From: Hamadaea tsunoensis DSM 44101
GTDB lineage: Bacteria > Actinomycetota > Actinomycetes > Mycobacteriales > Micromonosporaceae
DNA length: 64,000 nucleotides
Assembly: GCF_000428945.1 (NCBI RefSeq)
Contig: NZ_AUAX01000035.1
Location: 15,368 to 79,367, forward strand
Reading direction: 5' to 3'
The position numbers were made by a program, and so were the translations under genes. The notes beneath the pieces were generated by a model that was not told the origin of the DNA, did not search any database, and saw only the letters and a program-made list of their open reading frames with translations. Positions within the stretch are counted from its first letter, which is position 1. The number at the start of each line of letters is the position of its first letter. Shown here in pieces: positions 1 to 64,000 of this stretch.

Positions 1-320
1 AGCGCGCTGGTGACGAGGTCCTGCAGCTGTACGCGCGCCGCACGACCGCCAGTGTCACGCGCCCGGTACTGGAACTGAAGAACTACGCGCGGGTGACGCT
101 CGCCGGCGGCGAGTCGTGCCGGGTGACGTTCGAGCTGCGCGCCGGGCAGCTGGGCTTTCTCGGCCGGGACATGGCGTTCGCGGTCGAGCCGGGCCCCGTC
201 GAGCTGTTCGTCGGCACCTCGTCGCAGGCGCTGACCCCCGCCGGGACGATCGGGATCGTGCCGGGCAAGAGCCCGGCGGTCCAGGAGTACGACGGCGCGG
301 TGACGGTCTCGGCGGCCTGA
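1..320 (+). CDS. Glycoside hydrolase family 3 (beta-glucosidase) C-terminal Fn3-like domain; 5'-truncated by the window edge, stop at 318-320
   Basis: ORF frame 93..320 translates to ...ELRAGQLGFLGRDMAFAVEPGPVELFVGTSS..., typical of the GH3 C-terminal domain; the frame is open back to position 1. Confidence 0.5.
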   Translation, partial: RAGDEVLQLYARRTTASVTRPVLELKNYARVTLAGGESCRVTFELRAGQLGFLGRDMAFAVEPGPVELFVGTSSQALTPAGTIGIVPGKSPAVQEYDGAVTVSAA

Positions 321-336
321 CCCGGGGCGGCGCGGC

Positions 337-773
337 TCAGCGGGGCAGCGTGACCACGGTGACGAAGAACTGGTCGATCTGCCGGACGACCTCGACGAAC
401 CGGTTGAACGTCACCGGCTTGGTCACGTACGCGTTCGCGTGCAGCTTGTAGCTGCGCACGATGTCCTCGTCGGCGGAGGAGGTCGTCAGCACCACGATCG
501 GGATGTCCATGAGGTTCTCATCCGACTTGATCTCGGCGAGGACCTCGCGGCCGTCCATGCGGGGCAGGTTGAGGTCGAGCAGGATCAGGCCGGGCCGGGG
601 CGCGCCGGCGTACTGGCCCTCCCTGCGCAGGAAGGCCAGCGCCTCGACGCCGTCGTCCACCACGTGCAGGCTGTTGCCCAGCTTGTGGTGCTCGAACGCC
701 TCCCGGGTCATGAGCACGTCGCCCGGGTCGTCCTCCACGAGCAGGACGTCGATGATGTTCAGGGTGGCCTCGG

Positions 774-777
<4 letters not shown>
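337..777 (-). CDS. Single-domain response regulator (REC only, no output domain)
   Basis: MTEATLNIIDVLLVEDDPGDVLMTREAFE...LILLDLNLPRMDG...YVTKP receiver motifs; the ATG overlaps the TGA of the upstream kinase (ATGA). Confidence 0.8.
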
Positions 778-2447
<1,670 letters not shown>

Positions 2448-2484
2448 GCGGCTTCTCCAGGGAGCGTTTCCCGGTACGGCTGGG

Positions 2485-3774
2485 TCATGCGGATCCTCCG
2501 GAGGGGGCGGGCGGGTTCGCGGCGATCAGCAGGAGTGCGAGATCGTCGGTGAGCGGGCCGCCGTTGCGTTCGGTGACCGCGGCCACGAGGGCGTCGAGCG
2601 CCTCGGCGTCGGCCGCGCCGGCCGGCAGCAGCCGCAGCAGGCCGTCGACGCCGAGCCGCTCGCGGTCGCCGGACGCCTCGCTGTCGAGCCCTTCGATCAG
2701 GCCGTCGGTGAACAGCAGCATCCGCCAGCCCGGCGGCAGCGCGACCCGCGTCGGCCGCCACGAGGCGTCGTCGAGCAGCCCGAGCGCGGGCCCGCCCGAC
2801 AGCGTGATCTGCCGCCAGCCGTCCGGGGTCGCGAGCAGCGGCGGGGGATGTCCCGCGGCGAAGATCGAGACCTCGTCCCGGGCCGGCGTGATCGAGGCCG
2901 TGCAGACCGTCGCGAACAGCAGGTCCTCGTGGCGTTCGTGGCTGAGCACCCGGTCCATCGTCGCCAGGATCTCCGCGGCCGGCCGCCCGGCGAGCACCAG
3001 GGCGCGCCAGGCGATGCGCAGGGCCACACCGAGCGCGGCCTGATCGGGCCCGTGCCCGGCGACATCGCCGATGATCATGTGAACCGCGCCGGCGGCGTCC
3101 TCGACCACGTCGTAGAAGTCCCCGCCGAGCAGCATCCGCCCGCCGCCCGGCTGGTAGCGCGGGACGACCACCAGCCGCGGATCGGCGACGATCGGCCGGG
3201 GCAGCAGCCCGCGCTCCAGCCGCGCGTTCTCCGCCGCCCGCAACCGCTCCTCCAGCAGCGCAGACTCCACGTCGTCGACGTGGCTGCGCTGGATCGCGTA
3301 CCGGATCGTGCGGATGAGCAGCCGGCCGGTCACCGTGCCCTTGACGAGATAGTCCTGCGCGCCGGAGCCCATCGCCGCGACACCCTGCGCCTCGTCGTTC
3401 AGCCCGGTCAGCACCACGATGGGTACGCGTACCGCGTGCTCGTGCAGGCGGCGCAGGCCGTCGAGGCCGACGGTGTCGGGCAGCCCGAGATCCAGCAGGA
3501 CGCAGTCGACGCCGTCGAGCAGTTCCCGCGCCTCGGACAGCGACCGCGCCCAGCGCAGGCGTACGCGGTCCGGCACGTCCTTCAGCAGCTCCTCGACGAT
3601 GACGAAGTCGCCCTCGTCGTCCTCGACCAGCAGCACTTCGAGAATGCGCTCGTCCGCCGGGGCCGGCCGCTGGACGGGGATGCCCTGGTGACCCGCGCCC
3701 TGGCTCGGCACAGGCGGAAGCCCGGCACGTCCCGCGGCCGCCGGCGGGAATCCGGCGTCGCGTGATCGCACCAT
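2485..3774 (-). CDS. Response regulator receiver fused to a PP2C/SpoIIE phosphatase (RsbY/RsbU-like)
   Basis: ILEVLLVEDDEGD...LLDLGLPDTVG receiver followed by GGDFYDV...IGDVAGHG...LFTDGL PP2C motifs; start chosen at MVRSRD with a GGAGG SD. Upstream in-frame ATGs exist, so the start is uncertain. Confidence 0.75.
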   Translation of the reverse strand: MVRSRDAGFPPAAAGRAGLPPVPSQGAGHQGIPVQRPAPADERILEVLLVEDDEGDFVIVEELLKDVPDRVRLRWARSLSEARELLDGVDCVLLDLGLPDTVGLDGLRRLHEHAVRVPIVVLTGLNDEAQGVAAMGSGAQDYLVKGTVTGRLLIRTIRYAIQRSHVDDVESALLEERLRAAENARLERGLLPRPIVADPRLVVVPRYQPGGGRMLLGGDFYDVVEDAAGAVHMIIGDVAGHGPDQAALGVALRIAWRALVLAGRPAAEILATMDRVLSHERHEDLLFATVCTASITPARDEVSIFAAGHPPPLLATPDGWRQITLSGGPALGLLDDASWRPTRVALPPGWRMLLFTDGLIEGLDSEASGDRERLGVDGLLRLLPAGAADAEALDALVAAVTERNGGPLTDDLALLLIAANPPAPSGGSA

Positions 3775-3838
3775 CTCCCGCCTCCCCTGTGCACCGCCGG
3801 ATCCGGCGTGCGTGCCGTGGTCGCCCCGGCCGTCCCGG

Positions 3839-3876
3839 GCCTGGATGCCGGGCCGGGACCGCCTGGATGTCGGGCC
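3839..3876. repeat. Tandem 16-bp direct repeat GCCTGGATG(C/T)CGGGCC x2 separated by GGGACC, in the divergent promoter region of the PP2C and STAS genes
   Basis: Seen directly at 3839-3854 and 3861-3876. Confidence 0.35.
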
Positions 3877-3986
3877 AAGACTAGAGCATGGCTCGCGTAC
3901 CGTCATCGGCTCGGCAGGCGGCCCGGGCAGGCGTACCGGCGACATGGACCACGCCGTGGTCCGGTGGCGGTGACGAGTCGGGCACC

Positions 3987-4376
3987 ATGCGCTATAACCA
4001 GACCATGACTGCCGCCGGTTCCGATCTCCGCGTCCAGGACGCGACCACCGAGCACGAGAACGTCGTGGTGCTTGCCGTCGCCGGCGAGCTGGACCTGGCG
4101 ACCGTGAAGGCGTTCCGGGAGGCGGTCACCGAGCGCCTCGACGGCAAGATCGACCTCGTGCTCGACGTCGCCGGCCTGGCCTTCTGCGATTCGACCGGGC
4201 TCGGCGCGATCGTCGGCCTGCACCGCGGGGCCAGGGAGGCGGGCGTACGCCTGGTGCTGGCCGGACCGCGGCAGCGGCTGGCGAGCCTGCTGCAGATCTC
4301 CGGGGTCGACCGGGTGGTGGGCGTCTACAAGTCGGTGGACGCGGCCGCGCGGGGCCTGGCCGAGCCGGCCGTCTGA
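3987..4376 (+). CDS. STAS-domain anti-sigma factor antagonist (RsbV/SpoIIAA-like)
   Basis: VVVLAVAGELDLATVKAFREAV...LDVAGLAFCDSTGLGAIVGL is a typical STAS fold; divergent from the REC-PP2C gene; alternative start at 4005. Confidence 0.75.
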   Translation: MRYNQTMTAAGSDLRVQDATTEHENVVVLAVAGELDLATVKAFREAVTERLDGKIDLVLDVAGLAFCDSTGLGAIVGLHRGAREAGVRLVLAGPRQRLASLLQISGVDRVVGVYKSVDAAARGLAEPAV

Positions 4377-4392
4377 ACGGCCGGCCCGGCGC

Positions 4393-4638
4393 TCACTGCA
4401 CCCAGAGGTTGTAGTTGCCCGGGTAGCCCAGGGCCATGTTGGCCGGGGTGACCGTCTGGCAGTACCACTGCGTCCAGTTGTGGTTGGCGACTCCGGCCTG
4501 ACCGTAGTAGGAGCACTGGTCCGGCCAGCCGTAGTTGCCGGCCAGCCGGTACGCGGCCTGTGCCGCGGTGGCGTGCGCCGTGAGCAGCGTCCCGGCGAGC
4601 ACCGCGACCGCGGCCGCGCGCACGATCTTCTTCATCAT
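4393..4638 (-). CDS. Small secreted Tyr/Trp/Asn/Gly-rich two-cysteine protein (signal peptide plus ~53-aa mature part), function unknown
   Basis: MMKKIVRAAAVAVLAGTLLTAHATAAQA signal peptide then AYRLAGNYGWPDQCSYYGQAGVANHNWTQWYCQTVTPANMALGYPGNYNLWVQ; AT-rich palindromic upstream region 4640-4700. Confidence 0.5.
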   Translation of the reverse strand: MMKKIVRAAAVAVLAGTLLTAHATAAQAAYRLAGNYGWPDQCSYYGQAGVANHNWTQWYCQTVTPANMALGYPGNYNLWVQ

Positions 4639-4718
4639 GAGATGACGTTATATCGATCTGTTAACAACCAAAACAGTTGGCTGTCGATCGATGTCCGGCC
4701 GATCAACCGATGGTGACC

Positions 4719-5141
4719 TTATTCGGCCGGCTCCAGCCGCAGGCTGATGCTGTTGATGCAGTAGCGCTGGTCCGTCGGGGTCGGGTAGCCCTCGCCCTCG
4801 AACACGTGCCCCAGGTGCGAGCCGCAGTTCGCGCACAGCACCTCGACCCGCGTCATGCCGAAGCTGCGGTCGGTGTGCAAGGTCACCGCGGCGTCCTTCG
4901 GGTCGTAGAACGACGGCCAGCCGCAGTGCGAGTCGAACTTCGTGTCGCTCTCGAACAGCGCCGCGCCGCACGCCCGGCACCGGTAGACGCCCTTGGTCTT
5001 CGTGTCGGTGTACTCGCCGGTGAACGCGGGTTCCGTGCCGGCCTCGCGCAGGACCCGGAACTCCGCCGGCGTGAGGCGTACCCGCCACTCGTCCTCGGTC
5101 AGCTCCACCGGCGGCGTGGTGTCTGAGGAGATCTTGTCCAT
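4719..5141 (-). CDS. msrB: Peptide-methionine (R)-S-oxide reductase MsrB
   Basis: CxxC...CxxC zinc site and catalytic RYCINS motif (CRACGAALF...HCGWPSF...[12 protein letters not shown]...RYCINSISL); start at the MDKISS methionine. Confidence 0.9.
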
Positions 5142-5170
5142 ACCTGAACGGTACGCGGTAGCGTCGGGGC

Positions 5171-6178
5171 ATGCCCAAGGCCGAGGCACAGACGTTCGAG
5201 ATCGGTAATAGATCCGTCAAACTCTCCAGCCCCGACAAGGTGATGTTCCCGGACCGCGGTTTCACCAAGCGGGACGTGTTCGACTACTACGTGACGGTCG
5301 GCGAGTCGATGCTGCGGGCGGTCGGCAACCGGCCGACGACCCTGCAGCGCTTCCCCGAGGGGATCGGCGGCGAGGTGTTCTACCAGAAACGCGTACCCGA
5401 GCGGGGGACGCCGGACTGGCTGACGACAGCCGAGATCACCTTCCCGAGTGGACGCAAGGCGACCGAGCTGTGCCCGACCGAGGTGGCGCACCTCGCCTGG
5501 GCGGCCCAGATGGGCACCATCGTCTTCCACCCCTGGCCCGTACGCCAGGCGGACACCGACCGCCCCGACGAACTGCGGATCGACCTGGACCCCCAGCCGG
5601 GCACCGATTTCGGCGACGCGGTGGCGGTCGCGCTCCAGGCCCGCGAGGTGCTCGCCGAGGCCGGGCTGACCGCGTGGCCGAAGACGTCCGGCGGCCGCGG
5701 CGTACACCTCTATGTGCGCATCCGCCCGGAATGGGACTTCATCGCCGCCCGGCATGCGGTGATCGCCTTCGGCCGGGAGCTGGAACGGCGCAACCCGGAG
5801 AAGGTCACGATGGCCTGGTGGAAGGAGGAGCGCGGCGAGCGGATCTTCATCGACTTCAACCAGATGTGCCGGGACCGCACGATCGCGGCACCCTACTCCC
5901 TGCGAGCCAACCCCCGCGCCACCGTCAGTACGCCGGTCACCTGGGACGAACTGCCCGACGTCGGCCCGGACGACTTCGATCTGCGCACGGTGCCGGAACT
6001 GCTGGCCCGCCGCGGCGACGCCTGGGCCGGCCTCGACGACGCGCCCGCGGGGCTGGAAACGCTGCTGGACTGGTGGGAGAAGGACCCGGTCGAGCAGCCC
6101 TACCCGCCGGACTATCCCAAGATGCCCGGTGAGCCCATGCGCGTCCAGCCCTCGCGGGCGCGCAACGTCGAGGAGTGA
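5171..6178 (+). CDS. Stand-alone NHEJ primase-polymerase (LigD polymerase domain / PolDom)
   Basis: N-terminal [23 protein letters not shown] and internal [12 protein letters not shown] motifs typical of LigD Pol domains; ~335 aa with no ligase or nuclease domain. Confidence 0.8.
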
Positions 6179-6191
6179 CGTCGAGGAGTGA

Positions 6192-7697
6192 TCAGGCCGG
6201 GCAGGTCTTCCCCTCGGCCGGCACCTTGAGGTCGATCAGGTAGCTGTTGACCGCGTCGGAGATGCATCGCGTCGCCGGGTACGCCGTGTGCCCCTCACCC
6301 TCCCAGGTCAGCACGTGTCCGACGCCGAGCATGTTCGCGAGGACGGCCGTCTGCTCGTAGGGCGTGGCGGGGTCGCCCTTGGTGCCGACGACCACGATCG
6401 GCGGGGCGCCCACGGCCTTGCCGGTCGGCACCGGATCGTGGCCGCCCTGCCACAGCGAGCACGTCAGCGAGCCGACCGCGAGCGGGGCCCCGAACATCGG
6501 GTACTTGCCGCGCCACTGGGACTGCAGGTCGCGTACCTGGTCGACGGTCGGCGGGTGCGGGTCGTCGGTGCAGTTGACGGCGGCGTTGGCGTCGAACAGG
6601 TTGCTGTACGTGCCGTCGGGGGAGCGTTCGGCGTACTCGTCGGCGAGGTCGAAGACCCGGCTGGCGTCACCGTCGCGCAGGGCGTCGATGGCGTCGGCCA
6701 GGTCGGACCAGCGCTCCTTCGTGTAAAGCGCCGAGATCACGGAGTAGAAGACCCAGCCGGACGTCGCCAGCCGCCCCTTCTCGTCCACCGGATTCGTCCG
6801 CGCCTTGTCGATCTGCTGCGTGATGACGGAGCGGGCGTCGGGCGCGATCGGGCACGAGGAGGTGTGCCCCTTGCACCAGTCGGTGAAGTTGGTGAACGCC
6901 CGCTCGAAGCCCTTGGCCTGCGACTCGCCGGACTCGACCGAGGTCTGCGTCGGGTCGACCGCCCCGTCCAGGACCATCGCGCGGATCTTGGTCGGGAACA
7001 GCTGCGCGTACGTGGCGCCGAGCAGGGTGCCGTAGGAGTAGCCGAGGTAGTTGAGCTTGTCGTCGCCGACGGCCTGGCGGATCGCGTCCATGTCCTTCGC
7101 GGCCTGCACGGTGCCGAAGTTCTTGAGCTTGTCCCCGTACTTGGCGTGGCAGCCGTCGTCGATCTTCCTGGTCAGCGACACGAGGCCGTCGAACAGCTCC
7201 TGGCTCACCGGGTCCGGGTCGTAGCCGAACTGCTTGTCCAGGTCGCTGTCGGACATGCACTTGATCGGCGTCGAGCGGCCCACGCCGCGCGGGTCGAACC
7301 CGATCAGATCGAACCGGCGCAGCACGTCCAGCGGCAGCGCGTTGGTCAGGTACACCGCGGTGTCCACACCGGACCCGCCGGGGCCGCCCGGGTTGACCAG
7401 CAAGGAGCCGATGCGGTCCTTCTGGCTGCCGACCCGGGCCCGGATCAGCGAGATCTGGATCTTCTCGCCGTCCGGCTTCGACCAGTCGGCCGGCACGTCG
7501 ATCTTCGCGCAGTGGAACTGGAAGCTCTTGGAGACGTGCGGGTAGACCTCCTGCGCCACATCGGAACAGGGGGTCCACATGCCGTCCTGGGTGGCCGCCG
7601 GGGCCGCGCCCTCGCCGCCGCCGAGGCCGCGCGGCAGGAAGCACGCGGCCGACAGCAATGCCGCCATGGCCAGGATCAGCATCCGGCGTACTCGCAT
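6192..7697 (-). CDS. Secreted S33-family tripeptidyl aminopeptidase (alpha/beta hydrolase lipoprotein)
   Basis: Lipoprotein signal (LLSAAC); GYSYGT nucleophile elbow; overall similarity to Streptomyces Tap/SlpD-type peptidases. Confidence 0.8.
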   Translation of the reverse strand: MRVRRMLILAMAALLSAACFLPRGLGGGEGAAPAATQDGMWTPCSDVAQEVYPHVSKSFQFHCAKIDVPADWSKPDGEKIQISLIRARVGSQKDRIGSLLVNPGGPGGSGVDTAVYLTNALPLDVLRRFDLIGFDPRGVGRSTPIKCMSDSDLDKQFGYDPDPVSQELFDGLVSLTRKIDDGCHAKYGDKLKNFGTVQAAKDMDAIRQAVGDDKLNYLGYSYGTLLGATYAQLFPTKIRAMVLDGAVDPTQTSVESGESQAKGFERAFTNFTDWCKGHTSSCPIAPDARSVITQQIDKARTNPVDEKGRLATSGWVFYSVISALYTKERWSDLADAIDALRDGDASRVFDLADEYAERSPDGTYSNLFDANAAVNCTDDPHPPTVDQVRDLQSQWRGKYPMFGAPLAVGSLTCSLWQGGHDPVPTGKAVGAPPIVVVGTKGDPATPYEQTAVLANMLGVGHVLTWEGEGHTAYPATRCISDAVNSYLIDLKVPAEGKTCPA

Positions 7698-7736
7698 GGT
7701 CTTCCCTCCGGCAGACGGCTGTGATCGGGTTCGAGC

Positions 7737-8813
7737 CTACTTGCCCGGTTCACCCCCGGCGGCGAGGACCTCGGCGACGTCGAGCCGGATCGGGCGCTCG
7801 AGCTGCTCATAGGTGCACGACGCCGGGTCGCGGTCGGGCCGCCAGCGCAGGAACTGACCGGGATGGCGCAGCCGGTCGCCCTCCATCGCGTCGAACCCGA
7901 CCTCGACGACCAGCTTGGGCTCCAGGCGCTCGAACGAGGTGTCCTTGCCGGAGTTCCAGCGGTTCGGGGCGGCGGGGATGCGCTGGCCGGCCACCGGCTC
8001 GTTCCACGGATGCTCCGCCGGATCCCGGTACGCGGCGATCTCGTCGAGCAGTTCCGACCGGCGCGCGACGCTGAACGCCGAGGTGACCCCGATCGAGTGC
8101 AGTACGCCGTCGTCGTAGAGGCCGAGCAGCAGCGAGCCGACCACCGGACCGGACTTGTGCCAGCGGAAACCGGCCACGACCGCGTCGAGCGTACGCGCGT
8201 GCTTGATCTTTTTCATGAGCCGCTTGCCCGGCACGTAGAGCAGGTCGGCGGGCTTGGCGATGAGGCCGTCGAGCCCGGCGCCCTCGAACTCCTCGAACCA
8301 CCGGTGCGCGGTGGCCGCGTCCGTCGTGACCGGGGTGAGGTGCACGGGGGGCTTCACCTGCGCGAGGGCCTCGGCGAGGCGGGCGCGGCGCTGTGGGAAG
8401 GGGAGCCCGGTCAGGTCCTCGTCGCCGAGCGCGAGCAGGTCGAACGCGACGATCTCGGCGGGCGTCTCGACGGCGAGCTTCTGTACGCGGCTGGCGGCCG
8501 GATGGATGCGCTGTGCGAGCAGCTCGAAGTCGAGCTTGGGCAGGACGCCCGGGTCGCGCCGGACCACGATCAGCTCGCAGTCGATGACGCTGCGCTCGGG
8601 CAGCTGCGCGAGCGCCTGGTCGACGACCTCGGGGAAGTAGCGCGTCAGGGTCTTGCCGCCGCGGCTGGCCAGCTCGACCTCGTCCCCGTCGCGGAAGACG
8701 ATGCAGCGGAAGCCGTCCCACTTGGGCTCGTAGCTCATCCCCGGGTCCTCCGGGATCGCCGGCACGGCCGTGGCCAGCATGGGTTCCAGTGAGATGTCGA
8801 GCGGAAGCTTCAT
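7737..8813 (-). CDS. ligC: ATP-dependent DNA ligase, LigC-like (~358 aa, ligase domain only)
   Basis: Motif I EPKWDGFR (KxDG adenylation lysine); length matches LigC-type ligases; 39 bp upstream of the peptidase gene on the same strand. Confidence 0.8.
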   Translation of the reverse strand: MKLPLDISLEPMLATAVPAIPEDPGMSYEPKWDGFRCIVFRDGDEVELASRGGKTLTRYFPEVVDQALAQLPERSVIDCELIVVRRDPGVLPKLDFELLAQRIHPAASRVQKLAVETPAEIVAFDLLALGDEDLTGLPFPQRRARLAEALAQVKPPVHLTPVTTDAATAHRWFEEFEGAGLDGLIAKPADLLYVPGKRLMKKIKHARTLDAVVAGFRWHKSGPVVGSLLLGLYDDGVLHSIGVTSAFSVARRSELLDEIAAYRDPAEHPWNEPVAGQRIPAAPNRWNSGKDTSFERLEPKLVVEVGFDAMEGDRLRHPGQFLRWRPDRDPASCTYEQLERPIRLDVAEVLAAGGEPGK

Positions 8814-9101
8814 GCGGCAAGTCTTCCACCGCCCCCTGACATCCCGCTCGCCCCACGCGGATCACCTGCTCACGGGGCGCGTGAGAGAACGACGAATGTG
8901 CCTTCATGGTCCCGAAATGATCGAGACTCTTGTGCTTTTAGGAAAGTTTACTTATAACTTCATCCATGGGTGAGCCAGCTCACCGTCCTGCCGGTCGGCG
9001 TGGACGGCGGGCGGGCGAACCGCGGGGGGACAGCGCAAGACGCGCCGGACGCCACAGCGTACGGCCGCGGACAGGGATCAGCGACGCGCAGGAGAGTGCA
9101 A

Positions 9102-11084
<1,983 letters not shown>

Positions 11085-11110
11085 TTCTCTGAAACAAACT
11101 CTCTGAGACG

Positions 11111-11145
11111 AAGGCCGGCGCTCTCTCCCATGGGGCGCCGGCCTT
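11111..11145 (+). terminator. GC-rich hairpin AAGGCCGGCGC-loop-GCGCCGGCCTT downstream of the chitinase gene
   Basis: 11-bp perfect inverted repeat 27 nt after the stop; no T-tract, as is common in high-GC actinomycetes. Confidence 0.45.
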
Positions 11146-11164
11146 TCCGCACCTCAAGATCAAA

Positions 11165-11979
11165 TTCAAGATCTTTTTAAAGATTTTGTCCCGGGTTCGT
11201 CGATCTCACTTCCGCTCCTCCCGCGGGAGACCGTTGCGCCCCTATCGCTGCGCTCCGGGGACTCCACTGCCAGCACAGTGGGGCGAAGCATCGTTCACCG
11301 TCGTCCGGTCACCGTTTACCCCGAACCCCGCCCCGGCCTTTGTCGCGACTGTCCGAAATGGTGGTTGGGTGGGTCGGCTTGCTGGTGACCGTTCGCGGCG
11401 GGGATGTAGTTTTCGGGGCTGTTCTCTCGATCCATTGCGGCTGGGATGTCGATTCGGGCTGGTTTTCTACATCCGCCCGCTGTGGATCTTGGGTGCGGGT
11501 GCGTTTTTACATCTCGGCCGCTGTGGATCATGCCCAAGCCGTCAGGCCGTCCCGGGTGGTCCGGGATGCGGGAACGGTCTTCCGTCATGTGGGCGCCGGG
11601 CCTGGGTTTCTTGATCGTTTGCGGCTGGGGTGTAATTCTGGCCCGATCTGCATGATCGTTTGCGGGTCAGGTGTAGCAATAGCCGGTCAGTGCGCTCCGG
11701 AACCGTAAACGATCATGCGGGAGGCGGCTGTTCTGCACCTCAGCCGTAATCGATCACCCGCCCGACCGGGCGGGCGGCCGCACAAGTTGGACAGTCGGGA
11801 CAAAGTCCGGTGGGGGTTGGGGTGAGAGGGTGACCGGGCCGCGGTGGATGATGCTTCGCCCCACAAACCTGGCAGTGGAGGTCCCGCCCGGGTTTGGCGG
11901 GGCCGGAGCGGTCTCCCGCGCGAGGAGCGGAGGTGAGATCGACGAACCCGGGACAAAATGCTCTCACGGATCTTTATTA
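11165..11979. mobile_element. MITE-like non-autonomous element copy A (~815 bp) with long terminal inverted repeats, no credible ORF
   Basis: Left end TTCAAGATCTTTTTAAAGATTTTGTCCCGGGTTCGTCGATCTCACTTCCGCTCCTCCCGCGGGAGACCGTT is the reverse complement of the right end AACGGTCTCCCGCGCGAGGAGCGGAGGTGAGATCGACGAACCCGGGACAAAA...GATCTTT; in this copy the TIR extends to ~130 bp; second copy at 41008-41831. Confidence 0.6.
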
Positions 11980-12867
11980 GAACGACTTGAACGACCGGAT
12001 CGGCATGCGGGGGCCGAACCGTGGCGCGCCGATGCCCTCGCGGAGCAGGAGTTGGCAGACGCGGCCGCGGTGACCTCGGAAGGGCTCCAGGAGTTCGAGC
12101 ATCCGCTCGTCGGTGGCGCGTGGTTCGCCCGCGAGCGCCCAAGCGACCTGGTTCTTGAGGTGGTAGTCCCCGACGCTGACCGCGTCCGGATCGCCGTACG
12201 CGTTGCGCAGCACCTCGGCCGTCGTCCACACCCCGATGCCGTGCACGGCGAGGAGGCGTTGCTCGGTCTGTACGCGTTCGCGCAGCGGCCAGGGCTGCCG
12301 GGCGACGCGCAGGACGGTGTCGGCGCGCTTCTGTTCGAGGCCGAGCGGGTGGAAGTCGTAGTACCGCAACGCCGCCACCTGCTCCTGATGCGGCGGCAGG
12401 AGGAGGGACGCGTGCGGACCGGGCGCGGACTCCCGGAACTTGCGGACGATCGCCGAGTACGCCTGGTACGCCTCCTTCCCGGTGACCTTCTGCTCGCATA
12501 TGGCCCGCAGGACGTGCGGGAAGACGAGGCCCGTGGCGGGCAGCCGGAGCCCGGCGTGCCGGCGGGCGAGGTCGGCGACGAGCGGATGGGCGGCGGCCAG
12601 CTCGGCGAAGGCGGTGAGGTCGTCGCGGAGCCCGTAGACGGCGTCCGCCCGGTCGAGGAACCACTCCGCCCCGTCCCCGTACGCTTCCGCGGTCCCGTCC
12701 GGGTGCAGGCCGAGCGATCCGGGCCCGGACGGCGTACGCCCGGCGAGCCAGAAGACGCCGTCGATGAACCGGACGGACGGGTCATGCCGGCCGAGGGACA
12801 GCTGGCCGAGCGAGCCGGCGAAGTCGTACCTCGCCGGCAGCTCGATGGTCCTGGTCAGCCGGTGCAT
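11977..12867 (-). CDS. alkA: HhH-GPD DNA glycosylase, AlkA-like (DNA-3-methyladenine glycosylase II)
   Basis: HhH-GPD region ...LLAVHGIGVWTAEVL...GDPDAV...D; AlkA-like N-terminal domain; its stop codon TAA lies inside the conserved right end of the MITE-like element. Confidence 0.7.
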   Translation of the reverse strand: MHRLTRTIELPARYDFAGSLGQLSLGRHDPSVRFIDGVFWLAGRTPSGPGSLGLHPDGTAEAYGDGAEWFLDRADAVYGLRDDLTAFAELAAAHPLVADLARRHAGLRLPATGLVFPHVLRAICEQKVTGKEAYQAYSAIVRKFRESAPGPHASLLLPPHQEQVAALRYYDFHPLGLEQKRADTVLRVARQPWPLRERVQTEQRLLAVHGIGVWTTAEVLRNAYGDPDAVSVGDYHLKNQVAWALAGEPRATDERMLELLEPFRGHRGRVCQLLLREGIGAPRFGPRMPIRSFKSF

Positions 12868-12938
12868 GCCGACCATTGTGCCTGGGCGGCTCCCCTGGGC
12901 CCGTCTTCCGGATCATCCGTGGTCCAGGAGACGGGACT

Positions 12939-13886
12939 CTAGCGGGCCGAGGCGCTCACCAGTGCCCGCTGGAGGAGCTTGGTGTCGCCGAGCATCCGGC
13001 GCAGCCGCTGTTCCAGGCCGCCGATCGGGATGAGCTGCTGAGGTGCCCGCGGATCCTTGACGACGCTCGACGCGTACCGGGGGAGGGTCGCGCAGGACAG
13101 GTGGGCCAGGTCGATCGCGGCCTGCGGGGACAGCTCGGCCGAGCATTCGACCCGCACGACGCCCGACCAGGGGATCGCCATCCCGCCGGGCTGGCGCAGG
13201 TACCAGGTGTAGCGCGTCCAGCGGCCGCCGATCCGGAACACCGGCGTACGCTGCCCGGGCGCGAGCTCGCTGACGACCGGGAGCAGGTGGTCGGGCAGGT
13301 ACTGCTTCTGCTGCGTCTTGGCGTAACCGAGGACGCGTGGGGGTGCGCCCGGTCCCCGGAGCGGGCCGTCGACCACGATCAGCTCGTCGCCGCCGTCGGC
13401 CAGCGTGGTGAGGACGTCCGCGGTGGTCTGCTGCTCCAGGTGCATCAGCGCGGACTGCGCCGCGGCCATCAGATCGGCGTCCTGGGCGCCCTCGATGAGC
13501 CTGGCCGTGTAGCGGATCGAGCCGCCGGCGGCCGCCACATCGGACTGGTCCCGGGCGGCGGTGAAGATGGTCCGCTCGACCTGTGCCGCCGCGACCTGGG
13601 CCCCGGTGGCGGTGCAGCGGACCACGCCGGCCGCGTACGAACAGGCCAGTCCGGGGTAGGGCGGCAGGCCGCCGGAGCCGGCCGTCCAGATACGTGCGTC
13701 GATCCGGCGTACGCCGTCGACCATGAGGACGGTGGCCGGCGGGGTGAGGCCGGCCGGCGCGCTGAGCGGGCGCCACTCGCTCGCGGGCAGCTCCACGTCG
13801 ACGTCGAGTCCGTCGGCGGGGCTGCCCGGGGCCGCGTCGAGGCTCGCGCCGTACGACGGGTCCCAGGCATCGACGTGGAAGCTCAT
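12939..13886 (-). CDS. Putative NurA-like 5'-3' nuclease (RNase H-like), last gene of the herA-sbcD-sbcC operon
   Basis: Archaeal herA-mre11-rad50-nurA operon order; hhhhDG-type motifs (FHVDAWD, ELIVVDGPL); ~315 aa; start overlaps the sbcC stop. Confidence 0.5.
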   Translation of the reverse strand: MSFHVDAWDPSYGASLDAAPGSPADGLDVDVELPASEWRPLSAPAGLTPPATVLMVDGVRRIDARIWTAGSGGLPPYPGLACSYAAGVVRCTATGAQVAAAQVERTIFTAARDQSDVAAAGGSIRYTARLIEGAQDADLMAAAQSALMHLEQQTTADVLTTLADGGDELIVVDGPLRGPGAPPRVLGYAKTQQKQYLPDHLLPVVSELAPGQRTPVFRIGGRWTRYTWYLRQPGGMAIPWSGVVRVECSAELSPQAAIDLAHLSCATLPRYASSVVKDPRAPQQLIPIGGLEQRLRRMLGDTKLLQRALVSASAR

Positions 13887-13896
13887 GGCCAGATTT

Positions 13897-16377
13897 CTAC
13901 CCGATCCTGTCAACTCGGGCGGACCGGCCGTCTTTGCGTACCTCGAAGCGGACAGGTATGCGTTCGGCCAGCGCCGCGACGTGGGTGACGACGCCGACCA
14001 TCCGGTCGCCGCGGGCCGCGAGGTTCTCCAGGGTGGCCGCCACCGTGTCCAGCGTGGCGGAGTCGAGCGTGCCGAACCCCTCGTCCAGGAGGATGGATTC
14101 GAGGCTGGCCGTGTGCGCCAGGCCGGCCAGCTGGTCGGCGAGGGCGAGCGCGAGCGCCAGGGAGGCCTGGAACGTCTCGCCGCCGGAGAGCGTACGCACG
14201 GCGCGGGTCAGCCCGGCGTCGTGGTGGTCGACGACGTAGAACTCCCGCGCCCGGTGCACGAGGTCGTACTGGCCGCCGGACAGCTCCTGCAGGATCGTCG
14301 AGGCGCCGAGGACCAGCGCGTCGAGGGCCTCCTCCAGCAGCCAGGCCTCGAAGTTGTTGGCCTTGAGGTGCTGGGCGAGCATGGCCGCGACGACCTTGTC
14401 GGCCTCCACGGCGGCGCGCTGCTGACGGAGATCGTCGGCCCGCCGCCGCGCGTCCAGTACGCGTTCCCGCCCCGCCGCCGCCCGCTCGACCGCGATGGTG
14501 ACCGCCTTCTCCAGGCCGGCGATCTCCTTCGGCATCATGACCTCGGCGATCCGGAACCATTCGGCGACCTTGGCCAGCAGTTCCTGTTCGGTGCGGCTGG
14601 CCTCGGCCACAGCCTGCTCGGCGGCGGCCCGGTCGGCGCCGACCTTCCCGGCGGTCGTGGCCGCCCAGTCGGCCAGCACCTGCCACGCGACCCGCAGATC
14701 GTCGCGCTCGACCGGCGGCGGAGTGCCGATCGGGGCGACCGTGTCGCGGGCGGCGTCGAACACCCGCCAGGCCGAGCGCAGCTGATCCTCGGCGCGCTGC
14801 AGCTGCGTCTGGGCCGCCCGCTGCCGCTCGGCAGCCTGCTTGCGTTCCACTGTGGATCGTTCGAGATCGGTTTCGGCTTCGCGTCGTACCGCCAGGCGCG
14901 CGGCCAGCTCCTCGTCGCTGGGCGCGGTCGCGAGCGCCTCCTGGATCCGGGCCACCTGCTGGGCCAGTTCCTCGACCTTGGCGCGCACGGAGGCGAGCCG
15001 GCGGTCGGTCTCGCGGGCGGCCTGGTCGCGTTCGCCGCGCGCCGCCTCCGCCTTCTCCGCCGCCGCCCGAGCCTGCTTCAGGCGGTCCTGGGCGGCGACG
15101 GTGGCGCCGACCGACCGCTGCTGCGGCAGGGTCGTGACGATCTGCTCGCAGACCATGCACGCCTCGCCGGCATGCAGCAGCGGGCGCAGGACGGCGACCC
15201 GGTCGGTGTTGCGGGCGTCCTCGAGCACCTGCTGAGCGTGGCCGAGGGCGGTGGCCGCGCTGTCCGCCACACCCCGGACCCGGTCCAGGTCGCGGACGGC
15301 GGTGTCGTGCTCCTCCTGTGCCTTCGCGAGCGCGGCGGCGCCCTGCTTCTGCCGGGCCAGACCGGCGGCGAGATCCTGCCGCGACTTCACGAAAGCCTGG
15401 GTCTCGGCCGGGTCCGCGGTGGTCGCCAGCCGCGCCCTCGCCTTCTCCTCGGCCTCCTCGGCGGCGGTCAGCACCTCGGCCGCGGCCGACACCCGTTGCC
15501 GGGCCTCGTCGGCGGCCCCCGCGAGGTTGACCGCTCCGGCGTCCGGCCGGATCCGGCCGAGCGCGGCCAGCTGGCCGTCCAGGGTGGCGAGCTTCTCCAC
15601 GGCGGCCTGCCGGCGCGCGTCCAGCGCCGTGAGCCGCGGCGCCTCGGCCGCCAGCCGGTCGGCGAGGTCGCGGACGGCGGTGACCCGGTCCTCCGCGTCG
15701 GCCAGCCGCTCGTCCGAGGACTCCTCGGTCGCCTCGGCCAGGACGCGCTCCGTCGCCGCCAGCTGGTTGACGGCGGCCTTCTCGCGCTCGGCGGCCTTCT
15801 CCCGGATCTTGTCGTAGACCTCCAGCCCGAGCAGCTTGACCAGGATCTCCTGGCGCTCGGCCGGCTTGGCGTGCAGGAACGCCGCGAACTCGCCCTGCGG
15901 CAGCAGGATGCACTTGATGAACTGGTCGTAGGGCAGGCCGACCACGTCCACCACGGCGCCGTCGAGCTCGTTCGGCGTACCGGCGAGGATCTGGCCCAGC
16001 TCGTCGATCGGCTCGCCGCCGTCGAGGGAGGCCGGATTGAAGTTGTTCGGCAGCAGCTGCAGACCCGCGTGCTTGGTCGCGACCCGGCCCTTGCCGTCGC
16101 GGCGCACGACCCGGCTCACCGCGTACCGGCGGCCGCCGGACTCGAAGATCATTCGAACGGCCGCCTCCACACTGGACGGAGCCAGCGCGTTCGCCACCGT
16201 CTTGCCGCTCCACCGCGGCACCTGGCCGTAGAGCGCGAAGCAGATCGCGTCGAGCAGCGTCGACTTGCCGGCGCCGGTCGGCCCGACGAGCGCGAAGAAG
16301 TCCGCGTCGGTCAGGTCGACGACCGTCGGCTCCCGGAAGACCGTGAACCCCCGCAGGTCCAGCCGGAGCGGGCGCAC
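13897..16377 (-). CDS. sbcC: SbcC/Rad50-type SMC-like ATPase (short, 826-aa form)
   Basis: N-terminal Walker A LVGPTGAGKSTLLDAICFALYG; long coiled coil with a CMVC zinc hook (CxxC); C-terminal signature LSGGETFQASLALALAL and Walker B/D-loop ILLDEGFGTLD. Confidence 0.85.
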   Translation of the reverse strand: MRPLRLDLRGFTVFREPTVVDLTDADFFALVGPTGAGKSTLLDAICFALYGQVPRWSGKTVANALAPSSVEAAVRMIFESGGRRYAVSRVVRRDGKGRVATKHAGLQLLPNNFNPASLDGGEPIDELGQILAGTPNELDGAVVDVVGLPYDQFIKCILLPQGEFAAFLHAKPAERQEILVKLLGLEVYDKIREKAAEREKAAVNQLAATERVLAEATEESSDERLADAEDRVTAVRDLADRLAAEAPRLTALDARRQAAVEKLATLDGQLAALGRIRPDAGAVNLAGAADEARQRVSAAAEVLTAAEEAEEKARARLATTADPAETQAFVKSRQDLAAGLARQKQGAAALAKAQEEHDTAVRDLDRVRGVADSAATALGHAQQVLEDARNTDRVAVLRPLLHAGEACMVCEQIVTTLPQQRSVGATVAAQDRLKQARAAAEKAEAARGERDQAARETDRRLASVRAKVEELAQQVARIQEALATAPSDEELAARLAVRREAETDLERSTVERKQAAERQRAAQTQLQRAEDQLRSAWRVFDAARDTVAPIGTPPPVERDDLRVAWQVLADWAATTAGKVGADRAAAEQAVAEASRTEQELLAKVAEWFRIAEVMMPKEIAGLEKAVTIAVERAAAGRERVLDARRRADDLRQQRAAVEADKVVAAMLAQHLKANNFEAWLLEEALDALVLGASTILQELSGGQYDLVHRAREFYVVDHHDAGLTRAVRTLSGGETFQASLALALALADQLAGLAHTASLESILLDEGFGTLDSATLDTVAATLENLAARGDRMVGVVTHVAALAERIPVRFEVRKDGRSARVDRIG

Positions 16378-17517
16378 TCAGCTCACCTCCTGGTACAGCT
16401 GCTCGAACAGGCGCTGCGTCGCGGGATCGTCGTGGCCCCGGTCGCGCAGGTAGTCGGCGAAGAGATCGGTGGGAGAGCGCTCGGCGCGCGTCGTCCGGCT
16501 CGGCTTGTCCCCGTCCAGCAGGGCGGGGTCGACCCGGATCTCCAGCGCGCGCGGCAGCATCTCCTGCACCTTCTCCCGCAGCCCGGCGTGCGGCTTCTCC
16601 TGCACGATCACGCGCAGCCAGTCCTCGCCCGGCTCCAGCGAGGCCAGCTCCTCCAGCGTCCCCCGGACGGTACGCAGACGCGTCGTCACCGGCAGCGGCA
16701 CGGCCCGGACGAGGGCCGTCGTGTCGGCGGTCGCCTCGACGACCGTCACCGACGGCTCGTTCTCGCCCTCGCCGAAGTCGATCGCGATCGGGCTGCCGCT
16801 GTAGCGCACCGGGCACGCGCCGGGCATCGTCTGCGCCCGGTGCAGGTGGCCCAGCGCCACGTAATGCGTGTTCGACGGGAAGACGGTGGTGGGGACGGCG
16901 TACCCGAGGATGGTGTGGGCCTCCCGCTCGCCGCCGCCCATCGCCGCGCCGACGACCGTCAGGTGCGCGGTCACGAGGTTCACCGCGGCCGGGTCGGAGA
17001 AGCCCTCGGCCGCGATCGCCGACAGCAGCCGGGCGAGGTGGTCGGCGTAGGTGCTGTGGGCCTCGGCCTGGGTCAGCTCGAACATGTCCAGCGCGCGGAC
17101 CGCGTACCGCTGGGAGAGGAAGGGCAGGGCGATGCACCGCCACGGCTCGCCGCCCGGCGTGACCCCGGTGATGAGGTGGTCGTCCGGCTTGTCCGAGACC
17201 CGGCCGCGCAGGTGCAGGTTCTCGGTCTCGGCGAAGACCCGCAGCGCGTCGAGGGCCGGGCCGTTGTCGTGGTTGCCGGCGATCACGATCACCTCGGCGA
17301 CCTGCCGCAGCGCCGCCAGCGCCCGGTAGACGACCTTCTGCGCCTCGGGCGTCGGTGCGGCGGTGTCGAAGAGGTCGCCGGCCACGATGATCAGGTCGGG
17401 CCGCTCCTCGCGGGCCACGCCGATCACCGCGAACAGCGCGGCCAGCTGCTCGTCCGACCGGGACTGTCCCTTGAGGACCTTCCCGACGTGCCAGTCGGAG
17501 GTGTGCAGGATCTTCAC
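16378..17517 (-). CDS. sbcD: SbcD/Mre11-type calcineurin-fold nuclease
   Basis: MKILHTSDWHVG...IIVAGDLFD...GNHD...GHLH phosphoesterase motifs; its start abuts the sbcC gene. Confidence 0.9.
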   Translation of the reverse strand: MKILHTSDWHVGKVLKGQSRSDEQLAALFAVIGVAREERPDLIIVAGDLFDTAAPTPEAQKVVYRALAALRQVAEVIVIAGNHDNGPALDALRVFAETENLHLRGRVSDKPDDHLITGVTPGGEPWRCIALPFLSQRYAVRALDMFELTQAEAHSTYADHLARLLSAIAAEGFSDPAAVNLVTAHLTVVGAAMGGGEREAHTILGYAVPTTVFPSNTHYVALGHLHRAQTMPGACPVRYSGSPIAIDFGEGENEPSVTVVEATADTTALVRAVPLPVTTRLRTVRGTLEELASLEPGEDWLRVIVQEKPHAGLREKVQEMLPRALEIRVDPALLDGDKPSRTTRAERSPTDLFADYLRDRGHDDPATQRLFEQLYQEVS

Positions 17518-17545
17518 GCCGGAAGCCTCCCGGGGTCGCTGTGGA

Positions 17546-19348
17546 TCAGAACGGGATGTCGTCGTCGGAGATGCCGCCGTCGCGGGCCGCGCCGACCACG
17601 GTGAACGGGTCGGTCGCGCTGACCATGCTGGCCAGCGTCGCCCGCGGGGCCGCGCCCGCCTCGGACGGTCGCGTCGCCCACGCCGGGAACGGGAACTCGA
17701 CCGCCAGCGGCACCGGGATCTCCGGCTGCGCCACGAACATCGTGCCCGGCTTGGCCAGCAGCGCCCGCTGCCGTTGGGTCGGCGGGAGGAACCCGTATTC
17801 GGGGCGGGACGCCTCGGCGGGGTCGAGCCGGCCGACGACGCGGACCGCGGAGTTGGAGACGATGCGGCGCTCCACTTCGGACGCGGTCTGCTGGGCGCCG
17901 ATCAGGATCACGCCGAGGGACCGGCCCCGCTCGGCGATGTCGAGCAGCACTTCCTTGATCGGGCTGGAGCCGTCGCGCGGCGCGTACTTGTTGAGCTCGT
18001 CGAGGACGACGAAGAGCAGCGGCTTGGCGGTGCCCGCCTTCTCCTTGCGCTCGAACTCGGTCTTCAGCGTGACGCCGACGACGAACCGCTGCGCGCGGTC
18101 CGGCAGGTTGTGCAGGTCGACGACGGTGACCTGGCCCGCCTCGGCGGTGCTGATCTGGTGCGCACGCCCGCCCGGCAGGTCGCCCCGGATGAGCCGGCCG
18201 AGGTCGCGCTTGCTGGCGATCAGCCGCCGCGCGAAGGCGTTGACCGTGCCCAGGCCGACCGCGCTGCCGGTCCAGCCGGACCGCGTCTCGTCGTCGTTGA
18301 GCTGCTCGACCACGTAGTCCACGAAATCGTCGTAGCTGCCGAGCCGGCGGCCGCCGATGCTCAGCGCGCCGCCCGCGGGCAGCGCCTCGCGGGCGAGGTG
18401 CGCGGTGACCGCGTGCACGACCATCGTGTACTGCTGGCGCTCGTCGTCGGCGTCGGCGAAGACGTAGGGCAGCAGGCGCTGCTCGGCGAACTCGGCCAGG
18501 GTCCAGTAGAAGGGGTCCACGCCGGTCAGCCGGCTCGCCACGTCCGGGCTGCCGGAGGGGTCGCCGGCCCGCGCCGGCGCGAACACCGTGACCTGCTTGA
18601 AGGCGCCGGCGTCCAGGCCGAGCTTGTGGTACGCCTCCCGCGTCGGCGCGTCCAGCCGGTTGTTCTCGTGGTCGAGGAAGAGGAGGTCCTCACCTTTGAC
18701 GTTGAAGATCAGCGCCTTGGTGTTGGCCGATTCCGCCTTCGAGCCGAGCACACCCGAATTGAAGATCGAATAGAGCAGGAAGGTGGCGAAGCTCGTCTTC
18801 GTCGCGACGCCCGAGATGCCGGAGATGCTGACGTGCGCGCCCCGGCTGCCGTCCAGGAAGTCGGCGTTCAGGTAGAGCGGCGCGCCGTCGCGACCGGTGC
18901 CGATGGGCAGGCGGCGGCGCATCCGGTCGAAGCTGAGCGCCGCGTCGCGGGTCTCGCCCTCGGCCCGGTACGCGACCGCGCCCGGCGCCGGCGGCACGTA
19001 GACCTCGGGTTCGACCCGGGTGACCGTGATCTCGGCGGCCTCCTGGACCATCGCGGGCAGCATGCCGTCGGCGATGGCGAAGACGTCGGACTCGAACGCG
19101 GCGCCCTCGTGCCGGGCACGCACGGAGGTCACGACGCCGGAGATGGTGACCGTGCCGCGGTCGGGCAGCTCGCGCTGGGTGACCACGACGTCGTCGAGCT
19201 GCAGGTACGCGTCGGAGCCCACGGCGACCCAGAAGGTCAGCGGGCTCGCGTCCTGCGTTCCGAGCACGCGCCCGACCGGCGTGCCCGGAGATGCGTCGTT
19301 GCTGGGGGTGCGCGCGGGGAAGCTCACGAGACAAGACCCTAGTGCCAA
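17546..19348 (-). CDS. HerA/FtsK-like (DUF87) ATPase, first gene of the herA-sbcD-sbcC-nurA operon
   Basis: N-terminal HAS-barrel-like region; degenerate P-loop GISGVATKTS; Walker B LLFVVLDELNKYAP; 600 aa. Confidence 0.65.
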   Translation of the reverse strand: MALGSCLVSFPARTPSNDASPGTPVGRVLGTQDASPLTFWVAVGSDAYLQLDDVVVTQRELPDRGTVTISGVVTSVRARHEGAAFESDVFAIADGMLPAMVQEAAEITVTRVEPEVYVPPAPGAVAYRAEGETRDAALSFDRMRRRLPIGTGRDGAPLYLNADFLDGSRGAHVSISGISGVATKTSFATFLLYSIFNSGVLGSKAESANTKALIFNVKGEDLLFLDHENNRLDAPTREAYHKLGLDAGAFKQVTVFAPARAGDPSGSPDVASRLTGVDPFYWTLAEFAEQRLLPYVFADADDERQQYTMVVHAVTAHLAREALPAGGALSIGGRRLGSYDDFVDYVVEQLNDDETRSGWTGSAVGLGTVNAFARRLIASKRDLGRLIRGDLPGGRAHQISTAEAGQVTVVDLHNLPDRAQRFVVGVTLKTEFERKEKAGTAKPLLFVVLDELNKYAPRDGSSPIKEVLLDIAERGRSLGVILIGAQQTASEVERRIVSNSAVRVVGRLDPAEASRPEYGFLPPTQRQRALLAKPGTMFVAQPEIPVPLAVEFPFPAWATRPSEAGAAPRATLASMVSATDPFTVVGAARDGGISDDDIPF

Positions 19349-19443
19349 CCTGCGACAAGACCGGGCCGGCGGGGCGTGCCGAGTCGTTTTGGCGACACCG
19401 GACCACCCCGCCGGGCAGCGGAAACTCTCAATAGAGGTTCATC

Positions 19444-20496
19444 TCAGAACGGCGTCACGCGTACGCCCCACGGGCCGGTGACGTGCTCGGGGGTGATCGT
19501 CAGGGTGACGACCTGCCCCGCCTTCTCCCGCAGTCCGGGGAAGGTCGTGCCGCCCACGTCCGGTCCGGCGGCGGTCAGCGTGATCCCGCAGCTCTGCTGG
19601 CTGTAGAGCCAGAACGAGCAGGTGTCCACCTCGACGCCGTCGACCGTCGCCCGCAGGATGCCGGGGGTGGCCGAGCCCATCGTCAGATCGAACGATCCGG
19701 TCCAGATGATCTGCCGGGTGATCGGCGCGGTGACGTCGTCGGCGCTGGTGAACAGATCGTCGTCCAGGTTGCGGAGGTCGTCGCCGTGATGGGTGCCCAC
19801 CGGGATCTCCAGCGAGGGCAGTACGCTCGGCCGTGGCGGCAGCGGGTACTCGTCGAAGGCCACCGACTCGCCCACCGCCACGCCGATCACGGCGTCGTCC
19901 GGTACGGCGATGGGCGAGCTGCCGGGTGTCGGTCCGTTCCGGAACGTCGCGGCCTTGTCGGCGGTGACGGTCAGCGTGGCCGGCGTGCCGAGCACCACCC
20001 CGTACTTCGACCATTCGTCGACCTTCCACCGCCCGGTGCTGCCGTCGCCGCCGTCGCTGCAGCTGAATCCGGCGAACCCCCGGCCGTTGAGCTTGACCTT
20101 CAGGAAGAGCTGGGTGCCCTCCGGCGCGTGGAACGAGCAGGAATGGAAGATCGTGATCTCGTTCGATGTCGAAGTCGGCGTCCACGTCAGCGTCAGCGGC
20201 CCCGCCGAGTACGCCTGCCGGCCCGACGCGATCACGCGCGCTCCGCTCGCGTACTCGGGGAAGCCGTTGATCGTCCTGGGGGACGGTGTGGCCGCCGGCG
20301 TGGGCGCGGACCGGTGGGCCGGCGTGCCGATGATCAGGCCGGTGACCAGGACGGCGACCGCGGCGACGGCGGCGACCGCGCTGGCGGCGAGGCGGCGCCG
20401 GCGCCGCACGATCCGCGCGCGTACCGAGATCATCCGCAGCCCGTCGAGCGACGGCGCGCCGGCGGAGCGCTGCTCCATGAGCTCCTTGAGGTCCAT
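19444..20496 (-). CDS. Membrane-anchored anti-sigma factor partner of the ECF sigma (N-in, single TM, extracytoplasmic domain)
   Basis: Its ATG overlaps the sigma-gene TGA (TGATG); ~45-aa cytoplasmic part, then TM LAASAVAAVAAVAVLVTGLIIG, then a Pro/Thr-rich linker and beta-rich domain. Confidence 0.6.
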   Translation of the reverse strand: MDLKELMEQRSAGAPSLDGLRMISVRARIVRRRRRLAASAVAAVAAVAVLVTGLIIGTPAHRSAPTPAATPSPRTINGFPEYASGARVIASGRQAYSAGPLTLTWTPTSTSNEITIFHSCSFHAPEGTQLFLKVKLNGRGFAGFSCSDGGDGSTGRWKVDEWSKYGVVLGTPATLTVTADKAATFRNGPTPGSSPIAVPDDAVIGVAVGESVAFDEYPLPPRPSVLPSLEIPVGTHHGDDLRNLDDDLFTSADDVTAPITRQIIWTGSFDLTMGSATPGILRATVDGVEVDTCSFWLYSQQSCGITLTAAGPDVGGTTFPGLREKAGQVVTLTITPEHVTGPWGVRVTPF

Positions 20497-20993
20497 CACT
20501 TCAGCACTCCTTCCAGCGCGAACGCGTCGTCGACCCGCAGCTTGGCCAGGGCGCGGGCGGCCTGGCTCTTGACCGTGCCGAGCGAGACGCCGAGCGTCTC
20601 GGCGATCTCGGCCTCGGACAGTTCCTCGAAGTAGCGCAGCACCAGCACCGCGCGCTGCCGCCGCGGCAGCCGGCCCAGCGCCTGCCACACCTGGTCACGG
20701 GTGTCGACCTGGGCGGTCCGGTCGGCGACGGCGGCCTCCGGCAGGGTCTCGGTCGGCCGTTCGTTGCGCCATCGGCGCCGCCACCAGGTCGCATAGGTGT
20801 TGACCAGGATCGCCCGCACGTAGGGCTCGGGATCGGCGTCGATGCGCTTCCAGGCGCCCCAGGCCCGGACCAGGGCGGTCTGCAGGAGGTCCTCGGCGAG
20901 GGCCCAGTCATGAGTCAGCAGGAAGGCTGTTCGCAGAAGGCGCGGCGAGCGAGTCGCCACGAAGTCCTCGAAAGTCGAGTCGGACACCGGCAT
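20496..20993 (-). CDS. ECF-type RNA polymerase sigma-70 factor (regions 2 and 4)
   Basis: Region 2 LLTHDWALAEDLLQTALVRAW and region 4 LPRRQRAVLVLRYFEELSEAEIAETLGVSLGTVKSQ. Confidence 0.85.
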   Translation of the reverse strand: MPVSDSTFEDFVATRSPRLLRTAFLLTHDWALAEDLLQTALVRAWGAWKRIDADPEPYVRAILVNTYATWWRRRWRNERPTETLPEAAVADRTAQVDTRDQVWQALGRLPRRQRAVLVLRYFEELSEAEIAETLGVSLGTVKSQAARALAKLRVDDAFALEGVLK

Positions 20994-21013
20994 CTCTCCT
21001 CAGGGGTCGCCGA

Positions 21014-21045
21014 TATTACGACCCGGCCCGGAGATAGGTTGCCCG
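21014..21045 (-). promoter_or_regulatory. Candidate ECF-type promoter (GGCAAC-N16-TCGT) upstream of the sigma gene; possibly autoregulatory
   Basis: Minus-strand GGCAACctatctccgggccgggTCGTaat about 20 nt upstream of the GAGGAGA SD and start codon. Confidence 0.25.
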
Positions 21046-21086
21046 GCGCCGACCCGATTTTCCGCGGGCCCGCGACCGGCGGGACC

Positions 21087-21749
21087 TCAGCGCGAACGCC
21101 GGTACCGCAGGAGCAGCGCCCCCTCGGCCGGCAGCGCGTGTACCAGCCGCAATCCCCGGGCGGCATGCTGCTGCCCGGTGACCAGCCGGGGCGCGCCCGG
21201 CCCCGCGAGCAGCGGCGCGAGCGTCAGGCACACCTCGTCCACCTCGTCCCGCGCGGTCAGCCACCCGGTCAGCCCGGGTCCGCCCTCGCACAGCAGATGG
21301 GTCAGCCCCAGTTGCCGCAGCGCCGCGACCGGCTCCTCGGTGCCGACCAGATCGGCCACGCCCGCCAGCGGATGGCCGGCCGGCGCCGCCCGCGTCACGA
21401 TCAAGGGCCGCACCGGCGCGGACGCCAGCGCCGGATGTCCCGGATCCAGGTCCAGGCGGTTCGAGAAGACCACCAGCCTCGGGTACGCCGAGAGCCCCGC
21501 GCCGACGCGCCACTCCCGTCGCGCCGCGTCCAGGGTCAACGGCCGGTACGCCTCCTGCCGGAACGTCCCGGCCCCGACGAGCAGCGCGTCGCAGGTCATC
21601 CGCAGCAGCCGGAAGACCTCCTTGTCGGCCGGGCTGGACAGGGCGGTGGACAGCCCGTCCACGGCGGCCGCCCCGTCGACGCTGGTCACAAAGTTGATCC
21701 GCACCCCCGGCGTACGCGGATACCGGGCCAGCAGCCACTCGTCGATCAC
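21087..21749 (-). CDS. RibD C-terminal domain / dihydrofolate reductase-like reductase
   Basis: VIDEWLLARYP...FVTSVDGAAA...LLVGAGTF...LRLV matches the bacterial deaminase-reductase C-terminal fold; GTG start 8 nt after the Kch stop. Confidence 0.6.
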   Translation of the reverse strand: MIDEWLLARYPRTPGVRINFVTSVDGAAAVDGLSTALSSPADKEVFRLLRMTCDALLVGAGTFRQEAYRPLTLDAARREWRVGAGLSAYPRLVVFSNRLDLDPGHPALASAPVRPLIVTRAAPAGHPLAGVADLVGTEEPVAALRQLGLTHLLCEGGPGLTGWLTARDEVDEVCLTLAPLLAGPGAPRLVTGQQHAARGLRLVHALPAEGALLLRYRRSR

Positions 21750-21757
21750 GGACGGAA

Positions 21758-22789
21758 TTATCGCGGGCTGGTGACGAGGACGAGCCGGTCGCCCTCCCGA
21801 AGGCTCTGGACCCGGCCGTACGGCAGGGCGTGCCCGTCGCGCAGGACCGCGATCACGGGTTCGGGGCAGTCGCGTACGGAGCGGCCGACCTCGGTCGCGG
21901 CGACGGGACGTTCGATGAGGTCGAGTCCCTCGCCGTGGATGAGCAGGTCGTTGAAGACCTCGCTGATCGCGGGGGAGCGGGCGGCCACGCCCAGCAGCCG
22001 GCCGGCGGCCTCGGACGACGTGATCACCGCGTCCACCCCGGAGCGCAGCAGGAGCGGCTCGTTCTCGGCCTGCCGGATGGCGGCCACGACCGTGCACCTG
22101 GTGTTCAGCTGGCGGACGGTCAGGGCGACGAGGACGGCCGTGTCGTCCCGGTCGGTCGCGACGATGACCTTGTCGGCCGTCTCGACCGCCGCCTTCCGCA
22201 GCACCGCACCTCTCGTCGCGTCCCCGAGTACGCCGGCGAACCCGTCGTGGTTGGCCTCGTCGACCCTGGCCGTGTGGGTGTCGACGACGACGAACTCGGC
22301 CGGCGTGTGCCCGTGCTCCAGCAGCGTCTTGATCGCCGTGAAGCCCTTGGTGCCGTAGCCGACCACGATCGTGTGCCCGCTCAATTGCTGCCTCCAGCGG
22401 TTGCGCCGCAGTTGGTCGCGCGTACGCCGGGTGAGCACCTCGAACGTGGTGCCGACCAGGACGGCCAGGAAGGCCACCCGCAGCGGCGTGATCAGCACGA
22501 TGTTGGTGATCCGGGCGGCGTCGCTGACCGGGACGATGTCGCCGTAGCCGGTCGTCGACAGGGTCACGGTCGCGTAGTACAGGGCGCCCAGCCAGGTCAG
22601 CCGGTCGTGGTTGGCGTCCTTGTAGCCATTGCGGTCGAGCATGACGACGAAGACGACCAGGATGAGGATCGCGATCGCGTACCCGACCCGGCGGCCGATC
22701 TGCTTCAGCGGCTGGGTGACAGCCCGCTCGGGCAGCCGGATCGCACCCCGGTCGGTGTCCTCGGGCGTACCCTCCTCCGCCATGTCCAC
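21758..22789 (-). CDS. Kch-type potassium channel with cytoplasmic RCK/TrkA-N domain
   Basis: Selectivity filter TVTLSTTGYGD; Rossmann GYGTKG of the RCK domain. Confidence 0.8.
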   Translation of the reverse strand: MDMAEEGTPEDTDRGAIRLPERAVTQPLKQIGRRVGYAIAILILVVFVVMLDRNGYKDANHDRLTWLGALYYATVTLSTTGYGDIVPVSDAARITNIVLITPLRVAFLAVLVGTTFEVLTRRTRDQLRRNRWRQQLSGHTIVVGYGTKGFTAIKTLLEHGHTPAEFVVVDTHTARVDEANHDGFAGVLGDATRGAVLRKAAVETADKVIVATDRDDTAVLVALTVRQLNTRCTVVAAIRQAENEPLLLRSGVDAVITSSEAAGRLLGVAARSPAISEVFNDLLIHGEGLDLIERPVAATEVGRSVRDCPEPVIAVLRDGHALPYGRVQSLREGDRLVLVTSPR

Positions 22790-22926
22790 ACTGTATGCGG
22801 CCTATAGGCGATTCATGCCGAGTTCACAGGCGCGTCGCCGCCGTTCGGCCGGTACGCGATTGGACCGGTCGGCGGAGGCGTCACTGGTCGGAAGGCGTGA
22901 CCTCGGTATCGACCCGGGTAACAACT

Positions 22927-22940
22927 TGGGAACGCTCCCA
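22927..22940. promoter_or_regulatory. CebR operator box 1 (TGGGAACGCTCCCA)
   Basis: 14-bp palindrome matching the actinomycete CebR consensus TGGGAGCGCTCCCA in 13 of 14 positions; 134 bp upstream of cebE. Confidence 0.6.
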
Positions 22941-22948
22941 TCCGCCGC

Positions 22949-22977
22949 TTGACACCGATGTAACCTCACGGCAATCT
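22949..22977 (+). promoter_or_regulatory. Putative cebE promoter: TTGACA - 17 bp - CAATCT, lying between the two CebR boxes
   Basis: Perfect -35 hexamer seen directly; weak -10; the position between operators fits repression by occlusion. Confidence 0.3.
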
Positions 22978-22979
22978 CA

Positions 22980-22993
22980 TGGGAGCGCTCCCG
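22980..22993. promoter_or_regulatory. CebR operator box 2 (TGGGAGCGCTCCCG)
   Basis: Matches the consensus in 13 of 14 positions; 81 bp upstream of the cebE ATG. Confidence 0.6.
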
Positions 22994-23073
22994 GCTGTGT
23001 GGTCCACGCCACTCCGAGCAGCGAGCGGATCCACCCCCACCTGCACTGACATCGACCTGAGAGGGGTCTTTCG

Positions 23074-24381
23074 ATGGGCGTAACCCCGCGCCGCCGTGCC
23101 CTCGCGGCGGCCGCTGTTCTCGCCGTGGCCGCCCTGGGCCTTACGGCTTGCGGCGACAGCAAGGACAAGTCGTCCTCCGGCTCGGAGCAGATCACGTTGA
23201 ACGTCGACGTGTTCGGTAACTTCGGTTACGAGGAGCTCTACAAGCAGTACATGCAGGAGCACCCGAACATCAAGATCGTTGAGCGCGGTACGGGCTCCCA
23301 GCTGGGTGACTACACCCAGCAGGTGACGCAGCGCCTCGCGGCCGGCAGCGGCCTTGGGGACGTCATCGCGATCGAGGAGGGCATGAGCATCGACATCATG
23401 GCCAAGTCCTCGAACTTCGCGGACCTGGGCCAGTACGGTGCCAAGGACCTCGCGGGCAACTTCCTCGACTGGAAGCAGAAGGCTGTCACGACCTCTGATG
23501 GCAAGATCATTGGTCTCGGCACCGACGTCGGCGGCATGGCCATGTGCTACCGCACCGACCTGTTCGCCAAGGCGGGCCTGCCCACCAACCGTGATGACGT
23601 CTCCAAGCTGTGGCCCACGTGGGACGACTACATCAACGTCGGCAAGACCTTCAAGTCGAAGGTCCCGGACGCGGGCTTCATCGACGCCGTCACCAACACG
23701 TACAACTCCATCCTGATGCAGGAGGCCGGCAACACCACCGGCTACACCTACTTCGACCCGCAGGGCAACTACGTCGCGGACAGCAACCCGGCCGTCCAGA
23801 AGGCCTGGAACACCTCGGTCGCGATCCTGAACGCCGGCCTGTCGGCGAAGCTGCAGGCGTGGACCGACCAGTGGAACGCGGGCTTCAAGAACGCCAAGTT
23901 CGCGACCATCGCCTGCCCCGCCTGGATGACCGGCTACATCACCACCCAGAACGGCGACGCCGGCAAGGGCAAGTGGGACATCGCCAAGGTCCCGGGCAAC
24001 GGTGGCAACTGGGGCGGCTCCTGGCTCGGCGTGCCGAAGCAGAGCAAGCACCAGAAGGAGGCCGCTGAGCTGGCCAAGTTCCTGACCAGCCCGGCCGGTC
24101 AGATCGCCGCCTTCAAGTCGAAGGGCAACCTGCCCTCCTCGCCGCAGGCGCTGGACGACCCGGCCGTCAAGGCCGCTGTGAACGAGTACTTCAGCAACGC
24201 CCCCACCGGCCAGATCTTCGGTGACGGCGCGAAGCAGCTGAAGCCCGTCTACCTGGGTGCCAAGAACGTTCCGGTCCGCACTGCGGTCGAGAACGCGCTG
24301 CGCACCGTCGAGCAGGGTACGCGCCAGGCGGACGCCGCCTGGGCCGCGGCTGTCGCGGACGGCAAGAAGGCCGCCGCGTAA
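23074..24381 (+). CDS. cebE: Cellobiose/cello-oligosaccharide ABC transporter substrate-binding lipoprotein (solute-binding protein family 1)
   Basis: Lipobox LTACGDS; family-1 sugar-binding protein fold; operon with two permeases and a GH1 beta-glucosidase, preceded by CebR boxes. Confidence 0.75.
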   Translation: MGVTPRRRALAAAAVLAVAALGLTACGDSKDKSSSGSEQITLNVDVFGNFGYEELYKQYMQEHPNIKIVERGTGSQLGDYTQQVTQRLAAGSGLGDVIAIEEGMSIDIMAKSSNFADLGQYGAKDLAGNFLDWKQKAVTTSDGKIIGLGTDVGGMAMCYRTDLFAKAGLPTNRDDVSKLWPTWDDYINVGKTFKSKVPDAGFIDAVTNTYNSILMQEAGNTTGYTYFDPQGNYVADSNPAVQKAWNTSVAILNAGLSAKLQAWTDQWNAGFKNAKFATIACPAWMTGYITTQNGDAGKGKWDIAKVPGNGGNWGGSWLGVPKQSKHQKEAAELAKFLTSPAGQIAAFKSKGNLPSSPQALDDPAVKAAVNEYFSNAPTGQIFGDGAKQLKPVYLGAKNVPVRTAVENALRTVEQGTRQADAAWAAAVADGKKAAA

Positions 24382-24455
24382 CCAGGTTTCACGCAGGGCG
24401 CCGGTACGCGGGGCAAGCCGCGTACCGGCGCACAGCTACCTTGGGAGTAGTTCCA

Positions 24456-25469
24456 ATGACCCTGCCGACCACGGCACCCCGGCCGACGCGTTCGGACCGG
24501 CGCCCGGCGGACCGCGAGCTTCCGCGGCCGGGCTGGGGGCGGTTCAGCAAGCTGGACACGAAGGCTTCGCCGTACCTCTACATCGCCCCGTTCTTCATCC
24601 TCTTCGGGATCTTCGGCGCGTACCCGCTCGTTTACACGGCCTGGGTCGCGCTGCACCACTGGGAGGTCGGCGCCGACACCCACACGTTCGTCGGGCTCGA
24701 CAACTTCACGAAGATCCTGTCCGACTCGGACTTCTGGAACGCCGTCTACAACACGGTCGGCATCTTCGTGCTGTCGACGATCCCCCAGCTGCTGCTCGCG
24801 CTCGTCCTGGCGAACGCGCTCAACAAGCGGATGCGGGGCCGCACGTTCTGGCGGATGGGTGTGCTCATCCCGAACATCACGTCGGTCGCGGCCGTCTCCA
24901 TCGTCTTCAGCCAGCTGTTCGGCCGGGACTTCGGCTTCATAAACTGGATCCTGCACTTCTTCGGCGTGCAGCCGTTCGAGTGGCAGGCGTACAAGTGGTC
25001 GTCCTGGATCGCGGTGTCCACGATGGTCGACTGGCGCTGGATCGGCTACAACGCGTTGATCTACCTGGCCGCCATGCAGTCCATCCCGAAGGACATCTAC
25101 GAGTCGGCCTCGCTCGACGGCGCCTCGTCGCGGCGGCAGTTCTGGACCCTGACGGTTCCCATGCTGCGGCCCACGATCATCTTCACGGTGATCATCTCGA
25201 CCATCGGCGGCCTCCAGCTGTACGCCGAGCCGCTGCTGTTCAACGGCGGCACGAACCCGTTCCTCGGTGGAACGCTGCGCCAGTCGCAGACGGTGACGAT
25301 GTACCTGATGGAGCAGTTCTTCGGACGGTTCCAGTTCGGTGACATGGCCGCCGTGGCCTGGCTGCTGTTCCTGCTCATCATGATCTTCGCCGGGATCAAC
25401 TACCTGATCACCTCCCGGCTGGAGCGCTCCGACAAGAAGTCGAGCAAGAAGCGCGGAGGTACGCGATGA
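24456..25469 (+). CDS. cebF: Sugar ABC transporter permease (MalF/CebF-like)
   Basis: Six TM segments; EAA-like loop [16 protein letters not shown]; start at MTLPT with a GGGAG SD. Confidence 0.8.
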
Positions 25470-26362
25470 CCACGACCGCCGTGCGTACGCCCAGGTCGAC
25501 GCCGACCCCGCCGGCGCCCAAGCGTCGCGGACGGGACATGTTCGCCGCGACGCCGCTCACCTACGTCATGATCATCGCGACCGTGGCCATGTCGGTGTTC
25601 CCGCTGTACTACATGATCGTGGTCGCGACGCGGACGAACGACACCGTCGCCAGCATCCCGCCGCCGCTCACGCCGGGCGGCAACCTCGGGTCGAACATGT
25701 CGCGCCTGCTCAACAACGAGAACGCGCAGTTCCTCACCGGCATGATGAACTCGGCGCTGTCGTCGCTGATGGTGACCGTGTCCGTGGTGTTCTTCTCGAC
25801 CCTGGCCGGGTTCGCCTTCGGCAAGCTGCGCTTCCGCGGCCGCAACAAGTTCATGCTGGCCATCCTCATCACGATGATGGTCCCGGCGCAGCTCGGCGTC
25901 GTGCCGCTGTACATGCTCATGAACGACCTGGGCTGGACCGGCCGGCTGCCGGCCGTCACGGTGCCGTTCCTGGTCAACGGCTTCGGCGTGTTCATGATGC
26001 GGCAGTACGTCACGCAGTCGGTGCCGGACGAGCTGATCGAGGCGGCCCGCGTCGACGGCTGCAACACGTTCCGCATCTACTGGAGCGTGGTCCTGCCGGC
26101 CCTGCGGCCGGCCATCGCGGTGCTCGCGCTGTTCACTTTCATGGCGCAGTGGAACGAGTTCTTCTGGGCGTCCCTGGCCATGAACGACCCGTCCAACCCG
26201 ACAGTCCAGATTTCGCTCAAATTGCTGTCGACCGGCTACTACAACGACTATGCGCAGGTGTTCGCGGGTACGCTGCTGTCCATCCTGCCGATGTTCATCG
26301 TGTTCATCGTTTTCGGCCGCCAGATCATCGGCGGCATCATGGAAGGTGCACTCAAGGCGTGA
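25466..26362 (+). CDS. cebG: Sugar ABC transporter permease (MalG/CebG-like)
   Basis: ATGA overlap with cebF; EAA loop [17 protein letters not shown]. Confidence 0.8.
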
Positions 26363-27765
26363 CCAGCGACAACCGGACCTTCCCGGCCGACTTCCTGTGG
26401 GGTGCGGCCACCGCGTCCTACCAGATCGAGGGGGCCGTCGCCGAAGACGGCCGCGGCCCGTCGATCTGGGACACGTTCAGCCACACTCCCGGCCGGACGG
26501 TCAACGGTGACACCGGAGACGTGGCCGACGATCACTACCACCGAGTCGCCGAGGACGTCGCCCTCATGGCCAAGCTCGGGCTCAAGGCGTACCGGTTCAG
26601 CACGGCGTGGCCGCGCATCCAGCCGGACGGCCGGGGCCCGGCCAACCAGGCCGGCCTCGACTTCTACTCCCGCCTCGTGGACGAGCTGCTCGCCAACGGC
26701 ATCCAGCCGTGGGTGACGCTCTACCACTGGGACCTGCCGCAGGCCCTGGAGGACCTCGGCGGCTGGCCGTCGCGGGAGGTCGCCGAGCGCTTCGCCGAGT
26801 ACGCCGAGATCACGCACGCCGCCCTGGGCGACCGGGTCCGGCACTGGATCACGCTCAACGAGCCGTGGTGCACCGCGTACCTCGGCTATGGCAACGGCCA
26901 CCACGCGCCGGGCCGCACGAACGGCGCGGACGCCCTCGCGGCGGTGCACCACCTGAACCTCGCGCACGGCCTCGCGGTGCGGGCGATCCGCGCGGCCGAT
27001 CCGGGCGCGCAGGTGGGTGTCACGCTGAACCTGCACTCGCTGCTGGCCAAGACGGACTCGGCCGCCGACCAGGACGCGGTACGCCGCATCGACGGCATCG
27101 GCAACCGGGTGTTCCTCGACCCGATCTTCAAGGGCGAGTTCCCGGCCGACGTGGCGCGGGACGTGGCCGGGCTGACCGACCTGTCCTTCATCCAGGACGG
27201 TGACCTGGCGACCATCGCCGCTCCGCTCGACTTCCTCGGCGTGAACTACTACAGCCGCAGCGTCGTCAGCGGACCCGAGGACGACGAGGGCTTCCACGAC
27301 TCGCACAGCGGGGCGTGGCCGGGCAGCGACAAGGTCCAGTTCCACACCCGAGGCCTGCCGGTGACGCAGATGGGCTGGGAGATCGACGCGCCCGGCCTGA
27401 CCGCGCTGCTGGAGCGGGTGCACGCCGAGTACGGCCCGATCCCGCTCTACATCACCGAGAACGGGGCCGCGTACGCGGACGAGGTGGGCGCCGACGGCCA
27501 GGTCGCCGACCCCGACCGGATCGCGTACTACGACCTGCACCTGCGCGAATGCGCCCAGATGGCGGCGGACGGCGTACCTCTGCGGGGGTACTTCGCCTGG
27601 TCGCTCATGGACAATTTCGAATGGGCGTGGGGCTACGAGAAGCGGTTCGGACTGGTCCACGTCGACTACGCCACCCAGGTACGCACGCCGAAGGCGAGCT
27701 TCTCCTGGTACGCCGACGTGATCAGGAACAACGCCTTGATCACAGCACCGGATACCGGGAAGTAG
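26359..27765 (+). CDS. bglC: GH1 beta-glucosidase
   Basis: [15 protein letters not shown]; acid/base ITLNEPW; nucleophile YITENGAAY; GTG start overlaps the cebG stop (GTGA). Confidence 0.9.
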
Positions 27766-27776
27766 AGTTCACAGGT

Positions 27777-28805
27777 ATGGCAGCCACCCCGCGCGCCCGG
27801 TCGGCCGGGCGACCCACGCTGGACCAGGTCGCCGCCCATGCGGGCGTCGGCCGTGGAACGGTGTCCCGCGTCGTCAACGGTTCCCCACAGGTCAGCCCGG
27901 AAGCCCGGGCTGTCGTGGAGAAGGCGATCGAGGAACTGGGTTACGTGCCGAACCGGGCCGCGCGGGCCCTGGTCACACAGCGTACGGATTCGGTCGCGCT
28001 GGTGGTCTCCGAGTCCGGTGAGCGGCTGTTCGCCGAGCCGTTCTTCGCGGCCATCCTGCGCGGCATCTCCAACGCCCTGTCCGACACCCAGCTGCAGCTC
28101 TGGCTGGCCATGGCGCAGTCGCCGGCCGAGCGGCACCGGGTCGAGCAGCACCTGACCGACCAGCACGTGGACGGCGTACTGCTGCTGTCGCTGCACTACG
28201 CCGATCCGCTGCCGAACATGCTCGAATCGCGCGGCCTGCCGACCGTGATCTCGCCGCGGCCGGCCGACGGCGAGGGCTACTTCGTCGACGTCGACAACGT
28301 CGGCGGCGGCCGGATCGCCACCGAGCACCTGATCTCCTCGGGCCGCCGCACGATCGCCACCATCGCCGGTCCGCCCGACCTCGCCCCCGGCGTCGACCGC
28401 CTCGCCGGCTACGAGCAGGCCCTGCACAACGCGAAACTCCCGGTCCGCGACGAGCTCATCGCCCGCGGTGACTTCTCCGAGGCCTCCGGGTACGCGGAGA
28501 TGCAGGCGCTGCTGGAACGCGTACCGGGGATCGACGCGGTCTTCGCCGCCTCGGACGTCATGGCCGCCGGTGCCCTGCGGGCGCTGCGCGAGGCCGGCCG
28601 GGTGGTGCCCCGGGACGTGGCCATCGTCGGCTTCGAGGACTCCGTCGTGGCCCGCCAGACGGATCCGCAGCTGACCAGCGTCTTCCAGCCGGTGGAGGAG
28701 ATGGGCCGGCAGATGGCCCGGATGCTGGTCGACCTCATCCGGGGCGAGCAGCCGCCGAAGACGGTGCTGCTCGACACCCACCTCGTCCACCGCGCCAGCG
28801 CCTGA
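27777..28805 (+). CDS. cebR: LacI-family transcriptional repressor (CebR-like)
   Basis: HTH PTLDQVAAHAGVGRGTVSRVVNG plus periplasmic-binding-fold sugar sensor; follows bglC after an 11-bp gap. Confidence 0.75.
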   Translation: MAATPRARSAGRPTLDQVAAHAGVGRGTVSRVVNGSPQVSPEARAVVEKAIEELGYVPNRAARALVTQRTDSVALVVSESGERLFAEPFFAAILRGISNALSDTQLQLWLAMAQSPAERHRVEQHLTDQHVDGVLLLSLHYADPLPNMLESRGLPTVISPRPADGEGYFVDVDNVGGGRIATEHLISSGRRTIATIAGPPDLAPGVDRLAGYEQALHNAKLPVRDELIARGDFSEASGYAEMQALLERVPGIDAVFAASDVMAAGALRALREAGRVVPRDVAIVGFEDSVVARQTDPQLTSVFQPVEEMGRQMARMLVDLIRGEQPPKTVLLDTHLVHRASA

Positions 28806-28837
28806 CCCGCGCCCTCACTCTCGCCCCGACCCTCGCC

Positions 28838-28948
28838 CAAGATCCGCCCCAAGATCCCGTTTGGATCAGGGATCCGCACGTAATCTTGGTCCAAGATTCG
28901 GGTGATTTCCCTGACCCAAACGGGATCCTGGGGGGCGGATCTTGGGTG
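28838..28948. repeat. ~100-bp palindromic intergenic repeat, copy 1 (arms GATCCCGTTTGGATCAGGG...CCAAGATTCGGGTGATTTCCCTGA(T/C)CCAAACGGGATC)
   Basis: Near-perfect inverted repeat seen directly; further copies at 34391, 50623 and 58011. Confidence 0.6.
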
Positions 28949-29047
28949 GATTTGTCGCCGTGATGGGCAGGCAATCGGCGCGTAACGCCAATGGGGCATT
29001 CTGGACGTCATTCTTCTGCGGAACACTTCGCACATGGGGAGGCGTCC

Positions 29048-29833
29048 ATGCTGTTGCGCATCAGGGTCGCGCTGCCTGATCGACCGGGGTCGCTCGGTCA
29101 GGTCGCGCGTACCCTCGGCGTCGCCGGGGCCGACATCGTCCAGGTCGTCGTGCTCGAACGGGCCGTCGGCCGGGCCGTGGACGACTTCACCGTCGTGTGG
29201 CCGAGCGGGGCGAGCGTACGCCGCCTGATGTCCGGTCTCGGTGCGATGCCCGGGGTCCGCGTCGACGGGGTCTGGCAGGCGATCGGCGCTCCCGTGCACG
29301 GCGGCAACGACGCCGAGCTGCTGGCCCAGGTCGCCGTGCACCCGAACGACGGCCTCGCCACCCTGGTCGACGCCGTTCCCGGGCTGCTGGCCGCCGAGTG
29401 GGCCGCCGTCCTGGTCGTGCCGGCCGACTGGGCGCTGCGCAGCGCCGGCGGACGCCGGATCGAGGCGGCCGAGCCCGCCGTCGTCCACGCGAGCTGGCGG
29501 GCGCCGGAGTCCCCGAAACTGCCGGCCGTGACCCCGTTGCGGGCGCGGGCGCTCAGCGGCCCCGACGGCACCCGGTACGCGGTCGCGCCCTTCGGCCGGG
29601 CCGGACTGGTGCTCGTCACGGCCCGGGGCGGGGAGATCAACACGTTGCCGGCCGAGCCGGAGCCGTTCTTCGGCGTACCGGTCGACGACCTGCCGCACCC
29701 GCCGGCCGCCGCCTTCCACACCTCCGAGGTGGACCGCCTGGCCCAGCTCGTCCGCGCGGCCGCTCTGGTGCTGGGCGACCGCCTGGACCTGGTGAGCGCG
29801 CCGCCGGTCCGGACGCCGGCTCCGCTGAGCTGA
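29048..29833 (+). CDS. ACT-domain protein of unknown function
   Basis: N-terminal ACT fold MLLRIRVALPDRPGSLGQVARTLGVAGADIVQVVVLE; SD atggggagg; paralogous to the N-terminus of the next gene. Confidence 0.55.
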   Translation: MLLRIRVALPDRPGSLGQVARTLGVAGADIVQVVVLERAVGRAVDDFTVVWPSGASVRRLMSGLGAMPGVRVDGVWQAIGAPVHGGNDAELLAQVAVHPNDGLATLVDAVPGLLAAEWAAVLVVPADWALRSAGGRRIEAAEPAVVHASWRAPESPKLPAVTPLRARALSGPDGTRYAVAPFGRAGLVLVTARGGEINTLPAEPEPFFGVPVDDLPHPPAAAFHTSEVDRLAQLVRAAALVLGDRLDLVSAPPVRTPAPLS

Positions 29834-29959
29834 CCTTGATCGTGATCCCGACCACAGAATCCGGACGATTTCCCCTGGTAACCGCCGTGTAATGGCGGAG
29901 GATCAGGCTCAGGAGGAGGCAGCGGAGCCGATATCCCGATCGTTCGGCAGGGGGCAGAC

Positions 29960-30982
29960 ATGTCGTTGTGGCGCGTACGGGCGACGGTGGACGACCGGCC
30001 CGGCTATCTGGCGGTGCTGGCGGCGAGCCTCGCACTGCGCTCGGTGAACATCCTCTCCGTCCAGGTGCACACCACCGAGGCGGGCGCGGTCGACGACTTC
30101 CTGGTCGACGCGCCGGCCGGGCTCAGCGAGGCCGACCTGATGGCCGCCGTCGAGAAGGGCCGGGGCCGCGACGCCTGGATCGGCCGCGCCGACGCGCACG
30201 GGCTGGTGGATCCGCCGACGCAGGCCCTCGGGCACGCGCTGCGGCTGGTGTCCAACCCGGAAGGGCTTGGCGACGTGCTCAAGGCCCTGCTCGACTGCGA
30301 GGTCTCCTGGCGGCCGGCCCGCGGCGCCGTGCACTTCCTGCCCGACGAGCTGGCGGTCACCGACCCCGCCGGCGGGATGCTGGTCCTCAACCGGCGCCAC
30401 CCCGCGTTCACCCCCGCCGAGTACGCCCGGGCGCAGGCCCTGGCCGAGATCGCGGCCCAGGCCACGGCGGCCCAGCTCGTGCAGGCCAGCCTGCTCCTGC
30501 CGGACGGATCGGAGCTCAGCGTACGCGTGGCGCATTCGTCCGATGTGGAGGAGATCGTCGCCATGCACGGCCGGTGCTCGGCGGAGAGCCTCTACCGGCG
30601 GTACCTGACCGGGACCCGTGGTCCGACGGCGGAGCAGGTCGCCCGGCTCGTCGAGCCCCGCCGCGGCTGCTCCCTCGTCGCCGGTACGCCCGACGGCCGC
30701 GTGGTCGCGTTCGCGAACCTGCTCGGCGAGGGCGACCTGGCCGAGGCGGCCCTGCTCGTGCAGGACGGCTGGCAGGGGCGCGGTCTCGGAACGGCCCTGC
30801 TGCGCCGGCTCGTGGCGCTCGCCCGCCCGGCCGACATCGTGGCGATCGAGCTGCACACCCATGCCGACAACGCGGCGATGCTGCGTACCGTGCGGCGGTT
30901 GGGGGAGCCGGTCGCGTACGACCGGGACGGTTCGATCGTCACCGCGACGCTCGCGCTGGCCGGGGCGCGGCAACCTGCCTGA
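29960..30982 (+). CDS. ACT-domain protein fused to a C-terminal GNAT acetyltransferase domain
   Basis: N-terminal ACT (MSLWRVRATVDDRPGYLAVLAASL...) and C-terminal GNAT motif A QDGWQGRGLGTALLRRLVALAR. Confidence 0.65.
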   Translation: MSLWRVRATVDDRPGYLAVLAASLALRSVNILSVQVHTTEAGAVDDFLVDAPAGLSEADLMAAVEKGRGRDAWIGRADAHGLVDPPTQALGHALRLVSNPEGLGDVLKALLDCEVSWRPARGAVHFLPDELAVTDPAGGMLVLNRRHPAFTPAEYARAQALAEIAAQATAAQLVQASLLLPDGSELSVRVAHSSDVEEIVAMHGRCSAESLYRRYLTGTRGPTAEQVARLVEPRRGCSLVAGTPDGRVVAFANLLGEGDLAEAALLVQDGWQGRGLGTALLRRLVALARPADIVAIELHTHADNAAMLRTVRRLGEPVAYDRDGSIVTATLALAGARQPA

Positions 30983-31000
30983 CGCCCCGGCCGTCACGCG

Positions 31001-33001
31001 TTACCGGGCGGGCTCGTCCTCGGAGGACTTCGCCTGCGACGGCAGGGAGAGCTTGCCCTCGCCGAGGGCCCGCATGATCACCGCGGCCAGCCCGTCGAGG
31101 CTGGATCCGCCGGTGACGAGGACCTCCGGCACGATGTTGATGTTGCCTTCGGCGATCGCACCGGCCACCGCCACGAGGGCCGTCGGCATCTCGCCGATCG
31201 CGCTGGTCTGGGCCTCGAAGCCGGTCGCCCGGGCGACCCCCATGGCCTCGACCGCCTTCGCCTCGGCGAGACCGATCGCCTGGATCTTGTCCGCGTCGGC
31301 CTGACCGGTGAGCCGCGTGTACGCCGCGTCACCGCCGGCCTGCGCCTCGCGGGCCTTCGCCCGGTTGCCGTTGATCTCGACGGAGACCTGGGCGGCCGCG
31401 AGTTCCGCCTGCATGTCGGCGGTACCGCGGGCCTTCTCCATCTCGACGCGGGCGGTCTGGGCGAGCTGCTGCTCCTTGTACGTGGCGCGTTCCTGGTTGG
31501 CGATCTCGCGCCGGGTCAGCACCTCGACCAGCTCCGGCGGGAAGGTGACGTCCTGGATGTAGACGCCCTTCGTCTCGATCTCGTACCCGGCCAGGTAGCG
31601 GGTGACCACGCCGTGCGCGCTCTGCTGCACCTCCATGCGGGTCTCGATGAACTTGACCGCTTCGAGCTGCTGCAGGGTGTTGCGGAAGTGGTTGCCGACG
31701 GCGGACTGGAGCACCTCGTTCACGAGGTTCTTCATCGTGCCGACCATCGAGATCACCTTCGGCGCCCGCTGATCGGGGACGTGGATCTGCACCTGGAGGT
31801 CGATCGTGAAGACGAAGCCCTCCCGGCTCTTGCCCACGATCGGCTCCAGCCGGGCGTCCAGGTCGTGCGCCTGCGAACTGGCGTTGGCCCAGTTCAACGT
31901 CAGGATGAAGGTCGGGACCAACTCCGCTGAATAGATCCGGGGGTTGATCGCGTACTTGCCGGTGCGCAGGGGCTCCTGCCAGATGCCCCGGTGTCCCGGC
32001 CGGACGATGCTGCCGAATTTGAACTCCACGCCGGACGTGTCCAGCGTCGGCAGGCCCACGAAGGACTTGATCACCGCCACCTCGCCCTGGTTCACCACGA
32101 GCATCGCGACGAGCTCTACGCGTACCAGGAAAGGGTTGAGCAGGTAGGCCCCGTAGAGCAGGGGGTCGTGCTGCAGGCCGATGCGGCCGCCCTTGTCCAG
32201 GAAGGCCTGGAAGTCCTGGTAGTTGTTGTGCAGCTCGTTCTTGGAGCCGAGCAGGAGATCGATGATCTCGGCGTCCTGGGTCGCGGGCAGGGTCTCCAGC
32301 TGGGTGACGTCGTCGAAGCCGCCGAGGCGGCTGGCCAGGTCGCCGGAGTCGAGCGGCTCGCCCTCCAGGGCGGTCACGAGGCCGACCATGTCGACGTTGC
32401 CCTGCGGCGCGATGACGGTGACCTCGAGGTGCTCCGGGCGCAGCTTGAAGGCCGCGGGCGTGAGCTTGTTGTCGTGCGCGAGGGTGGCGAACTCGGGCGC
32501 CACGGGCAGGCCGAACACGCGGCGCGCGGTGAGCACGAGGAAGCCGACCGGGTGGATCGGCATCAGCGTGCCGGGCGGCAGCACGGGCCGCTGTACGCCC
32601 TTCTCGCCCGCGTTGCCGATGAAGCCCCGCAGGTCCGAGAAGTTCCCGAAGGACGGGTGGTAGAAGGCGCTCTTGGCGCCGATCGGCAGCGGGCGGCCCA
32701 CCTGGGAGATGACCACGCCGATCTCGCCGGCCTGGATCTGCACCCACGGGTACTTCGTGACCGAGTAGACCGGCCACAGCTTGAACCGCGCGCCGGGCAT
32801 CAGCAGGTCGGCCTGGTGGCCGGCCTCGCCGCGGAACGCGATCGGGTTGTCGTCGGGCAGCTTGCGCCCGAACTTCTTCGTCACCAGTCCGACCTGGGTC
32901 GGGCCGATCCGGTGCCAGGACTTGGCGACGAGAAGCAGGAAGATCAGGAGTACGCCTAGCGCCACGATGACGGCGACGCCCCCGAAAGCGATGTTCTCCA
33001 A
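31001..33001 (-). CDS. Flotillin-like SPFH/band-7 protein (YqiK family) with N-terminal TM and long coiled-coil C-terminus
   Basis: N-terminal TM (VAVIVALGVLLIFLLLVA); SPFH core; Ala/Glu/Gln-rich coiled coil. Confidence 0.75.
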   Translation of the reverse strand: MENIAFGGVAVIVALGVLLIFLLLVAKSWHRIGPTQVGLVTKKFGRKLPDDNPIAFRGEAGHQADLLMPGARFKLWPVYSVTKYPWVQIQAGEIGVVISQVGRPLPIGAKSAFYHPSFGNFSDLRGFIGNAGEKGVQRPVLPPGTLMPIHPVGFLVLTARRVFGLPVAPEFATLAHDNKLTPAAFKLRPEHLEVTVIAPQGNVDMVGLVTALEGEPLDSGDLASRLGGFDDVTQLETLPATQDAEIIDLLLGSKNELHNNYQDFQAFLDKGGRIGLQHDPLLYGAYLLNPFLVRVELVAMLVVNQGEVAVIKSFVGLPTLDTSGVEFKFGSIVRPGHRGIWQEPLRTGKYAINPRIYSAELVPTFILTLNWANASSQAHDLDARLEPIVGKSREGFVFTIDLQVQIHVPDQRAPKVISMVGTMKNLVNEVLQSAVGNHFRNTLQQLEAVKFIETRMEVQQSAHGVVTRYLAGYEIETKGVYIQDVTFPPELVEVLTRREIANQERATYKEQQLAQTARVEMEKARGTADMQAELAAAQVSVEINGNRAKAREAQAGGDAAYTRLTGQADADKIQAIGLAEAKAVEAMGVARATGFEAQTSAIGEMPTALVAVAGAIAEGNINIVPEVLVTGGSSLDGLAAVIMRALGEGKLSLPSQAKSSEDEPAR

Positions 33002-33122
33002 TGTGGCCTCCAGCCACGAGAAGGGTCGATCAAGACGCTAGACCCTGTCCGCAAGCGGATGTTCGCCGCCAGCACATCTGACCGCCATCGATGTGTCCGC
33101 CGGGTGCCGTACCAACAGCGCC

Positions 33123-34376
33123 ATGACGCAGGCGATCAGCCCACCGACCCGCGCCGAGCAGCGCGTACAGCGTGTCGCGCATTTCACCGACACCTATCTG
33201 CCGCGGCGCGACGGGGTGGTGACGTCGCTGCGGACGTTGTGCCGGGAACTGGACGCCGACGGGTGCGCCACGGTCACCGTCGCCCCGCGCCACCGGGAGC
33301 AGCCGCCGTCCACCGACCTGCTCACGCTCCGCTCGGTGCCGTGCGGCGTGGCCGATCTGCGGCTCGGCGGCTGGCCCACCGCCGCCGCCCTCGAACGTGT
33401 CGCCCACCGGCGACCCGACCTCATCCACGTCCACACGCCCGGGCCCATGGGCCTGCTCGGCACGATCGTCGCGCGCCGGCTCGGCGTACCGCTGGTGCAC
33501 AGCTATCACACCGACCTGTACGCGTACGCCGAGGCGTACCGGGTGCCGGCCAGGGCTCTGGAACTCGGCCTGCAGTACTACGCCCGGCATCTCGGCGCGC
33601 CGGGCCGGTGCGGCCAGGCGGGCGAGATCAGCCGCCGGCACCGGGCGCTGGACGGTCTGCACAAGCTGCTGCTGGGCCGGGCGGATGCCGTGATCGTCCC
33701 GACGCCGGCGGTGCTCGAACGGGCCCACCTGCCCGTCCCCGCCGAACGGATCTTCCTCGTCCCCGCCGGGGTCGCCGCGCGTCCGGTCACCCCCGCGGAG
33801 GTCGCCGCCTTCCGTACGCGCTGGGGCCTGCGCGAGGACGACGCCGTGGCCCTGTTCGTCGGCCGGGTCAACCGGGAGAAGGGCGTCGACCTGCTGATCT
33901 CCGCGTTCGCCCGGGTCGCCGCACGGGTGCCGGCGGCCCGGCTGCTCCTGATCGGAGCGGTCTACGAACCCCGCTGGGTACGCCGCCTGCTCGCCGCGGC
34001 CGGAGTGGAGTCCCGCGTGGTGATCACCGGTCAGCTGCCGCCGGAGGAGGTCGCGGCCGCGTACGCCTGCGCGCGCGTGTTCGCCTTCCCGTCCCTCACC
34101 GACACCCAGGGACTCGTGCTGCAGGAGGCGGCGCTGGCCGGCGTACCGTCGCTGCTCTGCGATCCACAGCTGCACCGGACCGGAGTGCTCGGCGAGACGG
34201 CTCTGCTGGCCCCGCCGCTCCCCGACGCGTACGCGGAGATGCTGACCGCGCTGCTCACGAGCCCGGGGACGGCCAAGGCGGCCGGGGCGCGGGCCCGGGA
34301 GCGCGCGATGCACCACACCCCCGCCCGGTACGCCGCCACGATGCGTGACGTCTACGCCTTCGCAGCGTCACGATGA
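33123..34376 (+). CDS. GT4-family glycosyltransferase
   Basis: N-terminal RVAHFTDTYLP motif; C-terminal GT4 E-x7-E region (PSLTDTQGLVLQEAALAGVPSL). Confidence 0.75.
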   Translation: MTQAISPPTRAEQRVQRVAHFTDTYLPRRDGVVTSLRTLCRELDADGCATVTVAPRHREQPPSTDLLTLRSVPCGVADLRLGGWPTAAALERVAHRRPDLIHVHTPGPMGLLGTIVARRLGVPLVHSYHTDLYAYAEAYRVPARALELGLQYYARHLGAPGRCGQAGEISRRHRALDGLHKLLLGRADAVIVPTPAVLERAHLPVPAERIFLVPAGVAARPVTPAEVAAFRTRWGLREDDAVALFVGRVNREKGVDLLISAFARVAARVPAARLLLIGAVYEPRWVRRLLAAAGVESRVVITGQLPPEEVAAAYACARVFAFPSLTDTQGLVLQEAALAGVPSLLCDPQLHRTGVLGETALLAPPLPDAYAEMLTALLTSPGTAKAAGARARERAMHHTPARYAATMRDVYAFAASR

Positions 34377-34390
34377 GTGTCTATCATGGC

Positions 34391-34487
34391 CGCCAAGATC
34401 CGGTTTGGATCAGGTTTTCGCACGTAATCTTGGCCCAAGATTCGGGTGATTTCCCTGATCCAAACGGGATCTTGGGGGCGGGACCCG
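34391..34487. repeat. Palindromic intergenic repeat, copy 2, between convergent gene ends
   Basis: GATCCGGTTTGGATCAGGTTTTCGCACGTAATCTTGGCCCAAGATTCGGGTGATTTCCCTGATCCAAACGGGATC. Confidence 0.6.
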
Positions 34488-34498
34488 CGGGGTAGCGG

Positions 34499-35401
34499 TC
34501 AGGCGGTGACGAGGGAGAGGTGGGTGGGGGCGACCTCGATCGCGACGCGCTGGCCGAAGGCCAGGGTCAGCCGGTCGTCCTCGATGCCGTCCGCGAAGCA
34601 GACCAGCTGCTCGCCCTCGCTCGTCAGTTCCAGCCGCCGGCCGCTCTCGACCAGCCCGGCGGTCAGCGTGACGCCGGTCGCGGGGGAGGGCCAGGCCTCG
34701 CGGACGAACCAGGCGAGCTCGGCCTGCTCGGGCGCGGGCAGCGCGGGCGAACTGGCCCGCTCGCGGGCGATGGACGCGCACCAGCCGGTCGCGCCCGTAC
34801 CCGTCCCGGCGATCACCCCGGACGACGACTGCCGCTCCCGGCGTCCGTCCGGTGTGGACAGGGCGTACCGGGCGGACTGGTGGCTGGTGTGGCCGAAGAA
34901 GATCTCGTTGAGCCCGGTGATCCGCTGGCCGTCGTCGAGGGTCGCCATCGCCATCGTCCGCCGCTGCACCGCCGCCCGCCCCGCCTGCACCGCCGGCAGC
35001 AGCCCCGCGACCTGCCCGGCCCGCAACGGCACGAGTACGCCGGCGTTGCGCCCCGGCTCCGGATCTACCCCGAGGACCGGCTGGCCGGACAGGTACTTGG
35101 CGACGTTGGCGACCAGCCCGTCGGGGCCGACGGCGACCACGATGTCCTCGGGCCCGAACAGGAACCGGGACAGGTCCGCCCGGCTGACCGAACCCCGCCG
35201 CCACGAGGCCGGAATGGCGGCGCTGACCGAGATCAGCGCCGCCTCCAGCGCGTCGTGCCGCACCTGCACCTCGTCGAGGCTGCGCTTGCGCTGCTTGAGG
35301 AAGTAGCCGGCGGCGGCGCGCGTACCGTGGCGGTCGAGGAGCTCCTCCAGCTCGCTGTGGCGCGACACGATCACCACCCGCGGCGCGAGCGAGCTGCTCA
35401 T
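34499..35401 (-). CDS. ATP-NAD kinase-family protein with a variant GGDG motif (GPDG)
   Basis: VVAVGPDGLVANVAKYL in place of GGDGT; NEIFF (NE/D short motif); conserved glycine-rich C-terminal region; ATGA overlap with the upstream SPFH gene. Confidence 0.55.
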   Translation of the reverse strand: MSSSLAPRVVIVSRHSELEELLDRHGTRAAAGYFLKQRKRSLDEVQVRHDALEAALISVSAAIPASWRRGSVSRADLSRFLFGPEDIVVAVGPDGLVANVAKYLSGQPVLGVDPEPGRNAGVLVPLRAGQVAGLLPAVQAGRAAVQRRTMAMATLDDGQRITGLNEIFFGHTSHQSARYALSTPDGRRERQSSSGVIAGTGTGATGWCASIARERASSPALPAPEQAELAWFVREAWPSPATGVTLTAGLVESGRRLELTSEGEQLVCFADGIEDDRLTLAFGQRVAIEVAPTHLSLVTA

Positions 35402-36465
35402 GTGTTCTTCGTACGCCGTTGCGCGGGCACCTCGCCACCGCCCGGGGCCAGCCGCTGCAGGAGATCGGTGACGACGTCCGGGGTGATCGTGAGGGCCTTG
35501 ATGTCGGGCAGCTTCCCGGCGAACTCGCGCACGGTCACGGACTGCAGGACGGCATCCGGCAGGTCCCGGTACGCCGCGAGCCGCGCCGCCTCCTTCTCGG
35601 CTTCGGCGAGGCCGAGCGCGCGGACGGCGGCGGCCCGGGCGTCGGCGAGCACCTTCTCGCGTTCGGCCTGCCCGGCCGTGGCCAGCTTCTCCCGTTCGGA
35701 CTGGCCCTGCGCCTCGGCGAGCTGCGCGGCCGCGTCCAGTTCGGCCTGCCGCCGGGCGTTGGCGCCGTGCTGCTCGACCAGCTGCTGCTCTCGCCGGGCG
35801 AGCTCGATCTTGTTCTGCAGCTCGTTCTCGGCGATCGCCCGCTCCTGCTCGACCGCCTGGGCGCGGCGGGCGTACGTGGCCCGGTCGGCGTCCGCCTGGA
35901 CCGTCTCCCGGGTCGGCGTCTGCAGGGCCCGCTCCAGCTCCGGCTCGGGCCGGATGGCGACCACGCGCGCGCTGACGACGCGTACGCCGAGATCGGAGAG
36001 CCGGGCGTCCTCGGCGAGCGCGGCGGAGACGGCCTCGCGCACCGGCGAGATCCCCGCGGTGAGGGCCTCGGCGAGCGGGAGGCGGGCCAGCAGGTCGAGT
36101 GCGGGCTGCTGGGCGAGCTCCGCGAGCAGCGTGGCCACCTGGTCGAGCGGGCGGGCGGCCGCGGCGCCGGTGGCCGGGTTGATGGAGAAGTCGAGGCGCG
36201 AAGCGGCGGCCGCGGGGTCGGCGACGCGATAAGTGACCGTCGCCTGGACGGTGATGTCGCTGAAGTCGGCCGACCGCGCGTGGAACAGCAGCGGCAGCTC
36301 GCGGTCGTCGACGGGGACCTCGCTGAGCACGGCGGTCAGCGGCCGGTACCAGAAGGACAGGCCGACGCCCTCGCGCTTGACCCGGCCCTTGGCGTGGTGC
36401 CTGATCCAGGTGGTGGGGGTGCTGCGCAGGTGCCGAAGGAAGAACCGACGGGAGATGTCGGCCAT
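35398..36465 (-). CDS. SPFH/band-7 domain protein with Ala/Glu-rich coiled-coil C-terminus
   Basis: SPFH core (TVQATVTYRVADP...); coiled coil; middle gene of a three-gene operon. Confidence 0.7.
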   Translation of the reverse strand: MADISRRFFLRHLRSTPTTWIRHHAKGRVKREGVGLSFWYRPLTAVLSEVPVDDRELPLLFHARSADFSDITVQATVTYRVADPAAAASRLDFSINPATGAAAARPLDQVATLLAELAQQPALDLLARLPLAEALTAGISPVREAVSAALAEDARLSDLGVRVVSARVVAIRPEPELERALQTPTRETVQADADRATYARRAQAVEQERAIAENELQNKIELARREQQLVEQHGANARRQAELDAAAQLAEAQGQSEREKLATAGQAEREKVLADARAAAVRALGLAEAEKEAARLAAYRDLPDAVLQSVTVREFAGKLPDIKALTITPDVVTDLLQRLAPGGGEVPAQRRTKNT

Positions 36466-36480
36466 GGGGGGAGTCCTTTC

Positions 36481-37170
36481 CTACGCTCTATGGGGGGTCT
36501 TCGCGTCCCCGGGAGTCTTCGCGGTACGGCGGGACAGCATTCCGGCGAGCCGGGAGAACACGATGATGAGCAGCCAGGAGAACTCGGCGTAGTCCGGCTT
36601 CGCGAAGGCGATCGGGATGGACAGCGCGAAGACGAACGCGGCCACCCCGGCGCCGACGATCATGTTGTGGCTGACGTGCGCCGGCGTACCCTTGCGCCAC
36701 AGCTTCTGCCGGTTGGCGGTGATCACCATGAGGATGAGGGCCAGCGACCAGAGGATCATCGCGCTCGCGTAGAAGACCGGGCCGAGCGGGCCGCCGTTGT
36801 CGACGCTGAGCAGCCGCGTTCCGAACGGCACGACCACGATCGCGAACAGGCTCACCATGTTGAGGAAGACGAGCCGGCCGCTGAGCACGTTGATGCGCTG
36901 GAAGAACCGGTGGTGCTCCCACCAGAAGAACGAGATCACGGCGAAGCTGATGGCGAAGGACCGGTACTCGTCTCCTCCCGCCAGGAACTCCACCCACACC
37001 TCATGGGTGCTCTTGCCGAGGCCCTCGGGCACCGGCAGCTCCAGCGCCAGCAGCGTCAGCGCGATCGCGATCACGGCGTCGGAGAAGTAGATGGTCCGTT
37101 CGAGGCTGTGGCCCGGCTCGTCGAGGTCGGCGGTCGTTTCGGCGGTCGTCGTCACGGCGTCATTCTGCAA
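36481..37170 (-). CDS. DUF1211 / TMEM175-like membrane protein (putative K+ channel homologue)
   Basis: Signature RTIYFSDAVIAIALTLLALEL in TM1 (TMEM175 family FSD..AIA.TLL); six predicted TM segments. Confidence 0.65.
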   Translation of the reverse strand: MQNDAVTTTAETTADLDEPGHSLERTIYFSDAVIAIALTLLALELPVPEGLGKSTHEVWVEFLAGGDEYRSFAISFAVISFFWWEHHRFFQRINVLSGRLVFLNMVSLFAIVVVPFGTRLLSVDNGGPLGPVFYASAMILWSLALILMVITANRQKLWRKGTPAHVSHNMIVGAGVAAFVFALSIPIAFAKPDYAEFSWLLIIVFSRLAGMLSRRTAKTPGDAKTPHRA

Positions 37171-37262
37171 TACGCCCGACAGTTGTGGGACTCGCCGGTC
37201 GCCCGCCGTCTACGCTCGCCCCCGGTTCCGCCCGGCCGGGCGGTCAGGCTCAGGGAGACTCC

Positions 37263-37895
37263 ATGGCGGTCGTCAGGCGTACGGGCAACGTCGTACCACA
37301 TCAGACAGCAGCGGCAGCACCCGCGACACCGGCGGCGTCGGACACCGCGGCGGCGCCGACCAAGCCCGCCCACCTGTGGGCCGTGGCGATCGGCGTCGGC
37401 TTCGTCGCGGCCGGCCTGCTCGGGGGGTACCTGATCTGGAACGGCATGCACGCCAACACCTTCCGCGCGACCAGCGAAGGATCCATCTTCGCCGCCCTGG
37501 TCGTCTTCACCGCCGCGGTCGAGCGGGTCATGGAGCCCTTCACCCGCTGGCTGCCCGGCAAGACCGCGCAGCAGAAACTGGACTGGGCGATCGCCGCGAT
37601 GGAGAACGGCGTCGGCAGCGTCGTCAGCGCCGCGGACGCCAAGGCCGGGGCCGAGCAGGCCAAGGCGGACAAGGGCGTCATCGCCTGGGGCATCGCGACC
37701 GCGCTGGCCACGCTGTTCTCGGCGGGCAGCGGGTTCTACATGCTCCACATGATCGCGTCGAATCCGGACTGGAACGTGATCCCGCAGTGGCTGGACGCGC
37801 TGATCACCGGCCTGATCGTCGGCAGTGGAACCAAGCCCGTGCACGACCTGATCAGCCGCGTACAGCAGGCGAAGGACAAGGTCGCGGGCCTGTAG
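37263..37895 (+). CDS. Hypothetical membrane protein (3-4 TM segments)
   Basis: ORF with SD GGGAGAC 6 nt before the ATG; hydrophobic segments; no recognisable family. Confidence 0.45.
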   Translation: MAVVRRTGNVVPHQTAAAAPATPAASDTAAAPTKPAHLWAVAIGVGFVAAGLLGGYLIWNGMHANTFRATSEGSIFAALVVFTAAVERVMEPFTRWLPGKTAQQKLDWAIAAMENGVGSVVSAADAKAGAEQAKADKGVIAWGIATALATLFSAGSGFYMLHMIASNPDWNVIPQWLDALITGLIVGSGTKPVHDLISRVQQAKDKVAGL

Positions 37896-38004
37896 CTCCT
37901 TCTCTCCTCTCCCCCTCTTCCGGCGATCTTGCGCGAATGTTCGGGCCTGTCGGGCATTCCGGACGAATTTTGAGACATTCGTGCAAGATCGTCGGGAGCG
38001 GAGA

Positions 38005-39405
38005 TCAGTTCTTGCGGGACCCCAGGAGCCAGCCCTTGCGGACGGGGCCGGATTCCGGGCCGCCGAGTTGCAGCCGTTCGGGGGTGATCACCGGCAGTTC
38101 TCCGGTCGGCTCGGACAGGCCGGGGACCGGCGGCCGGACGATCGGTGCTGCCCGGCGCTGGGCGGGGATGGCCGGCGTCGGGACCGGTGCCGTCGCCGAC
38201 GCGTGGAACGGACAACGGCCCAGGTCGCGGGCTGTCTCGTCGAGGTAGAAGTTGGGGCGCTGGTCCGCTTCGGGGTAGTACCGGTGGAAGACCGGCGAGA
38301 TCGAGCCCGACATCGGCGGCACGAGCCAGGTCCAGTCCCCGGGGACGGTACGCCCCGACCGTTCCTCGCGTTCGATGTGCGTCAGGAAGTGCCGGGACTC
38401 GGTGTGGTGGTCGGCGATCTTCACGCCGGCCTGCTCGAACGACCAGAGGACCGCGCGGTTGAGCTCGACCAGCGCCCGGTCCCGCCAGAGGGTCGTCTCG
38501 CGGCCGGTGTCGAGGCCGAGCCGGGCGGCGATGACCGGCAGCTGGTCGTAGCGGTCGGCGTCGGCGAGGTTGCGCGCGCCGATCTCGGTACCCATGTACC
38601 AGCCCGAGAACGGGGCGAGCGGATAGTGCACGCCGCCGATGGTCAGCCGCATGTTGGAGATCGCCGGTACGCCGTGCCACCGCAGCCCCAGCTCGGCGAA
38701 CCACGGCAGGTCGGGGTGGCTGAGCGGCACTTCGAGGACGGCGTCCTCGGGCAGGTCGACGAGGTGGGGTTCCTGCCCGGGTTCCTGCAGGACGAGCGGC
38801 AGGATGTCGAACGAGCTGTGCTTGCCCCGCCAGCCGAGCTCCGACACCGCCTCGGTGAACTCCACGTACGCCTGGTCGCCGAGCCCGTCGCGGTAGCCGG
38901 CGTACCGGATGAGCTGCTCGTTCCACAGCACGGTACGCGGCCGCCCCGGCACGGCCTGCGGGAAGATCGAGATGACCGGCCGCAGGCGGCCCCGGTTCAC
39001 GCCCCGGCCGGAAGCCATCAGCAGGTGCTCGACGAGGTGCTCGGCGGTGGCCTCGACGGTGGTGACCCCGCGCAGGTCGCGGACGACCAGACTGTTCCAG
39101 TAGAGCCGGCCGATGCACCGGCTCGCGTTGCGCCACGCCATCCGGGCACCGTGCGCCAGTTCCGCGCGGGTGTGCGCGTACGTGCCGAGGGCGGCGATCT
39201 GCTCGCGTACCTGCTCGATCCGGTGTGCCGCCTGGGCGTCCCCGCCGAGCTTGGGGTTCTCGGCGTACACCCGTTGCAGGAAGTCCGCTGCCTCGTCGGG
39301 ATCGGTGGGCTCGTTGTGGAACTGGCTGAGGGGCGCATCACGATAGCCGGGGGGCGGGTTCATTCCGTCAGTTATTGGTGTGGCTTGATGCGGCGTGTCG
39401 GACAT
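38005..39405 (-). CDS. nos: Bacterial nitric oxide synthase oxygenase domain with a ~70-aa Pro-rich C-terminal extension
   Basis: GARMAWRNASRCIGRLYWNSL (heme Cys loop); RYAGY; WYMGTEIGARNLAD; end-to-end alignment to bsNOS; start codon uncertain (39405 or 39363). Confidence 0.85.
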   Translation of the reverse strand: MSDTPHQATPITDGMNPPPGYRDAPLSQFHNEPTDPDEAADFLQRVYAENPKLGGDAQAAHRIEQVREQIAALGTYAHTRAELAHGARMAWRNASRCIGRLYWNSLVVRDLRGVTTVEATAEHLVEHLLMASGRGVNRGRLRPVISIFPQAVPGRPRTVLWNEQLIRYAGYRDGLGDQAYVEFTEAVSELGWRGKHSSFDILPLVLQEPGQEPHLVDLPEDAVLEVPLSHPDLPWFAELGLRWHGVPAISNMRLTIGGVHYPLAPFSGWYMGTEIGARNLADADRYDQLPVIAARLGLDTGRETTLWRDRALVELNRAVLWSFEQAGVKIADHHTESRHFLTHIEREERSGRTVPGDWTWLVPPMSGSISPVFHRYYPEADQRPNFYLDETARDLGRCPFHASATAPVPTPAIPAQRRAAPIVRPPVPGLSEPTGELPVITPERLQLGGPESGPVRKGWLLGSRKN

Positions 39406-39485
39406 AATGTGCGACACGCGTGGGCCACACATGACCGAATGTCGATGCCGCTCGGACGGGGGAGCCCTTCCCGGTGACCGTCCGT

Positions 39486-40115
39486 CTAGGCGACGGCCTC
39501 CCGCACCGCCGGGCGCAGCGCGTACACGACACCGGTCGCGAGCAGGAACTGGGCCAGGATGTAGGTGGTCATCACCCAGATGTCCGACGGCCACAGCTGC
39601 GGCCGGTCGGCCAGTCCCATCGCGAGGATCGCGTCGGACACGACGAACAGCAGCCCGCCGAGGCCCGTACGCAGGCCGTAGCCGGCCGACGTCGCGCCGG
39701 TGGCGATCAGCAGCAGAGAGTAGGCCGCCACCGGGACGCGCAGACCCGCGTCCAGCCCCGGCCACAGCCACACGATCAGCAGCAGCCACACGACCAGGTA
39801 GGCCGCCGGGATCCACGGCCGCCTGCGCAGGCCCGCGAAGGCGCCGTTGCGCACGAAGTACGTCACGTAGCAGGCGTGCCCGACCGCGAAGCACCCCATG
39901 CCGACGATGAACCAGCCGTCGAAGCCCAGCGTGATGTCGCCCGCCGCGCCGAACAGCAGCGCCGCGACGATCGGCTTCGGCCCCCGCCGCGTCGCCACCC
40001 ACAGCGCCAGCGTGGGCACCAGCACCCACTTCGTCAGCTGCTCCAGCCAGTGCGGCCCCGTTTCGAGCGAGACCAGATGAGCCAGACCCACCATGGCGTA
40101 CGCGACGAGGATCAT
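39486..40115 (-). CDS. YhhN-family membrane protein (TMEM86/lysoplasmalogenase-like)
   Basis: Eight TM segments with YhhN motifs (FGAAGDITL...FVVSDAILA); ATGA overlap with the upstream hydroxylase gene. Confidence 0.65.
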   Translation of the reverse strand: MILVAYAMVGLAHLVSLETGPHWLEQLTKWVLVPTLALWVATRRGPKPIVAALLFGAAGDITLGFDGWFIVGMGCFAVGHACYVTYFVRNGAFAGLRRRPWIPAAYLVVWLLLIVWLWPGLDAGLRVPVAAYSLLLIATGATSAGYGLRTGLGGLLFVVSDAILAMGLADRPQLWPSDIWVMTTYILAQFLLATGVVYALRPAVREAVA

Positions 40116-40960
40116 GCGTCTCCCTCCGAGCGGGACGGCTGCCAGCCCGGGCCGCCGAAGACACGGCCGAGGCGCTCACGCCAGGTCGTGGCGGCCTTCA
40201 GGTCACGGCCGATGGACGCGTACTCGTGCAGGGCCACGCGCAGCGGGTTGAAGGTGTCGATGTTCTTGGTCAGGCCGTAGACGGGCCGCTCGGTCTCCGG
40301 GGCGAACGAGCCGAAGAGCCGGTCCCAGACGATCAGGATGCCGCCGAAGTTGCGGTCCAGGTACCCGCCCTGCGAAGCATGGTGTACGCGGTGGTGCGAC
40401 GGCGTGTTCAGCATGAACTCGAACGGCCGGGGCAGCCTGTCGATGCGCTCGGTGTGGATCCAGAACTGGTACACCAGGTTCACCGAACTGCAGAACGCCA
40501 GCACCGCCGGGTGTACGCCGAGCGCGATCATCGGCAGGTAGAACAGCCAGCTCGTGAAGCCGGTCCACGGCTGCCGGAGGGCGGTCGACAGGTTGAACCG
40601 CCGGCTGGAGTGGTGCACGACGTGCGACGCCCACAGCAGCCGGATGTTGTGGTGGCCCCGGTGCGACCAGTAGTAGAAGAAGTCCTGGGCCAGCAGGCAC
40701 AGCAGGATCCACTGCCACTCGATCGGTACGCGTACCGGCGTGACCGTGTAGATCGCCGAGTACACGAGGGCCGGGATGATGCCCCAGAGCGTGTCGAAGA
40801 AGAGGCTGCCCAGGCCCATGGACAGGCTCGTGGCGGTGTCCTTGGCGCCGTAGCCGACCTCGTCCTCGTCCGGATGGAGCCGGTAGGAGATCGCCTCCAG
40901 CAGGGTGAGCAGGATGAACGCCGGGACGGACCACAGCACGACGTTGGGCAGCGCGGGCAT
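40112..40960 (-). CDS. Fatty acid hydroxylase superfamily membrane di-iron oxygenase (sterol desaturase / alkylglycerol monooxygenase-like)
   Basis: Histidine boxes HRGHH, HVVHH and HHRVHH; four TM segments. Confidence 0.7.
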   Translation of the reverse strand: MPALPNVVLWSVPAFILLTLLEAISYRLHPDEDEVGYGAKDTATSLSMGLGSLFFDTLWGIIPALVYSAIYTVTPVRVPIEWQWILLCLLAQDFFYYWSHRGHHNIRLLWASHVVHHSSRRFNLSTALRQPWTGFTSWLFYLPMIALGVHPAVLAFCSSVNLVYQFWIHTERIDRLPRPFEFMLNTPSHHRVHHASQGGYLDRNFGGILIVWDRLFGSFAPETERPVYGLTKNIDTFNPLRVALHEYASIGRDLKAATTWRERLGRVFGGPGWQPSRSEGDA

Positions 40961-41007
40961 GCGCGGGATACTAGCGAGTACTTTTCGCGTTAGGAAGAGG
41001 CTTCAAG

Positions 41008-41831
41008 TTCAAGATCTTTTATAAGATTTTGTCCCGGGTTTGTCGATCTCACGTCCGCTCCTCGCGCGGGAGACCGTTTACCCCCAACCCCTGCCCGGCC
41101 TTTGTCGCGACTGTCTGATGTGGCGGCTGGGTGGATCGGCTGGTCGGTGATCGTTCGCGGTGGGGATGTAGTTTCCGGGTCCATCCTCTCGATCCATTGC
41201 GGTTGGGATGTGGGTAGAGGCTGTTTTCCTGCATCCCGACCGCCGTGGATCTTGGAGATGGGGTGCGTTTTGACGTCTCAGCCGTTGTGGATCACGTCCA
41301 CGCCGTCCCGCTGAGAGCCATAGTCCGTGATGCGGGAACGATCTTCCGCCAGGCGGGCACGGCGCACTGGCTCCTTGATCGTTTGCGGCTGGGGTGTAAA
41401 TCCGGCCCGATCTGCATGATCAATTACGCGTCAGGTGTAGCAGGACCCGGTCAGCGCGCTCCAGAACCGTAAACGATCATGCATCGGGTGGCCGTTTCCA
41501 CACCACAGCCGTAAACGATCACCCCACCGACCGCCGCCCCGCACCCATATCGGACAGTCGCGACAAAGCCAGAACCGGCCAGGGCGGATGGTGACCCCGA
41601 TCCTCAAGATCGTCGACCGCGACCGCCGCAAGCCGGACAGTCAGGACAAGGGCTGGGCGGGGGTGGCGTTGGACGGTGACCGGACGACGGTGGACGATGC
41701 GTCGCCCCAGAAAGCTGGCAGTGGAGTCCCCGGAGCGCAGCGACAGGGGCGCAACGGTCTCCCGCGGGAGGGGCGGAAGTGAGATCGACGAACCCGGGAC
41801 AAAAGAGCTTAAAAGATCTTGAATTTATTTA
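41008..41831. mobile_element. MITE-like non-autonomous element copy B (~824 bp), same orientation as copy A
   Basis: Same ~50-bp TIRs (TTTTGTCCCGGGTTTGTCGATCTCACGTCCGCTCCTCGCGCGGGAGACCGTT / reverse complement at the right end); same internal sub-repeats; a left-arm deletion relative to copy A. Confidence 0.6.
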
Positions 41832-42029
41832 GGAGGTCTGAATTCCGTGTTCGACGCAGGTGGCGGTCCAGCCGGTCGGGACGACCTGGACTTTCATCCG
41901 GCGGCCGCAGTCGCCGCAGAACCGGGGCGGCTCCAGTTCCAGCGCCGCGCGGCACGCGTCGTGGGCGGCCGGCCCGTCGAGGGGCCGACCGCAGCGGGGG
42001 CAGACCGCGAGGCTCACCGGGTCGGTCAC
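41829..42029 (-). CDS. Small (66-aa) zinc-ribbon-like protein translationally coupled to bioB (BsaP-like biotin synthase auxiliary protein candidate)
   Basis: CPRCG...C...CGDCG...C cysteine pattern; GTG start overlaps the bioB TGA (GTGA); its TAA stop lies within the MITE right end. Confidence 0.45.
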
Positions 42030-43033
42030 AGCGTCGCCGAGAGCGCCTTGACCGGCATCTTCAGCTCCTGCAGCAGCTGAAGATCGGCCGACGCCGGCCG
42101 GCCGAGGGTCGTCAGGTAGTTGCCGACGATGACCGCGTTGACGCCGCCGAGCAGGCCGTCCCGCGTACCCAGGTCGCCGAGGGTGATCTCGCGGCCGCCC
42201 GCGTACCGCAGGATGGTCTTGGGGAGGGCCAGGCGGAAGGCGGCGATGGCGCGCAGGGCGTCCTTGGGGTCCATGGTGGGCTGGTCGCCGAAGGGCGTGC
42301 CGGGGCGCGGGTTGAGGAAGTTGAGCGGGACCTCGTGCGGGTCGAGCTCGGCGAGCTGGACGGCGAACTCCGCGCGCTGCTCCAGGGTCTCGCCCATGCC
42401 GATGATGCCGCCGCAGCAGACCTCCATGCCGGAGTCGCGGACCATCTTCAGCGTGCCCCAGCGCTCCTCCCACGAGTGGGTGGTGACCACGTTGGGGAAG
42501 TAGGTGCGGCAGGTCTCGAGGTTGTGGTTGTAGCGGTGGACGCCCATCTCCACCAGCTCGTCGACCTGCTCCTGGCTGAGCATGCCGAGGCTCGCGGCGA
42601 CGTTGATGTCGACCGCTTCCTTGATCGCCTTGACGCCCTCGCGCATCTGCGACATCAGCTTGGCGTCGGGGCCGCGGACGGCGGCGACGATGCAGAACTC
42701 GGATGCTCCGGTCGCGGCCGTCTGCTTCGCCGCCTCGACCAGCGAGGGGATGTCCAGCCAGACCGAGCGTACGGGGGAGGAGAAGAGGCCGGACTGCGAG
42801 CAGAAGTGGCAGTCCTCGGGGCAGCCGCCGGTCTTCAGCGAGACGATGCCCTCGACCTCGACCTCCGGGCCGCACCAGCGCATGCGCACCTCGTGGGCCA
42901 GCTCCAGCGCTTCCGTGACGCGCTCGTCGGGCAGTCGCAGGATCTCCAGTACGCCCGCCTCGTCGAGGCCGATGCCGCGCTCGAGCACCTGTTCACGGGC
43001 ACGGTCGAGGACGTCGGTGTTCTCCGTAGCCAT
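42026..43033 (-). CDS. bioB: Biotin synthase (radical SAM)
   Basis: CPEDCHFC radical-SAM cluster motif; full-length similarity to BioB; start at MATENT. Confidence 0.9.
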
Positions 43034-43093
43034 GATGCGTACCCTACAAGGTCGGTGGGACACCATCGTTGATCATGAGCTGGGGGTGGCGGG

Positions 43094-44215
43094 ATGGGCT
43101 GGCTGGACACCCTCGCCCGGAAGGCGGAGCTGCGCGAGCGGGCCGGGCTGCGGCGGCGGCTGCGGACGCGTACGCGGGCCGATGACCTGGTCGACCTGGC
43201 CGGTAACGACTACCTCGGACTGGCCCGGCATCCGGAGGTCGTGGCGGCGGCCGCTGCCGCGCTGTCGGCGTACGGGCTGGGGGCCACGGGATCGCGGCTG
43301 GTACGCGGAACCACCGATCTGCACGCCGCGCTCGAAGCCGAGCTGGCCGACTGGACGGGTACGCCGACGGCCCTCGTCTACTCGTCCGGCTACCTGGCCA
43401 ACCTGGGCGCGGTGAAGGCGCTGACCGGTCCGAACTCGGTGATCGTCGCGGACGCGTACGTGCACGCGAGCCTGATCGACGGCTGCCGCCTGGCCGGCGT
43501 CGAGACGGTCATGTTCCGGCACGGTGACGCCGCGGACGCGCGACGGCTGCTGGCCGGGCAGGCAGGCAAGAGAGCCCTCGTGCTGACCGAGTCGATCTTC
43601 TCGGTGGACGGCGATCTGGCGCCGCTGGCCGACCTGCACGCCGCTACGCGGGAACACGGCGGGATCATGCTGGTCGACGACGCGCACGGGCTCGGTGTCG
43701 TCGACGCCGTACGCCCTTTCGCCGCCGAGCCCGACGTGGTGGTCACGGCCACCCTGTCGAAGTCGCTGGGCGGGGCCGGCGGTGTCGTCGGCGGGCCGCC
43801 GGAGCTGGTCCGGCACCTGATCGACACCGGGCGCACGTTCATCTTCGACACCGCCCTGCCCCCGGCCCTCGCCGCCGGTACGCTCACCGCCGCACGGATC
43901 GCGCGTACGTCGCCCGGACTCGCGGCGGAGGTGCGGGAGCGGGCCGGACTCGGGTATGCGAGGCTCAGCGCGGCCGGGCTGACGGCTCGCCGGCCCGACG
44001 GCGGGGTGCTGTCGGTCGCGGCGCCGTCGGCCGAGCTGGCCGTCGAGTGGGCCGAGGCCTGCTTCGAGCGCGGGGTGGCGGTAGGGTGCTTCCGGCCACC
44101 GTCCACTCCGGACCACGTGTCGCGGCTGCGGCTGACGGTCAACGCCGGCGTACCGCGGGCGGTCTTCGAGGAAGCGCTGGAGAAAGTGGTAGAGGCAGCA
44201 CCATGGACGCCCTGA
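43094..44215 (+). CDS. bioF: 8-amino-7-oxononanoate synthase
   Basis: Class-II aminotransferase fold; PLP lysine in TLSKSLGGAGG; divergent from bioB. Confidence 0.85.
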   Translation: MGWLDTLARKAELRERAGLRRRLRTRTRADDLVDLAGNDYLGLARHPEVVAAAAAALSAYGLGATGSRLVRGTTDLHAALEAELADWTGTPTALVYSSGYLANLGAVKALTGPNSVIVADAYVHASLIDGCRLAGVETVMFRHGDAADARRLLAGQAGKRALVLTESIFSVDGDLAPLADLHAATREHGGIMLVDDAHGLGVVDAVRPFAAEPDVVVTATLSKSLGGAGGVVGGPPELVRHLIDTGRTFIFDTALPPALAAGTLTAARIARTSPGLAAEVRERAGLGYARLSAAGLTARRPDGGVLSVAAPSAELAVEWAEACFERGVAVGCFRPPSTPDHVSRLRLTVNAGVPRAVFEEALEKVVEAAPWTP

Positions 44216-44946
44216 CGGGACCCGTTCTCATCACCGGCACGGACACCGGCGTCGGCAAGACCATCGTGACGGCGGCCATCGCGGCTTCCGCCACCGCCGC
44301 CGGCCTGCGGGTGGCCGTCGTCAAACCGGGGCAGACCGGCGTCGACCCCGCGTACGGCGAGGTCACCGACGAAGAGGTCATCGCCCGGCTGGCCGCGCCG
44401 GCGTCGACGCGTACGCTGGCCGCCTATCCGGATCCGCTGGCGCCGATCGCGGCCGCCCGGGTCGCCGGGATGGCGGCGCTCGACCTCTACACGGTCGTCG
44501 ACACCGTCAAGCACGTCGCGACCGAGTACGACCTGGTGCTCGTGGAGGGAGCCGGCGGCCTGCTGGTCCCGATGGGCCCGCGCATCGCGGCGATGCCGGG
44601 CGGCGGGGCGTGGAACGTCGGCGACCTGGCCGTGAGCCTGGGCGCCCCGGCCGTGGTGGTCACCCGCGCCGGCCTCGGCACGCTCAACCACACCGCGCTC
44701 ACCCTCGAAGCGCTGGAGCGCCGGGGGATCACCGGGCTGGTGGTGCTGGGCGCGTGGCCGGCCGACCTGGAACTGGTGCACCTGACCAATCTCGACGATC
44801 TGCCGGGGGACCTGCACGGGCTGCTGCCCGAGGGGGCGGGCACGATGGAACCGGGAGTGTTCCGGCGCAGCGCCCCGGGCTGGCTCACCGAGACCCTCTA
44901 CGGCAGCTGCGACGACCCCCGCCTGCTGGCCGAACCCGAGGAGTAA
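44203..44946 (+). CDS. bioD: Dethiobiotin synthetase
   Basis: P-loop ITGTDTGVGKT; 13-nt overlap with bioF. Confidence 0.85.
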   Translation: MDALTGPVLITGTDTGVGKTIVTAAIAASATAAGLRVAVVKPGQTGVDPAYGEVTDEEVIARLAAPASTRTLAAYPDPLAPIAAARVAGMAALDLYTVVDTVKHVATEYDLVLVEGAGGLLVPMGPRIAAMPGGGAWNVGDLAVSLGAPAVVVTRAGLGTLNHTALTLEALERRGITGLVVLGAWPADLELVHLTNLDDLPGDLHGLLPEGAGTMEPGVFRRSAPGWLTETLYGSCDDPRLLAEPEE

Positions 44947-45004
44947 GCCGCGGTTCTTGGCGAAAACGCCGGTTCAGGGCGTGAATTGCCATAATCTGCC
45001 TGAT

Positions 45005-46702
45005 ATGTGGCATTGGTTCAAGAGTTCGCTTCAGGCCCACCCTGAGCTGGCGATCTTCCTGACCCTGGCCCTGGGCTTCTTCATCGGCAAGCTGCGGATC
45101 AAGAGCGTCACCCTCGGATCGGTCACCGGTACGCTGCTCGCCGGCGTCCTCGTCGGGCAGCTGGAGATCCAGATTCCGGACCTGGTGAAGACGGTCGCCT
45201 TCATCGGCTTCCTGTTCGCCCTGGGCTACCGGGTCGGGCCGCAGTTCTTCGCGGCACTGCGCAAGGACGGCGTACCGCAGCTGGTGGTGGCGGTCATCGG
45301 AGCCGTGTTCGGGCTGCTGGTCGCGTACGTGATGGCGAAGATCATGGGCTACGGACCGGGCTGGGGAGCCGGGCTGCTCGCGGGCGGCCTGACCCAGTCG
45401 GCGGTCATCGGCGTGGCCACGGACGCGATCAACGGGTCGACCAGCATCCCCGACGACCAGAAGAAGACCTTCATCGACCAGATCCCGGTCGGGTACGCGG
45501 TCTGCTACCTGTTCGGCACGGCCGCCGCGGCGTACTTCCTGTCCCAGCTCGCACCCCGGATGCTGGGCACGAAGGATCTGGCGGGCGAGTGCGCCGAGAT
45601 GGAGAAGAAGCTCGGCACCTTCCACGACCCGGACAGCCAGCCCGCGTACCGGCAGGTGGTCCGGCGGACGTACCAGGTGACGGCGGGCTCGGAGCTGGAC
45701 GGCACGAGCGTGCGGGCCGAGGAGGCGCTGGCCGCCTCCCGGGGCCGGCGCATCTACCTGCAGCGCTACCGGCGCGGCGACGAGCTGGAGTTCACGACGC
45801 CGGACACGGTGCTGCGGGCCGGGGACGTCGTCACGGTGACCGCCAACCACAGCGACTTCATCCACGGCGAGATGACCGCGGTCGGTACGGAGATCGACGA
45901 CGCGGAACTGCTCGGCTACGACGTCGAGACGATGGCGATCGTGCTGACCCGCAAGGAGCTCGTCGGCCGGAAGCTGGGCGACCTCGCGGAGGACGCGCTG
46001 GCCCGCAACCTCTTCGTGAAGCGGATCGTACGCGCCGGCGTGGAGATCCCCTTCGGGCTCACGACCGTGCTGCACCGGGGCGACGAGCTGACCGTCGAGG
46101 GCCCGAAGGAGCTGGTGGAGAAGGCGATCCCGGCGCTGGGCAAGCCGAACCGCAGCAGCGACGAGACGGACTACTCCTACATCGGCGCGGGCATCGTGCT
46201 CGGCGGGCTGATCGGCATACCGACGGTCGCCATCGCGGGTGCCCAGATCGGGCTCACCACCAGCGGCGGCGCCCTCATCATGGGGCTCGTCTTCGGCTGG
46301 CTGCGCGCGAAGTACCCGACCTTCGGGCGGTTCCCGCCGGCGGCGGAGTGGCTGATGGACACCGGCGGCCTGTGCATGTTCGTGGGCATCGTCGGCATCC
46401 AGTCCGGCCCGAACTTCATCTCCGGCGTCAAGTCCCAGGGCGTCGGCCTGCTCTTCGCCGGCCTCGTCGTCACCCTGCTGCCGATGTTCCTGACGCTGTT
46501 CCTCGGCAAGCTCGTCTACAAGTGGCCGACCGCGACCAACCTGGGCTCGACGGCCGGCGCGTTCACCACCACCGCGTCGATCGGCGCGATCTGCGACACC
46601 GCCAAGAGCCGCGTACCGGTGCTGGGCTACACGGTCCCGTACGCGATCGGCAACACGCTGCTCACCATCTGGGGCACGGTCATCGTCGCCCTTTTGTCCT
46701 GA
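45005..46702 (+). CDS. aspT: AspT/YidE/YbjL-family transporter (aspartate:alanine antiporter-like), two membrane domains around TrkA-C modules
   Basis: Two repeated TM domains (GKLRIKSVTLGSVTGTLLAG... / GGLCMFVGIVGIQSG...) flanking a cytoplasmic TrkA-C pair; located upstream of asdA. Confidence 0.75.
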   Translation: MWHWFKSSLQAHPELAIFLTLALGFFIGKLRIKSVTLGSVTGTLLAGVLVGQLEIQIPDLVKTVAFIGFLFALGYRVGPQFFAALRKDGVPQLVVAVIGAVFGLLVAYVMAKIMGYGPGWGAGLLAGGLTQSAVIGVATDAINGSTSIPDDQKKTFIDQIPVGYAVCYLFGTAAAAYFLSQLAPRMLGTKDLAGECAEMEKKLGTFHDPDSQPAYRQVVRRTYQVTAGSELDGTSVRAEEALAASRGRRIYLQRYRRGDELEFTTPDTVLRAGDVVTVTANHSDFIHGEMTAVGTEIDDAELLGYDVETMAIVLTRKELVGRKLGDLAEDALARNLFVKRIVRAGVEIPFGLTTVLHRGDELTVEGPKELVEKAIPALGKPNRSSDETDYSYIGAGIVLGGLIGIPTVAIAGAQIGLTTSGGALIMGLVFGWLRAKYPTFGRFPPAAEWLMDTGGLCMFVGIVGIQSGPNFISGVKSQGVGLLFAGLVVTLLPMFLTLFLGKLVYKWPTATNLGSTAGAFTTTASIGAICDTAKSRVPVLGYTVPYAIGNTLLTIWGTVIVALLS

Positions 46703-46743
46703 TCGGATCTTCACGCACCACATAGCCACGGGGGGAAAGCACC

Positions 46744-48915
46744 ATGACCACGAGAGCCGAGCAGAAGCGACTGGAGGGTCTGAGCCCCTTCGAGCTGAAG
46801 AACTCGCTCATCGAGCTGGCCGACGAGAACGTCAAGCTCAACGCCATCACCATGCTCAACGCCGGCCGGGGCAACCCGAACTGGATCGCGACCGAGCCGC
46901 GGGAGGCGTTCTTCCTGCTCGGCCGGTTCGGCATCGCCGAGTCCCGGCTGGACTGGGACGAGTGGGACGGCGTCGGCGGCATGCCCCAGAAGAAGGGCAT
47001 CGGGGGCCGGTTCGACGAGTTCATCCGGGCCAACGCCGGCCAGCCCGGCGCGGACATGCTGGGCCGCGCGATCGAGTACGGCGTCAAGAAGCTCGGCTTC
47101 GACAAGGACGCGTGGGTCTGGGAGCTGACCGACTCGGTCATCGGCGACCACTACCCCGAACCCGACCGGATGCTCTCGCACGTCGAGCGGGTCGTGCACG
47201 CGTACCTGGTGAAGGAGATGTGCGGCGGGCGGCAGCCGGACCAGCCCTTCGACCTGTACGCCGTCGAGGGCGGCACGGCCGCGATGTGCTACCTGTTCGA
47301 CTCCGCCGTGATCAACGGCATCCTGAACAAGGGCGACACGATCGCGATCATGACGCCGATCTTCACGCCCTACCTGGAGATCCCGCATCTGGAGCGGTAC
47401 CGGTTCGACGTGGTGGAGTTGCAGGCCTCCCGCTACGGCGAGGAGGGCTTCCACACGTGGCAGTACGACGAGGCCGAGATCGAGAAGCTGGCCGATCCGA
47501 AGATCAAGGCGGTGTTCCTGGTCAACCCGTCGAACCCGCCCTCGGTGGCGCTCGCGCAGAAGACCCGCGACCAGATCAAGCGGATCACCGAGACCAGCAA
47601 CCCGGGCCTGACGATCATCACGGACGACGTCTACGGCACCTTCGTGGACGGCTTCGAGTCGCTCATGTCGGCGGTGCCGCGCAACACGATCGGCGTCTAC
47701 TCGTTCAGCAAGTACTTCGGCTGCACCGGCTGGCGGCTCGGCGTGATCGCGGTCAACCGGGACAACATCTTCGAGGGCAAGCTGGCCAAGCTGCCGGCCC
47801 GGCGCAAGGCCGAGCTGAACGAGCGCTACAGCACGCTCTCGCTGGCGCCCGAGAAGATCAAGTTCATCGACCGGATCGTGGCCGACTCCCGGCAGGTGGC
47901 GCTCAACCACACGGCCGGCCTCTCCCTGCCGCAGCAGGTGCAGATGGCCATGTTCAGCCTGTTCGCCCTGCTCGACGAGCAGGACGACTACAAGCAGGTC
48001 TGCCAGACGATCATCATGCGGCGGATGCACGCCCTGACCAAGGGCATGGGCGTCACCCTGCCCCGCGATCCGGCCGCCGCGCACTACTACGTCGAGCTGG
48101 ACCTGCTGAACTACGCGCGCCGCTGGATCAGCGCGGACTTCGCCGAGTGGCTCGAAGGCAGCTTCGAACCCGTGGACCCCGTGTTCCGGCTCGCCGAGAA
48201 GGGATCGGTCGTCCTGCTCAACGGCGGCGGCTTCGACGGTCCCGAGTGGAGCGTCCGGGTCAGCCTGGCCAATCTGCGCTATGAGGCGTACGAGCAGATC
48301 GGTTCGTGGCTGCGCGAGGTCATGGAGGGCTACTTCGCCGAGTTCCAGAAGTCCGGCAAGACGAAGCGCCCGCGGGCGGCGGCCAAGACGCCCGCGGGCG
48401 GCAAGGCGATGATGGCGGGCGGGATGGCCACGATGATCCAGCCGGCCAAGACGGTCGCCGGCAAGCCGCCGCGGAAGGCGGCCGCGAAGACCGCCGCGAC
48501 CCGGCCGGCCACGAAGGGGGCCGCGAAGTCGGCCCCGGCGCGGAAGGCACCCACGACCAAGACCGCGACCACGGCCGGTGCCAAGACCGGGGCCAGGACG
48601 GCGGCCAAGACCCCGACCAAGACCGCGGCCAGGGCTGGGGCGACGGCCACGAAGAGCGCGGCGAAGGCCACCAAGGCCGCGGCGAAGGTGCCCGCGAAGA
48701 AGGTGCTCGCGGCCAAGGCTCCCGCGAAGAAGACCATGGTGACCGCGTCTCCCGCCAAGAAGACGGCCGCCGCCAGGAAGGCTGCACCGGCCAAGAAGAC
48801 GGCACCGGCCAACAAGACGGCACCGGCCAAGAAGGCCGCCCCGATGAAGAAGGCCGTGGCCAAGACGACGGCGAAGAAGACCGCGGCGAAGAAGGCGGTG
48901 GCCAAGAAGCGATGA
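46744..48915 (+). CDS. asdA: L-aspartate 4-(beta-)decarboxylase AsdA with an ~190-aa Lys/Ala/Pro/Thr-rich histone-H1-like C-terminal tail
   Basis: Motifs shared with Pseudomonas AsdA: LSPFELK, NAGRGNPN, AVEGGTAAM, VNPSNPPSV, YSFSKYFGCTGWRLGV, LNHTAGLS.PQQVQMA; the tail is made of AKK/AKT/PAKK repeats from about residue 530. Confidence 0.85.
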   Translation: MTTRAEQKRLEGLSPFELKNSLIELADENVKLNAITMLNAGRGNPNWIATEPREAFFLLGRFGIAESRLDWDEWDGVGGMPQKKGIGGRFDEFIRANAGQPGADMLGRAIEYGVKKLGFDKDAWVWELTDSVIGDHYPEPDRMLSHVERVVHAYLVKEMCGGRQPDQPFDLYAVEGGTAAMCYLFDSAVINGILNKGDTIAIMTPIFTPYLEIPHLERYRFDVVELQASRYGEEGFHTWQYDEAEIEKLADPKIKAVFLVNPSNPPSVALAQKTRDQIKRITETSNPGLTIITDDVYGTFVDGFESLMSAVPRNTIGVYSFSKYFGCTGWRLGVIAVNRDNIFEGKLAKLPARRKAELNERYSTLSLAPEKIKFIDRIVADSRQVALNHTAGLSLPQQVQMAMFSLFALLDEQDDYKQVCQTIIMRRMHALTKGMGVTLPRDPAAAHYYVELDLLNYARRWISADFAEWLEGSFEPVDPVFRLAEKGSVVLLNGGGFDGPEWSVRVSLANLRYEAYEQIGSWLREVMEGYFAEFQKSGKTKRPRAAAKTPAGGKAMMAGGMATMIQPAKTVAGKPPRKAAAKTAATRPATKGAAKSAPARKAPTTKTATTAGAKTGARTAAKTPTKTAARAGATATKSAAKATKAAAKVPAKKVLAAKAPAKKTMVTASPAKKTAAARKAAPAKKTAPANKTAPAKKAAPMKKAVAKTTAKKTAAKKAVAKKR

Positions 48916-50606
48916 AGGACTGGCTGACTGACCTCCTGAACTCGGTCGAGGGCCTGGTCCTCTTCGTCTGCCTGGCCCTCGGCTTCGCCCTGGGCAAGGT
49001 CAGGTTCTGGAAGATCTCCCTCGGCGGCGTCGCCGGTACGCTGATCGTCGCGATCTTCGTCGGCATGCTCGGCGTGACCCTCAACAGCCAGGTGAAGAAC
49101 ATCGCGTTCGCCATGTTCATCTTCACGCTGGGGTACATGTCGGGGCCTTCGTTCTTCGCGAGCCTCAACAGGGCGAGCCTGCGCTACGGCATCTTCACGG
49201 CGATCGAGGTGGTGACGATCCTCGTGGTCGTCGCCATCGCGACCGTGGTCCTCAACCTCGACCAGGGCACCGCGGCGGGTCTGCTCGCCGGTGGTGCGAC
49301 CGAATCGGCGGTGGTGGGTACCGCGACCGATGCGATCGGCAAGCTCGACCTGCCACCCGATCAGATCAAGCTGTTGCAGGCCAACGTCGGTACGGCGTAC
49401 TCGATCTCCTACATCATGGGCCTGATCACGATCGTGCTGCTGACGAGCCAGTTCGCGCCGGCCATCATGAAGATCAATCTGCGCGAGGAGGCCGACAAGC
49501 TGTGGAAGAAGCTCGGCGGCGGATCGGGGGACGAGGAGGGCGCCGCCCAGGCGCTGCCGGAGATCGTCGGCCGGGCGCACGAGGTGACCGTCGCGGCCGG
49601 CCGGACCGTCGGGCAGGTCGAGTCCTCGCTCGGCGACGTCGTCGCGGTGGAACAGGTGCGGCGCGGCGGCGAGACGGTCGAGTTCACCGAGACGACACCG
49701 CTGGAGGCGGGCGACGTCATCCTGCTCAACGGCCGCCGCGAGTACCTGCTCGACGGCGACACGATCGTGGGACCGGAGCGGGCCGAGATCGCCGGGATGG
49801 ACATCGACCTCGACGTGCAGGACGTGATCCTGACGACCAAGGGCTACGGCGGGCAGACGCTCGGCGACATCCGGGAGGCCATTCCCCGCGACGAGCGGCA
49901 CGGCGTCTTCCTGACGAAGATCACCCGGCTCGACCACGTGCTCCCGATCCAGAACGGTACGCAGATCAACGAGGGGGACACGCTCACGTTCAGCGGCCGC
50001 AAGCGGGACCTGAACAAGTTCGTGCCGCGGGTGGGCTTCAAGATCGATCCGACCGTGAAGATGGACGTCATCTTCATCTCGATCGGCATCATCGTCGGCA
50101 TGCTCATCGGCAAGATCGAGGTGCCGCTCGGCTCGATCCCGCTCTCGCTGGGCACCGGCGGCGGCTGCCTGCTGTCCGGCCTGGCGTTCGGCTGGCTGCG
50201 GGCCCGCAACCCGCGTTACGGCCAGTACCACCCGGCGGCGGCCCAGGTCGTCAAGGACCTCGGCCTGGCCACGTTCATCTGCGCGGTCGGGCTCTCGTCC
50301 GGCCCGGAGGCGGTCGACCTGATCAAGAAGTACGGCATCTCGCTGCCGATCGCCGGCATCCTGGTCACGCTGATCCCGGCGACGATCTCGCTCTTCGTGG
50401 CCTGGAAGCTGATGAAGCTGCCCGCGCCGCTCACCCTGGGCGCCGTCGCCGGCCAGCAGTGCTCGACCCCGGCCGCCACGGCGGTCCAGCAGGCGGCGGG
50501 CAACGCCACGCCGCTCATGAGCTACACCATCGTGTACGCGTTGTCCAATGTGGTGCTCCCGTTGCTCGGCCCGATCGTCGTGGCCATGACGGGCGCCCTC
50601 AACTGA
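48912..50606 (+). CDS. Second AspT/YidE/YbjL-family transporter (paralog), start overlapping the asdA stop (ATGA)
   Basis: MKDWLTDLLNSVEGLVLFVCLALGFALGKVRFW...; same duplicated-domain architecture as the upstream transporter. Confidence 0.75.
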   Translation: MKDWLTDLLNSVEGLVLFVCLALGFALGKVRFWKISLGGVAGTLIVAIFVGMLGVTLNSQVKNIAFAMFIFTLGYMSGPSFFASLNRASLRYGIFTAIEVVTILVVVAIATVVLNLDQGTAAGLLAGGATESAVVGTATDAIGKLDLPPDQIKLLQANVGTAYSISYIMGLITIVLLTSQFAPAIMKINLREEADKLWKKLGGGSGDEEGAAQALPEIVGRAHEVTVAAGRTVGQVESSLGDVVAVEQVRRGGETVEFTETTPLEAGDVILLNGRREYLLDGDTIVGPERAEIAGMDIDLDVQDVILTTKGYGGQTLGDIREAIPRDERHGVFLTKITRLDHVLPIQNGTQINEGDTLTFSGRKRDLNKFVPRVGFKIDPTVKMDVIFISIGIIVGMLIGKIEVPLGSIPLSLGTGGGCLLSGLAFGWLRARNPRYGQYHPAAAQVVKDLGLATFICAVGLSSGPEAVDLIKKYGISLPIAGILVTLIPATISLFVAWKLMKLPAPLTLGAVAGQQCSTPAATAVQQAAGNATPLMSYTIVYALSNVVLPLLGPIVVAMTGALN

Positions 50607-50622
50607 CCGACCCGCACCGACC

Positions 50623-50708
50623 GATGATCCCGTTTGGATCAGGGAAATCACCCGAATCATGGGCCAAGATTCGGGTGAGAACCCTGATCCAAACGGGATC
50701 TTGGGGTC
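50623..50708. repeat. Palindromic intergenic repeat, copy 3
   Basis: GATCCCGTTTGGATCAGGGAAATCACCCGAATCATGGGCCAAGATTCGGGTGAGAACCCTGATCCAAACGGGATC. Confidence 0.6.
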
Positions 50709-50744
50709 GCGGGCGACGGGCCGACCGGCCGACGGGCGGGTGGG

Positions 50745-50993
50745 TCAGGACGCGCGGATCTTGTCGAAGTCGCCGCGTACCTCCTCGGGGAGGCGGCCCT
50801 CGGTCGGCAGCCCGGCGGTGTCGCCGATCTTGTCGACGTCCACCTCCACGTCGATCTCCGCGCTGAACTCGGTGTCGTCGAGGATCTCGGTCCGGCCGTG
50901 CCGGCGCCTGCGGTGGATCGCGTACCCGGTTCCGGCGGCCACGGCGAGCACCCCGGCCGCCAGGGCCACCGTGCGTTTCGTGGATGTGCGCAT
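50745..50993 (-). CDS. Small membrane-anchored acidic protein (82 aa), hypothetical
   Basis: GAAGGAG SD 7 nt before the ATG; N-terminal TM (VALAAGVLAVAAGTGYAI) then an Asp/Glu-rich tail. Confidence 0.4.
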   Translation of the reverse strand: MRTSTKRTVALAAGVLAVAAGTGYAIHRRRRHGRTEILDDTEFSAEIDVEVDVDKIGDTAGLPTEGRLPEEVRGDFDKIRAS

Positions 50994-51037
50994 GGCAAGG
51001 CTCCTTCGTATAGACGGAACCCCAGGTCAAGCCAACG

Positions 51038-52225
51038 CTAGCGCTTCGCGATGACGAAAGCGTCGGGCATGCGGAAACTGAGGTTGTCCGGGCACCACGG
51101 CTCGTGCAGCACGGTCACGTTCCGCAGCAGGGCCGCGGCCTCCGCGACCACCACGGCGGATTCCATGCGGGACAACTGCGCGCCGACGCAGCGGTGGGCG
51201 CCCGCGCCGAACGCGAGGTGCCGCCGGGAGCCCCGCTGGCCGGGCTCGAAGGCGTGGGGATGGTCGGTGACCGCCGGATCGCGGCCGGCCTCGGACAGCC
51301 AGAGCACGATCGAGGTGCCGCGGGCGACGGGGACGTCCCCGATCGTCGTGTCGGCGGCGGCCACCCGGCGCCAGGTCGTGATCGGCGGGACCAGCCGCAG
51401 GCCCTCCTCAACCACGTCGTCTACATCAATCGAACCCCGCGCCAGTCCGGCCAGGATCGCGGGTTCGCGGGTCAGCCGGTGCAGCAGCAGCGTCAGGAAC
51501 TGCGACGTGGTCTCCTGCCCGGCGACCAGCAGGAAGAACAGTGCGCCGACGACGAGGTCCGGGTCGCCGAGCTCGCGCAGCTCCGCGATCATCCCGCCGG
51601 CCGTGGCCGCGTGCTTGCGCAGCACCTCGTGGTACGCGCCGACCACCCCGGCCAGGTCCAGCTGCCGCTCCCGGGAGACGGGCGCCCAGAACAGCTCCAG
51701 GGCCGCCCGGGAGAACTCCTTGACGACGGCCATGTCGGTGTCGGGCAGGTCGACCAGCCGGGCCAGCACGAGCAGGGGGAGGTCGGCGGTCAGATCGGCG
51801 TAGAGGTCGACCGGTTCCCCGGCCCGCAGGCGGGCGGCGAGTACGCCGATCCGGCGCCGGACCACGCCGGTGAGCCAATCCCGCTGCGCCGCGACGCGTA
51901 CGGGATGAAGTGCCTGGGCGGTGATCCGCCGGATCCCGGGATGCGACGGCGTGCCGTTGTTGGCGAGGGTCGGCGGGAGCCGGAAGCCGTGCCGGGCCAG
52001 GACGCGCAGCGCGGCGACCGGGATCGGCGTGACCGCGTCGAGGGCGTTGTCCGGTGCGAAGGTGACCGGGTCGGCGAGGACTGCCTTGACCAGGGCGTGC
52101 TCCGCGACCACCACGTGGGTGTGCCCGGTGTGGTCGACCTGGGCCGAGACGCCGGTCCCGGACTCCTCCCACGGACGAAACAGCACGTCGCCGAGCGTAT
52201 CCGGGCGACGCGTTGACAGCCGCAC
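51038..52225 (-). CDS. Cytochrome P450 monooxygenase
   Basis: Heme loop FGAGAHRCVG; I-helix AGQETT; ExxR; 395 aa. Confidence 0.85.
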   Translation of the reverse strand: MRLSTRRPDTLGDVLFRPWEESGTGVSAQVDHTGHTHVVVAEHALVKAVLADPVTFAPDNALDAVTPIPVAALRVLARHGFRLPPTLANNGTPSHPGIRRITAQALHPVRVAAQRDWLTGVVRRRIGVLAARLRAGEPVDLYADLTADLPLLVLARLVDLPDTDMAVVKEFSRAALELFWAPVSRERQLDLAGVVGAYHEVLRKHAATAGGMIAELRELGDPDLVVGALFFLLVAGQETTSQFLTLLLHRLTREPAILAGLARGSIDVDDVVEEGLRLVPPITTWRRVAAADTTIGDVPVARGTSIVLWLSEAGRDPAVTDHPHAFEPGQRGSRRHLAFGAGAHRCVGAQLSRMESAVVVAEAAALLRNVTVLHEPWCPDNLSFRMPDAFVIAKR

Positions 52226-52270
52226 CGACCACCGGGTGTACTGACTCGCCGATCAGGAAAGGGGTGCCGG

Positions 52271-53422
52271 ATGAGCCTGCCCACCGAGCTGGTTCCACTG
52301 ACCGACACCCAGCGTGACCTGCTGGATCTGTGCAGTGACTTCGGTACGCGCGAGATCCGTCCCCGCGCGAGGGCCGTCGACGAGGCGGACACCGAGACGC
52401 CGTGGGATCTCTGGCGGGCGGCGGCCGTGGCCGGGATCACGGACTTCATGCTCCCGGCGGAGCTGGGCGGGGGCGGTTGCACCGACGTGTTCACCCAGTG
52501 CCTCGTGCAGGAGGAACTGGGCTTCGCCGACGCCGCCATCGGCAACCTGCTCACCGCCAACGGCTTCTTCGCCGACCCCGTCCTCGAACTCGGTACGCCG
52601 GACCAGCGGGAGCGCTGGCTGCGCCCGTTGACGGGGGCGGACCCGCCGATGACCGCGCTGGCCGTGACCGAGCCCGGCACCGGCTCGGACGCCGCCGCGA
52701 TCACGACGCGGGCGGACCGCGTACCGGGCGGGTATCGGCTCACCGGGCAGAAGGCGTGGATCTCCAACGGCGGCGTGGCCGAGTTCTACGTGATCTTCGC
52801 GACGGTCGCGCCCGGCACCCGGTCGAAGGGCGTCACGGCCTTCCTGGCCCGCAAGGACGCGCTGGAGTTCGGGGCGCCGATGCGCAAGATGGGCCAGCGG
52901 GCGATCGTCAACACCGAGATCTTCCTCGACGGCGTCTACGTCCCCGACGAGGACCGGCTCGGCGCCGAGGGCCAGGGCTTCGCCGGGCTGATGCGGACGT
53001 TCGACATCTCCCGCACGGTCCTCGCGGCCTCGGCCACCGGGCTCGCCCGCGCCTGCCTCGACCTCGCCACGGGCTACGCCCGCGAGCGCGCCGCGTTCGG
53101 CAAGCCGATCATCGAGCACCAGGCCGTCGCCTTCCGGCTCGCCGACATGGCCACCCGGATCGAGGCCGCCCGGCTGCTGGTCTGGCGGGCCGCCCGGCGC
53201 CTCGACGCGGGCCTGCCGAGCACCACCGAGGCGGCCATGGCCAAGCTCACCGCCAGCGAGACCGCGATGTTCTGCTCGTGGGCGGCCGTGCAGACGCTCG
53301 GCGGCTGGGGCTACTCCCGCGAGTTCCTCGCCGAGAAGTGGATGCGCGACGCGAAGCTGGAGGAGATCGAGGAGGGCACCTCCGACATCCAGCGCCTCGT
53401 GATCGCCCGCGGCCTGCGATGA
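52271..53422 (+). CDS. Acyl-CoA dehydrogenase
   Basis: ACAD N-terminal, middle and C-terminal domains; catalytic Glu in the C-terminal EEIEEGTSDIQRLVIAR; 45-bp divergent gap from the P450 gene. Confidence 0.85.
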   Translation: MSLPTELVPLTDTQRDLLDLCSDFGTREIRPRARAVDEADTETPWDLWRAAAVAGITDFMLPAELGGGGCTDVFTQCLVQEELGFADAAIGNLLTANGFFADPVLELGTPDQRERWLRPLTGADPPMTALAVTEPGTGSDAAAITTRADRVPGGYRLTGQKAWISNGGVAEFYVIFATVAPGTRSKGVTAFLARKDALEFGAPMRKMGQRAIVNTEIFLDGVYVPDEDRLGAEGQGFAGLMRTFDISRTVLAASATGLARACLDLATGYARERAAFGKPIIEHQAVAFRLADMATRIEAARLLVWRAARRLDAGLPSTTEAAMAKLTASETAMFCSWAAVQTLGGWGYSREFLAEKWMRDAKLEEIEEGTSDIQRLVIARGLR

Positions 53423-55287
53423 GGTCGCTCTTCGCGCCCGCGTCGATCGCCGTCTTCGGCGCTTCCTCCCGCGTGGGAAGCTGGGGTCGCCAGCTCGCCC
53501 AGGGCGCCCTGGGATCCGGCCGTCCGGTTCAGCTCGTCGGCCGCTCACTGTCGCTGTCGGACGCCGTCGAACTCGCGGTGATCGCGGTGCCGGCACCCTC
53601 CTTCGAGGCCGCCGTCGACTGCGCCCTGGCCGCCGGTGCGAAGGCTCTCATCGGCATCACCGCCGGCGCCGTCGTGTCTCCTTCTCTCCTTGCCCGGGTA
53701 CGCGAGGCGGGGGCGGTCCTGCTCGGTCCCAACTGTCTCGGTGTCTTCGATTCCGTCGAGCGGCTGAGTCTGGTGTGGGGATCGCTGCCAGCCGGGGACA
53801 TCGCATTGTTCTCCCAGAGCGGCAATCTCGCCTTGGAGATCGGCGCGTTGGCCGGTCGCGGCGGGCTGGGCTTCCGCCGGTTCGCCTCGCTGGGGGACTG
53901 CGTCGATCTGCGGGCGGCCGACCTGCTGGGGCACCACGGCGACGCGCGCGTGGTCGCCCTCTATCTTGAGGACTTCTCCGACGGCCGGGCGCTCATGGCG
54001 GGCTGCGCGTCGCTAGTGGACAGCGGGATTCCCGTGGTGCTGCTGGCGGGCGGGCGTTCGCGGGCCGGGGCGGCGGCCGCCGGGTCGCACACCGGCGCGC
54101 TGTCGTCGGACCACGCCGTGCTCGCGTCGGTGTGCCGCGACGCCGGGGTCCGCCTCGTGCGTACGCCGACCGAGCTGGTCGAGGCCTGCCGGGCCCGGTC
54201 GCTGCCCGGCCCGGTACGCCGGCTCGGGATCGTCGCGGACGGCGGCGGCCACGGGATCGTGGCGGCGGACCTCGCCGAGGAAGCCGGCCTGGAGGTCCCC
54301 GTGCCGCCGGTGGACCTGGCCGGGTCCGGCGAGAAGGACCTGCACAACTACGCCCGGGCGGTGTCGGACCTGGCCGCCTCCGGTGCCGTGGACGGCGTCC
54401 TGCTGACCGGATACTTCGGCGGGTACGCGACCGACGAGCCCACCCTCGCCGCGACCGAGGCCGCCGTGGCCGACGAGCTGGCGGCGGTACGCGTACCGCT
54501 GTTCGTGCACAGCTTCGCCGGCCGTTCCGCCACCGTGGAGCGTCTCGAACGGGCGGGCGTACCGGTGTGGCCGGCCGCCGAGCACGCCCTGGCCGCCGTC
54601 TCCTGCGCCGGTACGCGTTCCCGGCGCGTACCCGGGCCGTTGCCGCGTCCGTCCGCTGTGGACGATCTGCCGCCGGGTGACGCGTACCTGTCGGGCCGGG
54701 CGCTGCTGCCCGACGTCGAGTTCCCGCGCGCCGCGGAGGTACGCGACGTCACCGGGGCGCTGGCCGCGGCCGGGCGGATCGGCTATCCCGTGGTCCTCAA
54801 GGCGCTGGGCCGGGCGCACAAGTCCGACGACGGCGGCGTGGCGCTCGACGTCCGGTCGTCGGCCGCGCTCATCGCCGCCTTCGCGAACCTCCCGGCGGCC
54901 CCCTCGTACGCCGTCGAGCAGCAGATCGACCGGTCCACCGGGATCGAGATGATCGTCGGCGGCCGCCGCGACCCGTCGTTCGGCCCCGTCGTGCTGGCCG
55001 GCCCCGGCGGCGTACGCGCGGAGCTGACCGGCGGCGCGGCCGTCGCGTGGGCGCCCGTCGATGAACCGGCGGCGCTGGCACTGGTCAGGGCATCGGGTGT
55101 TGGGCCACTCTTGGACGGATATCGCGGTCTGCCGGCCCTCGCCGCGGAAGGGCTGGCGGCGCTGATCGTCGCGGTCGGCCGGGCGTTCGTCGACCGGCCG
55201 CGGCTGGGCGTACTGGAGCTCAATCCGGTTCTGGTGACCGAGCGGGGGGTTACCGCGCTCGATTGCCACTGGGAGAATTTCTCATGA
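53419..55287 (+). CDS. ADP-forming (NDP-forming) acyl-CoA synthetase, fused CoA-binding/ligase-CoA and ATP-grasp domains
   Basis: CoA-binding Rossmann IAVFGAS; phosphohistidine-loop region GAAAAGSHTGALSS; C-terminal ATP-grasp (GYPVVLKA); ATGA overlap with the dehydrogenase. Confidence 0.7.
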   Translation: MRSLFAPASIAVFGASSRVGSWGRQLAQGALGSGRPVQLVGRSLSLSDAVELAVIAVPAPSFEAAVDCALAAGAKALIGITAGAVVSPSLLARVREAGAVLLGPNCLGVFDSVERLSLVWGSLPAGDIALFSQSGNLALEIGALAGRGGLGFRRFASLGDCVDLRAADLLGHHGDARVVALYLEDFSDGRALMAGCASLVDSGIPVVLLAGGRSRAGAAAAGSHTGALSSDHAVLASVCRDAGVRLVRTPTELVEACRARSLPGPVRRLGIVADGGGHGIVAADLAEEAGLEVPVPPVDLAGSGEKDLHNYARAVSDLAASGAVDGVLLTGYFGGYATDEPTLAATEAAVADELAAVRVPLFVHSFAGRSATVERLERAGVPVWPAAEHALAAVSCAGTRSRRVPGPLPRPSAVDDLPPGDAYLSGRALLPDVEFPRAAEVRDVTGALAAAGRIGYPVVLKALGRAHKSDDGGVALDVRSSAALIAAFANLPAAPSYAVEQQIDRSTGIEMIVGGRRDPSFGPVVLAGPGGVRAELTGGAAVAWAPVDEPAALALVRASGVGPLLDGYRGLPALAAEGLAALIVAVGRAFVDRPRLGVLELNPVLVTERGVTALDCHWENFS

Positions 55288-56873
55288 TCAGAACCATGAC
55301 GGGGGGCGCGACGCTGGTGGCGAGCCTCGCGGCGCACAAGGTCGACACCGTGTTCGGCATCCCCGGGACCCACAACCTGGAGATCTACCGGCACCTGGCG
55401 TCGTCCAAGATCCGCCATGTCACGCCCCGGCACGAGCAGGGCGCCGGGTACGCCGCCGACGGCTACGCGCGTACGTCGGGCCGGCCCGGGGTCGCCGTCG
55501 TCACCAGCGGGCCGGGGCTGCTCAACATCGCGACCGCGGTGGCGCAGGCGTACTCGGACTCGGTGCCCGTGCTCGTCGTGTCGCCCGGAGCGCCGCTGCG
55601 CCATCCCCATCGCGGCAACGGGGCGCTGCACGAGATGATCGACGCCCAGCGCGCGCTGTCCGGGGTCGTCCGCGACGCGTACCGGGTGACGAGCCACGCC
55701 GAGCTGACCGTCACGATCGCCCAGATCTTCGCCGGCTTCCTGGCCGAGCGGCCGCGCCCGGTCCACGTCGAGATCCCGCTCGACCTGCTCGACGAGCCGG
55801 CCGAGGTGACGATCGCGGGACCGCTGCGCGTACGCCGCCGCTCGGCCGAGGACTGGCAGATCCTGCAGGCGGCGGCCGCCCTGAACCAGGCCAAGCGGCC
55901 CGGCCTGCTGATCGGCGGCGGTGCCCGGGGCGCGGCCGCCCAGGTGCTCGCGGTCGCCGAGCGGTTGCAGGCCGGCGTGCTCACCACGGCCAACGGCAAG
56001 GGCGTCATCTCCGAGACGCACCCGCTGAGCGTCGGGGCCGCCGTCCACCTGCCGGCCGCGATGGACTGGCTGGCCGAGCGGGACTGCGTTCTCGCCGTGG
56101 GCACCGAGATCGCGCCGAGCGACTTCTGGGCCGGACCGCCGCAGCTGCGCGGCGAGCTGATCCGCATCGACCTCGACCCGGCGCAGCTGCTCGTCAACGC
56201 CCGCCCCACGCTGCCGATCTGCGCCGACGCCGCCTCCACACTGGACGATCTGCTGCCGGTGCTCAAGGAGGCGGCCGCCGCGGGGAAACCGAGCGCCGGG
56301 GCAGGCGTACCCCTGGAGGTGAAGGCGGAGGCCAGGGCCGAGGGCGAGCGGTGGACGGGCTGGCTCGACGCGCTGGCCGGGGCCTTGCCCAAGCGCGCGC
56401 TGGTGCTCGCGGACAATGCGATGGCCTGCTACTACGGGGCGCTCGGCAACCTGCCGGTGCACGAGCCCGGCGCCTTCGGCTTCCCCACGGGCTTCGGCAC
56501 CCTCGGGTACGCGCTGCCGGCGGCGATCGGCGCGAAGACGGCCCGGCCGCGGCGGCCGGTCGTGGCGCTGTGCGGCGACGGCGGCTTCATGTTCACCTGC
56601 CAGGAGCTCGCGACGGCGGCGGCCGAAGGGCTCTCGCTGCCGGTGGTGGTCTTCACCAACGGCGGCTACGGGCAGATCCGCGCGGAGATGAAGGCGGCCG
56701 GCTTCGAGCCGATCGGCGTCGACCTGCCGGTGCCGGACCTGATCGGCCTGGCGACCGCCCTGGGCGGGGCCGCGTACGCCGTCAGCGATCCGGCCGACCT
56801 GACCCGCCTGGTGAAGGCGAGCCTGGAGCATCCGGGGCCGACCGTGCTGGTGATCGAGGAGAGCAGTCCGTGA
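55284..56873 (+). CDS. Thiamine-diphosphate-dependent enzyme (acetolactate synthase / 2-ketoacid decarboxylase superfamily)
   Basis: PYR domain GIPG...HEQGAGYAADGYAR; PP domain GDGGFMF...N (GDG-X24-N ThDP motif); ATGA overlap with the upstream gene. Confidence 0.8.
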   Translation: MIRTMTGGATLVASLAAHKVDTVFGIPGTHNLEIYRHLASSKIRHVTPRHEQGAGYAADGYARTSGRPGVAVVTSGPGLLNIATAVAQAYSDSVPVLVVSPGAPLRHPHRGNGALHEMIDAQRALSGVVRDAYRVTSHAELTVTIAQIFAGFLAERPRPVHVEIPLDLLDEPAEVTIAGPLRVRRRSAEDWQILQAAAALNQAKRPGLLIGGGARGAAAQVLAVAERLQAGVLTTANGKGVISETHPLSVGAAVHLPAAMDWLAERDCVLAVGTEIAPSDFWAGPPQLRGELIRIDLDPAQLLVNARPTLPICADAASTLDDLLPVLKEAAAAGKPSAGAGVPLEVKAEARAEGERWTGWLDALAGALPKRALVLADNAMACYYGALGNLPVHEPGAFGFPTGFGTLGYALPAAIGAKTARPRRPVVALCGDGGFMFTCQELATAAAEGLSLPVVVFTNGGYGQIRAEMKAAGFEPIGVDLPVPDLIGLATALGGAAYAVSDPADLTRLVKASLEHPGPTVLVIEESSP

Positions 56874-57994
56874 GCTACCTGGAAGTCGTCTGGACCGACG
56901 AGGTGACTGGGCGCAAGGGCTTCCTCGTCATCGACCGGCTCCGGCAGGGGGCGTCCAGCGGCGGTCTGCGCATGCGGGACGGCTGCACCCTCGACGAGGT
57001 ACGCGATCTCGCCCGCGGCATGACGCTCAAGGAGGCGGTGGTACGCGTACCCGGCGACCGCTATCAGCCCTTCGGCGGCGGCAAGGGCGGCATCGACTGC
57101 TCGCCGCACGATCCCGAGGCGCGGGGCGTGCTGCACCGGTACCTGATCGCGATGCGGCCGCTGCTGGAGACGGTCTGGTCCACCGGCGAGGACCTCGGCG
57201 TACGCCAGGACGTCCTGGACGAGCTGGCCGGCGAGATCGGGCTGCGGTCCACGATCGACGCGGCCCTGCGCCTGCTGCCCGATCCCGAGGAGGGGCTGGG
57301 CCGGGTCAAGGCGGGGTTCGCGGTCGACGTGGACGGGATCAGCCTGGCCGATCTCGTCGGCGGTTACGGCGTGGCCGTGTGCGCGCTCGCCGCTCTGCGC
57401 GGCCGTGCTGGGGTGCGGGCCGTGATCCAGGGGTTCGGGTCGATGGGCGGGGCGACAGCGCGCTATCTCGCCCGGTCCGGCGTCGCCGTCGTCGGGATCG
57501 CGGACGATCTCGGTCTGGTCGTGAACCCGGCCGGCCTCGACGTCGAGCGGCTGCTGGCCGCGCGGGACTCCTTCGGCCGGATCGACCGCTCGTCACTGCG
57601 GGCGTCCGACACGGTCTCGGACGGCCACTGGCTGGACGTCGACTGCGAACTCCTCGTCCCGGCGGCCATCTCCTATGCGATCACCGAACCGGACGCCGGC
57701 CGCGTACGGGCACGGCTGGTGGTGGAGGCGGCCAACTGCGCCACGACGCCCGAGGCCGAGGCGGCGCTGGCCGCGCGTGGTGTGACTGTTTTGCCGGATT
57801 TCGTGGCCAATGTCGCAACCAACGCCTGGTGGTGGTGGACCTTGTTCGGCGACATCGAGCCGACCGAGGCGGCCGCGTTCGCCAAGATCGCGGCTGTGCT
57901 GGGCGGTCTGACCGACGCCGTCCTGCAGCGCTCGGCCGCCGCCGGGGGCACGCCCCGGGCCGCCGCGCTGGAGATCGCTTCCGCCCTCGGCTGA
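56870..57994 (+). CDS. Glu/Leu/Phe/Val-family amino acid dehydrogenase
   Basis: Catalytic Lys-Gly box FGGGKGG; Rossmann GFGSMGG; GTGA overlap with the upstream gene. Confidence 0.8.
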   Translation: MSYLEVVWTDEVTGRKGFLVIDRLRQGASSGGLRMRDGCTLDEVRDLARGMTLKEAVVRVPGDRYQPFGGGKGGIDCSPHDPEARGVLHRYLIAMRPLLETVWSTGEDLGVRQDVLDELAGEIGLRSTIDAALRLLPDPEEGLGRVKAGFAVDVDGISLADLVGGYGVAVCALAALRGRAGVRAVIQGFGSMGGATARYLARSGVAVVGIADDLGLVVNPAGLDVERLLAARDSFGRIDRSSLRASDTVSDGHWLDVDCELLVPAAISYAITEPDAGRVRARLVVEAANCATTPEAEAALAARGVTVLPDFVANVATNAWWWWTLFGDIEPTEAAAFAKIAAVLGGLTDAVLQRSAAAGGTPRAAALEIASALG

Positions 57995-58010
57995 ACTCCC
58001 CGCCCCTCAC

Positions 58011-58102
58011 CCCCTCCAAGATCCCGCTTGGATCAGGGAAATCACCCGAATCTTGGCCCATGATTACGTGCGCAAACCTGATCCAAGCGCGATCTTGGGA
58101 GG
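58011..58102. repeat. Palindromic intergenic repeat, copy 4
   Basis: CCAAGATCCCGCTTGGATCAGGGAAATCACCCGAATCTTGGCCCATGATTACGTGCGCAAACCTGATCCAAGCGCGATCTTGG. Confidence 0.6.
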
Positions 58103-58221
58103 AGCGTGCGCGAGCGCTGGGACGAGTCTGGGAGAAGGCGGGCCGCGCGAGGCAGAATTGCGGGGAATGGATCACCTGGCGTACATGTTGTGTGCCGTAT
58201 AGCGATTGTCCGTGAAAGGCT

Positions 58222-59157
58222 GTGACCGTGCGAGACCCGCAGGAACTGTTCGAGCTGACGCCCACGGCGAAGGACTTCGACTTCGGCCGGCCCGTGCTGC
58301 TGCACGCCCTCAGCGGTTTCATCGACGCCGGCGGCGCCGGCCGGCTGGCGCGCGAGCACCTGCTGGAGGTCCTCGAACCCGCGCTGCCCGGCGAGTCGGC
58401 GGTCGCCACCTTCGACGTCGACCAGCTCCTCGACTACCGCGCGCGGCGGCCGCTCATGGACTTCGCGGCCGACCACTGGGAGTCCTACGACGACCCCAAG
58501 CTCCAGCTGCACGCGCTGCGCGATCACGACGGCACGCCGTTCCTCCTGCTCACCGGCCCCGAGCCGGACATGCAGTGGGAACGCTTCATCGCCGCGCTGG
58601 TCTCCCTGATCAAGACTCTCGGCGTACGCGCGACGGTCGGCATCCACGCCATCCCGATGTCGGTGCCGCACACGCGGCCCGCCGGGGTGACCGCGCACGG
58701 GACGCGCCCCGAGCTGATCGCCGGCCACGAGCCCTGGATCGACCACGTACGCGTACCGGCGAGCGTGACGAACCTGCTCGAATTCCGGCTCGGCCAGCAG
58801 AACCTCGACGCGCTCGGCTATGCCGCCCACGTGCCGCACTACCTGGCCGAGGGCGAGTACCCGCCGGCCGCCGAACTGCTGCTGAACTCGGTGTCTCGGG
58901 CGACCGGGCTGCTGCTGCCGACCGACCAGCTGCGCGAGGCGTCCGAACGCGTACGCGCGGAGATCGAGCGCCAGCTCGTCGACAACCAGCAGGCCGCGGC
59001 GGTGGTGAAGGCGCTGGAGGAGCAGTACGACGCGTTCACCCGGGGCCGGTCGGCCAACCTGCTGACCGAGTCGACGCCGCTGCCGTCGGCCGATGAGCTG
59101 GGTGCCGAGCTGGAACGCTTCCTCGCCGAGCACTCGAAGCGCGACCAGGGCGAATAA
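58222..59157 (+). CDS. PAC2 (proteasome assembly chaperone 2)-family protein
   Basis: Length and the HAL.GFIDAGGAG N-terminal motif are typical of actinobacterial PAC2-family proteins; GTG start. Confidence 0.65.
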   Translation: MTVRDPQELFELTPTAKDFDFGRPVLLHALSGFIDAGGAGRLAREHLLEVLEPALPGESAVATFDVDQLLDYRARRPLMDFAADHWESYDDPKLQLHALRDHDGTPFLLLTGPEPDMQWERFIAALVSLIKTLGVRATVGIHAIPMSVPHTRPAGVTAHGTRPELIAGHEPWIDHVRVPASVTNLLEFRLGQQNLDALGYAAHVPHYLAEGEYPPAAELLLNSVSRATGLLLPTDQLREASERVRAEIERQLVDNQQAAAVVKALEEQYDAFTRGRSANLLTESTPLPSADELGAELERFLAEHSKRDQGE

Positions 59158-59275
59158 ACACCTATCGTTCACCTGATTGCGATCGAAAACACTTTCATTC
59201 GTCCGTAGCCGGGCGTATCGTTCTCCTCCCGCCTCTGAACAGGACTTCTGTCCCAGAAGCAGGAAAGGAGGACCC

Positions 59276-59908
59276 ATGAGCCGGCTTCATCTGTTCGACA
59301 TGGACGGCACCCTGATCCGCGGCTCCTCCGCCAACATCGAGATCGCCAAGGTTCTCGGCAAGGTGGAGGAGTTCCGGTCCCTCGACCGCGAATTCGCCGC
59401 CGGGACGATCGACTCCCGCGAGTACGCGAACCGCGCGTACGAGATGTGGTCGACCCTCACCGACGAGGTCGTGGCGATGGCGTTCGCCGGCGCCCCCTGG
59501 CTCGCCGGCATCCGCGACGTCTGGCAGGAGATCACCGATCGCGGCGAGCACTGCGCCGTCATCTCGCTGTCGCCGAGTTTCTTCGTGAGCCGCCTGCGCG
59601 TCTGGGGCGTCCACGAGACCCACGCGGCGCGCTTCCCCGAGGTGCCCTTCCCCGTCGGCACCACCATCGACACCTGCGGCGTACTCACCCCGGCCGCCAA
59701 GGTCACCATCGCCGACGAGCTGTGCGCCCGGTACGGCGTCGACCGGTCCGACTGCGTCGCGTACGGGGATTCGATGTCGGACGCGGTGCTGTTCACCGCG
59801 GTCGGCACGTCCGTCGCCGTCAACGGGGACCATCACGTCAGCGGGATCGCCACCCACCGGTACGCCGGCGGAGATCTCCGCGAGGCGTACCGGCTGGTGG
59901 CGGGCTGA
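59276..59908 (+). CDS. HAD-superfamily hydrolase (subfamily IB, phosphoserine-phosphatase-like)
   Basis: Motif I LFDMDGTL; motif IV GDSMSD; SD AGGAAAGGAGG. Confidence 0.7.
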   Translation: MSRLHLFDMDGTLIRGSSANIEIAKVLGKVEEFRSLDREFAAGTIDSREYANRAYEMWSTLTDEVVAMAFAGAPWLAGIRDVWQEITDRGEHCAVISLSPSFFVSRLRVWGVHETHAARFPEVPFPVGTTIDTCGVLTPAAKVTIADELCARYGVDRSDCVAYGDSMSDAVLFTAVGTSVAVNGDHHVSGIATHRYAGGDLREAYRLVAG

Positions 59909-59909
59909 T

Positions 59910-61949
59910 CTAGCTGAGGGTCCGGCAGAGCTGGCCGTTGAGGGTGAACCTCGGCGGCAGCACGTTCGGGCCGGAGTAGCCGGCGACGAAACCGATGTTG
60001 GTGGCGGCGCCGGGGGCGAGCGCGCCGTTGTAGTCCACGTTGGACACGGTCACGGTACGCCCGCTCGCGCTCCAGTTGCCGCTCCAGCCGCCGTTGAACG
60101 ACTGCCAGGCGGTCGGCCAGGTGAACGAGAGGTTCCAGCTCGCGATCGGCGACGTCCCCGTGTTGGTGATGTCGACACTCGCGACGTAGCCGTTGCCCCA
60201 GTCGTTGACGTCGGCGAACTTCACCGCACAGGGCGCGGCGGCCGGCGTACCCGTCTGGAAGTTCAGCGGTGCCGAGGACCAGGACACCTGCCCGGCGTTG
60301 TTCCGGTTGACCACGTTCAGGGTGTAACGCGTACCCGGGACGAGGTTGTGCACGGTGAACGACGTGCCGGTGGTCTCGCCCCACTGCTCGCTGGTGGTGC
60401 CGTTCTGGCGGTAGATCTCGTACTTCGTGCCGCCGGTGGCCGCGGGCCAGGTGATGGTCGCGGCGGTGTCGGTCACGTTGCTCGCGACCGGCTGGCCGGG
60501 CGCGTTCGGCGGCCCGACGGGGAGCGCGGCCGGGTGCACGATGACCGTGGTCAGCGAGTACTTCGGCAGCGTCTGGGTGATCGCGGTGCCGGTGCTCGAC
60601 GTCGTCGCCGACGCGGCGCCGTTGGTGTACGTCAGGACGGTCGGCGCCCCGGCGGCCGGCGTGAAGCCGTCGTAGTGCAGGGTGACCGTCCGGTCGTTGT
60701 CCGGATCCCGGTTGAGCAGCAGGAACGCGAGGTCCCCATTGGCCTTCCGGGCCGCGTGTACGCCGATCAGCGGATCGCTCGACGAGGCGCGCACGAGCTG
60801 GTCACCGGGCGCGGCCGCCTTGCTGAGCAGCTGCAGCGCGTAGTACGGGGCGAACGGTGTGTTCACCGCCGGCTCGCACACGTTGTCGGCGGTGCACGTG
60901 CCGCTGGACAGGATGCCGAAGTCCTCGAAGTCCTGCTGGCCGGCGATCGTCCGGGCGGTCGTCGGTCCGTTGTGGACGTCCCAGAAGTCCACCGTGAACA
61001 CGCCGTTCTCCAGCAGCTGCGCGTACGCGTCCGCGGCGAAGAGCGCACCCGGCTGCGTGTTCTGGCCCCAGCCGGTGTTCATCTCGGTGATGGCGATGCC
61101 GAGCGGCTTGCCGGCGTACTGGTTGATCTGCTGGCGGGCCAGCCACGAGATGTCGGTGATCTGGTCGGTCTTGCTCAGGGCCTCGGTCGCCGAGCTGCCG
61201 CCGGGATACCAGTGCAGGATCGCGAAGTCGACGTGCGGCCCGGCGATCGAGAGCACGACCTGGTTCCACGTTCCGGCGTCGCCGCCGGCCACCAGCCCGT
61301 CCGGCCAGTTGCCCGGAGTCGTCAGCACGACGCCGATCTTGACCGTCGGGTCGACCGCCTTCATCGCGTCCGCGTACGCGACCACTTCGTTCGCGTACCC
61401 GGCCGGGCTCTTGTCGGCGTGGTCGTCCGCCTCCCAGTTCGAGCCGTAGTGGCCGTTGCCGTAGTTCTCGTTGCCGATCTCCCAGTACTTCACGCCGTAG
61501 TTCTTGGTGACGTTCGCGTACCGGACCCAGCCGGCGGCCTCCTGCGCGGAGCCGGTGCCGTAGTTGGCGATGACGATCGCCTGGGCCCCGGCCCGGTTGA
61601 CGCCGCTCATGAAGTGGTCGAAATCGGTGTTGGGGGCGACGTAGCCGCCGGGCGCGGTGTTGTCGGCCCAGTGGTAGATGTCCGAATAGGACCCGCCAGG
61701 GTAGCGCATCATCCTGACGCCGGCGTTGTGCAGCGTGTCGGCAACTTCATTGGTGCCGAGATAGGAGTCCCACACGGCGTGGTTCACGCCCACGGCGGTG
61801 CTCGGGACGGTCGCGAGCGCGGCCCGGGTGTTGACGGTGACGTCCGTGGAGGTGGCGTCCGCCGAGGCCGGCTGCGCGGTGGTGAAGAGTGGTGCGGTGA
61901 GGAGCGTGGCCGTGACGGCGAAGGTCACGGCGATTCTGCTTGATCGCAT
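59910..61949 (-). CDS. Secreted multi-domain glycoside hydrolase (clan GH-A TIM-barrel, GH30/39/51-like) with FN3 and C-terminal CBM2
   Basis: Signal peptide; RYPGGSYSDIYHW and EIGNE catalytic-region motifs; FN3 (ITWPAATGGTKYEIY); CBM2 (CAVKF...WNLSFTW...GYSGPN...C). Confidence 0.75.
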   Translation of the reverse strand: MRSSRIAVTFAVTATLLTAPLFTTAQPASADATSTDVTVNTRAALATVPSTAVGVNHAVWDSYLGTNEVADTLHNAGVRMMRYPGGSYSDIYHWADNTAPGGYVAPNTDFDHFMSGVNRAGAQAIVIANYGTGSAQEAAGWVRYANVTKNYGVKYWEIGNENYGNGHYGSNWEADDHADKSPAGYANEVVAYADAMKAVDPTVKIGVVLTTPGNWPDGLVAGGDAGTWNQVVLSIAGPHVDFAILHWYPGGSSATEALSKTDQITDISWLARQQINQYAGKPLGIAITEMNTGWGQNTQPGALFAADAYAQLLENGVFTVDFWDVHNGPTTARTIAGQQDFEDFGILSSGTCTADNVCEPAVNTPFAPYYALQLLSKAAAPGDQLVRASSSDPLIGVHAARKANGDLAFLLLNRDPDNDRTVTLHYDGFTPAAGAPTVLTYTNGAASATTSSTGTAITQTLPKYSLTTVIVHPAALPVGPPNAPGQPVASNVTDTAATITWPAATGGTKYEIYRQNGTTSEQWGETTGTSFTVHNLVPGTRYTLNVVNRNNAGQVSWSSAPLNFQTGTPAAAPCAVKFADVNDWGNGYVASVDITNTGTSPIASWNLSFTWPTAWQSFNGGWSGNWSASGRTVTVSNVDYNGALAPGAATNIGFVAGYSGPNVLPPRFTLNGQLCRTLS

Positions 61950-62101
61950 CGTCGGGCGTTCCTTATCGGGATCGATGGATGGAAGCGCTCCCAAGGCTCG
62001 CCGTGTTTCCGTTCCGTGTCAAGAGCGCCTCGTCGACAAGCGTCCACGCGATCGCGTATCGCTGGGTAGCATGGGCGTCCACTGTCGTGAAAGGACTGTC
62101 C

Positions 62102-63637
62102 ATGACCCCGCCCGCACTGTCCCGACGTGCTCTCCTCTACGGATCCCCGATGGTCGCCGGAGCCGCCCTGACCGCCGGGGTCACCGGTGGCACCCCCGCC
62201 GCGGCAGCCGTGGCCGCGACGACGGCGGCCTCCCCGAAGGACGCCCCCTACAACGCCGTGGGGGACGGCGTCGCCGACGACACCGCGGCGATCAACCAGT
62301 GCATCGCGGACAACCGGGTCGTCGACTTCGGCGGCCCGCAGAACGTCTACCGCATCACGGACACCGTCTACGTCAACCAGTCCGCGCCGCGGCACCTGAT
62401 CGCCGACGGCGCCACCCTCCTGGCCGGTGGCCCCGTCACGATGATGCGCTTCCTGAACGCCGCCCATCGCGTACGCGGCCTGACGTTCGACGGCGGTGCG
62501 GGCCGGTCCGGCGTGGGCCTGATCGTCGAGTCGAGCAGCCCCCGGTCGCGGGTCGAGAGCTGCACGTTCGCGAACACGGGCTGGTCCGGCGTCATCATGA
62601 ACGCCGCCTACGGCCGGGTGGCCGGATGCTCGTTCGACGGCTGCGGCCATCGCGCGCCGAATCCCGGTGACGGCAACCAGCGGGTCACCCTGCGAGTGGA
62701 GGACGCCGACAACTGCGCCGTCGTGGACAACGTCATCACGGCATGCGACTGGGGCATCCTCTTCCGGGGATCCACGGCCACGCCGGGCATCAGCGGCTTC
62801 GACTGCCGCGGCAACACCGTCGTGCACGCCAGTCCCGCGATCGCCACGTCGCAGGGCGTCTCCAGCCGATTCGGCCGCCGGGGCCGGATCGAGGGCAACT
62901 CGATCGCGGGTTTCGACGACAACAGCATCGACTGCAACGGCTGCAACAACATGATCATCGCTGGGAACAGCACGAGCGGCGGCAAGGACGGCGTCTTCCT
63001 CGGCGACGAGAACACCAGCAGCGTGACCGTCTCCGGCAACGTGTTCACGGGGCCGCAGCGCGGCGTACGCATCCAGACGAGCTTCGACCCGGCGCTGAAC
63101 AACCGGCTCGTGGCGAGCGTGACCGTGGTCGGCAACGTCGTCTCGGCGCCGACCGACGGCGGGATCCTGGTGTTCCGCGCGCAGGGCGACGATCCGGGAA
63201 CGCCCGCGGTCGAGGCCGCCGCGACGCAGATCAGCGGCATCACGATCAGCGGCAACAGCGTGCACGGGCCGGCGATCGGCAACTACGGGATCAAGCTCGT
63301 CGGTGCCGACTCGTCGAAGGTGATCGGCAACCAGATCTACCGCATCGGCGGTCCCGGTGTGGCGCTGGAGAAGACGGATCTCGTCGAGGTCGCCGGGAAC
63401 ATCATCCAGGACGCCGGGCATACGCGGCCGGCGAACAGCGTCGACGCGATCAGCGTCCTCAACGCCAACCGTGCCTTCGTCCGGGACAACACGGCCTACG
63501 GCACCGCCCGGTACGCCGTCGCCGTCACGGGAGGCGTCGGCATGACGGTCACCGGCAACCGCTGGCGTTCCCTGGCCACCGGTGGAGTGAACAACGGCGC
63601 GACCGGTACGACGCTCGCCGACAACCTAGGGCTGTGA
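62102..63637 (+). CDS. Tat-secreted right-handed parallel beta-helix protein (pectate-lyase-fold superfamily; polysaccharide-active)
   Basis: Twin-arginine signal SRRALLYGSPMVAGAALTAG; repeated beta-helix coils (GNxIxG, NNxI); SD AAAGGA. Confidence 0.7.
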   Translation: MTPPALSRRALLYGSPMVAGAALTAGVTGGTPAAAAVAATTAASPKDAPYNAVGDGVADDTAAINQCIADNRVVDFGGPQNVYRITDTVYVNQSAPRHLIADGATLLAGGPVTMMRFLNAAHRVRGLTFDGGAGRSGVGLIVESSSPRSRVESCTFANTGWSGVIMNAAYGRVAGCSFDGCGHRAPNPGDGNQRVTLRVEDADNCAVVDNVITACDWGILFRGSTATPGISGFDCRGNTVVHASPAIATSQGVSSRFGRRGRIEGNSIAGFDDNSIDCNGCNNMIIAGNSTSGGKDGVFLGDENTSSVTVSGNVFTGPQRGVRIQTSFDPALNNRLVASVTVVGNVVSAPTDGGILVFRAQGDDPGTPAVEAAATQISGITISGNSVHGPAIGNYGIKLVGADSSKVIGNQIYRIGGPGVALEKTDLVEVAGNIIQDAGHTRPANSVDAISVLNANRAFVRDNTAYGTARYAVAVTGGVGMTVTGNRWRSLATGGVNNGATGTTLADNLGL

Positions 63638-63679
63638 TGCTCGGCGGGGTCGGGACCCAGCCCGGCCCGCCGGTCGCGG

Positions 63680-64000
63680 TCATTCGACGCAGAACTCGTT
63701 GCCCTCAGGGTCGGCCAAGACGGTGAGCTCCTGGCCGACCTTGACGACCGAGGCACCGAGATCGACGAGCCGCGCGACCTCGTCGGAGATCGAGCCGGGC
63801 GCGCGTAGATCCAGATGCAGCCGGTTCTTCGCGGTCTTCGGCTCCGGTACGCGGTTGAACCACATGTTCGGGCCGCCCCAACCGGCCGCCTCGACGAACG
63901 CCTTGTCCGAGGTGGACTCCTCGTCCAGGTCGGTACCCAGCGCGGCCGCCCAGAAGTTGGCGACCACGAGCGCGTCCTCGCAGTCGAACGTGACGTTCTT
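63680..64000 (-). CDS. VOC/glyoxalase-family protein; 5' part lies beyond the window end
   Basis: ...TFDCEDALVVANFWAAALG...LHLDL... is the VOC fold typical of Streptomyces glyoxalase-like proteins; the frame is open to the window end. Confidence 0.55.
   Translation of the reverse strand, partial: KNVTFDCEDALVVANFWAAALGTDLDEESTSDKAFVEAAGWGGPNMWFNRVPEPKTAKNRLHLDLRAPGSISDEVARLVDLGASVVKVGQELTVLADPEGNEFCVE

Follow-up and report, generated by a model that had tools for sequence, protein, structure and literature searches.

Hamadaea tsunoensis and close strains carry a new family of repeats, found only in this lineage and present in many copies. Two large copies, A and B, lie in one shared orientation in the window, the 64,000-nt stretch of DNA that was analyzed; both are real and both are non-coding. 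Each of their inverted ends, which the original prediction treated as the termini of a transposon, is a unit of about 200 nt in its own right (the arm) that stands alone at most loci. The family is of a fairly ordinary selfish or intergenic type and, by analogy, appears MITE- and REPIN-like in its logic. Our leading interpretation, which we hold at roughly even confidence, sees mobile repeats that are non-coding, non-autonomous and confined to this lineage, with the ~200-nt arm as their basic form and the ~830-bp form as a composite.

Structure of the composite copies and of the arm

The two composites are 826–829 bp long and are 83% identical over aligned bases (605 matches, 126 mismatches; 193 gap columns), a divergence of 17%; shuffled controls align at 44% identity. 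The expectation of two same-orientation copies was borne out, and their homology is clear, but the 85–90% identity first given is slightly too high. The left edges had been placed at 11165 and 41008. An outer AT-rich motif, TTCAAGATCTTTTTAAGATT, is similar between copies and between ends, so the edges were moved out to about 11154/11979 and 41002/41831 (Table 1). The exact outer ends are uncertain by a few bases. Two large indels separate the copies, and both are located in B: an 81-nt deletion within its left arm, and an extra block of ~70–90 nt in which the subterminal repeat is present once more. Composite L034, from a metagenome, likewise has two DR2' copies around unrelated DNA.

The window holds exactly four occurrences of the 24-nt core TTGTCCCGGGTTNGTCGATCTCAC, one per composite end, where none is expected by chance. 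The ends had been described as perfect inverted repeats, which is true of this core and fails beyond it. Within A the complementarity is 84% over 75 nt and 75% over 85 nt, and the inverted repeat of ~130 bp claimed for this copy is therefore present but imperfect. The left arm of A and the right arm of B are 86% complementary over 190 nt, the greatest reach of the inverted arms. GC content across the codon phases of the element is flat (0.59–0.65), and GC3 of the neighboring genes is 0.85–0.97. A protein search with the longest ORF, aimed also at mis-annotated copies, gave no relative, in agreement with the earlier view that the element has no credible ORF.

From the outside inward, an arm consists of the AT-rich outer motif, DR1, a near-invariant block of ~60 nt, hairpins with variable loops, a C-rich stretch and DR2. 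DR1 (TTTTGTCCCGGGTTCGTCGATC) and DR2 (CTTTGTCCCGACTGTCCGATATG) bound the arm. They have the same orientation, DR2 repeating DR1, and the ends of the solo unit are thus direct repeats, not inverted ones. The arm is not a simple palindrome by itself, and neither DR1 nor DR2 forms a good hairpin. In the left arm of A the invariant block is followed by a variable hairpin, CCTCCACTGCCAG..TGGGGCGA, an ACCG-N5-CGGT hairpin and the C-rich stretch. Comparison of the two copies, of their ends and of 15 metagenome arms shows the outer motif of this arm to be conserved, with fast indel evolution. Variation in the arm is concentrated in loops, and a few stem pairs are compensated (GGCCC/GGGCC, GGCGC/GCGCC and GCCTC/GAGGC). 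In a covariation test of four proposed arm hairpins, one pair changed on both sides and most helices were invariant; with so little variation the test is weak for an RNA structure of the arm.

Table 1. Coordinates of the repeats and adjoining features in the window.
Feature	Position	Strand	Evidence or remarks
HhH-GPD glycosylase gene	11977-12876	-	native TAA 11977-11979 meets right end of copy A
Copy A (composite)	about 11154-11979		
A left outer AT-rich motif, TCAAGATCAAATTCAAGATCTTTTTAAAGA	11154..11183	+	holds self-complementary 8-mer AAGATCTT
A left arm	11184..11361	+	nhmmer E=2.6e-57; arm alignments; DR1 11184-11209, DR2 11338-11361
A palindromic module 1	11386..11530	+	M1, M2 (+), M3, M4 (-); motif HMM, fold
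A palindromic module 2	11612..11756	+	M5, M6 (+), M7, M8 (-); motif HMM, fold
A right arm, inverted	11783..11958	-	nhmmer E=1.8e-51; DR2' about 11783-11806, DR1' 11933-11958
A right outer motif	11959..11979	-	abuts/overlaps glycosylase TAA
Fatty-acid-hydroxylase gene	40112-40960	-	
Old bsaP stop region, cctcttccTAAcgcg	40986-41000		retained on opposite side of copy B
Copy B (composite)	about 41002-41831		
B left outer AT-rich motif	41002..41026	+	42 nt upstream of fatty-acid-hydroxylase ATG
B left arm, 81-nt internal deletion	41027..41123	+	DR1 41027-41052, DR2 41100-41123
B interior	41148..41521	+	module 1 41148-41294, module 2 41376-41521; eight 24-nt motifs, motif HMM
B extra DR2' copy and ~60-nt insert missing from A	41545..41628	-	DR2' 41545-41568
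B right arm, inverted, full length	41629..41804	-	nhmmer E=3.3e-51; DR2' 41629-41652, DR1' 41779-41804
B right outer motif	41805..41831	-	ends at new bsaP TAA; empty-site comparison
New bsaP TAA stop	41829-41831		supplied at right end of B

The composite is two inverted arms enclosing one or two palindromic modules of ~150 nt, which are built of a 24-nt motif, TGATCnnTTnCGGnnnrGrTGTAG. A motif HMM finds eight of these in each of A and B, in the order ++--++--, and the motif is present inside composites only. The internal sub-repeats noted earlier do exist, but all are parts of this one motif. Two of the eight motif copies carry TGATCCACA, which, like TTTGTCC, resembles a DnaA box.

The fold z-scores are -22 and -15, and the RNA minimum free energy is -543.7 kcal/mol for the plus strand versus -453.6 kcal/mol for the minus strand. 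Mismatches in the palindromes are distributed unequally between the strands, 33 vs 7 in A (p=4e-5) and 23 vs 9 in B, counts that are not independent because A and B share ancestry. The asymmetry of the L034 module, 0 vs 11, has the opposite sense. A strand-biased mutation process could be an alternative source of these differences.

Further copies and insertion sites

The host of the window is H. tsunoensis, whose BioB protein is 100% identical to the one found here. Copies are more numerous than the two first reported. The window itself holds four arms at two loci, and Logan contigs from SRR29904089, whose proteins are identical to those of the window, have arms at a sigma-factor and a YdjM locus, which brings the host strain to at least 4 arm-bearing loci. 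About 15 further arms, at distinct loci and mostly solo, are present in a metagenome with a closely related Hamadaea; its relation to the host was gauged at one arm-bearing locus (95.8% identical), the other contigs being assumed to come from the same organism. Among arms whose inner flank is known, solo arms are clearly the more numerous: most end at or near DR2, with ordinary genes next, and the composites beyond A and B number three (L029, L034, L020). The original prediction of a non-autonomous transposon with terminal inverted repeats is thus upheld as regards a non-coding, multi-copy insertion. The ~815-bp form is not the basic unit, the arms being mostly solo with direct-repeat ends.

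Comparison of L034 with L007 reveals flanks that are 99% identical, divergence directly after CCGATATG, and differing inner halves of the arms. One locus is hereby shown to be solo in one strain and composite in another that is 99% identical to it, the breakpoint falling precisely at DR2, and copies are shown to swap sequence among themselves. It is conceivable that solo arms arose by decay of composites. Activity of the family is supported by indirect evidence, and two orthologous arms are common to strains about 96% identical, which indicates that many copies are old.

Relative to sister species, the composites and one solo arm are shown to be insertions. A gap of just 28 bp separates bsaP from the fatty-acid-hydroxylase gene in H. 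flava and in Hamadaea sp. NPDC050747; in H. tsunoensis copy B lies between these genes, and a new bsaP stop is provided at its right end. Copy B is a true insertion. At the YdjM locus the intergenic space is 3 nt in relatives, and an arm lies 4 nt past the stop in three samples of the H. tsunoensis lineage. No empty site is obtainable for copy A, since relatives carry different genes downstream of the glycosylase. The C-terminus of the glycosylase, PIRSFKSF*, is conserved in relatives, so that this gene is intact up to its stop. The idea that the element supplies the C-terminal codons of both neighbors was accordingly rejected at A and stands for bsaP at B only.

The flanks of A and B are unrelated to each other. 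The genes scanned between the copies are of ordinary kinds and keep the order that they have in H. flava, so A and B are independent insertions. A composite transposon or island spanning the A-to-B interval was considered and discarded, the flanks of B being adjacent in relatives and the interval genes ordinary and syntenic. Copies occupy tiny intergenic spaces at the 3' ends of genes, directly past stop codons or terminator tails; for about 12 of 15 arms, a gene of like orientation precedes the arm and has its stop codon or terminator 0–81 nt away, a shared orientation that is weakly informative because many arms lie between convergent genes. The search for target-site duplications suggested earlier found none recognizable at copy A and an imperfect direct repeat of 9–12 nt flanking copy B (ACCTC-CTAA vs GCCTCTTCCTAA). 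None was seen by eye at the solo-arm junctions inspected, whose outer ends are placed to within a few bases, and no conserved target word was found beside the outer end of the arm.

Relationship to known elements and rival explanations

The original prediction did not recognize the element as a described IS or MITE family, and the searches agree. The whole element has no match by distant blastn in 72,556 plasmids and 50,697 phages, viral contigs gave 0 matches, and Rfam gave none for the window at the gathering score. In 185,579 species genomes the DR1 core has 0 matches and the internal invariant block has 12, all due to chance and confined to the search pattern. An autonomous relative with the same ends and a transposase, which it had been proposed to seek, was found neither in the window and the metagenome contigs nor in the species genomes. 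Among the window ORFs scanned against Pfam there is no transposase, and the window has no RAYT (HUH Y1) gene; the neighborhood yielded no TnpA, TnpB or recombinase. No paper linking MITEs with Micromonosporaceae was found, and, judged by titles and abstracts, none of the 7 papers listed for H. tsunoensis appears to concern repeats.

The closest likenesses are to REP/BIME/REPIN sequences, which are mobilized by RAYT in Enterobacteria and Pseudomonas, and to bacterial MITEs. The former are likewise non-coding, extragenic and located at gene 3' ends. They occur as single units or as inverted fold-back doublets, the doublet with its linker being the replicative unit; no target-site duplication is expected of them, and recognition of a single strand or hairpin is implied. 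The Hamadaea family shares the single and inverted-doublet forms at gene 3' ends, but its unit is an arm of ~200 nt with direct-repeat ends and a long invariant block, not a palindrome of 20–40 nt. Between the arms of its doublet lie 400 nt of palindromic cargo. The sequences are not similar, and no RAYT gene is known to accompany the family. Bacterial MITEs (Correia/NEMIS of Neisseria, Nezha of cyanobacteria, bcr1 of Bacillus cereus) are also short, non-coding, multi-copy and intergenic, with insertion polymorphism between relatives and, as in the Hamadaea composite, inverted termini. Unlike them, the Hamadaea composite is at the large end of the size range, its 190-nt arms are far longer than the usual terminal inverted repeats, its commoner solo form has direct-repeat ends, and neither a fixed-length or otherwise clear target-site duplication nor a parent IS was identified.

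Other resemblances are looser. BOX of Streptococcus pneumoniae, ERIC and RUP are built of modular, reusable blocks (here the arm, the DR and the 24-nt module) whose content varies between copies; they too are highly structured when single-stranded and have no established mobilizing function, but their sequences and phyla are unrelated and the Hamadaea modules lie in nested palindromes. MIRUs of Mycobacterium also have an actinobacterial host and lie in very small gaps between genes, where they reach or run into the upstream stop codon. They are, however, tandem direct repeats of 40–100 bp that often keep small ORFs, whereas the Hamadaea elements are dispersed, palindromic and non-coding. IS200/IS605-derived PATEs, IS110 and IS607 resemble the arm in a basic unit without terminal inverted repeats or target-site duplication, in similar ends that are directly oriented and in strand-specific structure. 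They differ in that the arm has no conserved tetra- or pentanucleotide target at its left end, and its DR1 and DR2 are not convincing hairpins.

The status of a classical cut-and-paste MITE is unproven. According to that explanation, which we consider unlikely, the element proper would be the ~830-bp composite, derived by deletion from a DDE transposon and moved by cut-and-paste through its terminal inverted repeats, and solo arms would be one-ended remnants. The long inverted arms of the composite with their conserved 26-nt tip, the imperfect direct repeat around B, and the two TTTGTCC-type motifs in each arm, which we liken to the several transposase sites found subterminally in the IS21, Tn7 and Mu families, are consistent with it. 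It is at odds with the excess of solo arms, all the more as most of these end at or near DR2 and not at random points, and with the want of a target-site duplication at A and of a transposase-bearing relative in the genome, plasmid and phage collections. Solo direct-repeat ends, missing target-site duplications and one-strand G.T wobbles in the palindromes make a recombinase or single-stranded DNA transposase likelier than a classical DDE cut-and-paste enzyme. For the non-autonomous repeat family that we favor, we infer an enzyme whose gene lies elsewhere in the genome and which acts on the tandem half-sites (TGTCCSGA) of DR1 and DR2. The composite would follow the logic of REPINs and BIMEs, as a cargo-bearing inverted doublet.

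A bolder version, which strikes us as doubtful, makes the arm an undescribed mobile unit that moves or acts single-stranded. It would be either a single-stranded DNA element served by an HUH-type or recombinase enzyme reading DR1/DR2, or a mobile gene for a structured RNA (of guide or bridge type) minus its recombinase, with the composite an inverted doublet capable of picking up and carrying palindromic cargo between DR2 sites. We give equally little credence to a structured RNA or 3'-end element serving the host, in which the arm would be a small RNA gene, terminator or 3' UTR stabilizer spread by duplication and the composite a convergent pair. The position of the arms just past co-oriented genes, the near-invariant 60-nt block, the concentration of variation in loops with its few compensated stem pairs, and a G.U-type asymmetry implying that one strand matters all speak for such a role. 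On the other hand, many arms lie between convergent genes, the formal covariation test has one two-sided pair, and the better-folding strand of B is antisense to the bioB-bsaP/hydroxylase array. Scans for promoter and terminator consensus found nothing above shuffled expectation, and Rfam at permissive E-values returned chance-level miRNA and mini-ykkC matches only. The mini-ykkC candidate (20 bits, 11542-11589) was dismissed, its second hairpin not being conserved in copy B. The element is moreover absent from the same loci in sister species, and is therefore not a conserved regulatory feature.

Very improbable is an unrecognized fragment of a known IS, prophage, plasmid or integrative element: two independent conserved blocks are absent from the species genomes, plasmids and phages give no match, and no ORF remnant has protein relatives. 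An ancient, immobile segmental duplication of an intergenic region, the outcome that the original prediction named as its refutation, has next to no probability. It would account for a window with two copies only, 17% diverged, but the flanks are unrelated, many copies lie at other loci, and the reading is refuted by empty sites, B being absent from the conserved 28-nt space in two sister species.

Possible consequences for the host and uses of the family

Copy B puts a near-perfect hairpin of ~830 nt into the 28-nt gap of a conserved array, bioB-bsaP / hydroxylase-YhhN-NO synthase. This hairpin and the rewritten last codons of bsaP may alter the expression of neighboring genes, and the hairpin probably uncouples the transcription of bsaP from that of the hydroxylase-YhhN-NOS genes. 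If the mobilization mechanism is what lies behind the direct-repeat ends and the bias of wobbles toward one strand, the family could provide a tractable actinobacterial model for the spread of repeats by hairpins or single-stranded DNA. The family is well delimited and specific to its lineage, an addition to what is known of an actinomycete genus that has received little study, and its presence/absence and solo/composite states are markers for strain typing. The arms also explain breaks in short-read assemblies of this organism, three Logan contigs ending inside arms.

Two composites of a repeat arm that also occurs alone

Copies A and B of the predicted non-coding element are both present, in the same orientation. 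They are 83% identical over aligned positions (605 matches, 126 mismatches, 193 gap columns; 44% in shuffled control alignments), slightly below the 85-90% first proposed. Most of the gaps come from B, whose left arm has an 81-nt internal deletion and whose right part carries about 70-90 nt of extra sequence. The inverted ends are confirmed by a 24-nt core, TTGTCCCGGGTTNGTCGATCTCAC, found exactly four times in the window, one at either end of both copies, against a chance expectation of none. The ends are much longer than the 50 nt at the low end of the predicted range: the arm at the left of A and that at the right of B are 86% complementary across 190 nt. As predicted, there is no credible ORF: GC content is flat across codon phases (0.59-0.65, versus GC3 of 0.85-0.97 in genuine genes of the window), and the longest ORF has no protein relatives among 5.8 billion sequences. 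The internal sub-repeats exist, not as separate repeats but as pieces of one 24-nt motif, TGATCnnTTnCGGnnnrGrTGTAG. Each copy has eight of these, arranged ++--++--, which makes two palindromic modules of about 150 nt.

A metagenome scan with the core of DR1, the outer terminal repeat of the arm, gave 27 loci, of which about 15, exclusively from the JGI metagenome Ga0170475, bear an arm 78-92% identical to the window arms. The sole Ga0170475 locus compared, the sigma-factor locus L007, has 95.8% nucleotide identity to the host strain, and the remaining arm-bearing contigs are assumed to be from the same Hamadaea strain. Each metagenome arm locus has a single arm, not an inverted pair. Among these loci the 24-nt motif is seen at L029 only; several contigs stop inside the arm, leaving the inner flank unseen. 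Most solo arms with an inner flank finish at or near the second terminal-motif copy; beyond them come ordinary genes (for example fumC, or those for a sulfate-binding protein and a NUDIX hydrolase) or convergent gene ends.

The alignment divides the arm, from the outside inward, into an AT-rich outer motif around AAGATCTT with fast indel evolution; DR1, TTTTGTCCCGGGTTCGTCGATC; a near-invariant block of about 60 nt; a hairpin with compensated stem changes (GGCCC/GGGCC, GGCGC/GCGCC, GCCTC/GAGGC) and a loop of 4 or 13 nt; a block running from CCTCCACTGCCAG to TGGGGCGA; a small ACCG-N5-CGGT hairpin with a hypervariable loop; a C-rich stretch; and DR2, CTTTGTCCCGACTGTCCGATATG. DR1 and DR2 are direct repeats of one another, each resembling a tandem pair of TGTCCSGA half-sites, and both copy B and L034 contain unrelated inserts bracketed by additional DR2 copies. 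This anatomy of the solo arms indicates that the 830-bp element is an inverted doublet of the arm enclosing palindromic cargo. The original prediction of an 815-bp unit is correct in its inverted ends and not supported in its basic unit: the "TIR" is an arm found alone elsewhere. Just outside the arm at L020, a partial tandem duplicate of the start of DR1 (CTTGTCCCGGGTTCATCTCCATT then TTGTCCCGGGTTCGTCG) may reflect slippage at DR1 or repeated action there.

Insertion, turnover and gene neighborhood

BioB is 100% identical to a Hamadaea tsunoensis protein (Micromonosporaceae), its next relatives being other Hamadaea proteins (about 91%), and contigs of the Logan run SRR29904089 encode window proteins exactly; three such contigs end within arms. 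Copy B separates the stop codon of bsaP, a gene downstream of bioB, from the start of a fatty-acid-hydroxylase/YhhN/NO-synthase array. The bsaP stop and hydroxylase start are 28 nt apart in H. flava and Hamadaea sp. NPDC050747 and about 830 nt apart here; copy B is an insertion. The original bsaP end (cctcttccTAAcgcg) is still discernible on the hydroxylase side, 830 nt away, while on the bsaP side a new ending reads into the element (...HGIQTS*, versus HGARSS* or HGERSSGSS* in relatives), which indicates that the insertion altered the BsaP C-terminus. Copy A has a GH18 chitinase gene terminator on one side and, on the other, the stop codon of a gene for an HhH-GPD glycosylase whose C-terminus, PIRSFKSF*, is kept in relatives; copy A therefore begins at or just past the native stop. 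Target-site duplications were looked for in the repeats and not found: none is visible at the junctions of copy A, for which relatives have no syntenic empty site, and copy B has at most an imperfect direct repeat (ACCTC-CTAA versus GCCTCTTCCTAA), whose ancestral state is beyond reconstruction.

Coordinates of the repeats and neighboring features (window positions unless a locus is named)
Feature	Position	Strand or orientation
Copy A	~11154-11979	same as copy B
Copy B	~41002-41831	same as copy A
Original bsaP end	40986-41000	
BsaP C-terminus	41829-42035	minus
BsaP C-terminus, Hamadaea relatives	L003:11005-11193; L004:11146-11325	
bioB	42026-43066	
Hydroxylase/YhhN/NO-synthase-like array	37736-40960	minus
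sbcC and sbcD	13897-17901	minus
Stop codons next to arms	11977-11979; 41829-41831; L019:986-988; L058 ~4636-4638	
Partial DR1 duplicate	L020 ~78-115	minus
Guanidine-II match	11542-11589	minus
91-nt palindromes	28849-28939; 34393-34483; 50622-50712; 58016-58106; L036:2-97 (host strain); L003:19317-19396	
Lys/Ala/Pro tandem repeats	48513-48890	
Long ORF around this tract	~46726-48915 or 48285-50606	

No transposase or integrase was found among the window ORFs scanned against Pfam (stretches such as 26.4-29.0 kb and most ORFs past 46.7 kb lie outside the scan). The scanned genes from bioB to the glycosyltransferase keep the order of H. flava, so the 29 kb between the copies is not a transposon or island.

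At the sigma-factor locus an arm is present in the host strain (L036), in a strain about 96% identical (L007, L035) and in L034, a 99% relative of L007. It is a composite in L034 and a solo arm in L007 and L035. The divergence begins exactly past CCGATATG of DR2, and the inner arm halves of L034 and L007 are unlike despite 99%-identical flanks. Judged by eye, the inner half of L034 is partly nearer the arm at another locus, L009, than the L007 arm, which suggests that arm copies exchange sequence. At the YdjM locus, convergent genes are 3 nt apart in relatives (TGAcggTCA), and an arm lies 4 nt past the stop in three H. tsunoensis-lineage samples, the host strain among them. For about 12 of the 15 arms with an identifiable outer neighbor, that neighbor is a co-oriented gene whose stop codon or terminator hairpin precedes the arm by 0-81 nt; many of these arms sit between convergent genes.

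Three of about nine genes abutting the outer arm end have a TAA stop, expected to be rare at 71% GC, and in relatives two of these genes have TGA or TAG instead; the end of the element may help to form its neighbor's stop codon or may reshape it. The array next to copy B adjoins the biotin operon across Hamadaea (L003, L004); its NO-synthase assignment comes from Logan and H. flava annotations, not the window scan. At 2 kb from copy A, a near-palindrome of 830 bp, are sbcC and sbcD, the genes for a nuclease that cleaves long DNA hairpins. Their proximity is probably coincidental, as the genes occupy the same position in relatives lacking the element.

Folding and strand asymmetry

The predicted fold of each of copies A and B is a single long foldback containing two internal hairpins, with z-scores of -22 and -15. 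A formal covariation test of the arm structure is weak: across four proposed arm hairpins, 94.5% of cells are paired and just one pair has both sides changed. Transversion mismatches are as frequent as transitions, so the structure is not strongly selected, and no promoter-like or terminator-like consensus was found in the element.

Transition mismatches between the palindrome halves are mostly G.T wobbles on the plus strand of the window: copy A has 33 versus 7 (p=4e-5) and copy B 23 versus 9, counts that are not independent owing to shared ancestry. The L034 module has the opposite sense (0 versus 11). The predicted RNA energy of copy A is -543.7 kcal/mol for the plus strand and -453.6 for the minus strand. 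Polarizing the window arms by the metagenome consensus gives, in small counts, the same direction (C-to-T and A-to-G on the plus strand); the unrelated 91-nt palindromes of the window, also few, have no strand bias. The asymmetry reflects either one functional single strand, DNA or RNA, or preferential exposure of one strand to deamination.

Distribution and origin

Two independent invariant blocks were sought in 185,579 bacterial and archaeal species, with one genome per species. The first gave no matches and the second 12, all due to chance and limited to the pattern itself. The element had no match in viral contigs, plasmids, phages or, at gathering or permissive thresholds, Rfam 15. The family therefore appears confined to the H. 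tsunoensis lineage. A Guanidine-II (mini-ykkC) riboswitch match in the central spacer of copy A is weak (20.3 bits, with a gathering threshold of 32; E=0.14) and probably due to chance, as its first loop is not ACGR and its second hairpin is not kept in copy B.

The evidence best supports a selfish, non-autonomous family of repeats with the arm as its unit, in which the composite would be an inverted arm doublet with cargo, moved in trans. A recombinase-type or ssDNA-type mechanism seems likelier than classical DDE cut-and-paste because solo units predominate, the ends are direct repeats without target-site duplication, rearrangement breakpoints fall at DR2 and pairing is kept on one strand only. 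A classical MITE, in which the composite is the true element and solo arms are its remnants, is unlikely. We consider a host RNA or 3'-end element, as gene placement might suggest, more doubtful still: it is absent at the same loci in sister species, has no Rfam relative and scant covariation, and in copy B the strand that folds better runs antisense to the neighboring genes. An unrecognized fragment of a known IS, prophage or plasmid is very improbable, and a segmental duplication at syntenic sites, refuted by the empty sites in sister species, is scarcely credible.

The arm family is closest in logic to REP/BIME/REPIN elements and bacterial MITEs. Like the former it occurs as single units and inverted doublets, is extragenic, lies at gene 3' ends and forms hairpins; its modular build recalls BOX, and its hugging of stop codons mycobacterial MIRUs. 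It belongs to none of these: its unit is about 200 nt with direct-repeat ends, it has no known parent IS or RAYT, and it is similar in sequence to nothing searchable. The family is new and restricted to its lineage, within the known general category of interspersed non-coding repeats, and some unusual features of its anatomy may repay a whole-genome census.

A second, unrelated family of intergenic nested palindromes of about 91 nt (CCAAGATCCCGTTTGGATCAGGG...CCCTGATCCAAACGGGATCTTGG) occurs in the window, at another host-strain locus and, more weakly, in H. flava; it is therefore older and genus-wide. Its CCAAGATC termini are similar to the outer motif of the arm. Tandem 12-, 18- and 30-nt repeats within a long ORF encode a Lys/Ala/Pro-rich tract (AKKT/AAKK type) that recalls histone-like tails in the HU or topoisomerase proteins of actinobacteria.

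Follow-up and report, generated by a model that had tools for sequence, protein, structure and literature searches.

A run of four minus-strand genes in the actinomycete Hamadaea tsunoensis DSM 44101 follows the order of the archaeal herA-mre11-rad50-nurA operon, which raises the question of whether the proteins themselves are archaeal in type and what such an operon would do in an actinobacterium. We analyzed a 64,000-nucleotide stretch of contig NZ_AUAX01000035.1, referred to here as the window, and compared the four genes with their relatives in bacteria and archaea. The operon belongs to a kind of system already known from archaea and Deinococcus, and a similar bacterial cluster was noted in Oceanithermus in 2017.

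Gene layout and protein identities

The four open reading frames are contiguous, and their coordinates and translations agree with the original prediction, which had described the junctions as overlapping or abutting. The genes abut and none overlaps, since the gaps measure 28, 0, and 10 nt. The herA stop codon (TGA, 17546-17548) is followed by 28 nt containing GGGAGG and then by the sbcD GTG at 17517. No nucleotide separates the sbcD TGA from the sbcC GTG at 16377, which has GGAGG 8 nt upstream, and 10 nt lie between the sbcC TAG (13897-13899) and the nurA ATG at 13886. Third-position GC of the four frames is 0.93 to 0.98, which fits real genes at a genome GC of 70%, and a scan of 11500-20000 found no terminator-like site on the coding (minus) strand. 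The herA frame is present as predicted at 17546-19348, but its TTG start at 19348 (600 aa) gives the longest reading. GTG 19327 (593 aa) is the likelier start because an independent gene call on a public contig uses it and a -10-like hexamer lies 8 nt before it. For nurA, we prefer the predicted ATG 13886 (315 aa) to the longest frame, from TTG 13913, because all homologs begin with M-x-F-x-V-D-x-W, in which W8 is invariant.

HerA (17546-19327, minus strand, 593 aa) was identified as a bacterial-type ring ATPase and translocase. In a search of PDB sequences, HerA matched D. radiodurans HerA (7f6d_B) at an E value of 7e-141 over query residues 20 to 564, nearly its full length, with approximately 53% identity. 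The next matches are all HerA proteins, and the same search returned no FtsK, TraG, or TrwB at E<10. The predicted HerA assignment is supported, and the grouping with FtsK/TraG ATPases that would have spoken against it was not found. Walker A GISGVATKT (K177/T178), E213/D214, and Walker B VVLDE (D443/E444) are invariant in the family alignment and correspond to K175/T176, residue 220, and D487/E488 of the D. radiodurans protein (PMC9960219). Pfam, DUF87 included, gave no match at E<=1, and the NCBIfam HerA models score 11 to 18 bits against cut-offs of 800 to 970. Since these models were built on archaeal and defense HerAs, the miss reflects coverage, not missing homology. From homology and from the co-occurrence of both genes in every locus, HerA is predicted to assemble into a hexameric ring with a bound NurA dimer.

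The second and third genes are likewise what they had been predicted to be, an Mre11-type SbcD and a short Rad50-type SbcC. SbcD (16378-17517, minus strand, 379 aa) matches TIGR00619 (sbcd) at 2.7e-49, scoring 168 bits where the cut-off is 77.65. Both Pfam domains, Metallophos and SbcD_C, are above threshold, and the phosphoesterase motifs DWH (8), GDLFD (47), GNHD (81), and GHLH (223) are intact. SbcC (13897-16377, minus strand, 826 aa) matches TIGR00618 (sbcc) at 2.5e-84; its 284 bits fall under the 478.5 cut-off, consistent with a shortened coil. Pfam AAA_23 and SbcC_Walker_B pass, and Walker A (residue 32), LSGGE (730), Walker B (762), and the H-loop (796-799) are all in place. Its sole CxxC, the zinc-hook CMVC at residues 407 to 410 (15148-15159, minus strand), is central in the protein; the same site reads CPVC in 69 of 70 Micromonosporaceae orthologs and in five other actinobacteria. 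Micromonosporaceae SbcC has a median length of 823 aa, compared with 1102 to 1145 aa in five other actinobacterial genera, and is therefore approximately 280 to 320 aa shorter, a difference that we did not find mentioned in the literature searched. The sequences are consistent with shortening of the coiled coil between the two halves of the ABC head.

The fourth product (12939-13886, minus strand, 315 aa) escaped the Pfam route suggested for it: PF09376 gave no match, and among 120 close homologs only one carries a precomputed match to this family. Its identity came instead from 7F6D and from its fold. An NCBI protein of H. tsunoensis has a sequence 100% identical to it. As a single sequence, it matches the 7F6D NurA chain (7f6d_H) at 3.7e-21 by phmmer, and the family profile reaches 1e-46 to 7F6D NurA and 1.6e-12 to TM1739/1ZUP. 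The AlphaFold model (pLDDT 85) has the NurA/RNase H-like fold, and its best Foldseek matches are D. radiodurans NurA (7f6d_G; E 1.9e-19, TM 0.70), TM1739 (1zup), and Sulfolobus NurA (2YGK). The predicted hhhhDG motifs correspond to LMVDG (D57) and IVVDG (D173). Neither varies across the family, and equally invariant are W8, G58, E151, G174, K190, Y196, R245, E247, and D278-x-R280. In a sequence alignment, all 28 sequences, one of them cyanobacterial, have D57, E151, D173, and D278, which fall within motifs aligned to D. radiodurans NurA. W8 of the D. radiodurans protein is functionally important and, together with the pin motif, required for unwinding (PMC9960219). These matches and the fold model support identification of the 315-aa protein as a bacterial-type NurA and predicted nuclease.

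Downstream of nurA, after 62 nt, lies a gene for a 299-aa protein (11977-12876, minus strand) that weakly resembles HhH-GPD/AlkA proteins. Pfam HhH-GPD matches at 3.2e-5, just under its cut-off, and the NCBIfam DNA-3-methyladenine glycosylase 2 model at 5.7e-6, far below its cut-off; a PDB sequence search gave no match. In 46 loci, an HhH-GPD-like gene lies on the downstream side of nurA, and in Dactylosporangium and Planosporangium the two are immediate neighbors. It may be co-transcribed with the operon, outside the core four.

Conservation and relation to known systems

The herA-sbcD-sbcC-nurA order is present in every sufficiently long locus among 80 Micromonosporaceae species. We also found it in Nonomuraea, Microlunatus, Nocardioides, Pseudonocardia, and Thalassiella, on a Streptomyces chromosome, and on a Streptomyces plasmid. 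A cyanobacterial plasmid links the same four genes as nurA-herA-sbcD-sbcC. In Micromonosporaceae, the flanks are syntenic, with a solute-binding-protein gene upstream and, downstream, the HhH-GPD-like gene followed by an ATP-dependent ligase. Flank synteny and HerA identity across the family (78 to 83%, approximately 80% overall) suggest a housekeeping character there. In Streptomyces, one copy neighbors Wadjet-like genes on a linear plasmid and another is located at the end of a chromosome. For this genus, such placement points to an accessory or mobile module more than to a core repair gene.

The predicted match to the archaeal gene order is borne out, as the Sulfolobus operon is ordered herA, mre11, rad50, nurA (PMC4351679), and the functions and order are also those of the Pyrococcus/Thermococcus operon. 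The archaeal four-gene operon is reported to be co-transcribed (in Sulfolobus) and to act in resection (PMC2288612, PMC4351679). Archaeal Rad50 is approximately 880 aa by NCBIfam model length, which resembles the 826-aa SbcC with its central CxxC hook. We take the Sulfolobus operon to be SSO2251-2248. We considered and rejected transfer of the whole operon from archaea, or archaeal orthology, since all four proteins score far better against bacterial relatives. Archaeal HerA models reach only approximately 1e-3, and archaeal Mre11 and Rad50 models score 1e-12 to 1e-16, compared with 1e-49 for bacterial SbcD and 1e-84 for bacterial SbcC. Sulfolobus NurA matches at the level of fold only (TM 0.45, 11% identity), and the pin motif is missing from archaeal NurA (PMC9960219). 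All four proteins being bacterial in type, "archaeal" applies to the gene order only. The common order may have arisen by convergence: once herA-sbcD-sbcC is fixed, only the first and last positions are left for nurA, and in cyanobacteria it takes the alternative one.

The closest characterized relative is the D. radiodurans HerA-NurA complex (PDB 7F6D), whose HerA has identical Walker A/B and catalytic residues and whose NurA shares the fold, the VDG/DGP motifs, and W8 near the N-terminal pin. The D. radiodurans HerA6-NurA2 complex carries out ATP-dependent resection of the 5' strand (PMC9960219). By analogy, the Hamadaea proteins probably adopt the same HerA6:NurA2 architecture with ATP-driven 5' resection. 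In Deinococcus, however, herA-nurA forms its own operon, unlinked to sbcCD (PMC8708640, PMC4663267), while sbcD-sbcC lies between the two genes here. Blesa et al. 2017 (PMC5448004) noted nurA-hepA(herA)-sbcD-sbcC in Oceanithermus profundus and explicitly read it as a break-repair architecture resembling that of archaea. Like the Hamadaea operon, this cluster physically links bacterial HerA-NurA to bacterial SbcCD; it differs in belonging to another phylum and in having nurA first, with sbcD and sbcC after hepA, an arrangement also seen on the cyanobacterial plasmid. PMC5448004 mentions the cluster in passing and analyzes neither its regulation nor the HerA tail.

SbcD and SbcC share families and motifs with E. 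coli and Bacillus SbcCD, whose equivalog models match at 1e-44 to 1e-49 with scores under their cut-offs. SbcC is approximately 220 aa shorter than the E. coli SbcC model (1047 positions), and the pair is embedded between herA and nurA. AdnAB, RecBCD, and AddAB are functional analogs that produce 3' tails at breaks in an ATP-driven manner (PMC3326311), yet they are SF1 helicase-nuclease heterodimers or trimers with folds unrelated to a ring translocase plus an RNase H-like dimer.

The putative herA promoter and the HerA C terminus

A PafBC-type hybrid promoter motif, TGTCGCAGGTTGGCACTAGGGT (-26 TGTCG, -10 TAGGGT), precedes herA at 19336-19357 on the minus strand. From 19357 to 19336 it reads TGTCGC-N10-TAGGGT, and the distance of 8 nt between its end and the GTG at 19327 implies a leaderless herA mRNA. 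The motif fits both published consensus sequences, tTGTCRgtg-8nt-TannnT (PMC5656591) and tGTCgg(N10)tA(N3)T (PMC8635444), and has the PafBC layout of a GTC-bearing -26 element located 12 nt before the first -10 base with no -35 element. TGTCR-N11-YANNNT has a single intergenic match in the window, the one upstream of herA, and the window contains no copy of pafBC. A relaxed form of the motif is found upstream of herA in 74 of 80 Micromonosporaceae loci, compared with 2.8% of shuffled sequences, although the -10 hexamer in most of them begins with C (CAGGAT), not T. Nocardioides and Thalassiella have the canonical TGTCGG-N10-TACGGT upstream of herA, and the examined Streptomyces, Microlunatus, and Pseudonocardia loci lack a PafBC-type motif at this position. 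The pattern also precedes bioF in three Actinoplanes loci, so the motif by itself is nonspecific and no proof of PafBC control. We regard it as a putative DNA damage promoter of the PafBC type; a PafBC-type motif before a predicted leaderless herA start was not mentioned in the literature searched.

The last six herA codons (17549-17566, minus strand) encode DDDIPF, which is identical to the C-terminal protein interaction tip of SSB (PMC5872125). A DD[DEG]IPF terminus is kept in 81 HerA orthologs from the fetched loci, and no other open reading frame has a DDDIPF-type end, either in the window or across 1.6 Mb of fetched loci. Elsewhere in actinobacteria, HerA ends in DEPPY, EPPPPY, DEPPPF, DDDAPF, or DDQPPF. 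Compared with Deinococcus, actinobacterial HerA has a tail of approximately 40 residues with the SSB-like tip; a Deinococcus-like representative ends in DWLGL, and the comparison with D. radiodurans HerA itself stops 17 residues before its end. Our searches of the literature found no mention of a HerA DDDIPF matching the SSB tip. A speculative reading, to which we assign a low probability, is that in actinobacteria SbcCD and HerA-NurA would form one damage-induced, PafBC-controlled resection machine of four proteins, in which six SSB-mimicking HerA tips recruit SSB clients such as RecO/RecR, RecJ, or RecQ straight to the end being resected. This reading covers DDDIPF here and DEPPF/DEPPY-like tips elsewhere. 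If true, it would couple resection to the loading of RecA independently of Chi and of RecBCD-type loading and would provide a bacterial counterpart of the eukaryotic hand-off from MRN to Exo1/Dna2.

Proposed role and alternatives

We consider it likely that this chromosomal, family-conserved operon encodes a two-module, damage-linked machine for processing DNA ends. The four genes would be co-transcribed and translated off one transcript, most likely leaderless, from a damage-inducible PafBC-type (-26/-10) promoter. In the first module, two SbcC ABC-ATPase heads, joined through coiled coils and the zinc hook, would carry the Mn-dependent SbcD nuclease, recognize DNA ends, and clip blocked or hairpin ends. 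In the second, Deinococcus-type module, the HerA hexamer would pump duplex DNA through its pore into the NurA dimer, where the N-terminal pin region would split the strands and the RNase H-like sites would digest the 5' strand so that a 3' tail remains for RecA. We infer that the two modules cooperate physically and functionally and that 5'-3' resection takes place in vivo. Actinobacteria already have the AdnAB/RecBCD resection systems, which counts against this proposal. The role of HerA-NurA in D. radiodurans is subtle and the genes there are unlinked to sbcCD, which also weighs on that side.

The modules could instead be two independent systems that share an operon without any hand-off, SbcCD performing its usual hairpin and blocked-end cleavage and HerA-NurA acting separately, for example in the RecJ modulation or cell proliferation proposed in Deinococcus. 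The gene pairs are indeed unlinked in D. radiodurans and Thermus, and D. radiodurans HerA binds RecJ (PMC4663267, PMC5448004). We nevertheless judge this unlikely: in every actinobacterial locus, sbcD-sbcC is inserted between herA and nurA, splitting the HerA-NurA partner genes, and stops and starts abut. The four genes are also linked in cyanobacteria and, according to the literature, in Oceanithermus and archaea (PMC5448004, PMC2288612), and archaeal Mre11 is reported to bind HerA (PMC2288612). That HerA-NurA pumps DNA to segregate chromosomes or plasmids rather than to repair breaks, the FtsK-like function proposed by Iyer et al. 2004, is barely credible given the linkage to SbcCD, the damage-type promoter motif, the glycosylase-like and ligase genes nearby, and the demonstrated resection activity of a close homolog (PMC9960219).

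Antiplasmid or antiphage defense, in which SbcCD-like and HerA-NurA-like components destroy foreign linear ends as in Lamassu, TdpAB, or other HerA systems, draws on several resemblances, and we think it quite improbable. The NurA model resembles the TdpAB nuclease subunit (8wfd_G, E 3e-5), and TdpAB and other HerA-nuclease modules likewise combine a HerA-like hexamer with a NurA-like nuclease; this match is much weaker than those to repair NurAs. PADLOC returned weak generic matches for HerA (mad8 at 1.4e-9, HerA models at approximately 1e-5) and, for SbcC, mad3 at 4.6e-28 and LmuB at 6.5e-22. These are far weaker than the repair protein matches and confined to P-loop regions, with no match for NurA and no full-length match of the components to any system PADLOC defines. 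The repair complex 7F6D and the canonical sbcC and sbcD families match best, and the upstream motif is of the DNA damage type. The Streptomyces plasmid copy adjoins TIGR02680, TIGR02678, and DUF2397 genes, which we take to be Wadjet-like, and the cyanobacterial copy is located on a conjugative plasmid. Defense systems are typically patchy and fast evolving, however, and this operon occupies the same syntenic chromosomal site in 80 of 80 sampled Micromonosporaceae species with approximately 80% HerA identity and, unlike TdpAB-type modules, lacks neighboring modification or sensor genes. On the side of defense, Blackwood et al. (PMC3326311) speculated that archaeal HerA-NurA may be protective.

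The two-module reading bears on the link between bacterial HerA-NurA and SbcCD, which was explicitly posed as an open question in Deinococcus (PMC4663267). Work on bacterial HerA-NurA has centered on Deinococcus, with genetic studies in Thermus. In hyperthermophilic archaea, the four genes are all essential and therefore hard to study. The actinobacterial operon places them in one predicted transcription unit; the genera that carry it include Micromonospora, Streptomyces, Nocardioides, and Pseudonocardia, and genetics are established in some of these, so that cooperation of Mre11-Rad50 with HerA-NurA becomes directly testable outside archaea. The putative PafBC promoter, the SSB tip mimic on HerA, and the lineage-specific shortening of the SbcC coiled coil offer experimental handles. 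The operon adds a candidate fourth route of end resection to AdnAB, RecBCD, and RecO, the routes known in these organisms.

The original prediction also held that this arrangement is rarely annotated in actinomycetes. The annotation half is right: the fourth gene is a "hypothetical protein" at NCBI and genes 1 and 4 have no Pfam match. The arrangement itself is the rule in the sampled actinobacteria, not a rarity. The label arises because neither Pfam nor NCBIfam detects HerA or NurA of the bacterial type, an annotation gap that the operon exposes. Several NurA homologs in UniRef are already labeled "NurA domain-containing protein," and the JGI label for gene 1 reads "DNA helicase HerA-like ATPase."

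Identity and layout of the four products

Four consecutive minus-strand ORFs occupy positions 12939-19348, with a third-position GC of 0.93-0.98 in a window of ~70% GC. The nurA product is 100% identical to a protein of Hamadaea tsunoensis (Micromonosporaceae), which makes this the source organism of the window. A public contig of identical sequence, annotated independently, carries the same set of genes; in that annotation, herA begins at GTG 19327 (593 aa) and nurA begins at ATG 13886 (315 aa). The original prediction described these genes as contiguous, which is confirmed by junctions of 28, 0, and 10 nt. On the minus strand, the TGA of herA (17546-19327) is followed by 28 nt containing GGGAGG and then the GTG of sbcD (16378-17517), the TGA of sbcD directly abuts the GTG of sbcC (13897-16377), and the TAG of sbcC is separated by 10 nt from the ATG of nurA (12939-13886). 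We found no terminator-like site on the coding strand between 11500 and 20000, and an Rfam search of the window returned no match. Elsewhere in the window, ARAGORN called a 94-nt tRNA-Ala(GGC) at 39951-40044 (minus strand) inside a high-GC3 ORF (39486-40115); Rfam detects no tRNA at this position, and the call is probably a false positive.

Judged by sequence, the identities of SbcD and SbcC are unambiguous. SbcD matches TIGR00619 at 2.7e-49 and the Pfam families Metallophos and SbcD_C, with all phosphoesterase motifs in place. SbcC matches TIGR00618 at 2.5e-84 and the Pfam families AAA_23 and SbcC_Walker_B, and it carries Walker A, LSGGE, Walker B, and the H-loop. The predicted zinc hook of this 826-aa protein is also present, as a single CxxC (CMVC) at residue 407.

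Pfam offered no match for the first and fourth genes, including to the NurA (PF09376) and DUF87 models through which the original prediction had proposed to identify the products of 12939-13886 and 17546-19348, and NCBIfam models scored far under their cut-offs and gave nothing usable. These failures account for the names assigned by NCBI, "ATP-binding protein" for herA and, as anticipated, "hypothetical protein" for nurA. We thus identified both products through PDB sequence and fold searches. The herA product aligns nearly end to end with Deinococcus radiodurans HerA (7F6D chain B; E 7e-141), and its remaining PDB sequence matches are HerA proteins only, which places it with HerA as predicted and not with the FtsK/TraG conjugation ATPases. 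[quoted passage not shown] The nurA product matches the NurA chain of this entry at 3.7e-21, and a 28-sequence NurA profile recovers the same chain at 1e-46 along with TM1739 (1ZUP) at 1.6e-12, which is treated as a bacterial NurA in the literature (PMC9960219). For an AlphaFold2 model of this product (pLDDT 85), the best Foldseek matches among PDB structures are DrNurA (7f6d_G; E 1.9e-19, TM-score 0.70), TM1739 (1zup; E 2.3e-14, TM-score 0.66), Sulfolobus NurA (2ygk; E 1.4e-6, TM-score 0.45), and the TdpAB nuclease subunit (8wfd_G; E 3.1e-5, TM-score 0.43). The fourth gene thus encodes the NurA with an RNase-H-like fold that had been proposed. [quoted passage not shown] In NurA, D57, E151, D173, and D278 are invariant, and W8 is retained at the same position as drNurA W8, which is required for unwinding (PMC9960219).

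The HerA family is of modest size, comprising 500 clusters at 50% identity (E<=1e-30), and at least 3908 NurA-like proteins are detected at E<=1e-3. Database names already recognise HerA and NurA in part. There is nevertheless an annotation gap, in that thousands of bacterial-type homologues are named hypothetical or ATP-binding protein because the Pfam NurA (PF09376), DUF87, and NCBIfam HerA models fail on bacterial-type proteins.

The gene order herA, sbcD, sbcC, nurA is that of the Sulfolobus operon herA, mre11, rad50, nurA, as the original prediction stated (PMC4351679). All four proteins are much nearer to their bacterial than to their archaeal relatives: archaeal HerA models reach the window HerA at an E of about 1e-3, archaeal Mre11/Rad50 models score 1e-12 to 1e-16 against 1e-49 and 1e-84 for the bacterial SbcD/SbcC models, and the similarity of Sulfolobus NurA to the window NurA is at the fold level only. 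The shared order is no evidence for wholesale transfer. A cyanobacterial plasmid has the order nurA-herA-sbcD-sbcC, and Oceanithermus carries sbcD and sbcC downstream of herA (PMC5448004).

Distribution, synteny, and a shortened SbcC

We scanned species-representative genomes and retained the best 80 loci, all of which belong to Micromonosporaceae, and sampled the wider distribution by tblastn against a plasmid collection and from the contexts of HerA homologues found by protein search. The 80 loci represent Catellatospora, Rhizocola, Planosporangium, Micromonospora, Plantactinospora, Dactylosporangium, Actinoplanes, Krasilnikovia, Asanoa, Winogradskya, Pseudosporangium, Verrucosispora, and other genera. 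[quoted passage not shown] The same order occurs outside Micromonosporaceae in Nonomuraea gerenzanensis, on a Streptomyces linear plasmid, at a Streptomyces chromosome end, and in Microlunatus, Nocardioides, Pseudonocardia, and Thalassiella; NurA in these other actinobacterial loci is 42-48% identical to that of the window. The four-gene arrangement is therefore the rule in the actinobacteria sampled and no curiosity of the Hamadaea genome. The claim that HerA-NurA is rarely annotated beside sbcCD holds as a statement about annotation, but not about the arrangement itself.

SbcC differs in length between these groups. It has 826 aa in the window and a median of 823 aa across 70 Micromonosporaceae, compared with 1102-1145 aa in five loci for which gene calls exist, from Streptomyces, Microlunatus, Nocardioides, Pseudonocardia, and Thalassiella. 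Although the Micromonosporaceae proteins are ~280-320 aa shorter, the hook is still central (residue 407 versus ~524), indicating that both coiled-coil arms have been shortened symmetrically by ~117 residues each. The hook site reads CPVC in those five actinobacteria and in 69 of the 70 Micromonosporaceae SbcCs, the exception being the CMVC of the window (15148-15159, minus strand).

The flanks are also recurrent among the best 80 loci, with a solute-binding-protein gene upstream in 52 and an HhH-GPD-like gene downstream in 46, followed by a LigC-type ATP-dependent ligase. In the window, the gene downstream of nurA on the same strand (11977-12876; 299 aa) is weakly HhH-GPD/AlkA-like, with no match among PDB sequences. 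It is separated by a GH18 chitinase gene with CBM5/12 (8970-11084, plus strand) from a LigC-type ATP-dependent DNA ligase gene (7737-8813, minus strand; NF006078, 2e-151). nurA, the HhH-GPD-like gene, and the ligase gene are directly contiguous in three Dactylosporangium loci (L034, L039, and L062), which suggests a larger repair neighbourhood around the operon. Immediately upstream of herA, 19444-20993 (minus strand) encodes a 165-aa ECF sigma factor and, overlapping it, a 350-aa protein in which Pfam finds no domain and which is probably an anti-sigma factor; this pair is kept beside the operon only in Catellatospora. Two Micromonospora loci carry ~1.5-kb insertions, between sbcD and sbcC (L042, 12878-14443) and between sbcC and nurA (L051, 15353-16799), that could be mobile elements splitting the operon.

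A candidate damage promoter and the HerA tail

A PafBC-type motif, TGTCGCAGGTTGGCACTAGGGT, lies upstream of herA at 19357-19336 on the minus strand and ends 8 nt before GTG 19327. It fits the RecA-independent promoter consensus, reported as tTGTCRgtg-8nt-TannnT (PMC5656591) and as tGTCgg(N10)tA(N3)T, in which the GTC is strictly conserved, the -10 is canonical, and a -35 is missing (PMC8635444). The other three matches in the window are all inside genes. A relaxed form of the motif occurs upstream of herA in 74 of the best 80 Micromonosporaceae loci versus 2.8% of shuffled sequences, at about 40-150 nt from the herA match. The typical Micromonosporaceae form is TGTCGTAC-N8-CAGGAT, followed by GTG or ATG after 6-7 nt, and the start codon falls 6-8 nt past the -10 hexamer across loci, implying leaderless herA mRNAs. 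The canonical TGTCGG-N10-TACGGT precedes herA in Nocardioides (L087, 7908-7929) and Thalassiella (L089, 7915-7936), and no PafBC-type motif was found upstream of herA in the Streptomyces, Microlunatus, and Pseudonocardia loci. Five of the six Micromonosporaceae loci lacking the motif (Planosporangium and Dactylosporangium) have an SOS-box-like CGAAC-N4-GTNC with 3-4 mismatches to the mycobacterial consensus TCGAAC-N4-GTTCGA; these sites are weak evidence. On balance, we regard damage-inducible transcription of the operon as likely.

A canonical-looking TGTCGGTG-N8-TAGTTT (TGTC[GA]-N11-TAGTTT) recurs in three loci of Actinoplanes (L059 5283, L063 5771, and L073 5830; minus strand), each time at an equivalent position and with a GTG 12 nt later. 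It lies ahead of bioF; the gene that follows it in L073 is bioF-like (8-amino-7-oxononanoate synthase). This site warns against overreading the specificity of such a short motif: it may belong to another regulator, or PafBC-type promoters may extend beyond repair genes.

HerA ends in ...SDDDIPF, and DDDIPF (17549-17566, minus strand) is identical to the C-terminal hexapeptide through which SSB binds partner proteins (PMC5872125). A linker of ~40 residues separates the tip from PFPAWATR, the last HerA core motif, and DPF-x-x-[VL], another conserved motif, is found ~15-25 residues before the tip. The tip is conserved as DD[DEG]IPF in 81 HerA orthologues from the fetched loci, and such a C-terminus is absent from all other ORFs of the window and of 1.6 Mb of related loci. 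HerA tails across the wider family are acidic and aromatic but varied, and those of other actinobacteria end in DEPPY, EPPPPY, DEPPPF, DDDAPF, or DDQPPF. We take these tips to resemble the mycobacterial SSB tip DDEPPF, a string that reportedly occurs in a paper on mycobacterial RecO-SSB. The literature searched contains no paper tying the SSB-tip motif to HerA; DrHerA binds the C-terminal domain of RecJ (PMC4663267).

Proposed mechanism and alternative roles

Bacterial HerA-NurA, including its presence in Actinobacteria, has already been published (PMC8708640), as has a bacterial herA-sbcCD cluster in Oceanithermus (PMC5448004). The actinobacterial four-gene operon, the promoter motif, and the SSB-like tail are undescribed in the literature searched, which did not extend to Iyer et al. 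2004 and Cheng et al. 2015 (J Bacteriol). The promoter motif, the SSB-like HerA tail, and the shortened SbcC are new, testable details.

The protein identities and gene linkage are established, and we infer that SbcCD cooperates with HerA-NurA and that their role in vivo is as follows. DNA damage would switch on the herA promoter, SbcCD would find and clean DNA ends, and the HerA hexamer would feed duplex DNA into the NurA dimer. The dimer would then part the strands and degrade the 5' strand, as shown for Deinococcus HerA-NurA (PMC9960219). More speculatively, the HerA tails could recruit SSB-client proteins. SbcCD and HerA-NurA may act independently of each other, but we consider this less likely, given that the SbcCD genes sit between those of the HerA-NurA partners and that actinobacteria, cyanobacteria, Oceanithermus, and archaea all show linkage of the four.

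A defence role may instead apply to the plasmid-borne and chromosome-end copies of Streptomyces. One is located on a 452-kb linear plasmid (L083, 1-5382) beside TIGR02680/TIGR02678/DUF2397 genes, which we take to be Wadjet-like, and an ImmA/IrrE peptidase gene. The other (L085, 8943834-8961735 of an 8964405-bp chromosome) is situated less than 21 kb from the end, among helicase and transposase genes. Defence fits poorly with the syntenic and slowly evolving chromosomal operon of Micromonosporaceae, and we did not adopt this reading for the operon since PADLOC returned generic P-loop matches only and no real match. Repair by SbcCD together with HerA-NurA remains our preferred role. The Streptomyces settings make the operon look accessory or mobile there, unlike in Micromonosporaceae.

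Follow-up and report, generated by a model that had tools for sequence, protein, structure and literature searches.

The closest described counterpart of the locus analysed here is nrtX-nrtY, a pair of genes of unknown function predicted to belong to the NrtR regulon (Rodionov et al. 2008, NAR 36:2047, PMC2330246). The pair was reported in the groups 'Actinobacteria-2b' and 'Gammaproteo-1a', its unit being written nrtR<#>nrtX-nrtY, and the same study showed that ADP-ribose and 2'-phospho-ADP-ribose (2'-phospho-ADPR) release NrtR from DNA in vitro (PMC2330246). In a literature search, the names nrtX and nrtY turned up in this sense only in PMC2330246, and no paper was found that combines SPFH either with NrtR or with NAD kinase plus operon, or that deals with COG3199.

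We analysed a 64,000-nucleotide stretch of Hamadaea tsunoensis DSM 44101 (the window), in which three tightly packed ORFs lie on the minus strand in the order TMEM175/DUF1211, SPFH, NAD-kinase-fold. These are a TMEM175/DUF1211-like channel gene (36481..37170; 229 aa, with Pfam PF06736 and PDB matches to TMEM175), an nrtX-like gene encoding an SPFH/Band-7 protein of 355 aa (35398..36465) and an nrtY-like gene encoding an NAD-kinase-fold protein of 300 aa (34499..35401). ORFs, junctions, Pfam matches and AF2 models agree with the gene content, coordinates, tight packing and SPFH coiled coil described in an earlier, sequence-only reading of this DNA. The nrtX-like and nrtY-like genes share an ATGA stop/start overlap on the minus strand (35398..35401, read in the sequence as acATGAgc), which suggests that they may be translationally coupled. 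The stop codon of the TMEM175-like gene is separated from the start of the SPFH gene by a minus-strand spacer of 15 nt (gaaaggactcccccc, 36466..36480; with its flanking codons TAG-gaaaggactcccccc-ATG), which has an RBS-like GAAAGGA inside it. This spacer is too short for a promoter or an NrtR operator to fit between the two genes; in most relatives, the same spot is a 60-120 bp promoter region holding two NrtR boxes. The neighbours of the locus in the window are housekeeping genes, including a sugar ABC transporter, a GH1 glycosidase and a biotin-synthase-like gene. An Rfam scan of the whole window at gathering thresholds found no structured RNA or riboswitch, and on the minus strand a scan of 33900-37900 for promoters and terminators yielded no useful result.

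The sequence-only reading had treated the three genes as one cassette and had suggested a neighbourhood comparison, which we ran on 80 related genome loci. The SPFH gene lies directly upstream of the NADK-like gene, on the same strand, in all 80, an adjacency far beyond chance; the DUF1211 gene was present in one of these loci only (L001, of the Hamadaea-like clade). Thus, the cassette holds for the pair and not for the channel gene. Adjacent pairs were also found in Clostridium, Collimonas, Anaerocolumna and three metagenomic lineages, and further ones on Rhizobium etli p42f, on a Streptomyces plasmid and in Proteus mirabilis, so that every locus sampled from Actinomycetota, Clostridia and Alpha-, Beta- and Gammaproteobacteria has the pair in the same order. 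A 4-nt overlap joins nrtX and nrtY in 27 of the 55 loci in which both ORFs were called, and most of the others have a gap of <10 nt. One protein, P0165, is an apparent SPFH-NADK-like fusion that looks genuine, although it is a single case; a second, P0177, was set aside as Rosetta-stone evidence, its gene call being apparently frameshifted. A species-representative set yielded 581 related stretches, corresponding to hundreds of genomes with nrtX-nrtY. The actinobacterial loci occupy stable, lineage-typical contexts. Plasmid copies were found in 63 records, mostly large Rhizobium chromids. We take the conserved functional unit to be an operon of two genes, in which a gene for a soluble SPFH/Band-7 protein is followed by one for a divergent NADK-fold protein.

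The strongest signal in the genomic context, overlooked by the sequence-only reading, is the NrtR repressor together with its operators. An nrtR gene, encoding a NUDIX domain and a winged helix (NrtR_WHD), adjoins the pair upstream in 66 of the 80 loci, either divergent or co-oriented. Predicted operators conform to a 21-bp palindrome, TTATCGTC-N5-GACGATAA, which contains the published GT-N7-AC NrtR core. Allowing ≤3 mismatches, 67 of the 80 loci carry one or more in the 200 bp ahead of the SPFH start and 63 carry two, with just 3 off-target matches in 1.22 Mb. Paired operators keep a set spacing of either 33-34 or 44-45 bp. On inspection by eye, the operator lying upstream appears to overlap a -35 hexamer (TTGACG) and the one downstream a -10 element of the type TAnnnT, a layout consistent with repression. 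In most actinobacterial loci examined, tandem predicted NrtR operators responsive to ADP-ribose immediately precede the SPFH gene and seem to lie over its promoter.

We therefore identify the SPFH/NADK-like pair with nrtX-nrtY on the basis of matching layouts in named organisms, the main text of the 2008 study giving no protein families. The two-gene order is the same, orthologues stand in the arrangement nrtR<#>X-Y in Proteus mirabilis, Frankiaceae and Kineosporia (L043, L066), and the operator of the relatives is the published 21-bp palindrome. In the Proteus mirabilis locus, a gene encoding NUDIX and NrtR_WHD is divergent from a Band_7 gene (338 aa) that has an NADK-like gene (315 aa) behind it; as tblastn query, the window protein gave 34% identity over 97% coverage (2e-38). 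On the Streptomyces plasmid, the operators are present without an adjacent nrtR. Both layouts, nrtR<>SPFH-NADKL in Proteus and operators lacking an adjacent nrtR in Streptomyces, agree with Table 1 of PMC2330246. The actinobacterial operator consensus had no match at the proteobacterial or clostridial loci, and the Proteus locus has palindromes of its own. The sequence-only reading knew of no description of the three-gene cassette. The pair had in fact been flagged in 2008. The channel-SPFH-kinase combination is not a new system, and the window pair is a further case of the known, uncharacterised nrtX-nrtY. What is added to the 2008 description is the SPFH and NADK-like identities of the two proteins, the missing membrane anchor of the first and the G[Q/P]DG signature of the second.

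Unlike published nrtX-nrtY loci, the window copy sits behind a TMEM175-like gene and has neither nrtR nor an operator within 64 kb. No NrtR homologue was found in the window, and no match to TTATCGTC-N5-GACGATAA with ≤3 mismatches occurs anywhere in it. Two matches with 4 mismatches, one at 19494 and the other within the coding sequence of the SPFH gene, were rejected as poor and misplaced candidates for a hidden operator. The operator was also not found in the relatives from the same clade. Judged from sequence, the locus in the window and in its closest relatives has lost nrtR together with the two operators, a clade-specific regulatory rewiring rather than the mark of a three-component machine. 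An nrtR gene acting through a diverged operator may nevertheless lie beyond the 64 kb. As the pair lies 15 nt behind the TMEM175-like gene, it is probably read through from the promoter of that gene.

The reading that we favour, with a probability of roughly 0.6, is that nrtX-nrtY is a two-gene unit induced by ADP-ribose through NrtR, in which NrtX scaffolds the NrtY kinase, and that its control has been rewired in the clade of the window. The window pair is most likely a two-protein NAD/ADP-ribose-linked module. The earlier suggestion of NAD(P)-linked signalling points in the right direction. NAD consumption would generate free ADP-ribose, which would release NrtR and induce nrtX-nrtY. NrtY would then phosphorylate an adenine dinucleotide, candidates being NAD(H), NaAD, or ADP-ribose, the last giving 2'-phospho-ADP-ribose. 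By analogy with other SPFH proteins, NrtX may form a ring or cage oligomer that scaffolds or gates NrtY. Such a unit would tie SPFH scaffolds to nucleotide-cofactor homeostasis instead of membranes. The analysis sharpens a problem standing since 2008 into a membrane-less SPFH protein and an NADK2-like fold with a diagnostic G[Q/P]DG loop, and a description this concrete makes the substrate of NrtY, the assembly of NrtX and de-repression by ADP-ribose directly testable. Lineages without NrtR control, such as that of the window, offer natural variants for asking what the regulation serves.

The properties of NrtX are those of an SPFH protein that lacks a membrane anchor. Pfam Band_7 (PF01145) matched the nrtX-like protein at 3.6e-14 (53.6 bits against a cut-off of 23.6). 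Secondary structure in an AF2 monomer model of moderate quality (pLDDT 75, pTM 0.39) divides the protein into an SPFH domain (~20-173), a single helix of 115 residues (186-300) and a short conserved C-terminal segment, and the best structural matches in Foldseek were HflK/C, flotillin, prohibitin, erlin and the major vault protein (MVP). This succession of SPFH domain, extended helix and brief conserved C-terminal stretch relates NrtX to the SPFH/Band-7 assemblies (HflK/C-FtsH, QmcA-YbbJ/NfeD, flotillin, prohibitin, and the shoulder and cap-helix of MVP), and, like HflK/C, QmcA and YqiK, it shares an operon with its presumed client. The N-terminal TM helix or hydrophobic hairpin of the membrane-anchored SPFH proteins (stomatin, HflK/C, flotillin/YqiK) is missing from it by Kyte-Doolittle analysis. 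The maximum 19-residue mean hydropathy is 1.12, against 3.17 (at residue 8) for the flotillin-like neighbour, and the median maximum across 71 nrtX orthologues is 1.22. NrtX is thus predicted to be a soluble SPFH protein without a membrane anchor, and the 'membrane operon' of the sequence-only reading does not apply to it. MVP is the only similarly soluble protein among the SPFH relatives compared. The partner also differs from those of known SPFH assemblies, being a nucleotide kinase-fold protein rather than an NfeD protein or a protease.

A more ambitious form of the favoured reading starts from four features: NrtX has no membrane anchor, the two genes are obligatorily paired, NrtR controls them, and the fold of NrtY resembles that of NADK2. 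NrtX would form a soluble, vault-like cage that encloses or gates the NrtY kinase, and ADP-ribose would trigger conversion of NAD/ADP-ribose to NADP/2'-phospho-ADPR during NAD consumption. The assembly would be a bacterial counterpart of the eukaryotic vault, with its SPFH-like shell and NAD-consuming PARP4, and mitochondrial NADK2 would have NrtY as its sister group in bacteria. We regard this picture as speculative and rather improbable.

ADP-ribose sensing could also serve conflict with phages. NrtR would sense the ADP-ribose that phage ADP-ribosyltransferases or NAD-depleting defences set free, and NrtX-NrtY would act as the effector or repair arm, for instance by shielding or restoring the NAD(P) pool or by converting ADP-ribose. 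Nudix-HTH sensors of the NrtR type control predicted ADPr-centred conflict systems (PMC9503650), and an ADP-ribosylglycohydrolase gene lies divergently beside nrtR-nrtX-nrtY in Collimonas. Two of the 6 sampled non-actinobacterial loci adjoin a type I R-M system and integrase, or nSTAND3/AAA genes. The plasmid copies would likewise fit such a role, although most of these matches lie on large Rhizobium chromids. Against an anti-phage role, the three proteins and two neighbours gave no match to the 5027 defence models of PADLOC-DB 2.0 (E≤0.1), and the pair had no match in 50,697 phage records either; we rejected a known defence system on these grounds. In addition, no toxic effector is obvious, the contexts in Actinomycetota are stable and lineage-typical, and the neighbours in the window are housekeeping genes. 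On balance, we consider a conflict role unlikely.

The third protein, NrtY, does have an NADK fold with a non-canonical GGDG motif, as the sequence-only reading had proposed; the fold comprises two domains, and mitochondrial NADK2 is the closest match. Its motifs read G92-P-D94-G, L164-N-E166 and S192-S-S-G...G-T-G-T-G-A-T-G-W207. LNE (164-166) and SSSGVIAGTGTGATGW (192-207) align with the nucleotide-binding NE/ND motif and Gly-rich motif III (xxG...T.TGST.Y) as they occur in P. aeruginosa NADK and in human NADK2. The GPDG is not a mutation of this one gene, as had been supposed, but a family signature: among 239 NrtY-family sequences in which the motif was found, 226 have GQDG or GPDG and none has GGDG. 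The second Gly is always substituted (Q > P > R...), the Q or P being a bulky residue. The Asp is retained, in the window protein as D94, and is absent from two family members only (GPNG, GDPG). In NADK2 the Asp of this motif is catalytic, a D161N mutant keeping only trace activity (PMC9245612). NrtY forms a separate family of 237 clusters at 50% identity (E≤1e-30). In a Pfam search at E≤0.01, the nrtY-like protein had no NAD-kinase match (PF01513/PF20143), and on the NadK equivalog model NCBIfam NF002306 it scored 20.6 bits against a cut-off of 316. As both sets of thresholds were missed, the substrate of NrtY may be other than NAD. Homologues of the protein are named 'NAD kinase' in some database records. 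Compared with NAD kinases (EC 2.7.1.23; PF01513/PF20143), and NADK2 especially, NrtY is set apart by the invariable replacement of the second GGDG Gly, the missed curated models, the obligatory SPFH gene partner and the predicted regulation by NrtR.

The same features could mean that NrtY is a non-catalytic sensor with an NADK fold, in which loss of the second Gly abolishes binding of the phosphate donor, and NAD or ADP-ribose is bound to control SPFH assembly. The lack of canonical GGDG throughout the family, the scores far below threshold on curated NAD-kinase models and the few members without Asp would fit such a pseudo-enzyme. However, the catalytic Asp is retained in all but 2 of the tallied motifs, and NE/ND and SSSG...TG.G.TGW persist in inspected members at ~35-40% identity, which would be unusual for a pseudo-enzyme. 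Moreover, NADK2, a proven kinase, has the same SSG...TGTGS..W form of motif III as NrtY. A catalytically dead NrtY seems unlikely.

The family assignment of the first protein, that of the DUF1211 gene, is sound. Pfam TMEM175 (PF06736) matched the 229-aa protein at 6.3e-23 (81.5 bits against a cut-off of 25), which carries FSDAVIAIALTLL, the TM1 signature FSD-x-x-x-AI-x-x-T-L-L. Among TMEM175 channels of solved structure, it matches human 6w8n (1.3e-12), bacterial 5vre (1.6e-09) and 6hd8. It thus shares Pfam family, TM1 signature and structure matches with the TMEM175/DUF1211 channels (CmTMEM175 5vre, MtTMEM175 6hd8, human 6w8n), and here its gene is a neighbour of the pair, not a member of the module. 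A three-gene membrane module would have the SPFH protein scaffold or gate the TMEM175-like K+/H+ channel, with the NADK-like protein as a regulatory or NAD(P)-sensing subunit, in ion or pH homeostasis. SPFH proteins elsewhere do regulate membrane partners, as stomatin does with ion channels and HflK/C with FtsH, and both the tight packing (15-nt gap and ATGA overlap) and the retention of the triple in the window, L001, L091 and L092-94 would suit such a module. These are, however, the only places in which DUF1211 lies beside the pair, all in one genus-level, Hamadaea-like clade. We searched the 80 loci by tblastn at E≤1e-5, again up to E 0.5, and for the motif FSD-x-x-x-A in six frames. DUF1211 was absent within 8 kb of the pair from 79 of the 80 other genomes, L001 being the sole exception, and from every sampled non-actinobacterial locus, so that we rejected it as a third conserved component. 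Within the clade, collinearity extends over the entire ~13 kb, and conservation of the triple there therefore says nothing specific about the three genes. The NrtX family has no TM or hydrophobic segment, and the ancestral upstream partner of the pair is NrtR, not a channel. As a general cassette the membrane module is largely refuted, and we give it little credence. The TMEM175-like gene is a lineage-specific upstream neighbour, probably co-transcribed with the pair, with which it may have a functional link within the Hamadaea clade.

That the nrtY-like gene is an ordinary housekeeping NAD kinase (NadK/PpnK) lying beside the others by chance, for which the NADK fold and the naming of some homologues might speak, is ruled out by synteny and family data, since it is SPFH-linked in every locus examined, falls far short of the NadK equivalog cut-off and belongs to a separate family with a signature of its own. 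The housekeeping NadK is a separate gene in such bacteria.

A second SPFH gene lies 1.5 kb away on the minus strand (31001..33001), encoding a flotillin/YqiK-like membrane protein of 666 aa with an N-terminal TM helix. The sequence-only reading was right that this protein is real (Pfam Band_7, 1.4e-18). Besides the window, it accompanies the pair only in L001 and L092-93, and it is a bystander, syntenic only within the Hamadaea-like clade.

Three minus-strand genes of the window encode a TMEM175/DUF1211 protein of 229 aa (36481-37170; Pfam TMEM175/DUF1211, 6.3e-23), an SPFH protein of 355 aa (35398-36465; Pfam Band_7/SPFH, 3.6e-14) and an NADK-like protein of 300 aa (34499-35401). The open reading frames lie exactly where the sequence-only reading had placed them, with the 15-nt spacer between the TMEM175-like stop and the SPFH start (TAG-gaaaggactcccccc-ATG) and the ATGA overlap at the SPFH/NADK-like junction that it had described. 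The TMEM175-like protein contains FSDAVIAIALTLL and matches solved TMEM175 channels, and the separate flotillin-like gene nearby (31001-33001) is also real, with an N-terminal TM helix. While these observations held, the interpretation was supported in part: a novel three-component membrane system was not.

We scanned one genome per species, which returned 581 related stretches, and examined the best 80 of these with 8-kb flanks, including loci from Micromonosporaceae, Glycomyces, Arthrobacter, Paenarthrobacter, Kribbella, Nocardioides, Microbacteriaceae, Acidimicrobiia and others. Using tblastn with the window's proteins, we found that the NADK-like gene is directly preceded by an SPFH gene in 80/80 of these best loci. 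Among the same 80, the DUF1211, flotillin-like, GT4 and other window neighbours were seen only in Hamadaea (L001), and neither permissive tblastn nor a six-frame motif search detected a DUF1211 gene within 8 kb in the other 79. The closest SPFH homologues revealed the triple in a MAG (L091, 94-97% identity) and three metagenome contigs (L092-94, 86%) as well, where the whole block is collinear: fatty-acid hydroxylase, YhhN, NOS, membrane protein, TMEM175, SPFH, NADK-like, GT4, flotillin and GNAT. As DUF1211 adjacency is limited to this Hamadaea-like clade, with the entire block collinear, the proposed three-gene cassette amounts to clade-level synteny, with the pair as the conserved unit. In the next relative, Allorhizocola (SPFH 82% identical), an ABC transporter stands in place of the TMEM175-like gene. 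The pair is obligatory and usually translationally coupled, with an identical 4-nt overlap in 27 of the 55 loci in which both ORFs were called and mostly gaps of <10 nt in the remainder. Two proteins from the representative homologue search join Band_7 and NADK-like regions in one chain: P0165 (574 aa) looks like a true fusion that has lost the first NADK-like strand, and P0177 (654 aa) contains a frameshift-like stretch and is probably a gene-call artefact.

Pfam assigns no domain to the window's NADK-like protein, and its NCBIfam NAD-kinase match is sub-threshold (20.6 bits versus a cut-off of 316). Using phmmer against PDB sequences, the sole match was human mitochondrial NADK2 (7.6e-8); with the family profile, NADK2 scored 2.5e-12 and bacterial NADKs were matched too, at ~1e-4, and the aligned region takes in the G-x-D-G strand, N-E motif and Gly-rich motif III. 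AlphaFold modelled the protein with confidence (pLDDT 90.3, pTM 0.88). The NAD-kinase fold proposed for the third protein was upheld, with the catalytic Asp and dinucleotide-binding motifs kept. Its loop reads VAVG-P-D-G-LVAN, previously taken for a mutated GGDG. Three sets of sequences were tallied for this motif: 59 actinobacterial orthologues, 110 homologues from outside the actinobacteria, and those representatives of 50%-identity clusters that yielded the motif, 130 out of 150. GQDG was commonest and GPDG next; R, V, H, I, A or D stood in place of the Q or P in a few sequences, and GGDG was found in none. The Asp, which is the catalytic residue of NADKs (NADK2 D161N has trace activity only; PMC9245612), was lost in just two tallied sequences. 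Since GQDG and GPDG prevail and GGDG occurs nowhere in the tally, GPDG is an ordinary variant of the family signature, not a lesion. The family comprises 237 clusters at E<=1e-30 and 766 at E<=1e-10.

The model of the SPFH protein (pLDDT 75) shows disordered residues 1-19, an SPFH domain at ~20-173, a single continuous 115-residue helix at 186-300 and short C-terminal helices. While membrane-anchored SPFH members have a hydrophobic segment, this protein has none: its maximum 19-residue hydropathy is 1.12 (median of 71 orthologues, 1.22; clostridial and proteobacterial members, 1.1-1.5), against 3.17 for the flotillin-like neighbour. Just ahead of the start codon, the intergenic sequences inspected carry an RBS-like run of purines, so the shortness of the N-terminus does not reflect a mis-call. 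The protein is a soluble, coiled-coil-bearing SPFH protein, and 'membrane operon' is therefore not supported as a description of the conserved pair. The nearest structures by Foldseek are HflK/C, flotillin, prohibitin, erlin, stomatin and major vault protein, and the structural neighbours include human vault cages with PARP4, ADP-ribose and ADP (9bw6, 9mxj, 9mxv); the parallel, a soluble SPFH-like shell associated with NAD/ADPR chemistry, may be drawn as an analogy only.

Most of the 80 actinobacterial loci have NrtR and tandem operators directly upstream of the SPFH gene. Clustering of all neighbouring ORFs yielded one further conserved family, of ~230 aa and divergent from the SPFH gene, which is an NrtR regulator because it combines NUDIX and NrtR winged-helix domains. 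This nrtR adjoins the pair in 66/80 loci (51 by the ORF caller and 15 more by tblastn). The intergenic regions share the tandem motif TTATCGTC-N5-GACGATAA, a palindrome of 21 bp whose core is GT-N7-AC, as described for NrtR by Rodionov et al. (PMC2330246). Allowing up to 3 mismatches, 67/80 loci have one or more copies in the 200 bp preceding the SPFH start and 63/80 have two, spaced by 33-34 bp in 53 loci and 44-45 bp in 10, with just 3 off-site matches in 1.22 Mb. By eye, the boxes overlap promoter elements in a repressor layout: the upstream one a -35 hexamer, TTGACG, and the downstream one a -10 of the TAnnnT type.

In its Table 1, PMC2330246 gives 'nrtR2<#>nrtX-nrtY' in Kineococcus and Frankia and '#nrtR2; #nrtX-nrtY' in Streptomyces (group Actinobacteria-2b), 'nrtR<#>nrtX-nrtY' in Proteus mirabilis and '#nrtX-nrtY' in Hahella, with the pathway of nrtX-nrtY units entered as '?'. 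In P. mirabilis, we found a NUDIX+NrtR_WHD gene divergent from a Band_7 gene (338 aa) and then an NADK-like gene (315 aa), with GT-N7-AC palindromes between nrtR and the Band_7 gene; a Streptomyces plasmid carries the pair with two operators and without an adjacent nrtR, and the divergent layout recurs in a Frankiaceae MAG (L043) and Kineosporia (L066). On the basis of matching gene layout, nrtX is the SPFH gene and nrtY the NADK-like gene with high but not complete certainty, and the unit is very probably the nrtX-nrtY pair. A literature search found no other paper treating it. The P. mirabilis sequence (NZ_OL790811.1) is a PLSDB 'plasmid' record of 4.08 Mb, thus chromosome-sized, with tetR and tet(J) directly downstream of nrtY. 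On the linear plasmid psa3239 of Streptomyces yangpuensis, the pair with its operators is immediately preceded by a gene with a von Willebrand factor A domain (L096, 1174-2832).

Outside the Actinomycetota, searching with a profile of distant members found homologues in Clostridium, Anaerocolumna, Anaerotaenia and Collimonas, and in 6/6 non-actinobacterial neighbourhoods sampled the gene directly ahead of the NADK-like gene encodes a Band_7 protein of 337-339 aa. An ADP-ribosylglycohydrolase gene is divergent from nrtR-nrtX-nrtY in Collimonas (L083, 1459-2370), and a nicotinate phosphoribosyltransferase gene lies two genes away in a metagenomic lineage (L086, 1-1132); these neighbours are further ties of the unit to ADP-ribose/NAD metabolism. 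In Rhizobium etli p42f the arrangement is nrtR<>SPFH, and the next gene bears the annotation 'sugar kinase'. Type I restriction-modification and integrase genes, or nSTAND3/AAA and metallophosphatase genes, flank the pair at two loci (L085, 5808-8939; L088, 2491-5968), whose surroundings look defence-island-like, a sample too small to judge. The proteins matched no PADLOC models, and no copy of the pair was found in the phage collection.

The window holds a new, regulator-less member of this already known but uncharacterised gene pair. The 64 kb contain no NrtR homologue and no operator at <=3 mismatches, and L001 and L091-94 have no operator; nrtR and operators are also gone in Allorhizocola, Luedemannella, several Microbacteriaceae-like lineages and one Demequinaceae MAG. 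In the Hamadaea-like clade the TMEM175-like gene occupies the place of the promoter region, the window's 15-nt spacer has room for an RBS only, and the pair is probably transcribed from the TMEM175 promoter.

NrtR is released from DNA by ADP-ribose and likewise by 2'-phospho-ADPR, according to PMC2330246. NAD consumption would raise ADPR, which would take NrtR off the promoter and permit nrtXY expression; NrtY may phosphorylate NAD(H), a related adenine dinucleotide or ADPR, and NrtX may oligomerise and scaffold or gate NrtY. The window's clade has lost this NrtR control. We propose the specific biochemistry tentatively, and assign the explanation as a whole, identification and biochemistry together, a probability of roughly 0.6. 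The window's arrangement is ordinary clade synteny, and the underlying pair, widespread and unexplained since 2008, is now defined well enough for testing.

Further out, the pair is surrounded by ordinary genes of the chromosome, including a sugar ABC transporter, GH1 glycosidase, ACT/GNAT proteins, NOS, a biotin-synthase-like protein and a P450. The bacterial nitric-oxide-synthase oxygenase domain gene (38005-40179, minus; PF02898, 4.9e-144) was mechanically over-extended to 724 aa; relatives' calls are 426-470 aa and the real gene spans ~38005-39300. It adjoins a YhhN gene (39486-40115), which a fatty-acid hydroxylase gene (40112-40960) overlaps by 4 nt, and L001 and L092 share this block in collinear order. 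A predicted membrane protein of 236 aa (37185-37895, plus; likely start near 37260), encoded divergently from the TMEM175-like gene, has no match in Pfam, NCBIfam or PADLOC, and its conservation is confined to the Hamadaea-like clade. Between these two genes, L001 (4581-6170), L092 (3682-5220) and L093 (424-1962) carry an M4 (thermolysin-like) peptidase gene, which is missing from the window (~37171-37260) and L091, indicating an indel within the clade. The GT4 glycosyltransferase gene (33093-34376, plus), convergent with the NADK-like gene, matches PF20706 'GT4 in conflict systems' weakly (34.4 bits) and generic GT4 families much more strongly. Also on the plus strand lie genes for a protein with an N-terminal ACT domain and a GNAT acetyltransferase domain (29960-30982) and, beside it, another N-terminal ACT-domain protein (28991-29833).

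Follow-up and report, generated by a model that had tools for sequence, protein, structure and literature searches.

The genes for an alkylglycerol monooxygenase (AGMO)-family membrane oxygenase, here called the FAH protein, and for a YhhN/TMEM86-family protein form a conserved, translationally coupled pair in actinomycetes, which occurs without NOS in Streptomyces and Nonomuraea; NOS neighbours the pair in the genus Hamadaea only. On balance, we favour the view that FAH-YhhN is an actinomycete unit for clearing lyso-ether lipids, separate from an ordinary NOS and joined to it only in the Hamadaea lineage.

The locus was studied within a stretch of 64,000 nucleotides from Hamadaea tsunoensis (the window), in which the FAH, YhhN and NOS genes all lie on the minus strand (Table 1). 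Their positions are those given in the initial annotation, and Pfam confirmed the identity of all three (PF04116, PF07947 and PF02898).

Table 1. Features of the FAH-YhhN-NOS locus, in window coordinates
Feature	Position	Strand	Evidence and remarks
Conserved hypothetical membrane protein, 236 aa, convergent with NOS	37185..37895	+	No Pfam or NCBIfam match
C-terminal NOS tail, ~75 aa and stop codon	38005..38232	-	RCPFHA motif, PAQR motif, variable Pro/Ala-rich linker, basic end GGPxxxPxRKGWLxGxRK
NOS oxygenase catalytic core	38233..39363	-	Pfam PF02898, 1.4e-144; probable start ATG 39363, alternative in-frame ATG 39405
YhhN-NOS spacer, 122 nt (80 nt if NOS starts at 39405)	39364..39485	-	Near-perfect palindrome, stable hairpins
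YhhN/TMEM86-family protein (probable lysoplasmalogenase), 209 aa	39486..40115	-	Pfam PF07947, 1.5e-31
AGMO-family (FA_hydroxylase) di-iron membrane oxygenase (FAH), 282 aa	40112..40960	-	Pfam PF04116, 1e-29
Non-coding element, 822 bp, between bsaP and FAH	41005..41826	.	90-nt terminal inverted repeats, 81% complementary
bsaP (biotin synthase auxiliary protein)	41829..42026	-	NCBIfam NF052237, 5.9e-25; after bioB, upstream of FAH
bioB	42026-43066		Pfam Radical_SAM and BATS matches

A conserved gene pair in actinomycetes

The ATG of YhhN overlaps the TGA of the FAH gene as ATGA (40115-40112), as initially annotated, and this coupling is kept in other genera. The overlap measures 4 nt in H. flava, Streptomyces rimosus and the loci L082 (a Hamadaea-clade metagenome contig) and L169, and 11 nt in Nonomuraea soli. 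Same-strand pairs were seen in Hamadaea, S. rimosus, N. soli and 10 metagenome contigs. Among 12 loci where FAH is at least 68% identical and the sequence past it extends for 400 nt or more, YhhN lies directly 3' of FAH in 11 (9 metagenome contigs). Beyond this set, it is also found downstream in one locus clipped by a contig end and in another where FAH identity is 58%; below 58% it is present once only, on the opposite strand (locus L133). Bacterial relatives named 'alkylglycerol monooxygenase' by JGI (P0345, for example) have no YhhN neighbour, and the pairing is therefore specific to the actinobacterial clade. No fusion of the two proteins was found among 150 diverse FAH-family representatives, the long members of which carry abhydrolase, DUF6134 or DUF4833 domains instead.

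The gene order bioB-bsaP-FAH-YhhN is identical in H. flava and L082. The 822-bp element is absent from H. flava, where bsaP and FAH are 29 nt apart, and has a second copy in the window at about 11162-11959; we regard it as context, outside the enzyme module.

The FAH protein belongs to the AGMO family

Sequence comparison strongly supports a classification of the FAH protein as AGMO-type, and not as a sterol desaturase. Pairwise alignment with human AGMO gives 41% identity over 288 aa (189 bits, E 1e-61); the corresponding scores are 41.6 bits for SC5D, 36.6 for MSMO1 and 29.6 for CH25H. Human AGMO and the other reference sequences were each confirmed by an exact database match. In the library-scale comparison, AGMO, at 197 bits, ranks just under the 150th of 11,999 FAH-family matches, and SC5D reaches 24 bits; fish TMEM195 and other eukaryotic homologues stand within the best 150 of these 11,999 matches. 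The AGMO-like call of the initial annotation is thus upheld by these scores, and also by a neighbour-joining tree, where AGMO is nested in the family of the FAH protein and the sterol enzymes fall outside; clustering with sterol desaturases was not seen.

The three His boxes noted earlier are present as HX3H (H100/H104), HX2HH (H113/116/117) and HX2HH (H190/193/194), with H169 as a ninth His. These nine residues are invariant in 120 of 120 orthologues; nine His are likewise essential in AGMO (H132, 136, 145, 148, 149, 201, 221, 224 and 225; PMC7911779). For these comparisons the AGMO residue lists were taken from PMC7911779 and PMC3617469. Q130, D202, N204, W212 and D213 keep the AGMO-essential Q162, D233, N235, W243 and D244, and the essential Y236 is replaced by F205 (Phe in 116/120 orthologues). 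This replacement, together with the missing C-terminal third of AGMO, counts against an ether-cleavage reading of the protein.

How does the protein compare with known members of the fold? It shares its FA_hydroxylase subfamily with animal AGMO/TMEM195 (EC 1.14.16.5), of which residues 33-308 are aligned with nearly gapless motif spacing. However, animal AGMO has 445 aa and nine TM segments, whereas the 282-aa FAH protein lacks its C-terminal ~135 aa (a hydrophobic region at ~309-445), and, unlike animal AGMO, the FAH gene shares an operon with YhhN. PRUB680, the prodigiosin cyclase of Pseudoalteromonas rubra, is also a bacterial member of the AGMO-like FA_hydroxylase branch, although it acts on a pyrrole alkaloid and has no paired YhhN gene; it is likened to the FAH protein by description only (PMC6667630). 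The ornithine-lipid hydroxylase OlsE has the FA_hydroxylase fold in common with the FAH protein and provides its only NCBIfam match (NF052566), with a score of 54.6 bits where 475 are required. This score is so far under the cut-off that OlsE membership was ruled out; the weak match makes other lipid substrates conceivable.

The AlphaFold2 model of the FAH protein is confident (pLDDT 92.5) and has no significant Foldseek match in the PDB; by sequence, too, neither it nor the YhhN protein has a relative there. AGMO itself has never been purified and its structure is unsolved (PMC7911779, PMC3617469).

The YhhN protein keeps the lysoplasmalogenase residues

The PF07947 match of the YhhN protein spans profile positions 4-182 of 182, a Pfam family that also holds the YhhN/TMEM86 lysoplasmalogenases rat/human TMEM86B, TMEM86A, Legionella LpYhhN and M. 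tuberculosis Rv1401. Its length is close to theirs (209 aa versus 200-240). K29, G59, D60, H80, G153, S160, D161 and Y185 correspond to all eight proposed lysoplasmalogenase catalytic residues listed in PMC11994398. The TMEM86A reference sequence behind this comparison (K43, G81, D82, H104, G182, S189, D190, Y213) has no exact database match, but it fits all eight published positions. The residues agree with the earlier view of YhhN as a putative lysoplasmalogenase, as does its NCBI record (WP_027346070.1), already named 'lysoplasmalogenase'. In the literature searched, we found no description of a YhhN/TMEM86 member translationally coupled to an AGMO-type oxygenase.

A stand-alone NOS with a clade-specific tail

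The NOS gene ends at 38005 and encodes 466 aa, of which PF02898 covers aa 37-391. There is no other domain and hence no reductase domain. All homologues in our alignment start at MNPPPGYRD, which corresponds to ATG 39363, and a database look-up of NOS from either upstream start returned no recorded protein. The gap of 80 bp to YhhN first annotated holds if translation begins at ATG 39405, but becomes 122 nt from ATG 39363, where the homologues start. The heme-thiolate motif WRNASRCIGR is invariant. In having this motif, and neither a reductase domain nor an N-terminal zinc hook, the protein resembles the stand-alone bacterial NOS of Bacillus, Staphylococcus and Deinococcus and the Streptomyces TxtD.

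It differs from them in its Pro/Ala-rich tail with a basic terminus, seen in the Hamadaea/Catellatospora clade only. The Pro-rich extension had been recognised from the start, and it runs ~75 aa past the domain; 14 of its last 71 residues are Pro. Its motifs are kept in the NOS proteins of the Hamadaea clade, Catellatospora has a related end (RKRGLRRLLG), and Actinoplanes NOS has no tail. No Pfam domain was detected in the tail, and AlphaFold predicts it to be disordered (pLDDT ~30); the NOS model, with a mean pLDDT of 63 from a shallow alignment, was used for this purpose only. One may speculate that the C-terminal motif forms an amphipathic membrane anchor. A hydrophobic-moment test of this idea gave no discrimination, a MinD reference peptide being unremarkable as well.

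The spacer upstream of NOS contains a 23-bp near-perfect palindrome (39395-39417) that occurs once in the window, with none expected by chance. The spacer RNA folds at -58.4 kcal/mol (z = -2.56). Rfam gave no match over the whole window.

As annotated, this NOS lies outside a thaxtomin-type cluster. Instead of the TxtE-like P450 and NRPS of such clusters, both absent from the adjoining genes, its neighbours are YhhN and the hypothetical membrane protein. The nearest P450, 11.7 kb from NOS (51038-52225), is 25-34% identical to the NOS-adjacent P450s of other actinomycetes. Homologues of the membrane protein, 61-64% identical, adjoin NOS in H. flava, L169 and L082; none was found in the Catellatospora loci.

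NOS adjoins the pair in Hamadaea only

The initial annotation linked NOS to the FAH and YhhN genes. Our survey speaks against such a link: neither FAH nor YhhN was found within 10 kb of NOS in 80 actinomycete NOS loci, and no NOS was found at 86 FAH loci. The adjacency is seen in H. tsunoensis, H. flava and L169 only, so that conservation of the operon with NOS fails outside the genus-level Hamadaea clade. In L082, a 5.3-kb stretch of pca genes, including two on the opposite strand, separates YhhN from NOS. At the syntenic locus of Catellatospora, NOS is present and FAH-YhhN is not; other actinomycete NOS genes are found in rho/prfA, P450 or pntAB contexts. We suggest that NOS, an ordinary stand-alone bacterial oxygenase with a clade-specific disordered tail, already stood at this locus (sugar ABC transporter - GH1 - GNAT ... 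bio genes) before Catellatospora and Hamadaea diverged, and that FAH-YhhN came to it later.

With only 15 nt between YhhN and NOS in H. flava and L169, the Hamadaea NOS is likely to be co-transcribed with the pair, and there may be a lineage-specific functional link between them. It is possible, if rather unlikely, that the Hamadaea NOS was captured into a bioB-bsaP-FAH-YhhN transcription unit for expression alone, gaining a promoter by operon fusion with no biochemical coupling. The H. flava gaps of -4, 29, -4 and 15 nt across bioB, bsaP, FAH, YhhN and NOS would fit such a capture. So would the lack of a terminator-like site between YhhN and NOS: a promoter/terminator consensus scan of 37800-41900 gave no usable match, and the spacer has no canonical terminator. 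However, in H. tsunoensis the palindrome in the 122-nt spacer is a possible operator of a NOS-specific promoter, and the 822-bp element now parts bsaP from FAH.

A possible role in lyso-ether-lipid clearance

Considered apart from NOS, FAH-YhhN is probably a bacterial module that cleaves lyso-ether lipids. The FAH oxygenase would hydroxylate a 1-O-alkyl ether at C1', and the resulting hemiacetal would break down to a fatty aldehyde and a glycerol moiety. YhhN would hydrolyse the vinyl-ether bond of lysoplasmalogens, with a fatty aldehyde and a glycerophospho-base as products. Between them, the two enzymes could remove or consume both chemical types of exogenous lyso-ether lipid; such lipids are toxic to membranes in a detergent-like way. 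Such clearance would be protective, as with the M. tuberculosis YhhN protein: lysoplasmalogenase activity and a protective role are published for bacterial YhhN (PMC9052158). A lysoplasmalogen-specific phospholipase D is also known from an actinomycete (PMC5095149). A FAH-YhhN lyso-ether-lipid module was not described in the literature searched.

Alternatively, the pair may be non-catabolic, modifying an endogenous membrane lipid or a secondary metabolite in the manner of PRUB680 or OlsE, with a YhhN that is no vinyl-ether hydrolase; we consider this unlikely. Aerobic actinomycetes are not known to make ether lipids, which counts in favour of this alternative, as do the weak similarity to OlsE and the departures from AGMO (Y236 to F, E137 to V/N and a missing C-terminal part). 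In addition, the one bacterial AGMO-like enzyme to have been characterised is a prodigiosin cyclase and does not cleave ether lipids (PMC6667630), a point against the clearance reading. On the other hand, the surroundings of the pair differ by genus and are all non-biosynthetic, fitting a self-contained housekeeping or detoxifying function better than pathway-specific tailoring. The FAH protein is 73-87% identical across families of Actinomycetota, and one conserved substrate is therefore implied. Lastly, both partners point independently to lyso-ether lipids, with the eight lysoplasmalogenase residues kept in YhhN.

Is there a pterin-linked module?

In animals, AGMO and NOS both use tetrahydrobiopterin (PMC3617469), and the initial annotation proposed a pterin link on this locus. 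According to such a proposal, FAH, YhhN and NOS would form a single functional module whose two pterin-dependent oxygenases draw on a common cofactor supply, with ether or other lipids as their substrates. We hold this to be very improbable, even though FAH is truly of the AGMO family and the three genes are co-directional, with gaps of 15-122 nt, in H. tsunoensis, H. flava and L169. Against it stand the restriction of the adjacency to the Hamadaea clade, the separation of the pair from NOS in L082 by 5.3 kb with some opposite-strand genes, and the Catellatospora NOS that occupies the same locus without the pair. The residues involved also argue against it. Glu137 of AGMO, beside the second His, is needed for tetrahydrobiopterin binding and was reported to set AGMO apart from all other FAH proteins (PMC3617469). 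This position is Asn105 in the FAH protein of the window, and Val (114/120) or Ile (3/120) in actinobacterial orthologues, although Glu is found there in 58 of 150 other FAH-family representatives and in mammalian AGMOs. The module reading is therefore not supported. Moreover, no pterin-synthesis genes were found by Pfam within the window. Because the Glu that binds tetrahydrobiopterin is missing, the actinobacterial FAH oxygenase probably draws on another reductant, and the FAH-YhhN module is, judging from these residues, likely to be pterin-independent.

We give least credence to a reading in which the Hamadaea NOS, recruited into the FAH-YhhN transcription unit (15-nt gap in H. flava) and tethered at the membrane next to both lipid enzymes by its conserved basic tail, supplies NO or a NOS-bound reduced pterin/folate that acts on or regulates the di-iron oxygenase; if true, NO chemistry and ether-lipid turnover would be coupled specifically in this lineage.

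Implications

The position of NOS at this locus is a local rearrangement and no clue to NOS function, a negative yet useful result. If the clearance reading of FAH-YhhN holds, a compact AGMO relative (282 aa, 41% identical, with a confident model) stands beside a lysoplasmalogenase across Streptomyces and related genera, and would be genomic evidence for a dedicated bacterial system handling both lyso-ether-lipid classes. The FAH protein would then offer a tractable handle on AGMO chemistry, and the variation at the Glu position, with Glu in some bacterial clades and Val or Asn here, would make cofactor use directly testable.

The FAH-YhhN gene pair

Three genes lie in tandem in this region: FAH, for a di-iron oxygenase resembling alkylglycerol monooxygenase (AGMO); YhhN, of the TMEM86/lysoplasmalogenase type, whose start codon lies on the FAH stop codon (ATGA overlap); and the oxygenase gene of a bacterial nitric oxide synthase (NOS). 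Their coordinates, order and shared strand are as in the initial annotation. The 80-bp gap that it gave between YhhN and NOS holds for a NOS start at the ATG at 39405, but not for the ATG at 39363, which leaves 122 nt and opens with MNPPPGYRD, the start common to all homologues. The upstream neighbours of FAH are bioB and bsaP, and the FAH protein matches one of Hamadaea tsunoensis (Micromonosporaceae, about 70% G+C) at 100% identity, which assigns the window to this species.

Features of the window
Feature	Position	Strand	Description
FAH	40960..40112	minus	282 aa; PF04116, 1e-29
YhhN	40115..39486	minus	209 aa; PF07947, 1.5e-31
NOS oxygenase	3' end 38005	minus	PF02898, 1.4e-144
NOS tail	38005-38232		C-terminal extension
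Palindrome	39395-39417		YhhN-NOS spacer
Hypothetical membrane protein gene	37185-37895		convergent
Repeat element, copy at bsaP	41005-41826		non-coding
Repeat element, second copy	about 11162-11990		non-coding
Band-7 block	31001-37170		conserved
LigD/ligase and SbcC/SbcD regions	5171-8813 and 13897-17517		

The reference sequences of human AGMO, SC5D, MSMO1 and CH25H were each confirmed by an exact look-up that returned the expected name. In BLASTP, the FAH protein matches human AGMO (residues 33-308) with 189 bits (E 1e-61; 41% identity over 288 aa), as against 41.6 bits for SC5D (29% identity over 139 aa), 36.6 bits for MSMO1 (22% identity) and 29.6 bits for CH25H (25% identity). On the scale of a 1.84-billion-protein library, human AGMO scores 197 bits and SC5D 24 bits; with 11,999 relatives reaching significance, the AGMO score falls slightly below that of number 150, and the best 150 include a fish TMEM195 and other eukaryotic homologues. 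A rough neighbour-joining tree agrees, placing the sterol enzymes outside and nesting animal AGMO within the family of the FAH protein, and some bacterial relatives at 40% identity carry the JGI label 'alkylglycerol monooxygenase'. All nine histidines essential in AGMO are kept, as are Q162, D233, N235, W243 and D244, with Y236 replaced by Phe. Judged from these comparisons, the AGMO likeness proposed initially is clearer than a reading of the sequence alone could tell.

The YhhN protein bears the NCBI name 'lysoplasmalogenase', and the initial assignment to this type stands. All eight residues with a demonstrated or proposed catalytic role in TMEM86A/B (PMC11994398) are present (K29, G59, D60, H80, G153, S160, D161 and Y185), as aligned to a TMEM86A sequence that matches all eight published positions but may be inexact elsewhere. 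YhhN proteins from Legionella and M. tuberculosis have lysoplasmalogenase activity and protect against lysoplasmenylcholine (PMC9052158).

FAH has orthologues (73-87% identity) in Streptomyces, Kitasatospora, Nonomuraea, Sphaerisporangium and Actinorhabdospora, among others. H. flava, two Hamadaea-clade metagenome contigs, S. rimosus and N. soli share the FAH-YhhN overlap, the genes around it being otherwise unrelated. We collected 86 further FAH loci, 80 on metagenome contigs and six fetched for named homologues. Where FAH was at least 68% identical and enough downstream sequence was available, YhhN lay directly 3' of it in 11 of 12 loci; one additional locus in this identity range has a YhhN cut by the contig end, and one at 58% identity has it too. 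At lower identities, a profile search detected YhhN only once, on the opposite strand.

Pterin dependence

The initial annotation suggested a pterin-linked ether-lipid or lipid-oxidation module beside NOS. In AGMO, Glu137 is needed for tetrahydrobiopterin binding, the Km being 18-fold higher in E137A, and this residue was said to occur in no other FAH enzyme (PMC3617469). The corresponding position is Asn105 in the window protein; of 120 actinobacterial orthologues, 114 have Val and three Ile. The single residue diagnostic of pterin dependence is thus missing from the FAH clade paired with YhhN. Nor did Pfam reveal any pterin-synthesis gene among 47 window ORFs (all except five short ones), and the pterin link is not upheld. 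Among 150 diverse, more distant family representatives, the position is Glu in 58 and Arg in 49. Most of the Glu-type proteins appear bacterial, a few being eukaryotic (fish TMEM195, a mite protein); by this residue, the bacterial ones are candidates for true pterin-dependent AGMOs. The one Glu-type example checked for a YhhN neighbour, P0345, has none.

NOS and the history of the locus

The linkage of NOS to the pair fails in both directions: NOS is present in none of the 86 further FAH loci, and a 10-kb surround of NOS at 80 loci, drawn from different actinomycete species (72 of them with 2 kb or more of upstream sequence), contained no FAH orthologue and no YhhN of any kind. The NOS-centred hypothesis is not supported.

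Elsewhere, NOS lies near P450 genes (14 loci, from Streptomyces and Pseudonocardiaceae), ahead of pntAB (7-8 loci, with pntA/pntB downstream in Saccharothrix, Lentzea and Actinosynnema) or between rho and prfA (Actinoplanes type, 13-16 loci). In the last group (L003-L040), a housekeeping stretch thrB - rho - NOS ... prfA is conserved in 13-16 species. Planosporangium flavigriseum has tandem NOS genes (8612-9769 and 10001-11155 of its contig), each about 66% identical to that of the window, and three long Micromonosporaceae homologues, P0164 (669 aa), P0169 (742 aa) and P0176 (781 aa), have large regions outside the oxygenase domain, with PF02898 as their sole recorded domain.

The gene order in Catellatospora is sugar-binding protein, two permeases, GH1, LacI, hypothetical, ACT/GNAT, NOS(+), polysaccharide deacetylase, bsaP(-), bioB(-), bioF, bioD and P450(-). 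The window repeats this framework between about 23 and 52 kb, with NOS inverted and FAH-YhhN lying between bsaP and NOS. Two metagenome-assembled genomes have NOS near bio genes without the pair. Together, these arrangements argue that NOS has long been at the locus, and that FAH-YhhN joined it later, in the Hamadaea lineage. YhhN and NOS lie 15 nt apart in H. flava and in one Hamadaea-clade contig (L169); in the other (L082), they are parted by a 5.3-kb pca/IclR block, some of whose genes run on the opposite strand. This protocatechuate-degradation block (4691-9946 of L082) encodes an NMT1-like binding protein, an FAD monooxygenase, pcaH/G, pcaB and IclR. The convergent hypothetical gene accompanies NOS in all four Hamadaea-clade loci.

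The Pro-rich extension of NOS noted initially is confirmed: about 75 aa past the Pfam domain, 20% Pro and predicted to be disordered. Its conserved islands in the NOS alignment are RCPFHA, directly after the catalytic domain (CP is kept also in Catellatospora, Virgisporangium and Actinoplanes), PAQR and a basic C-terminus, RKGWLRGxRK (RKRGLRRLLG in Catellatospora). This C-terminus resembles the MinD membrane-targeting peptide; a hydrophobic-moment test did not discriminate. The YhhN-NOS spacer contains a near-perfect palindrome of 23 bp, GTGTCGCACAT-T-ATGTCCGACAC, which overlaps the alternative upstream ATG of NOS, occurs once in the window and is absent from the 15-nt spacer of H. flava. It could be the operator of a NOS-specific promoter.

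Other features of the window

The interval between bsaP and FAH contains an element of 822 bp whose inverted repeats measure 90 nt, one of two window copies of a non-coding element of about 820 bp. Its terminal repeats (about 90 nt) are imperfect, with AT-rich ends (AAxTTCAAGATCTTTT), and the copies are about 80% identical over the internal 500 bp or so. This copy, absent from H. flava, coincides precisely with the bsaP stop codon, and may be flanked by a target duplication of about 8 bp (TTAGGAnG). The element has no Rfam match and no convincing ORF, and looks like a MITE-type mobile element.

The Band-7 block encodes two SPFH/Band-7 proteins (666 and 355 aa), a GT4 glycosyltransferase, a TMEM175-type potassium channel homologue and a 300-aa protein with weak NAD-kinase similarity, whose gene overlaps that of the second Band-7 protein; H. 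flava keeps the TMEM175, 355-aa Band-7, 300-aa and GT4 genes in that order. LigD primase-polymerase and NHEJ-type ATP-dependent DNA ligase genes lie on opposite strands about 1.5 kb apart and enclose a gene for a TAP-like alpha/beta hydrolase. An SbcC/SbcD pair is present as well; the two large ORFs after it (600 and 414 aa) have no Pfam match.

Proposed function of the pair

We propose that FAH and YhhN would work as a self-contained module in the membrane and dispose of lyso-ether lipids: saturated 1-O-alkyl lipids would go to the AGMO-type oxygenase and vinyl-ether lipids to the YhhN hydrolase, with a fatty aldehyde as the product of both. The reductant of FAH is probably other than tetrahydropterin. 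NOS would be a separate unit, which may be co-transcribed with the pair in Hamadaea; nothing indicates a biochemical coupling. Substrates would be exogenous, from animals, anaerobes or myxobacteria, a proposal that fits the protective role of Rv1401 and the lysoplasmalogen-specific phospholipase D known from an actinomycete (PMC5095149). What the genes are, the families they fall into, their residue patterns and the conservation counts are shown; their functions are inferred.

No paper in the literature searched describes such coupling of AGMO-type and YhhN genes for bacteria, and the prodigiosin cyclase PRUB680 is the only characterised bacterial AGMO-like enzyme. While the family of each protein was known, the conserved FAH-YhhN operon is new, as is its truncated AGMO variant, which lacks the Glu that binds pterin.
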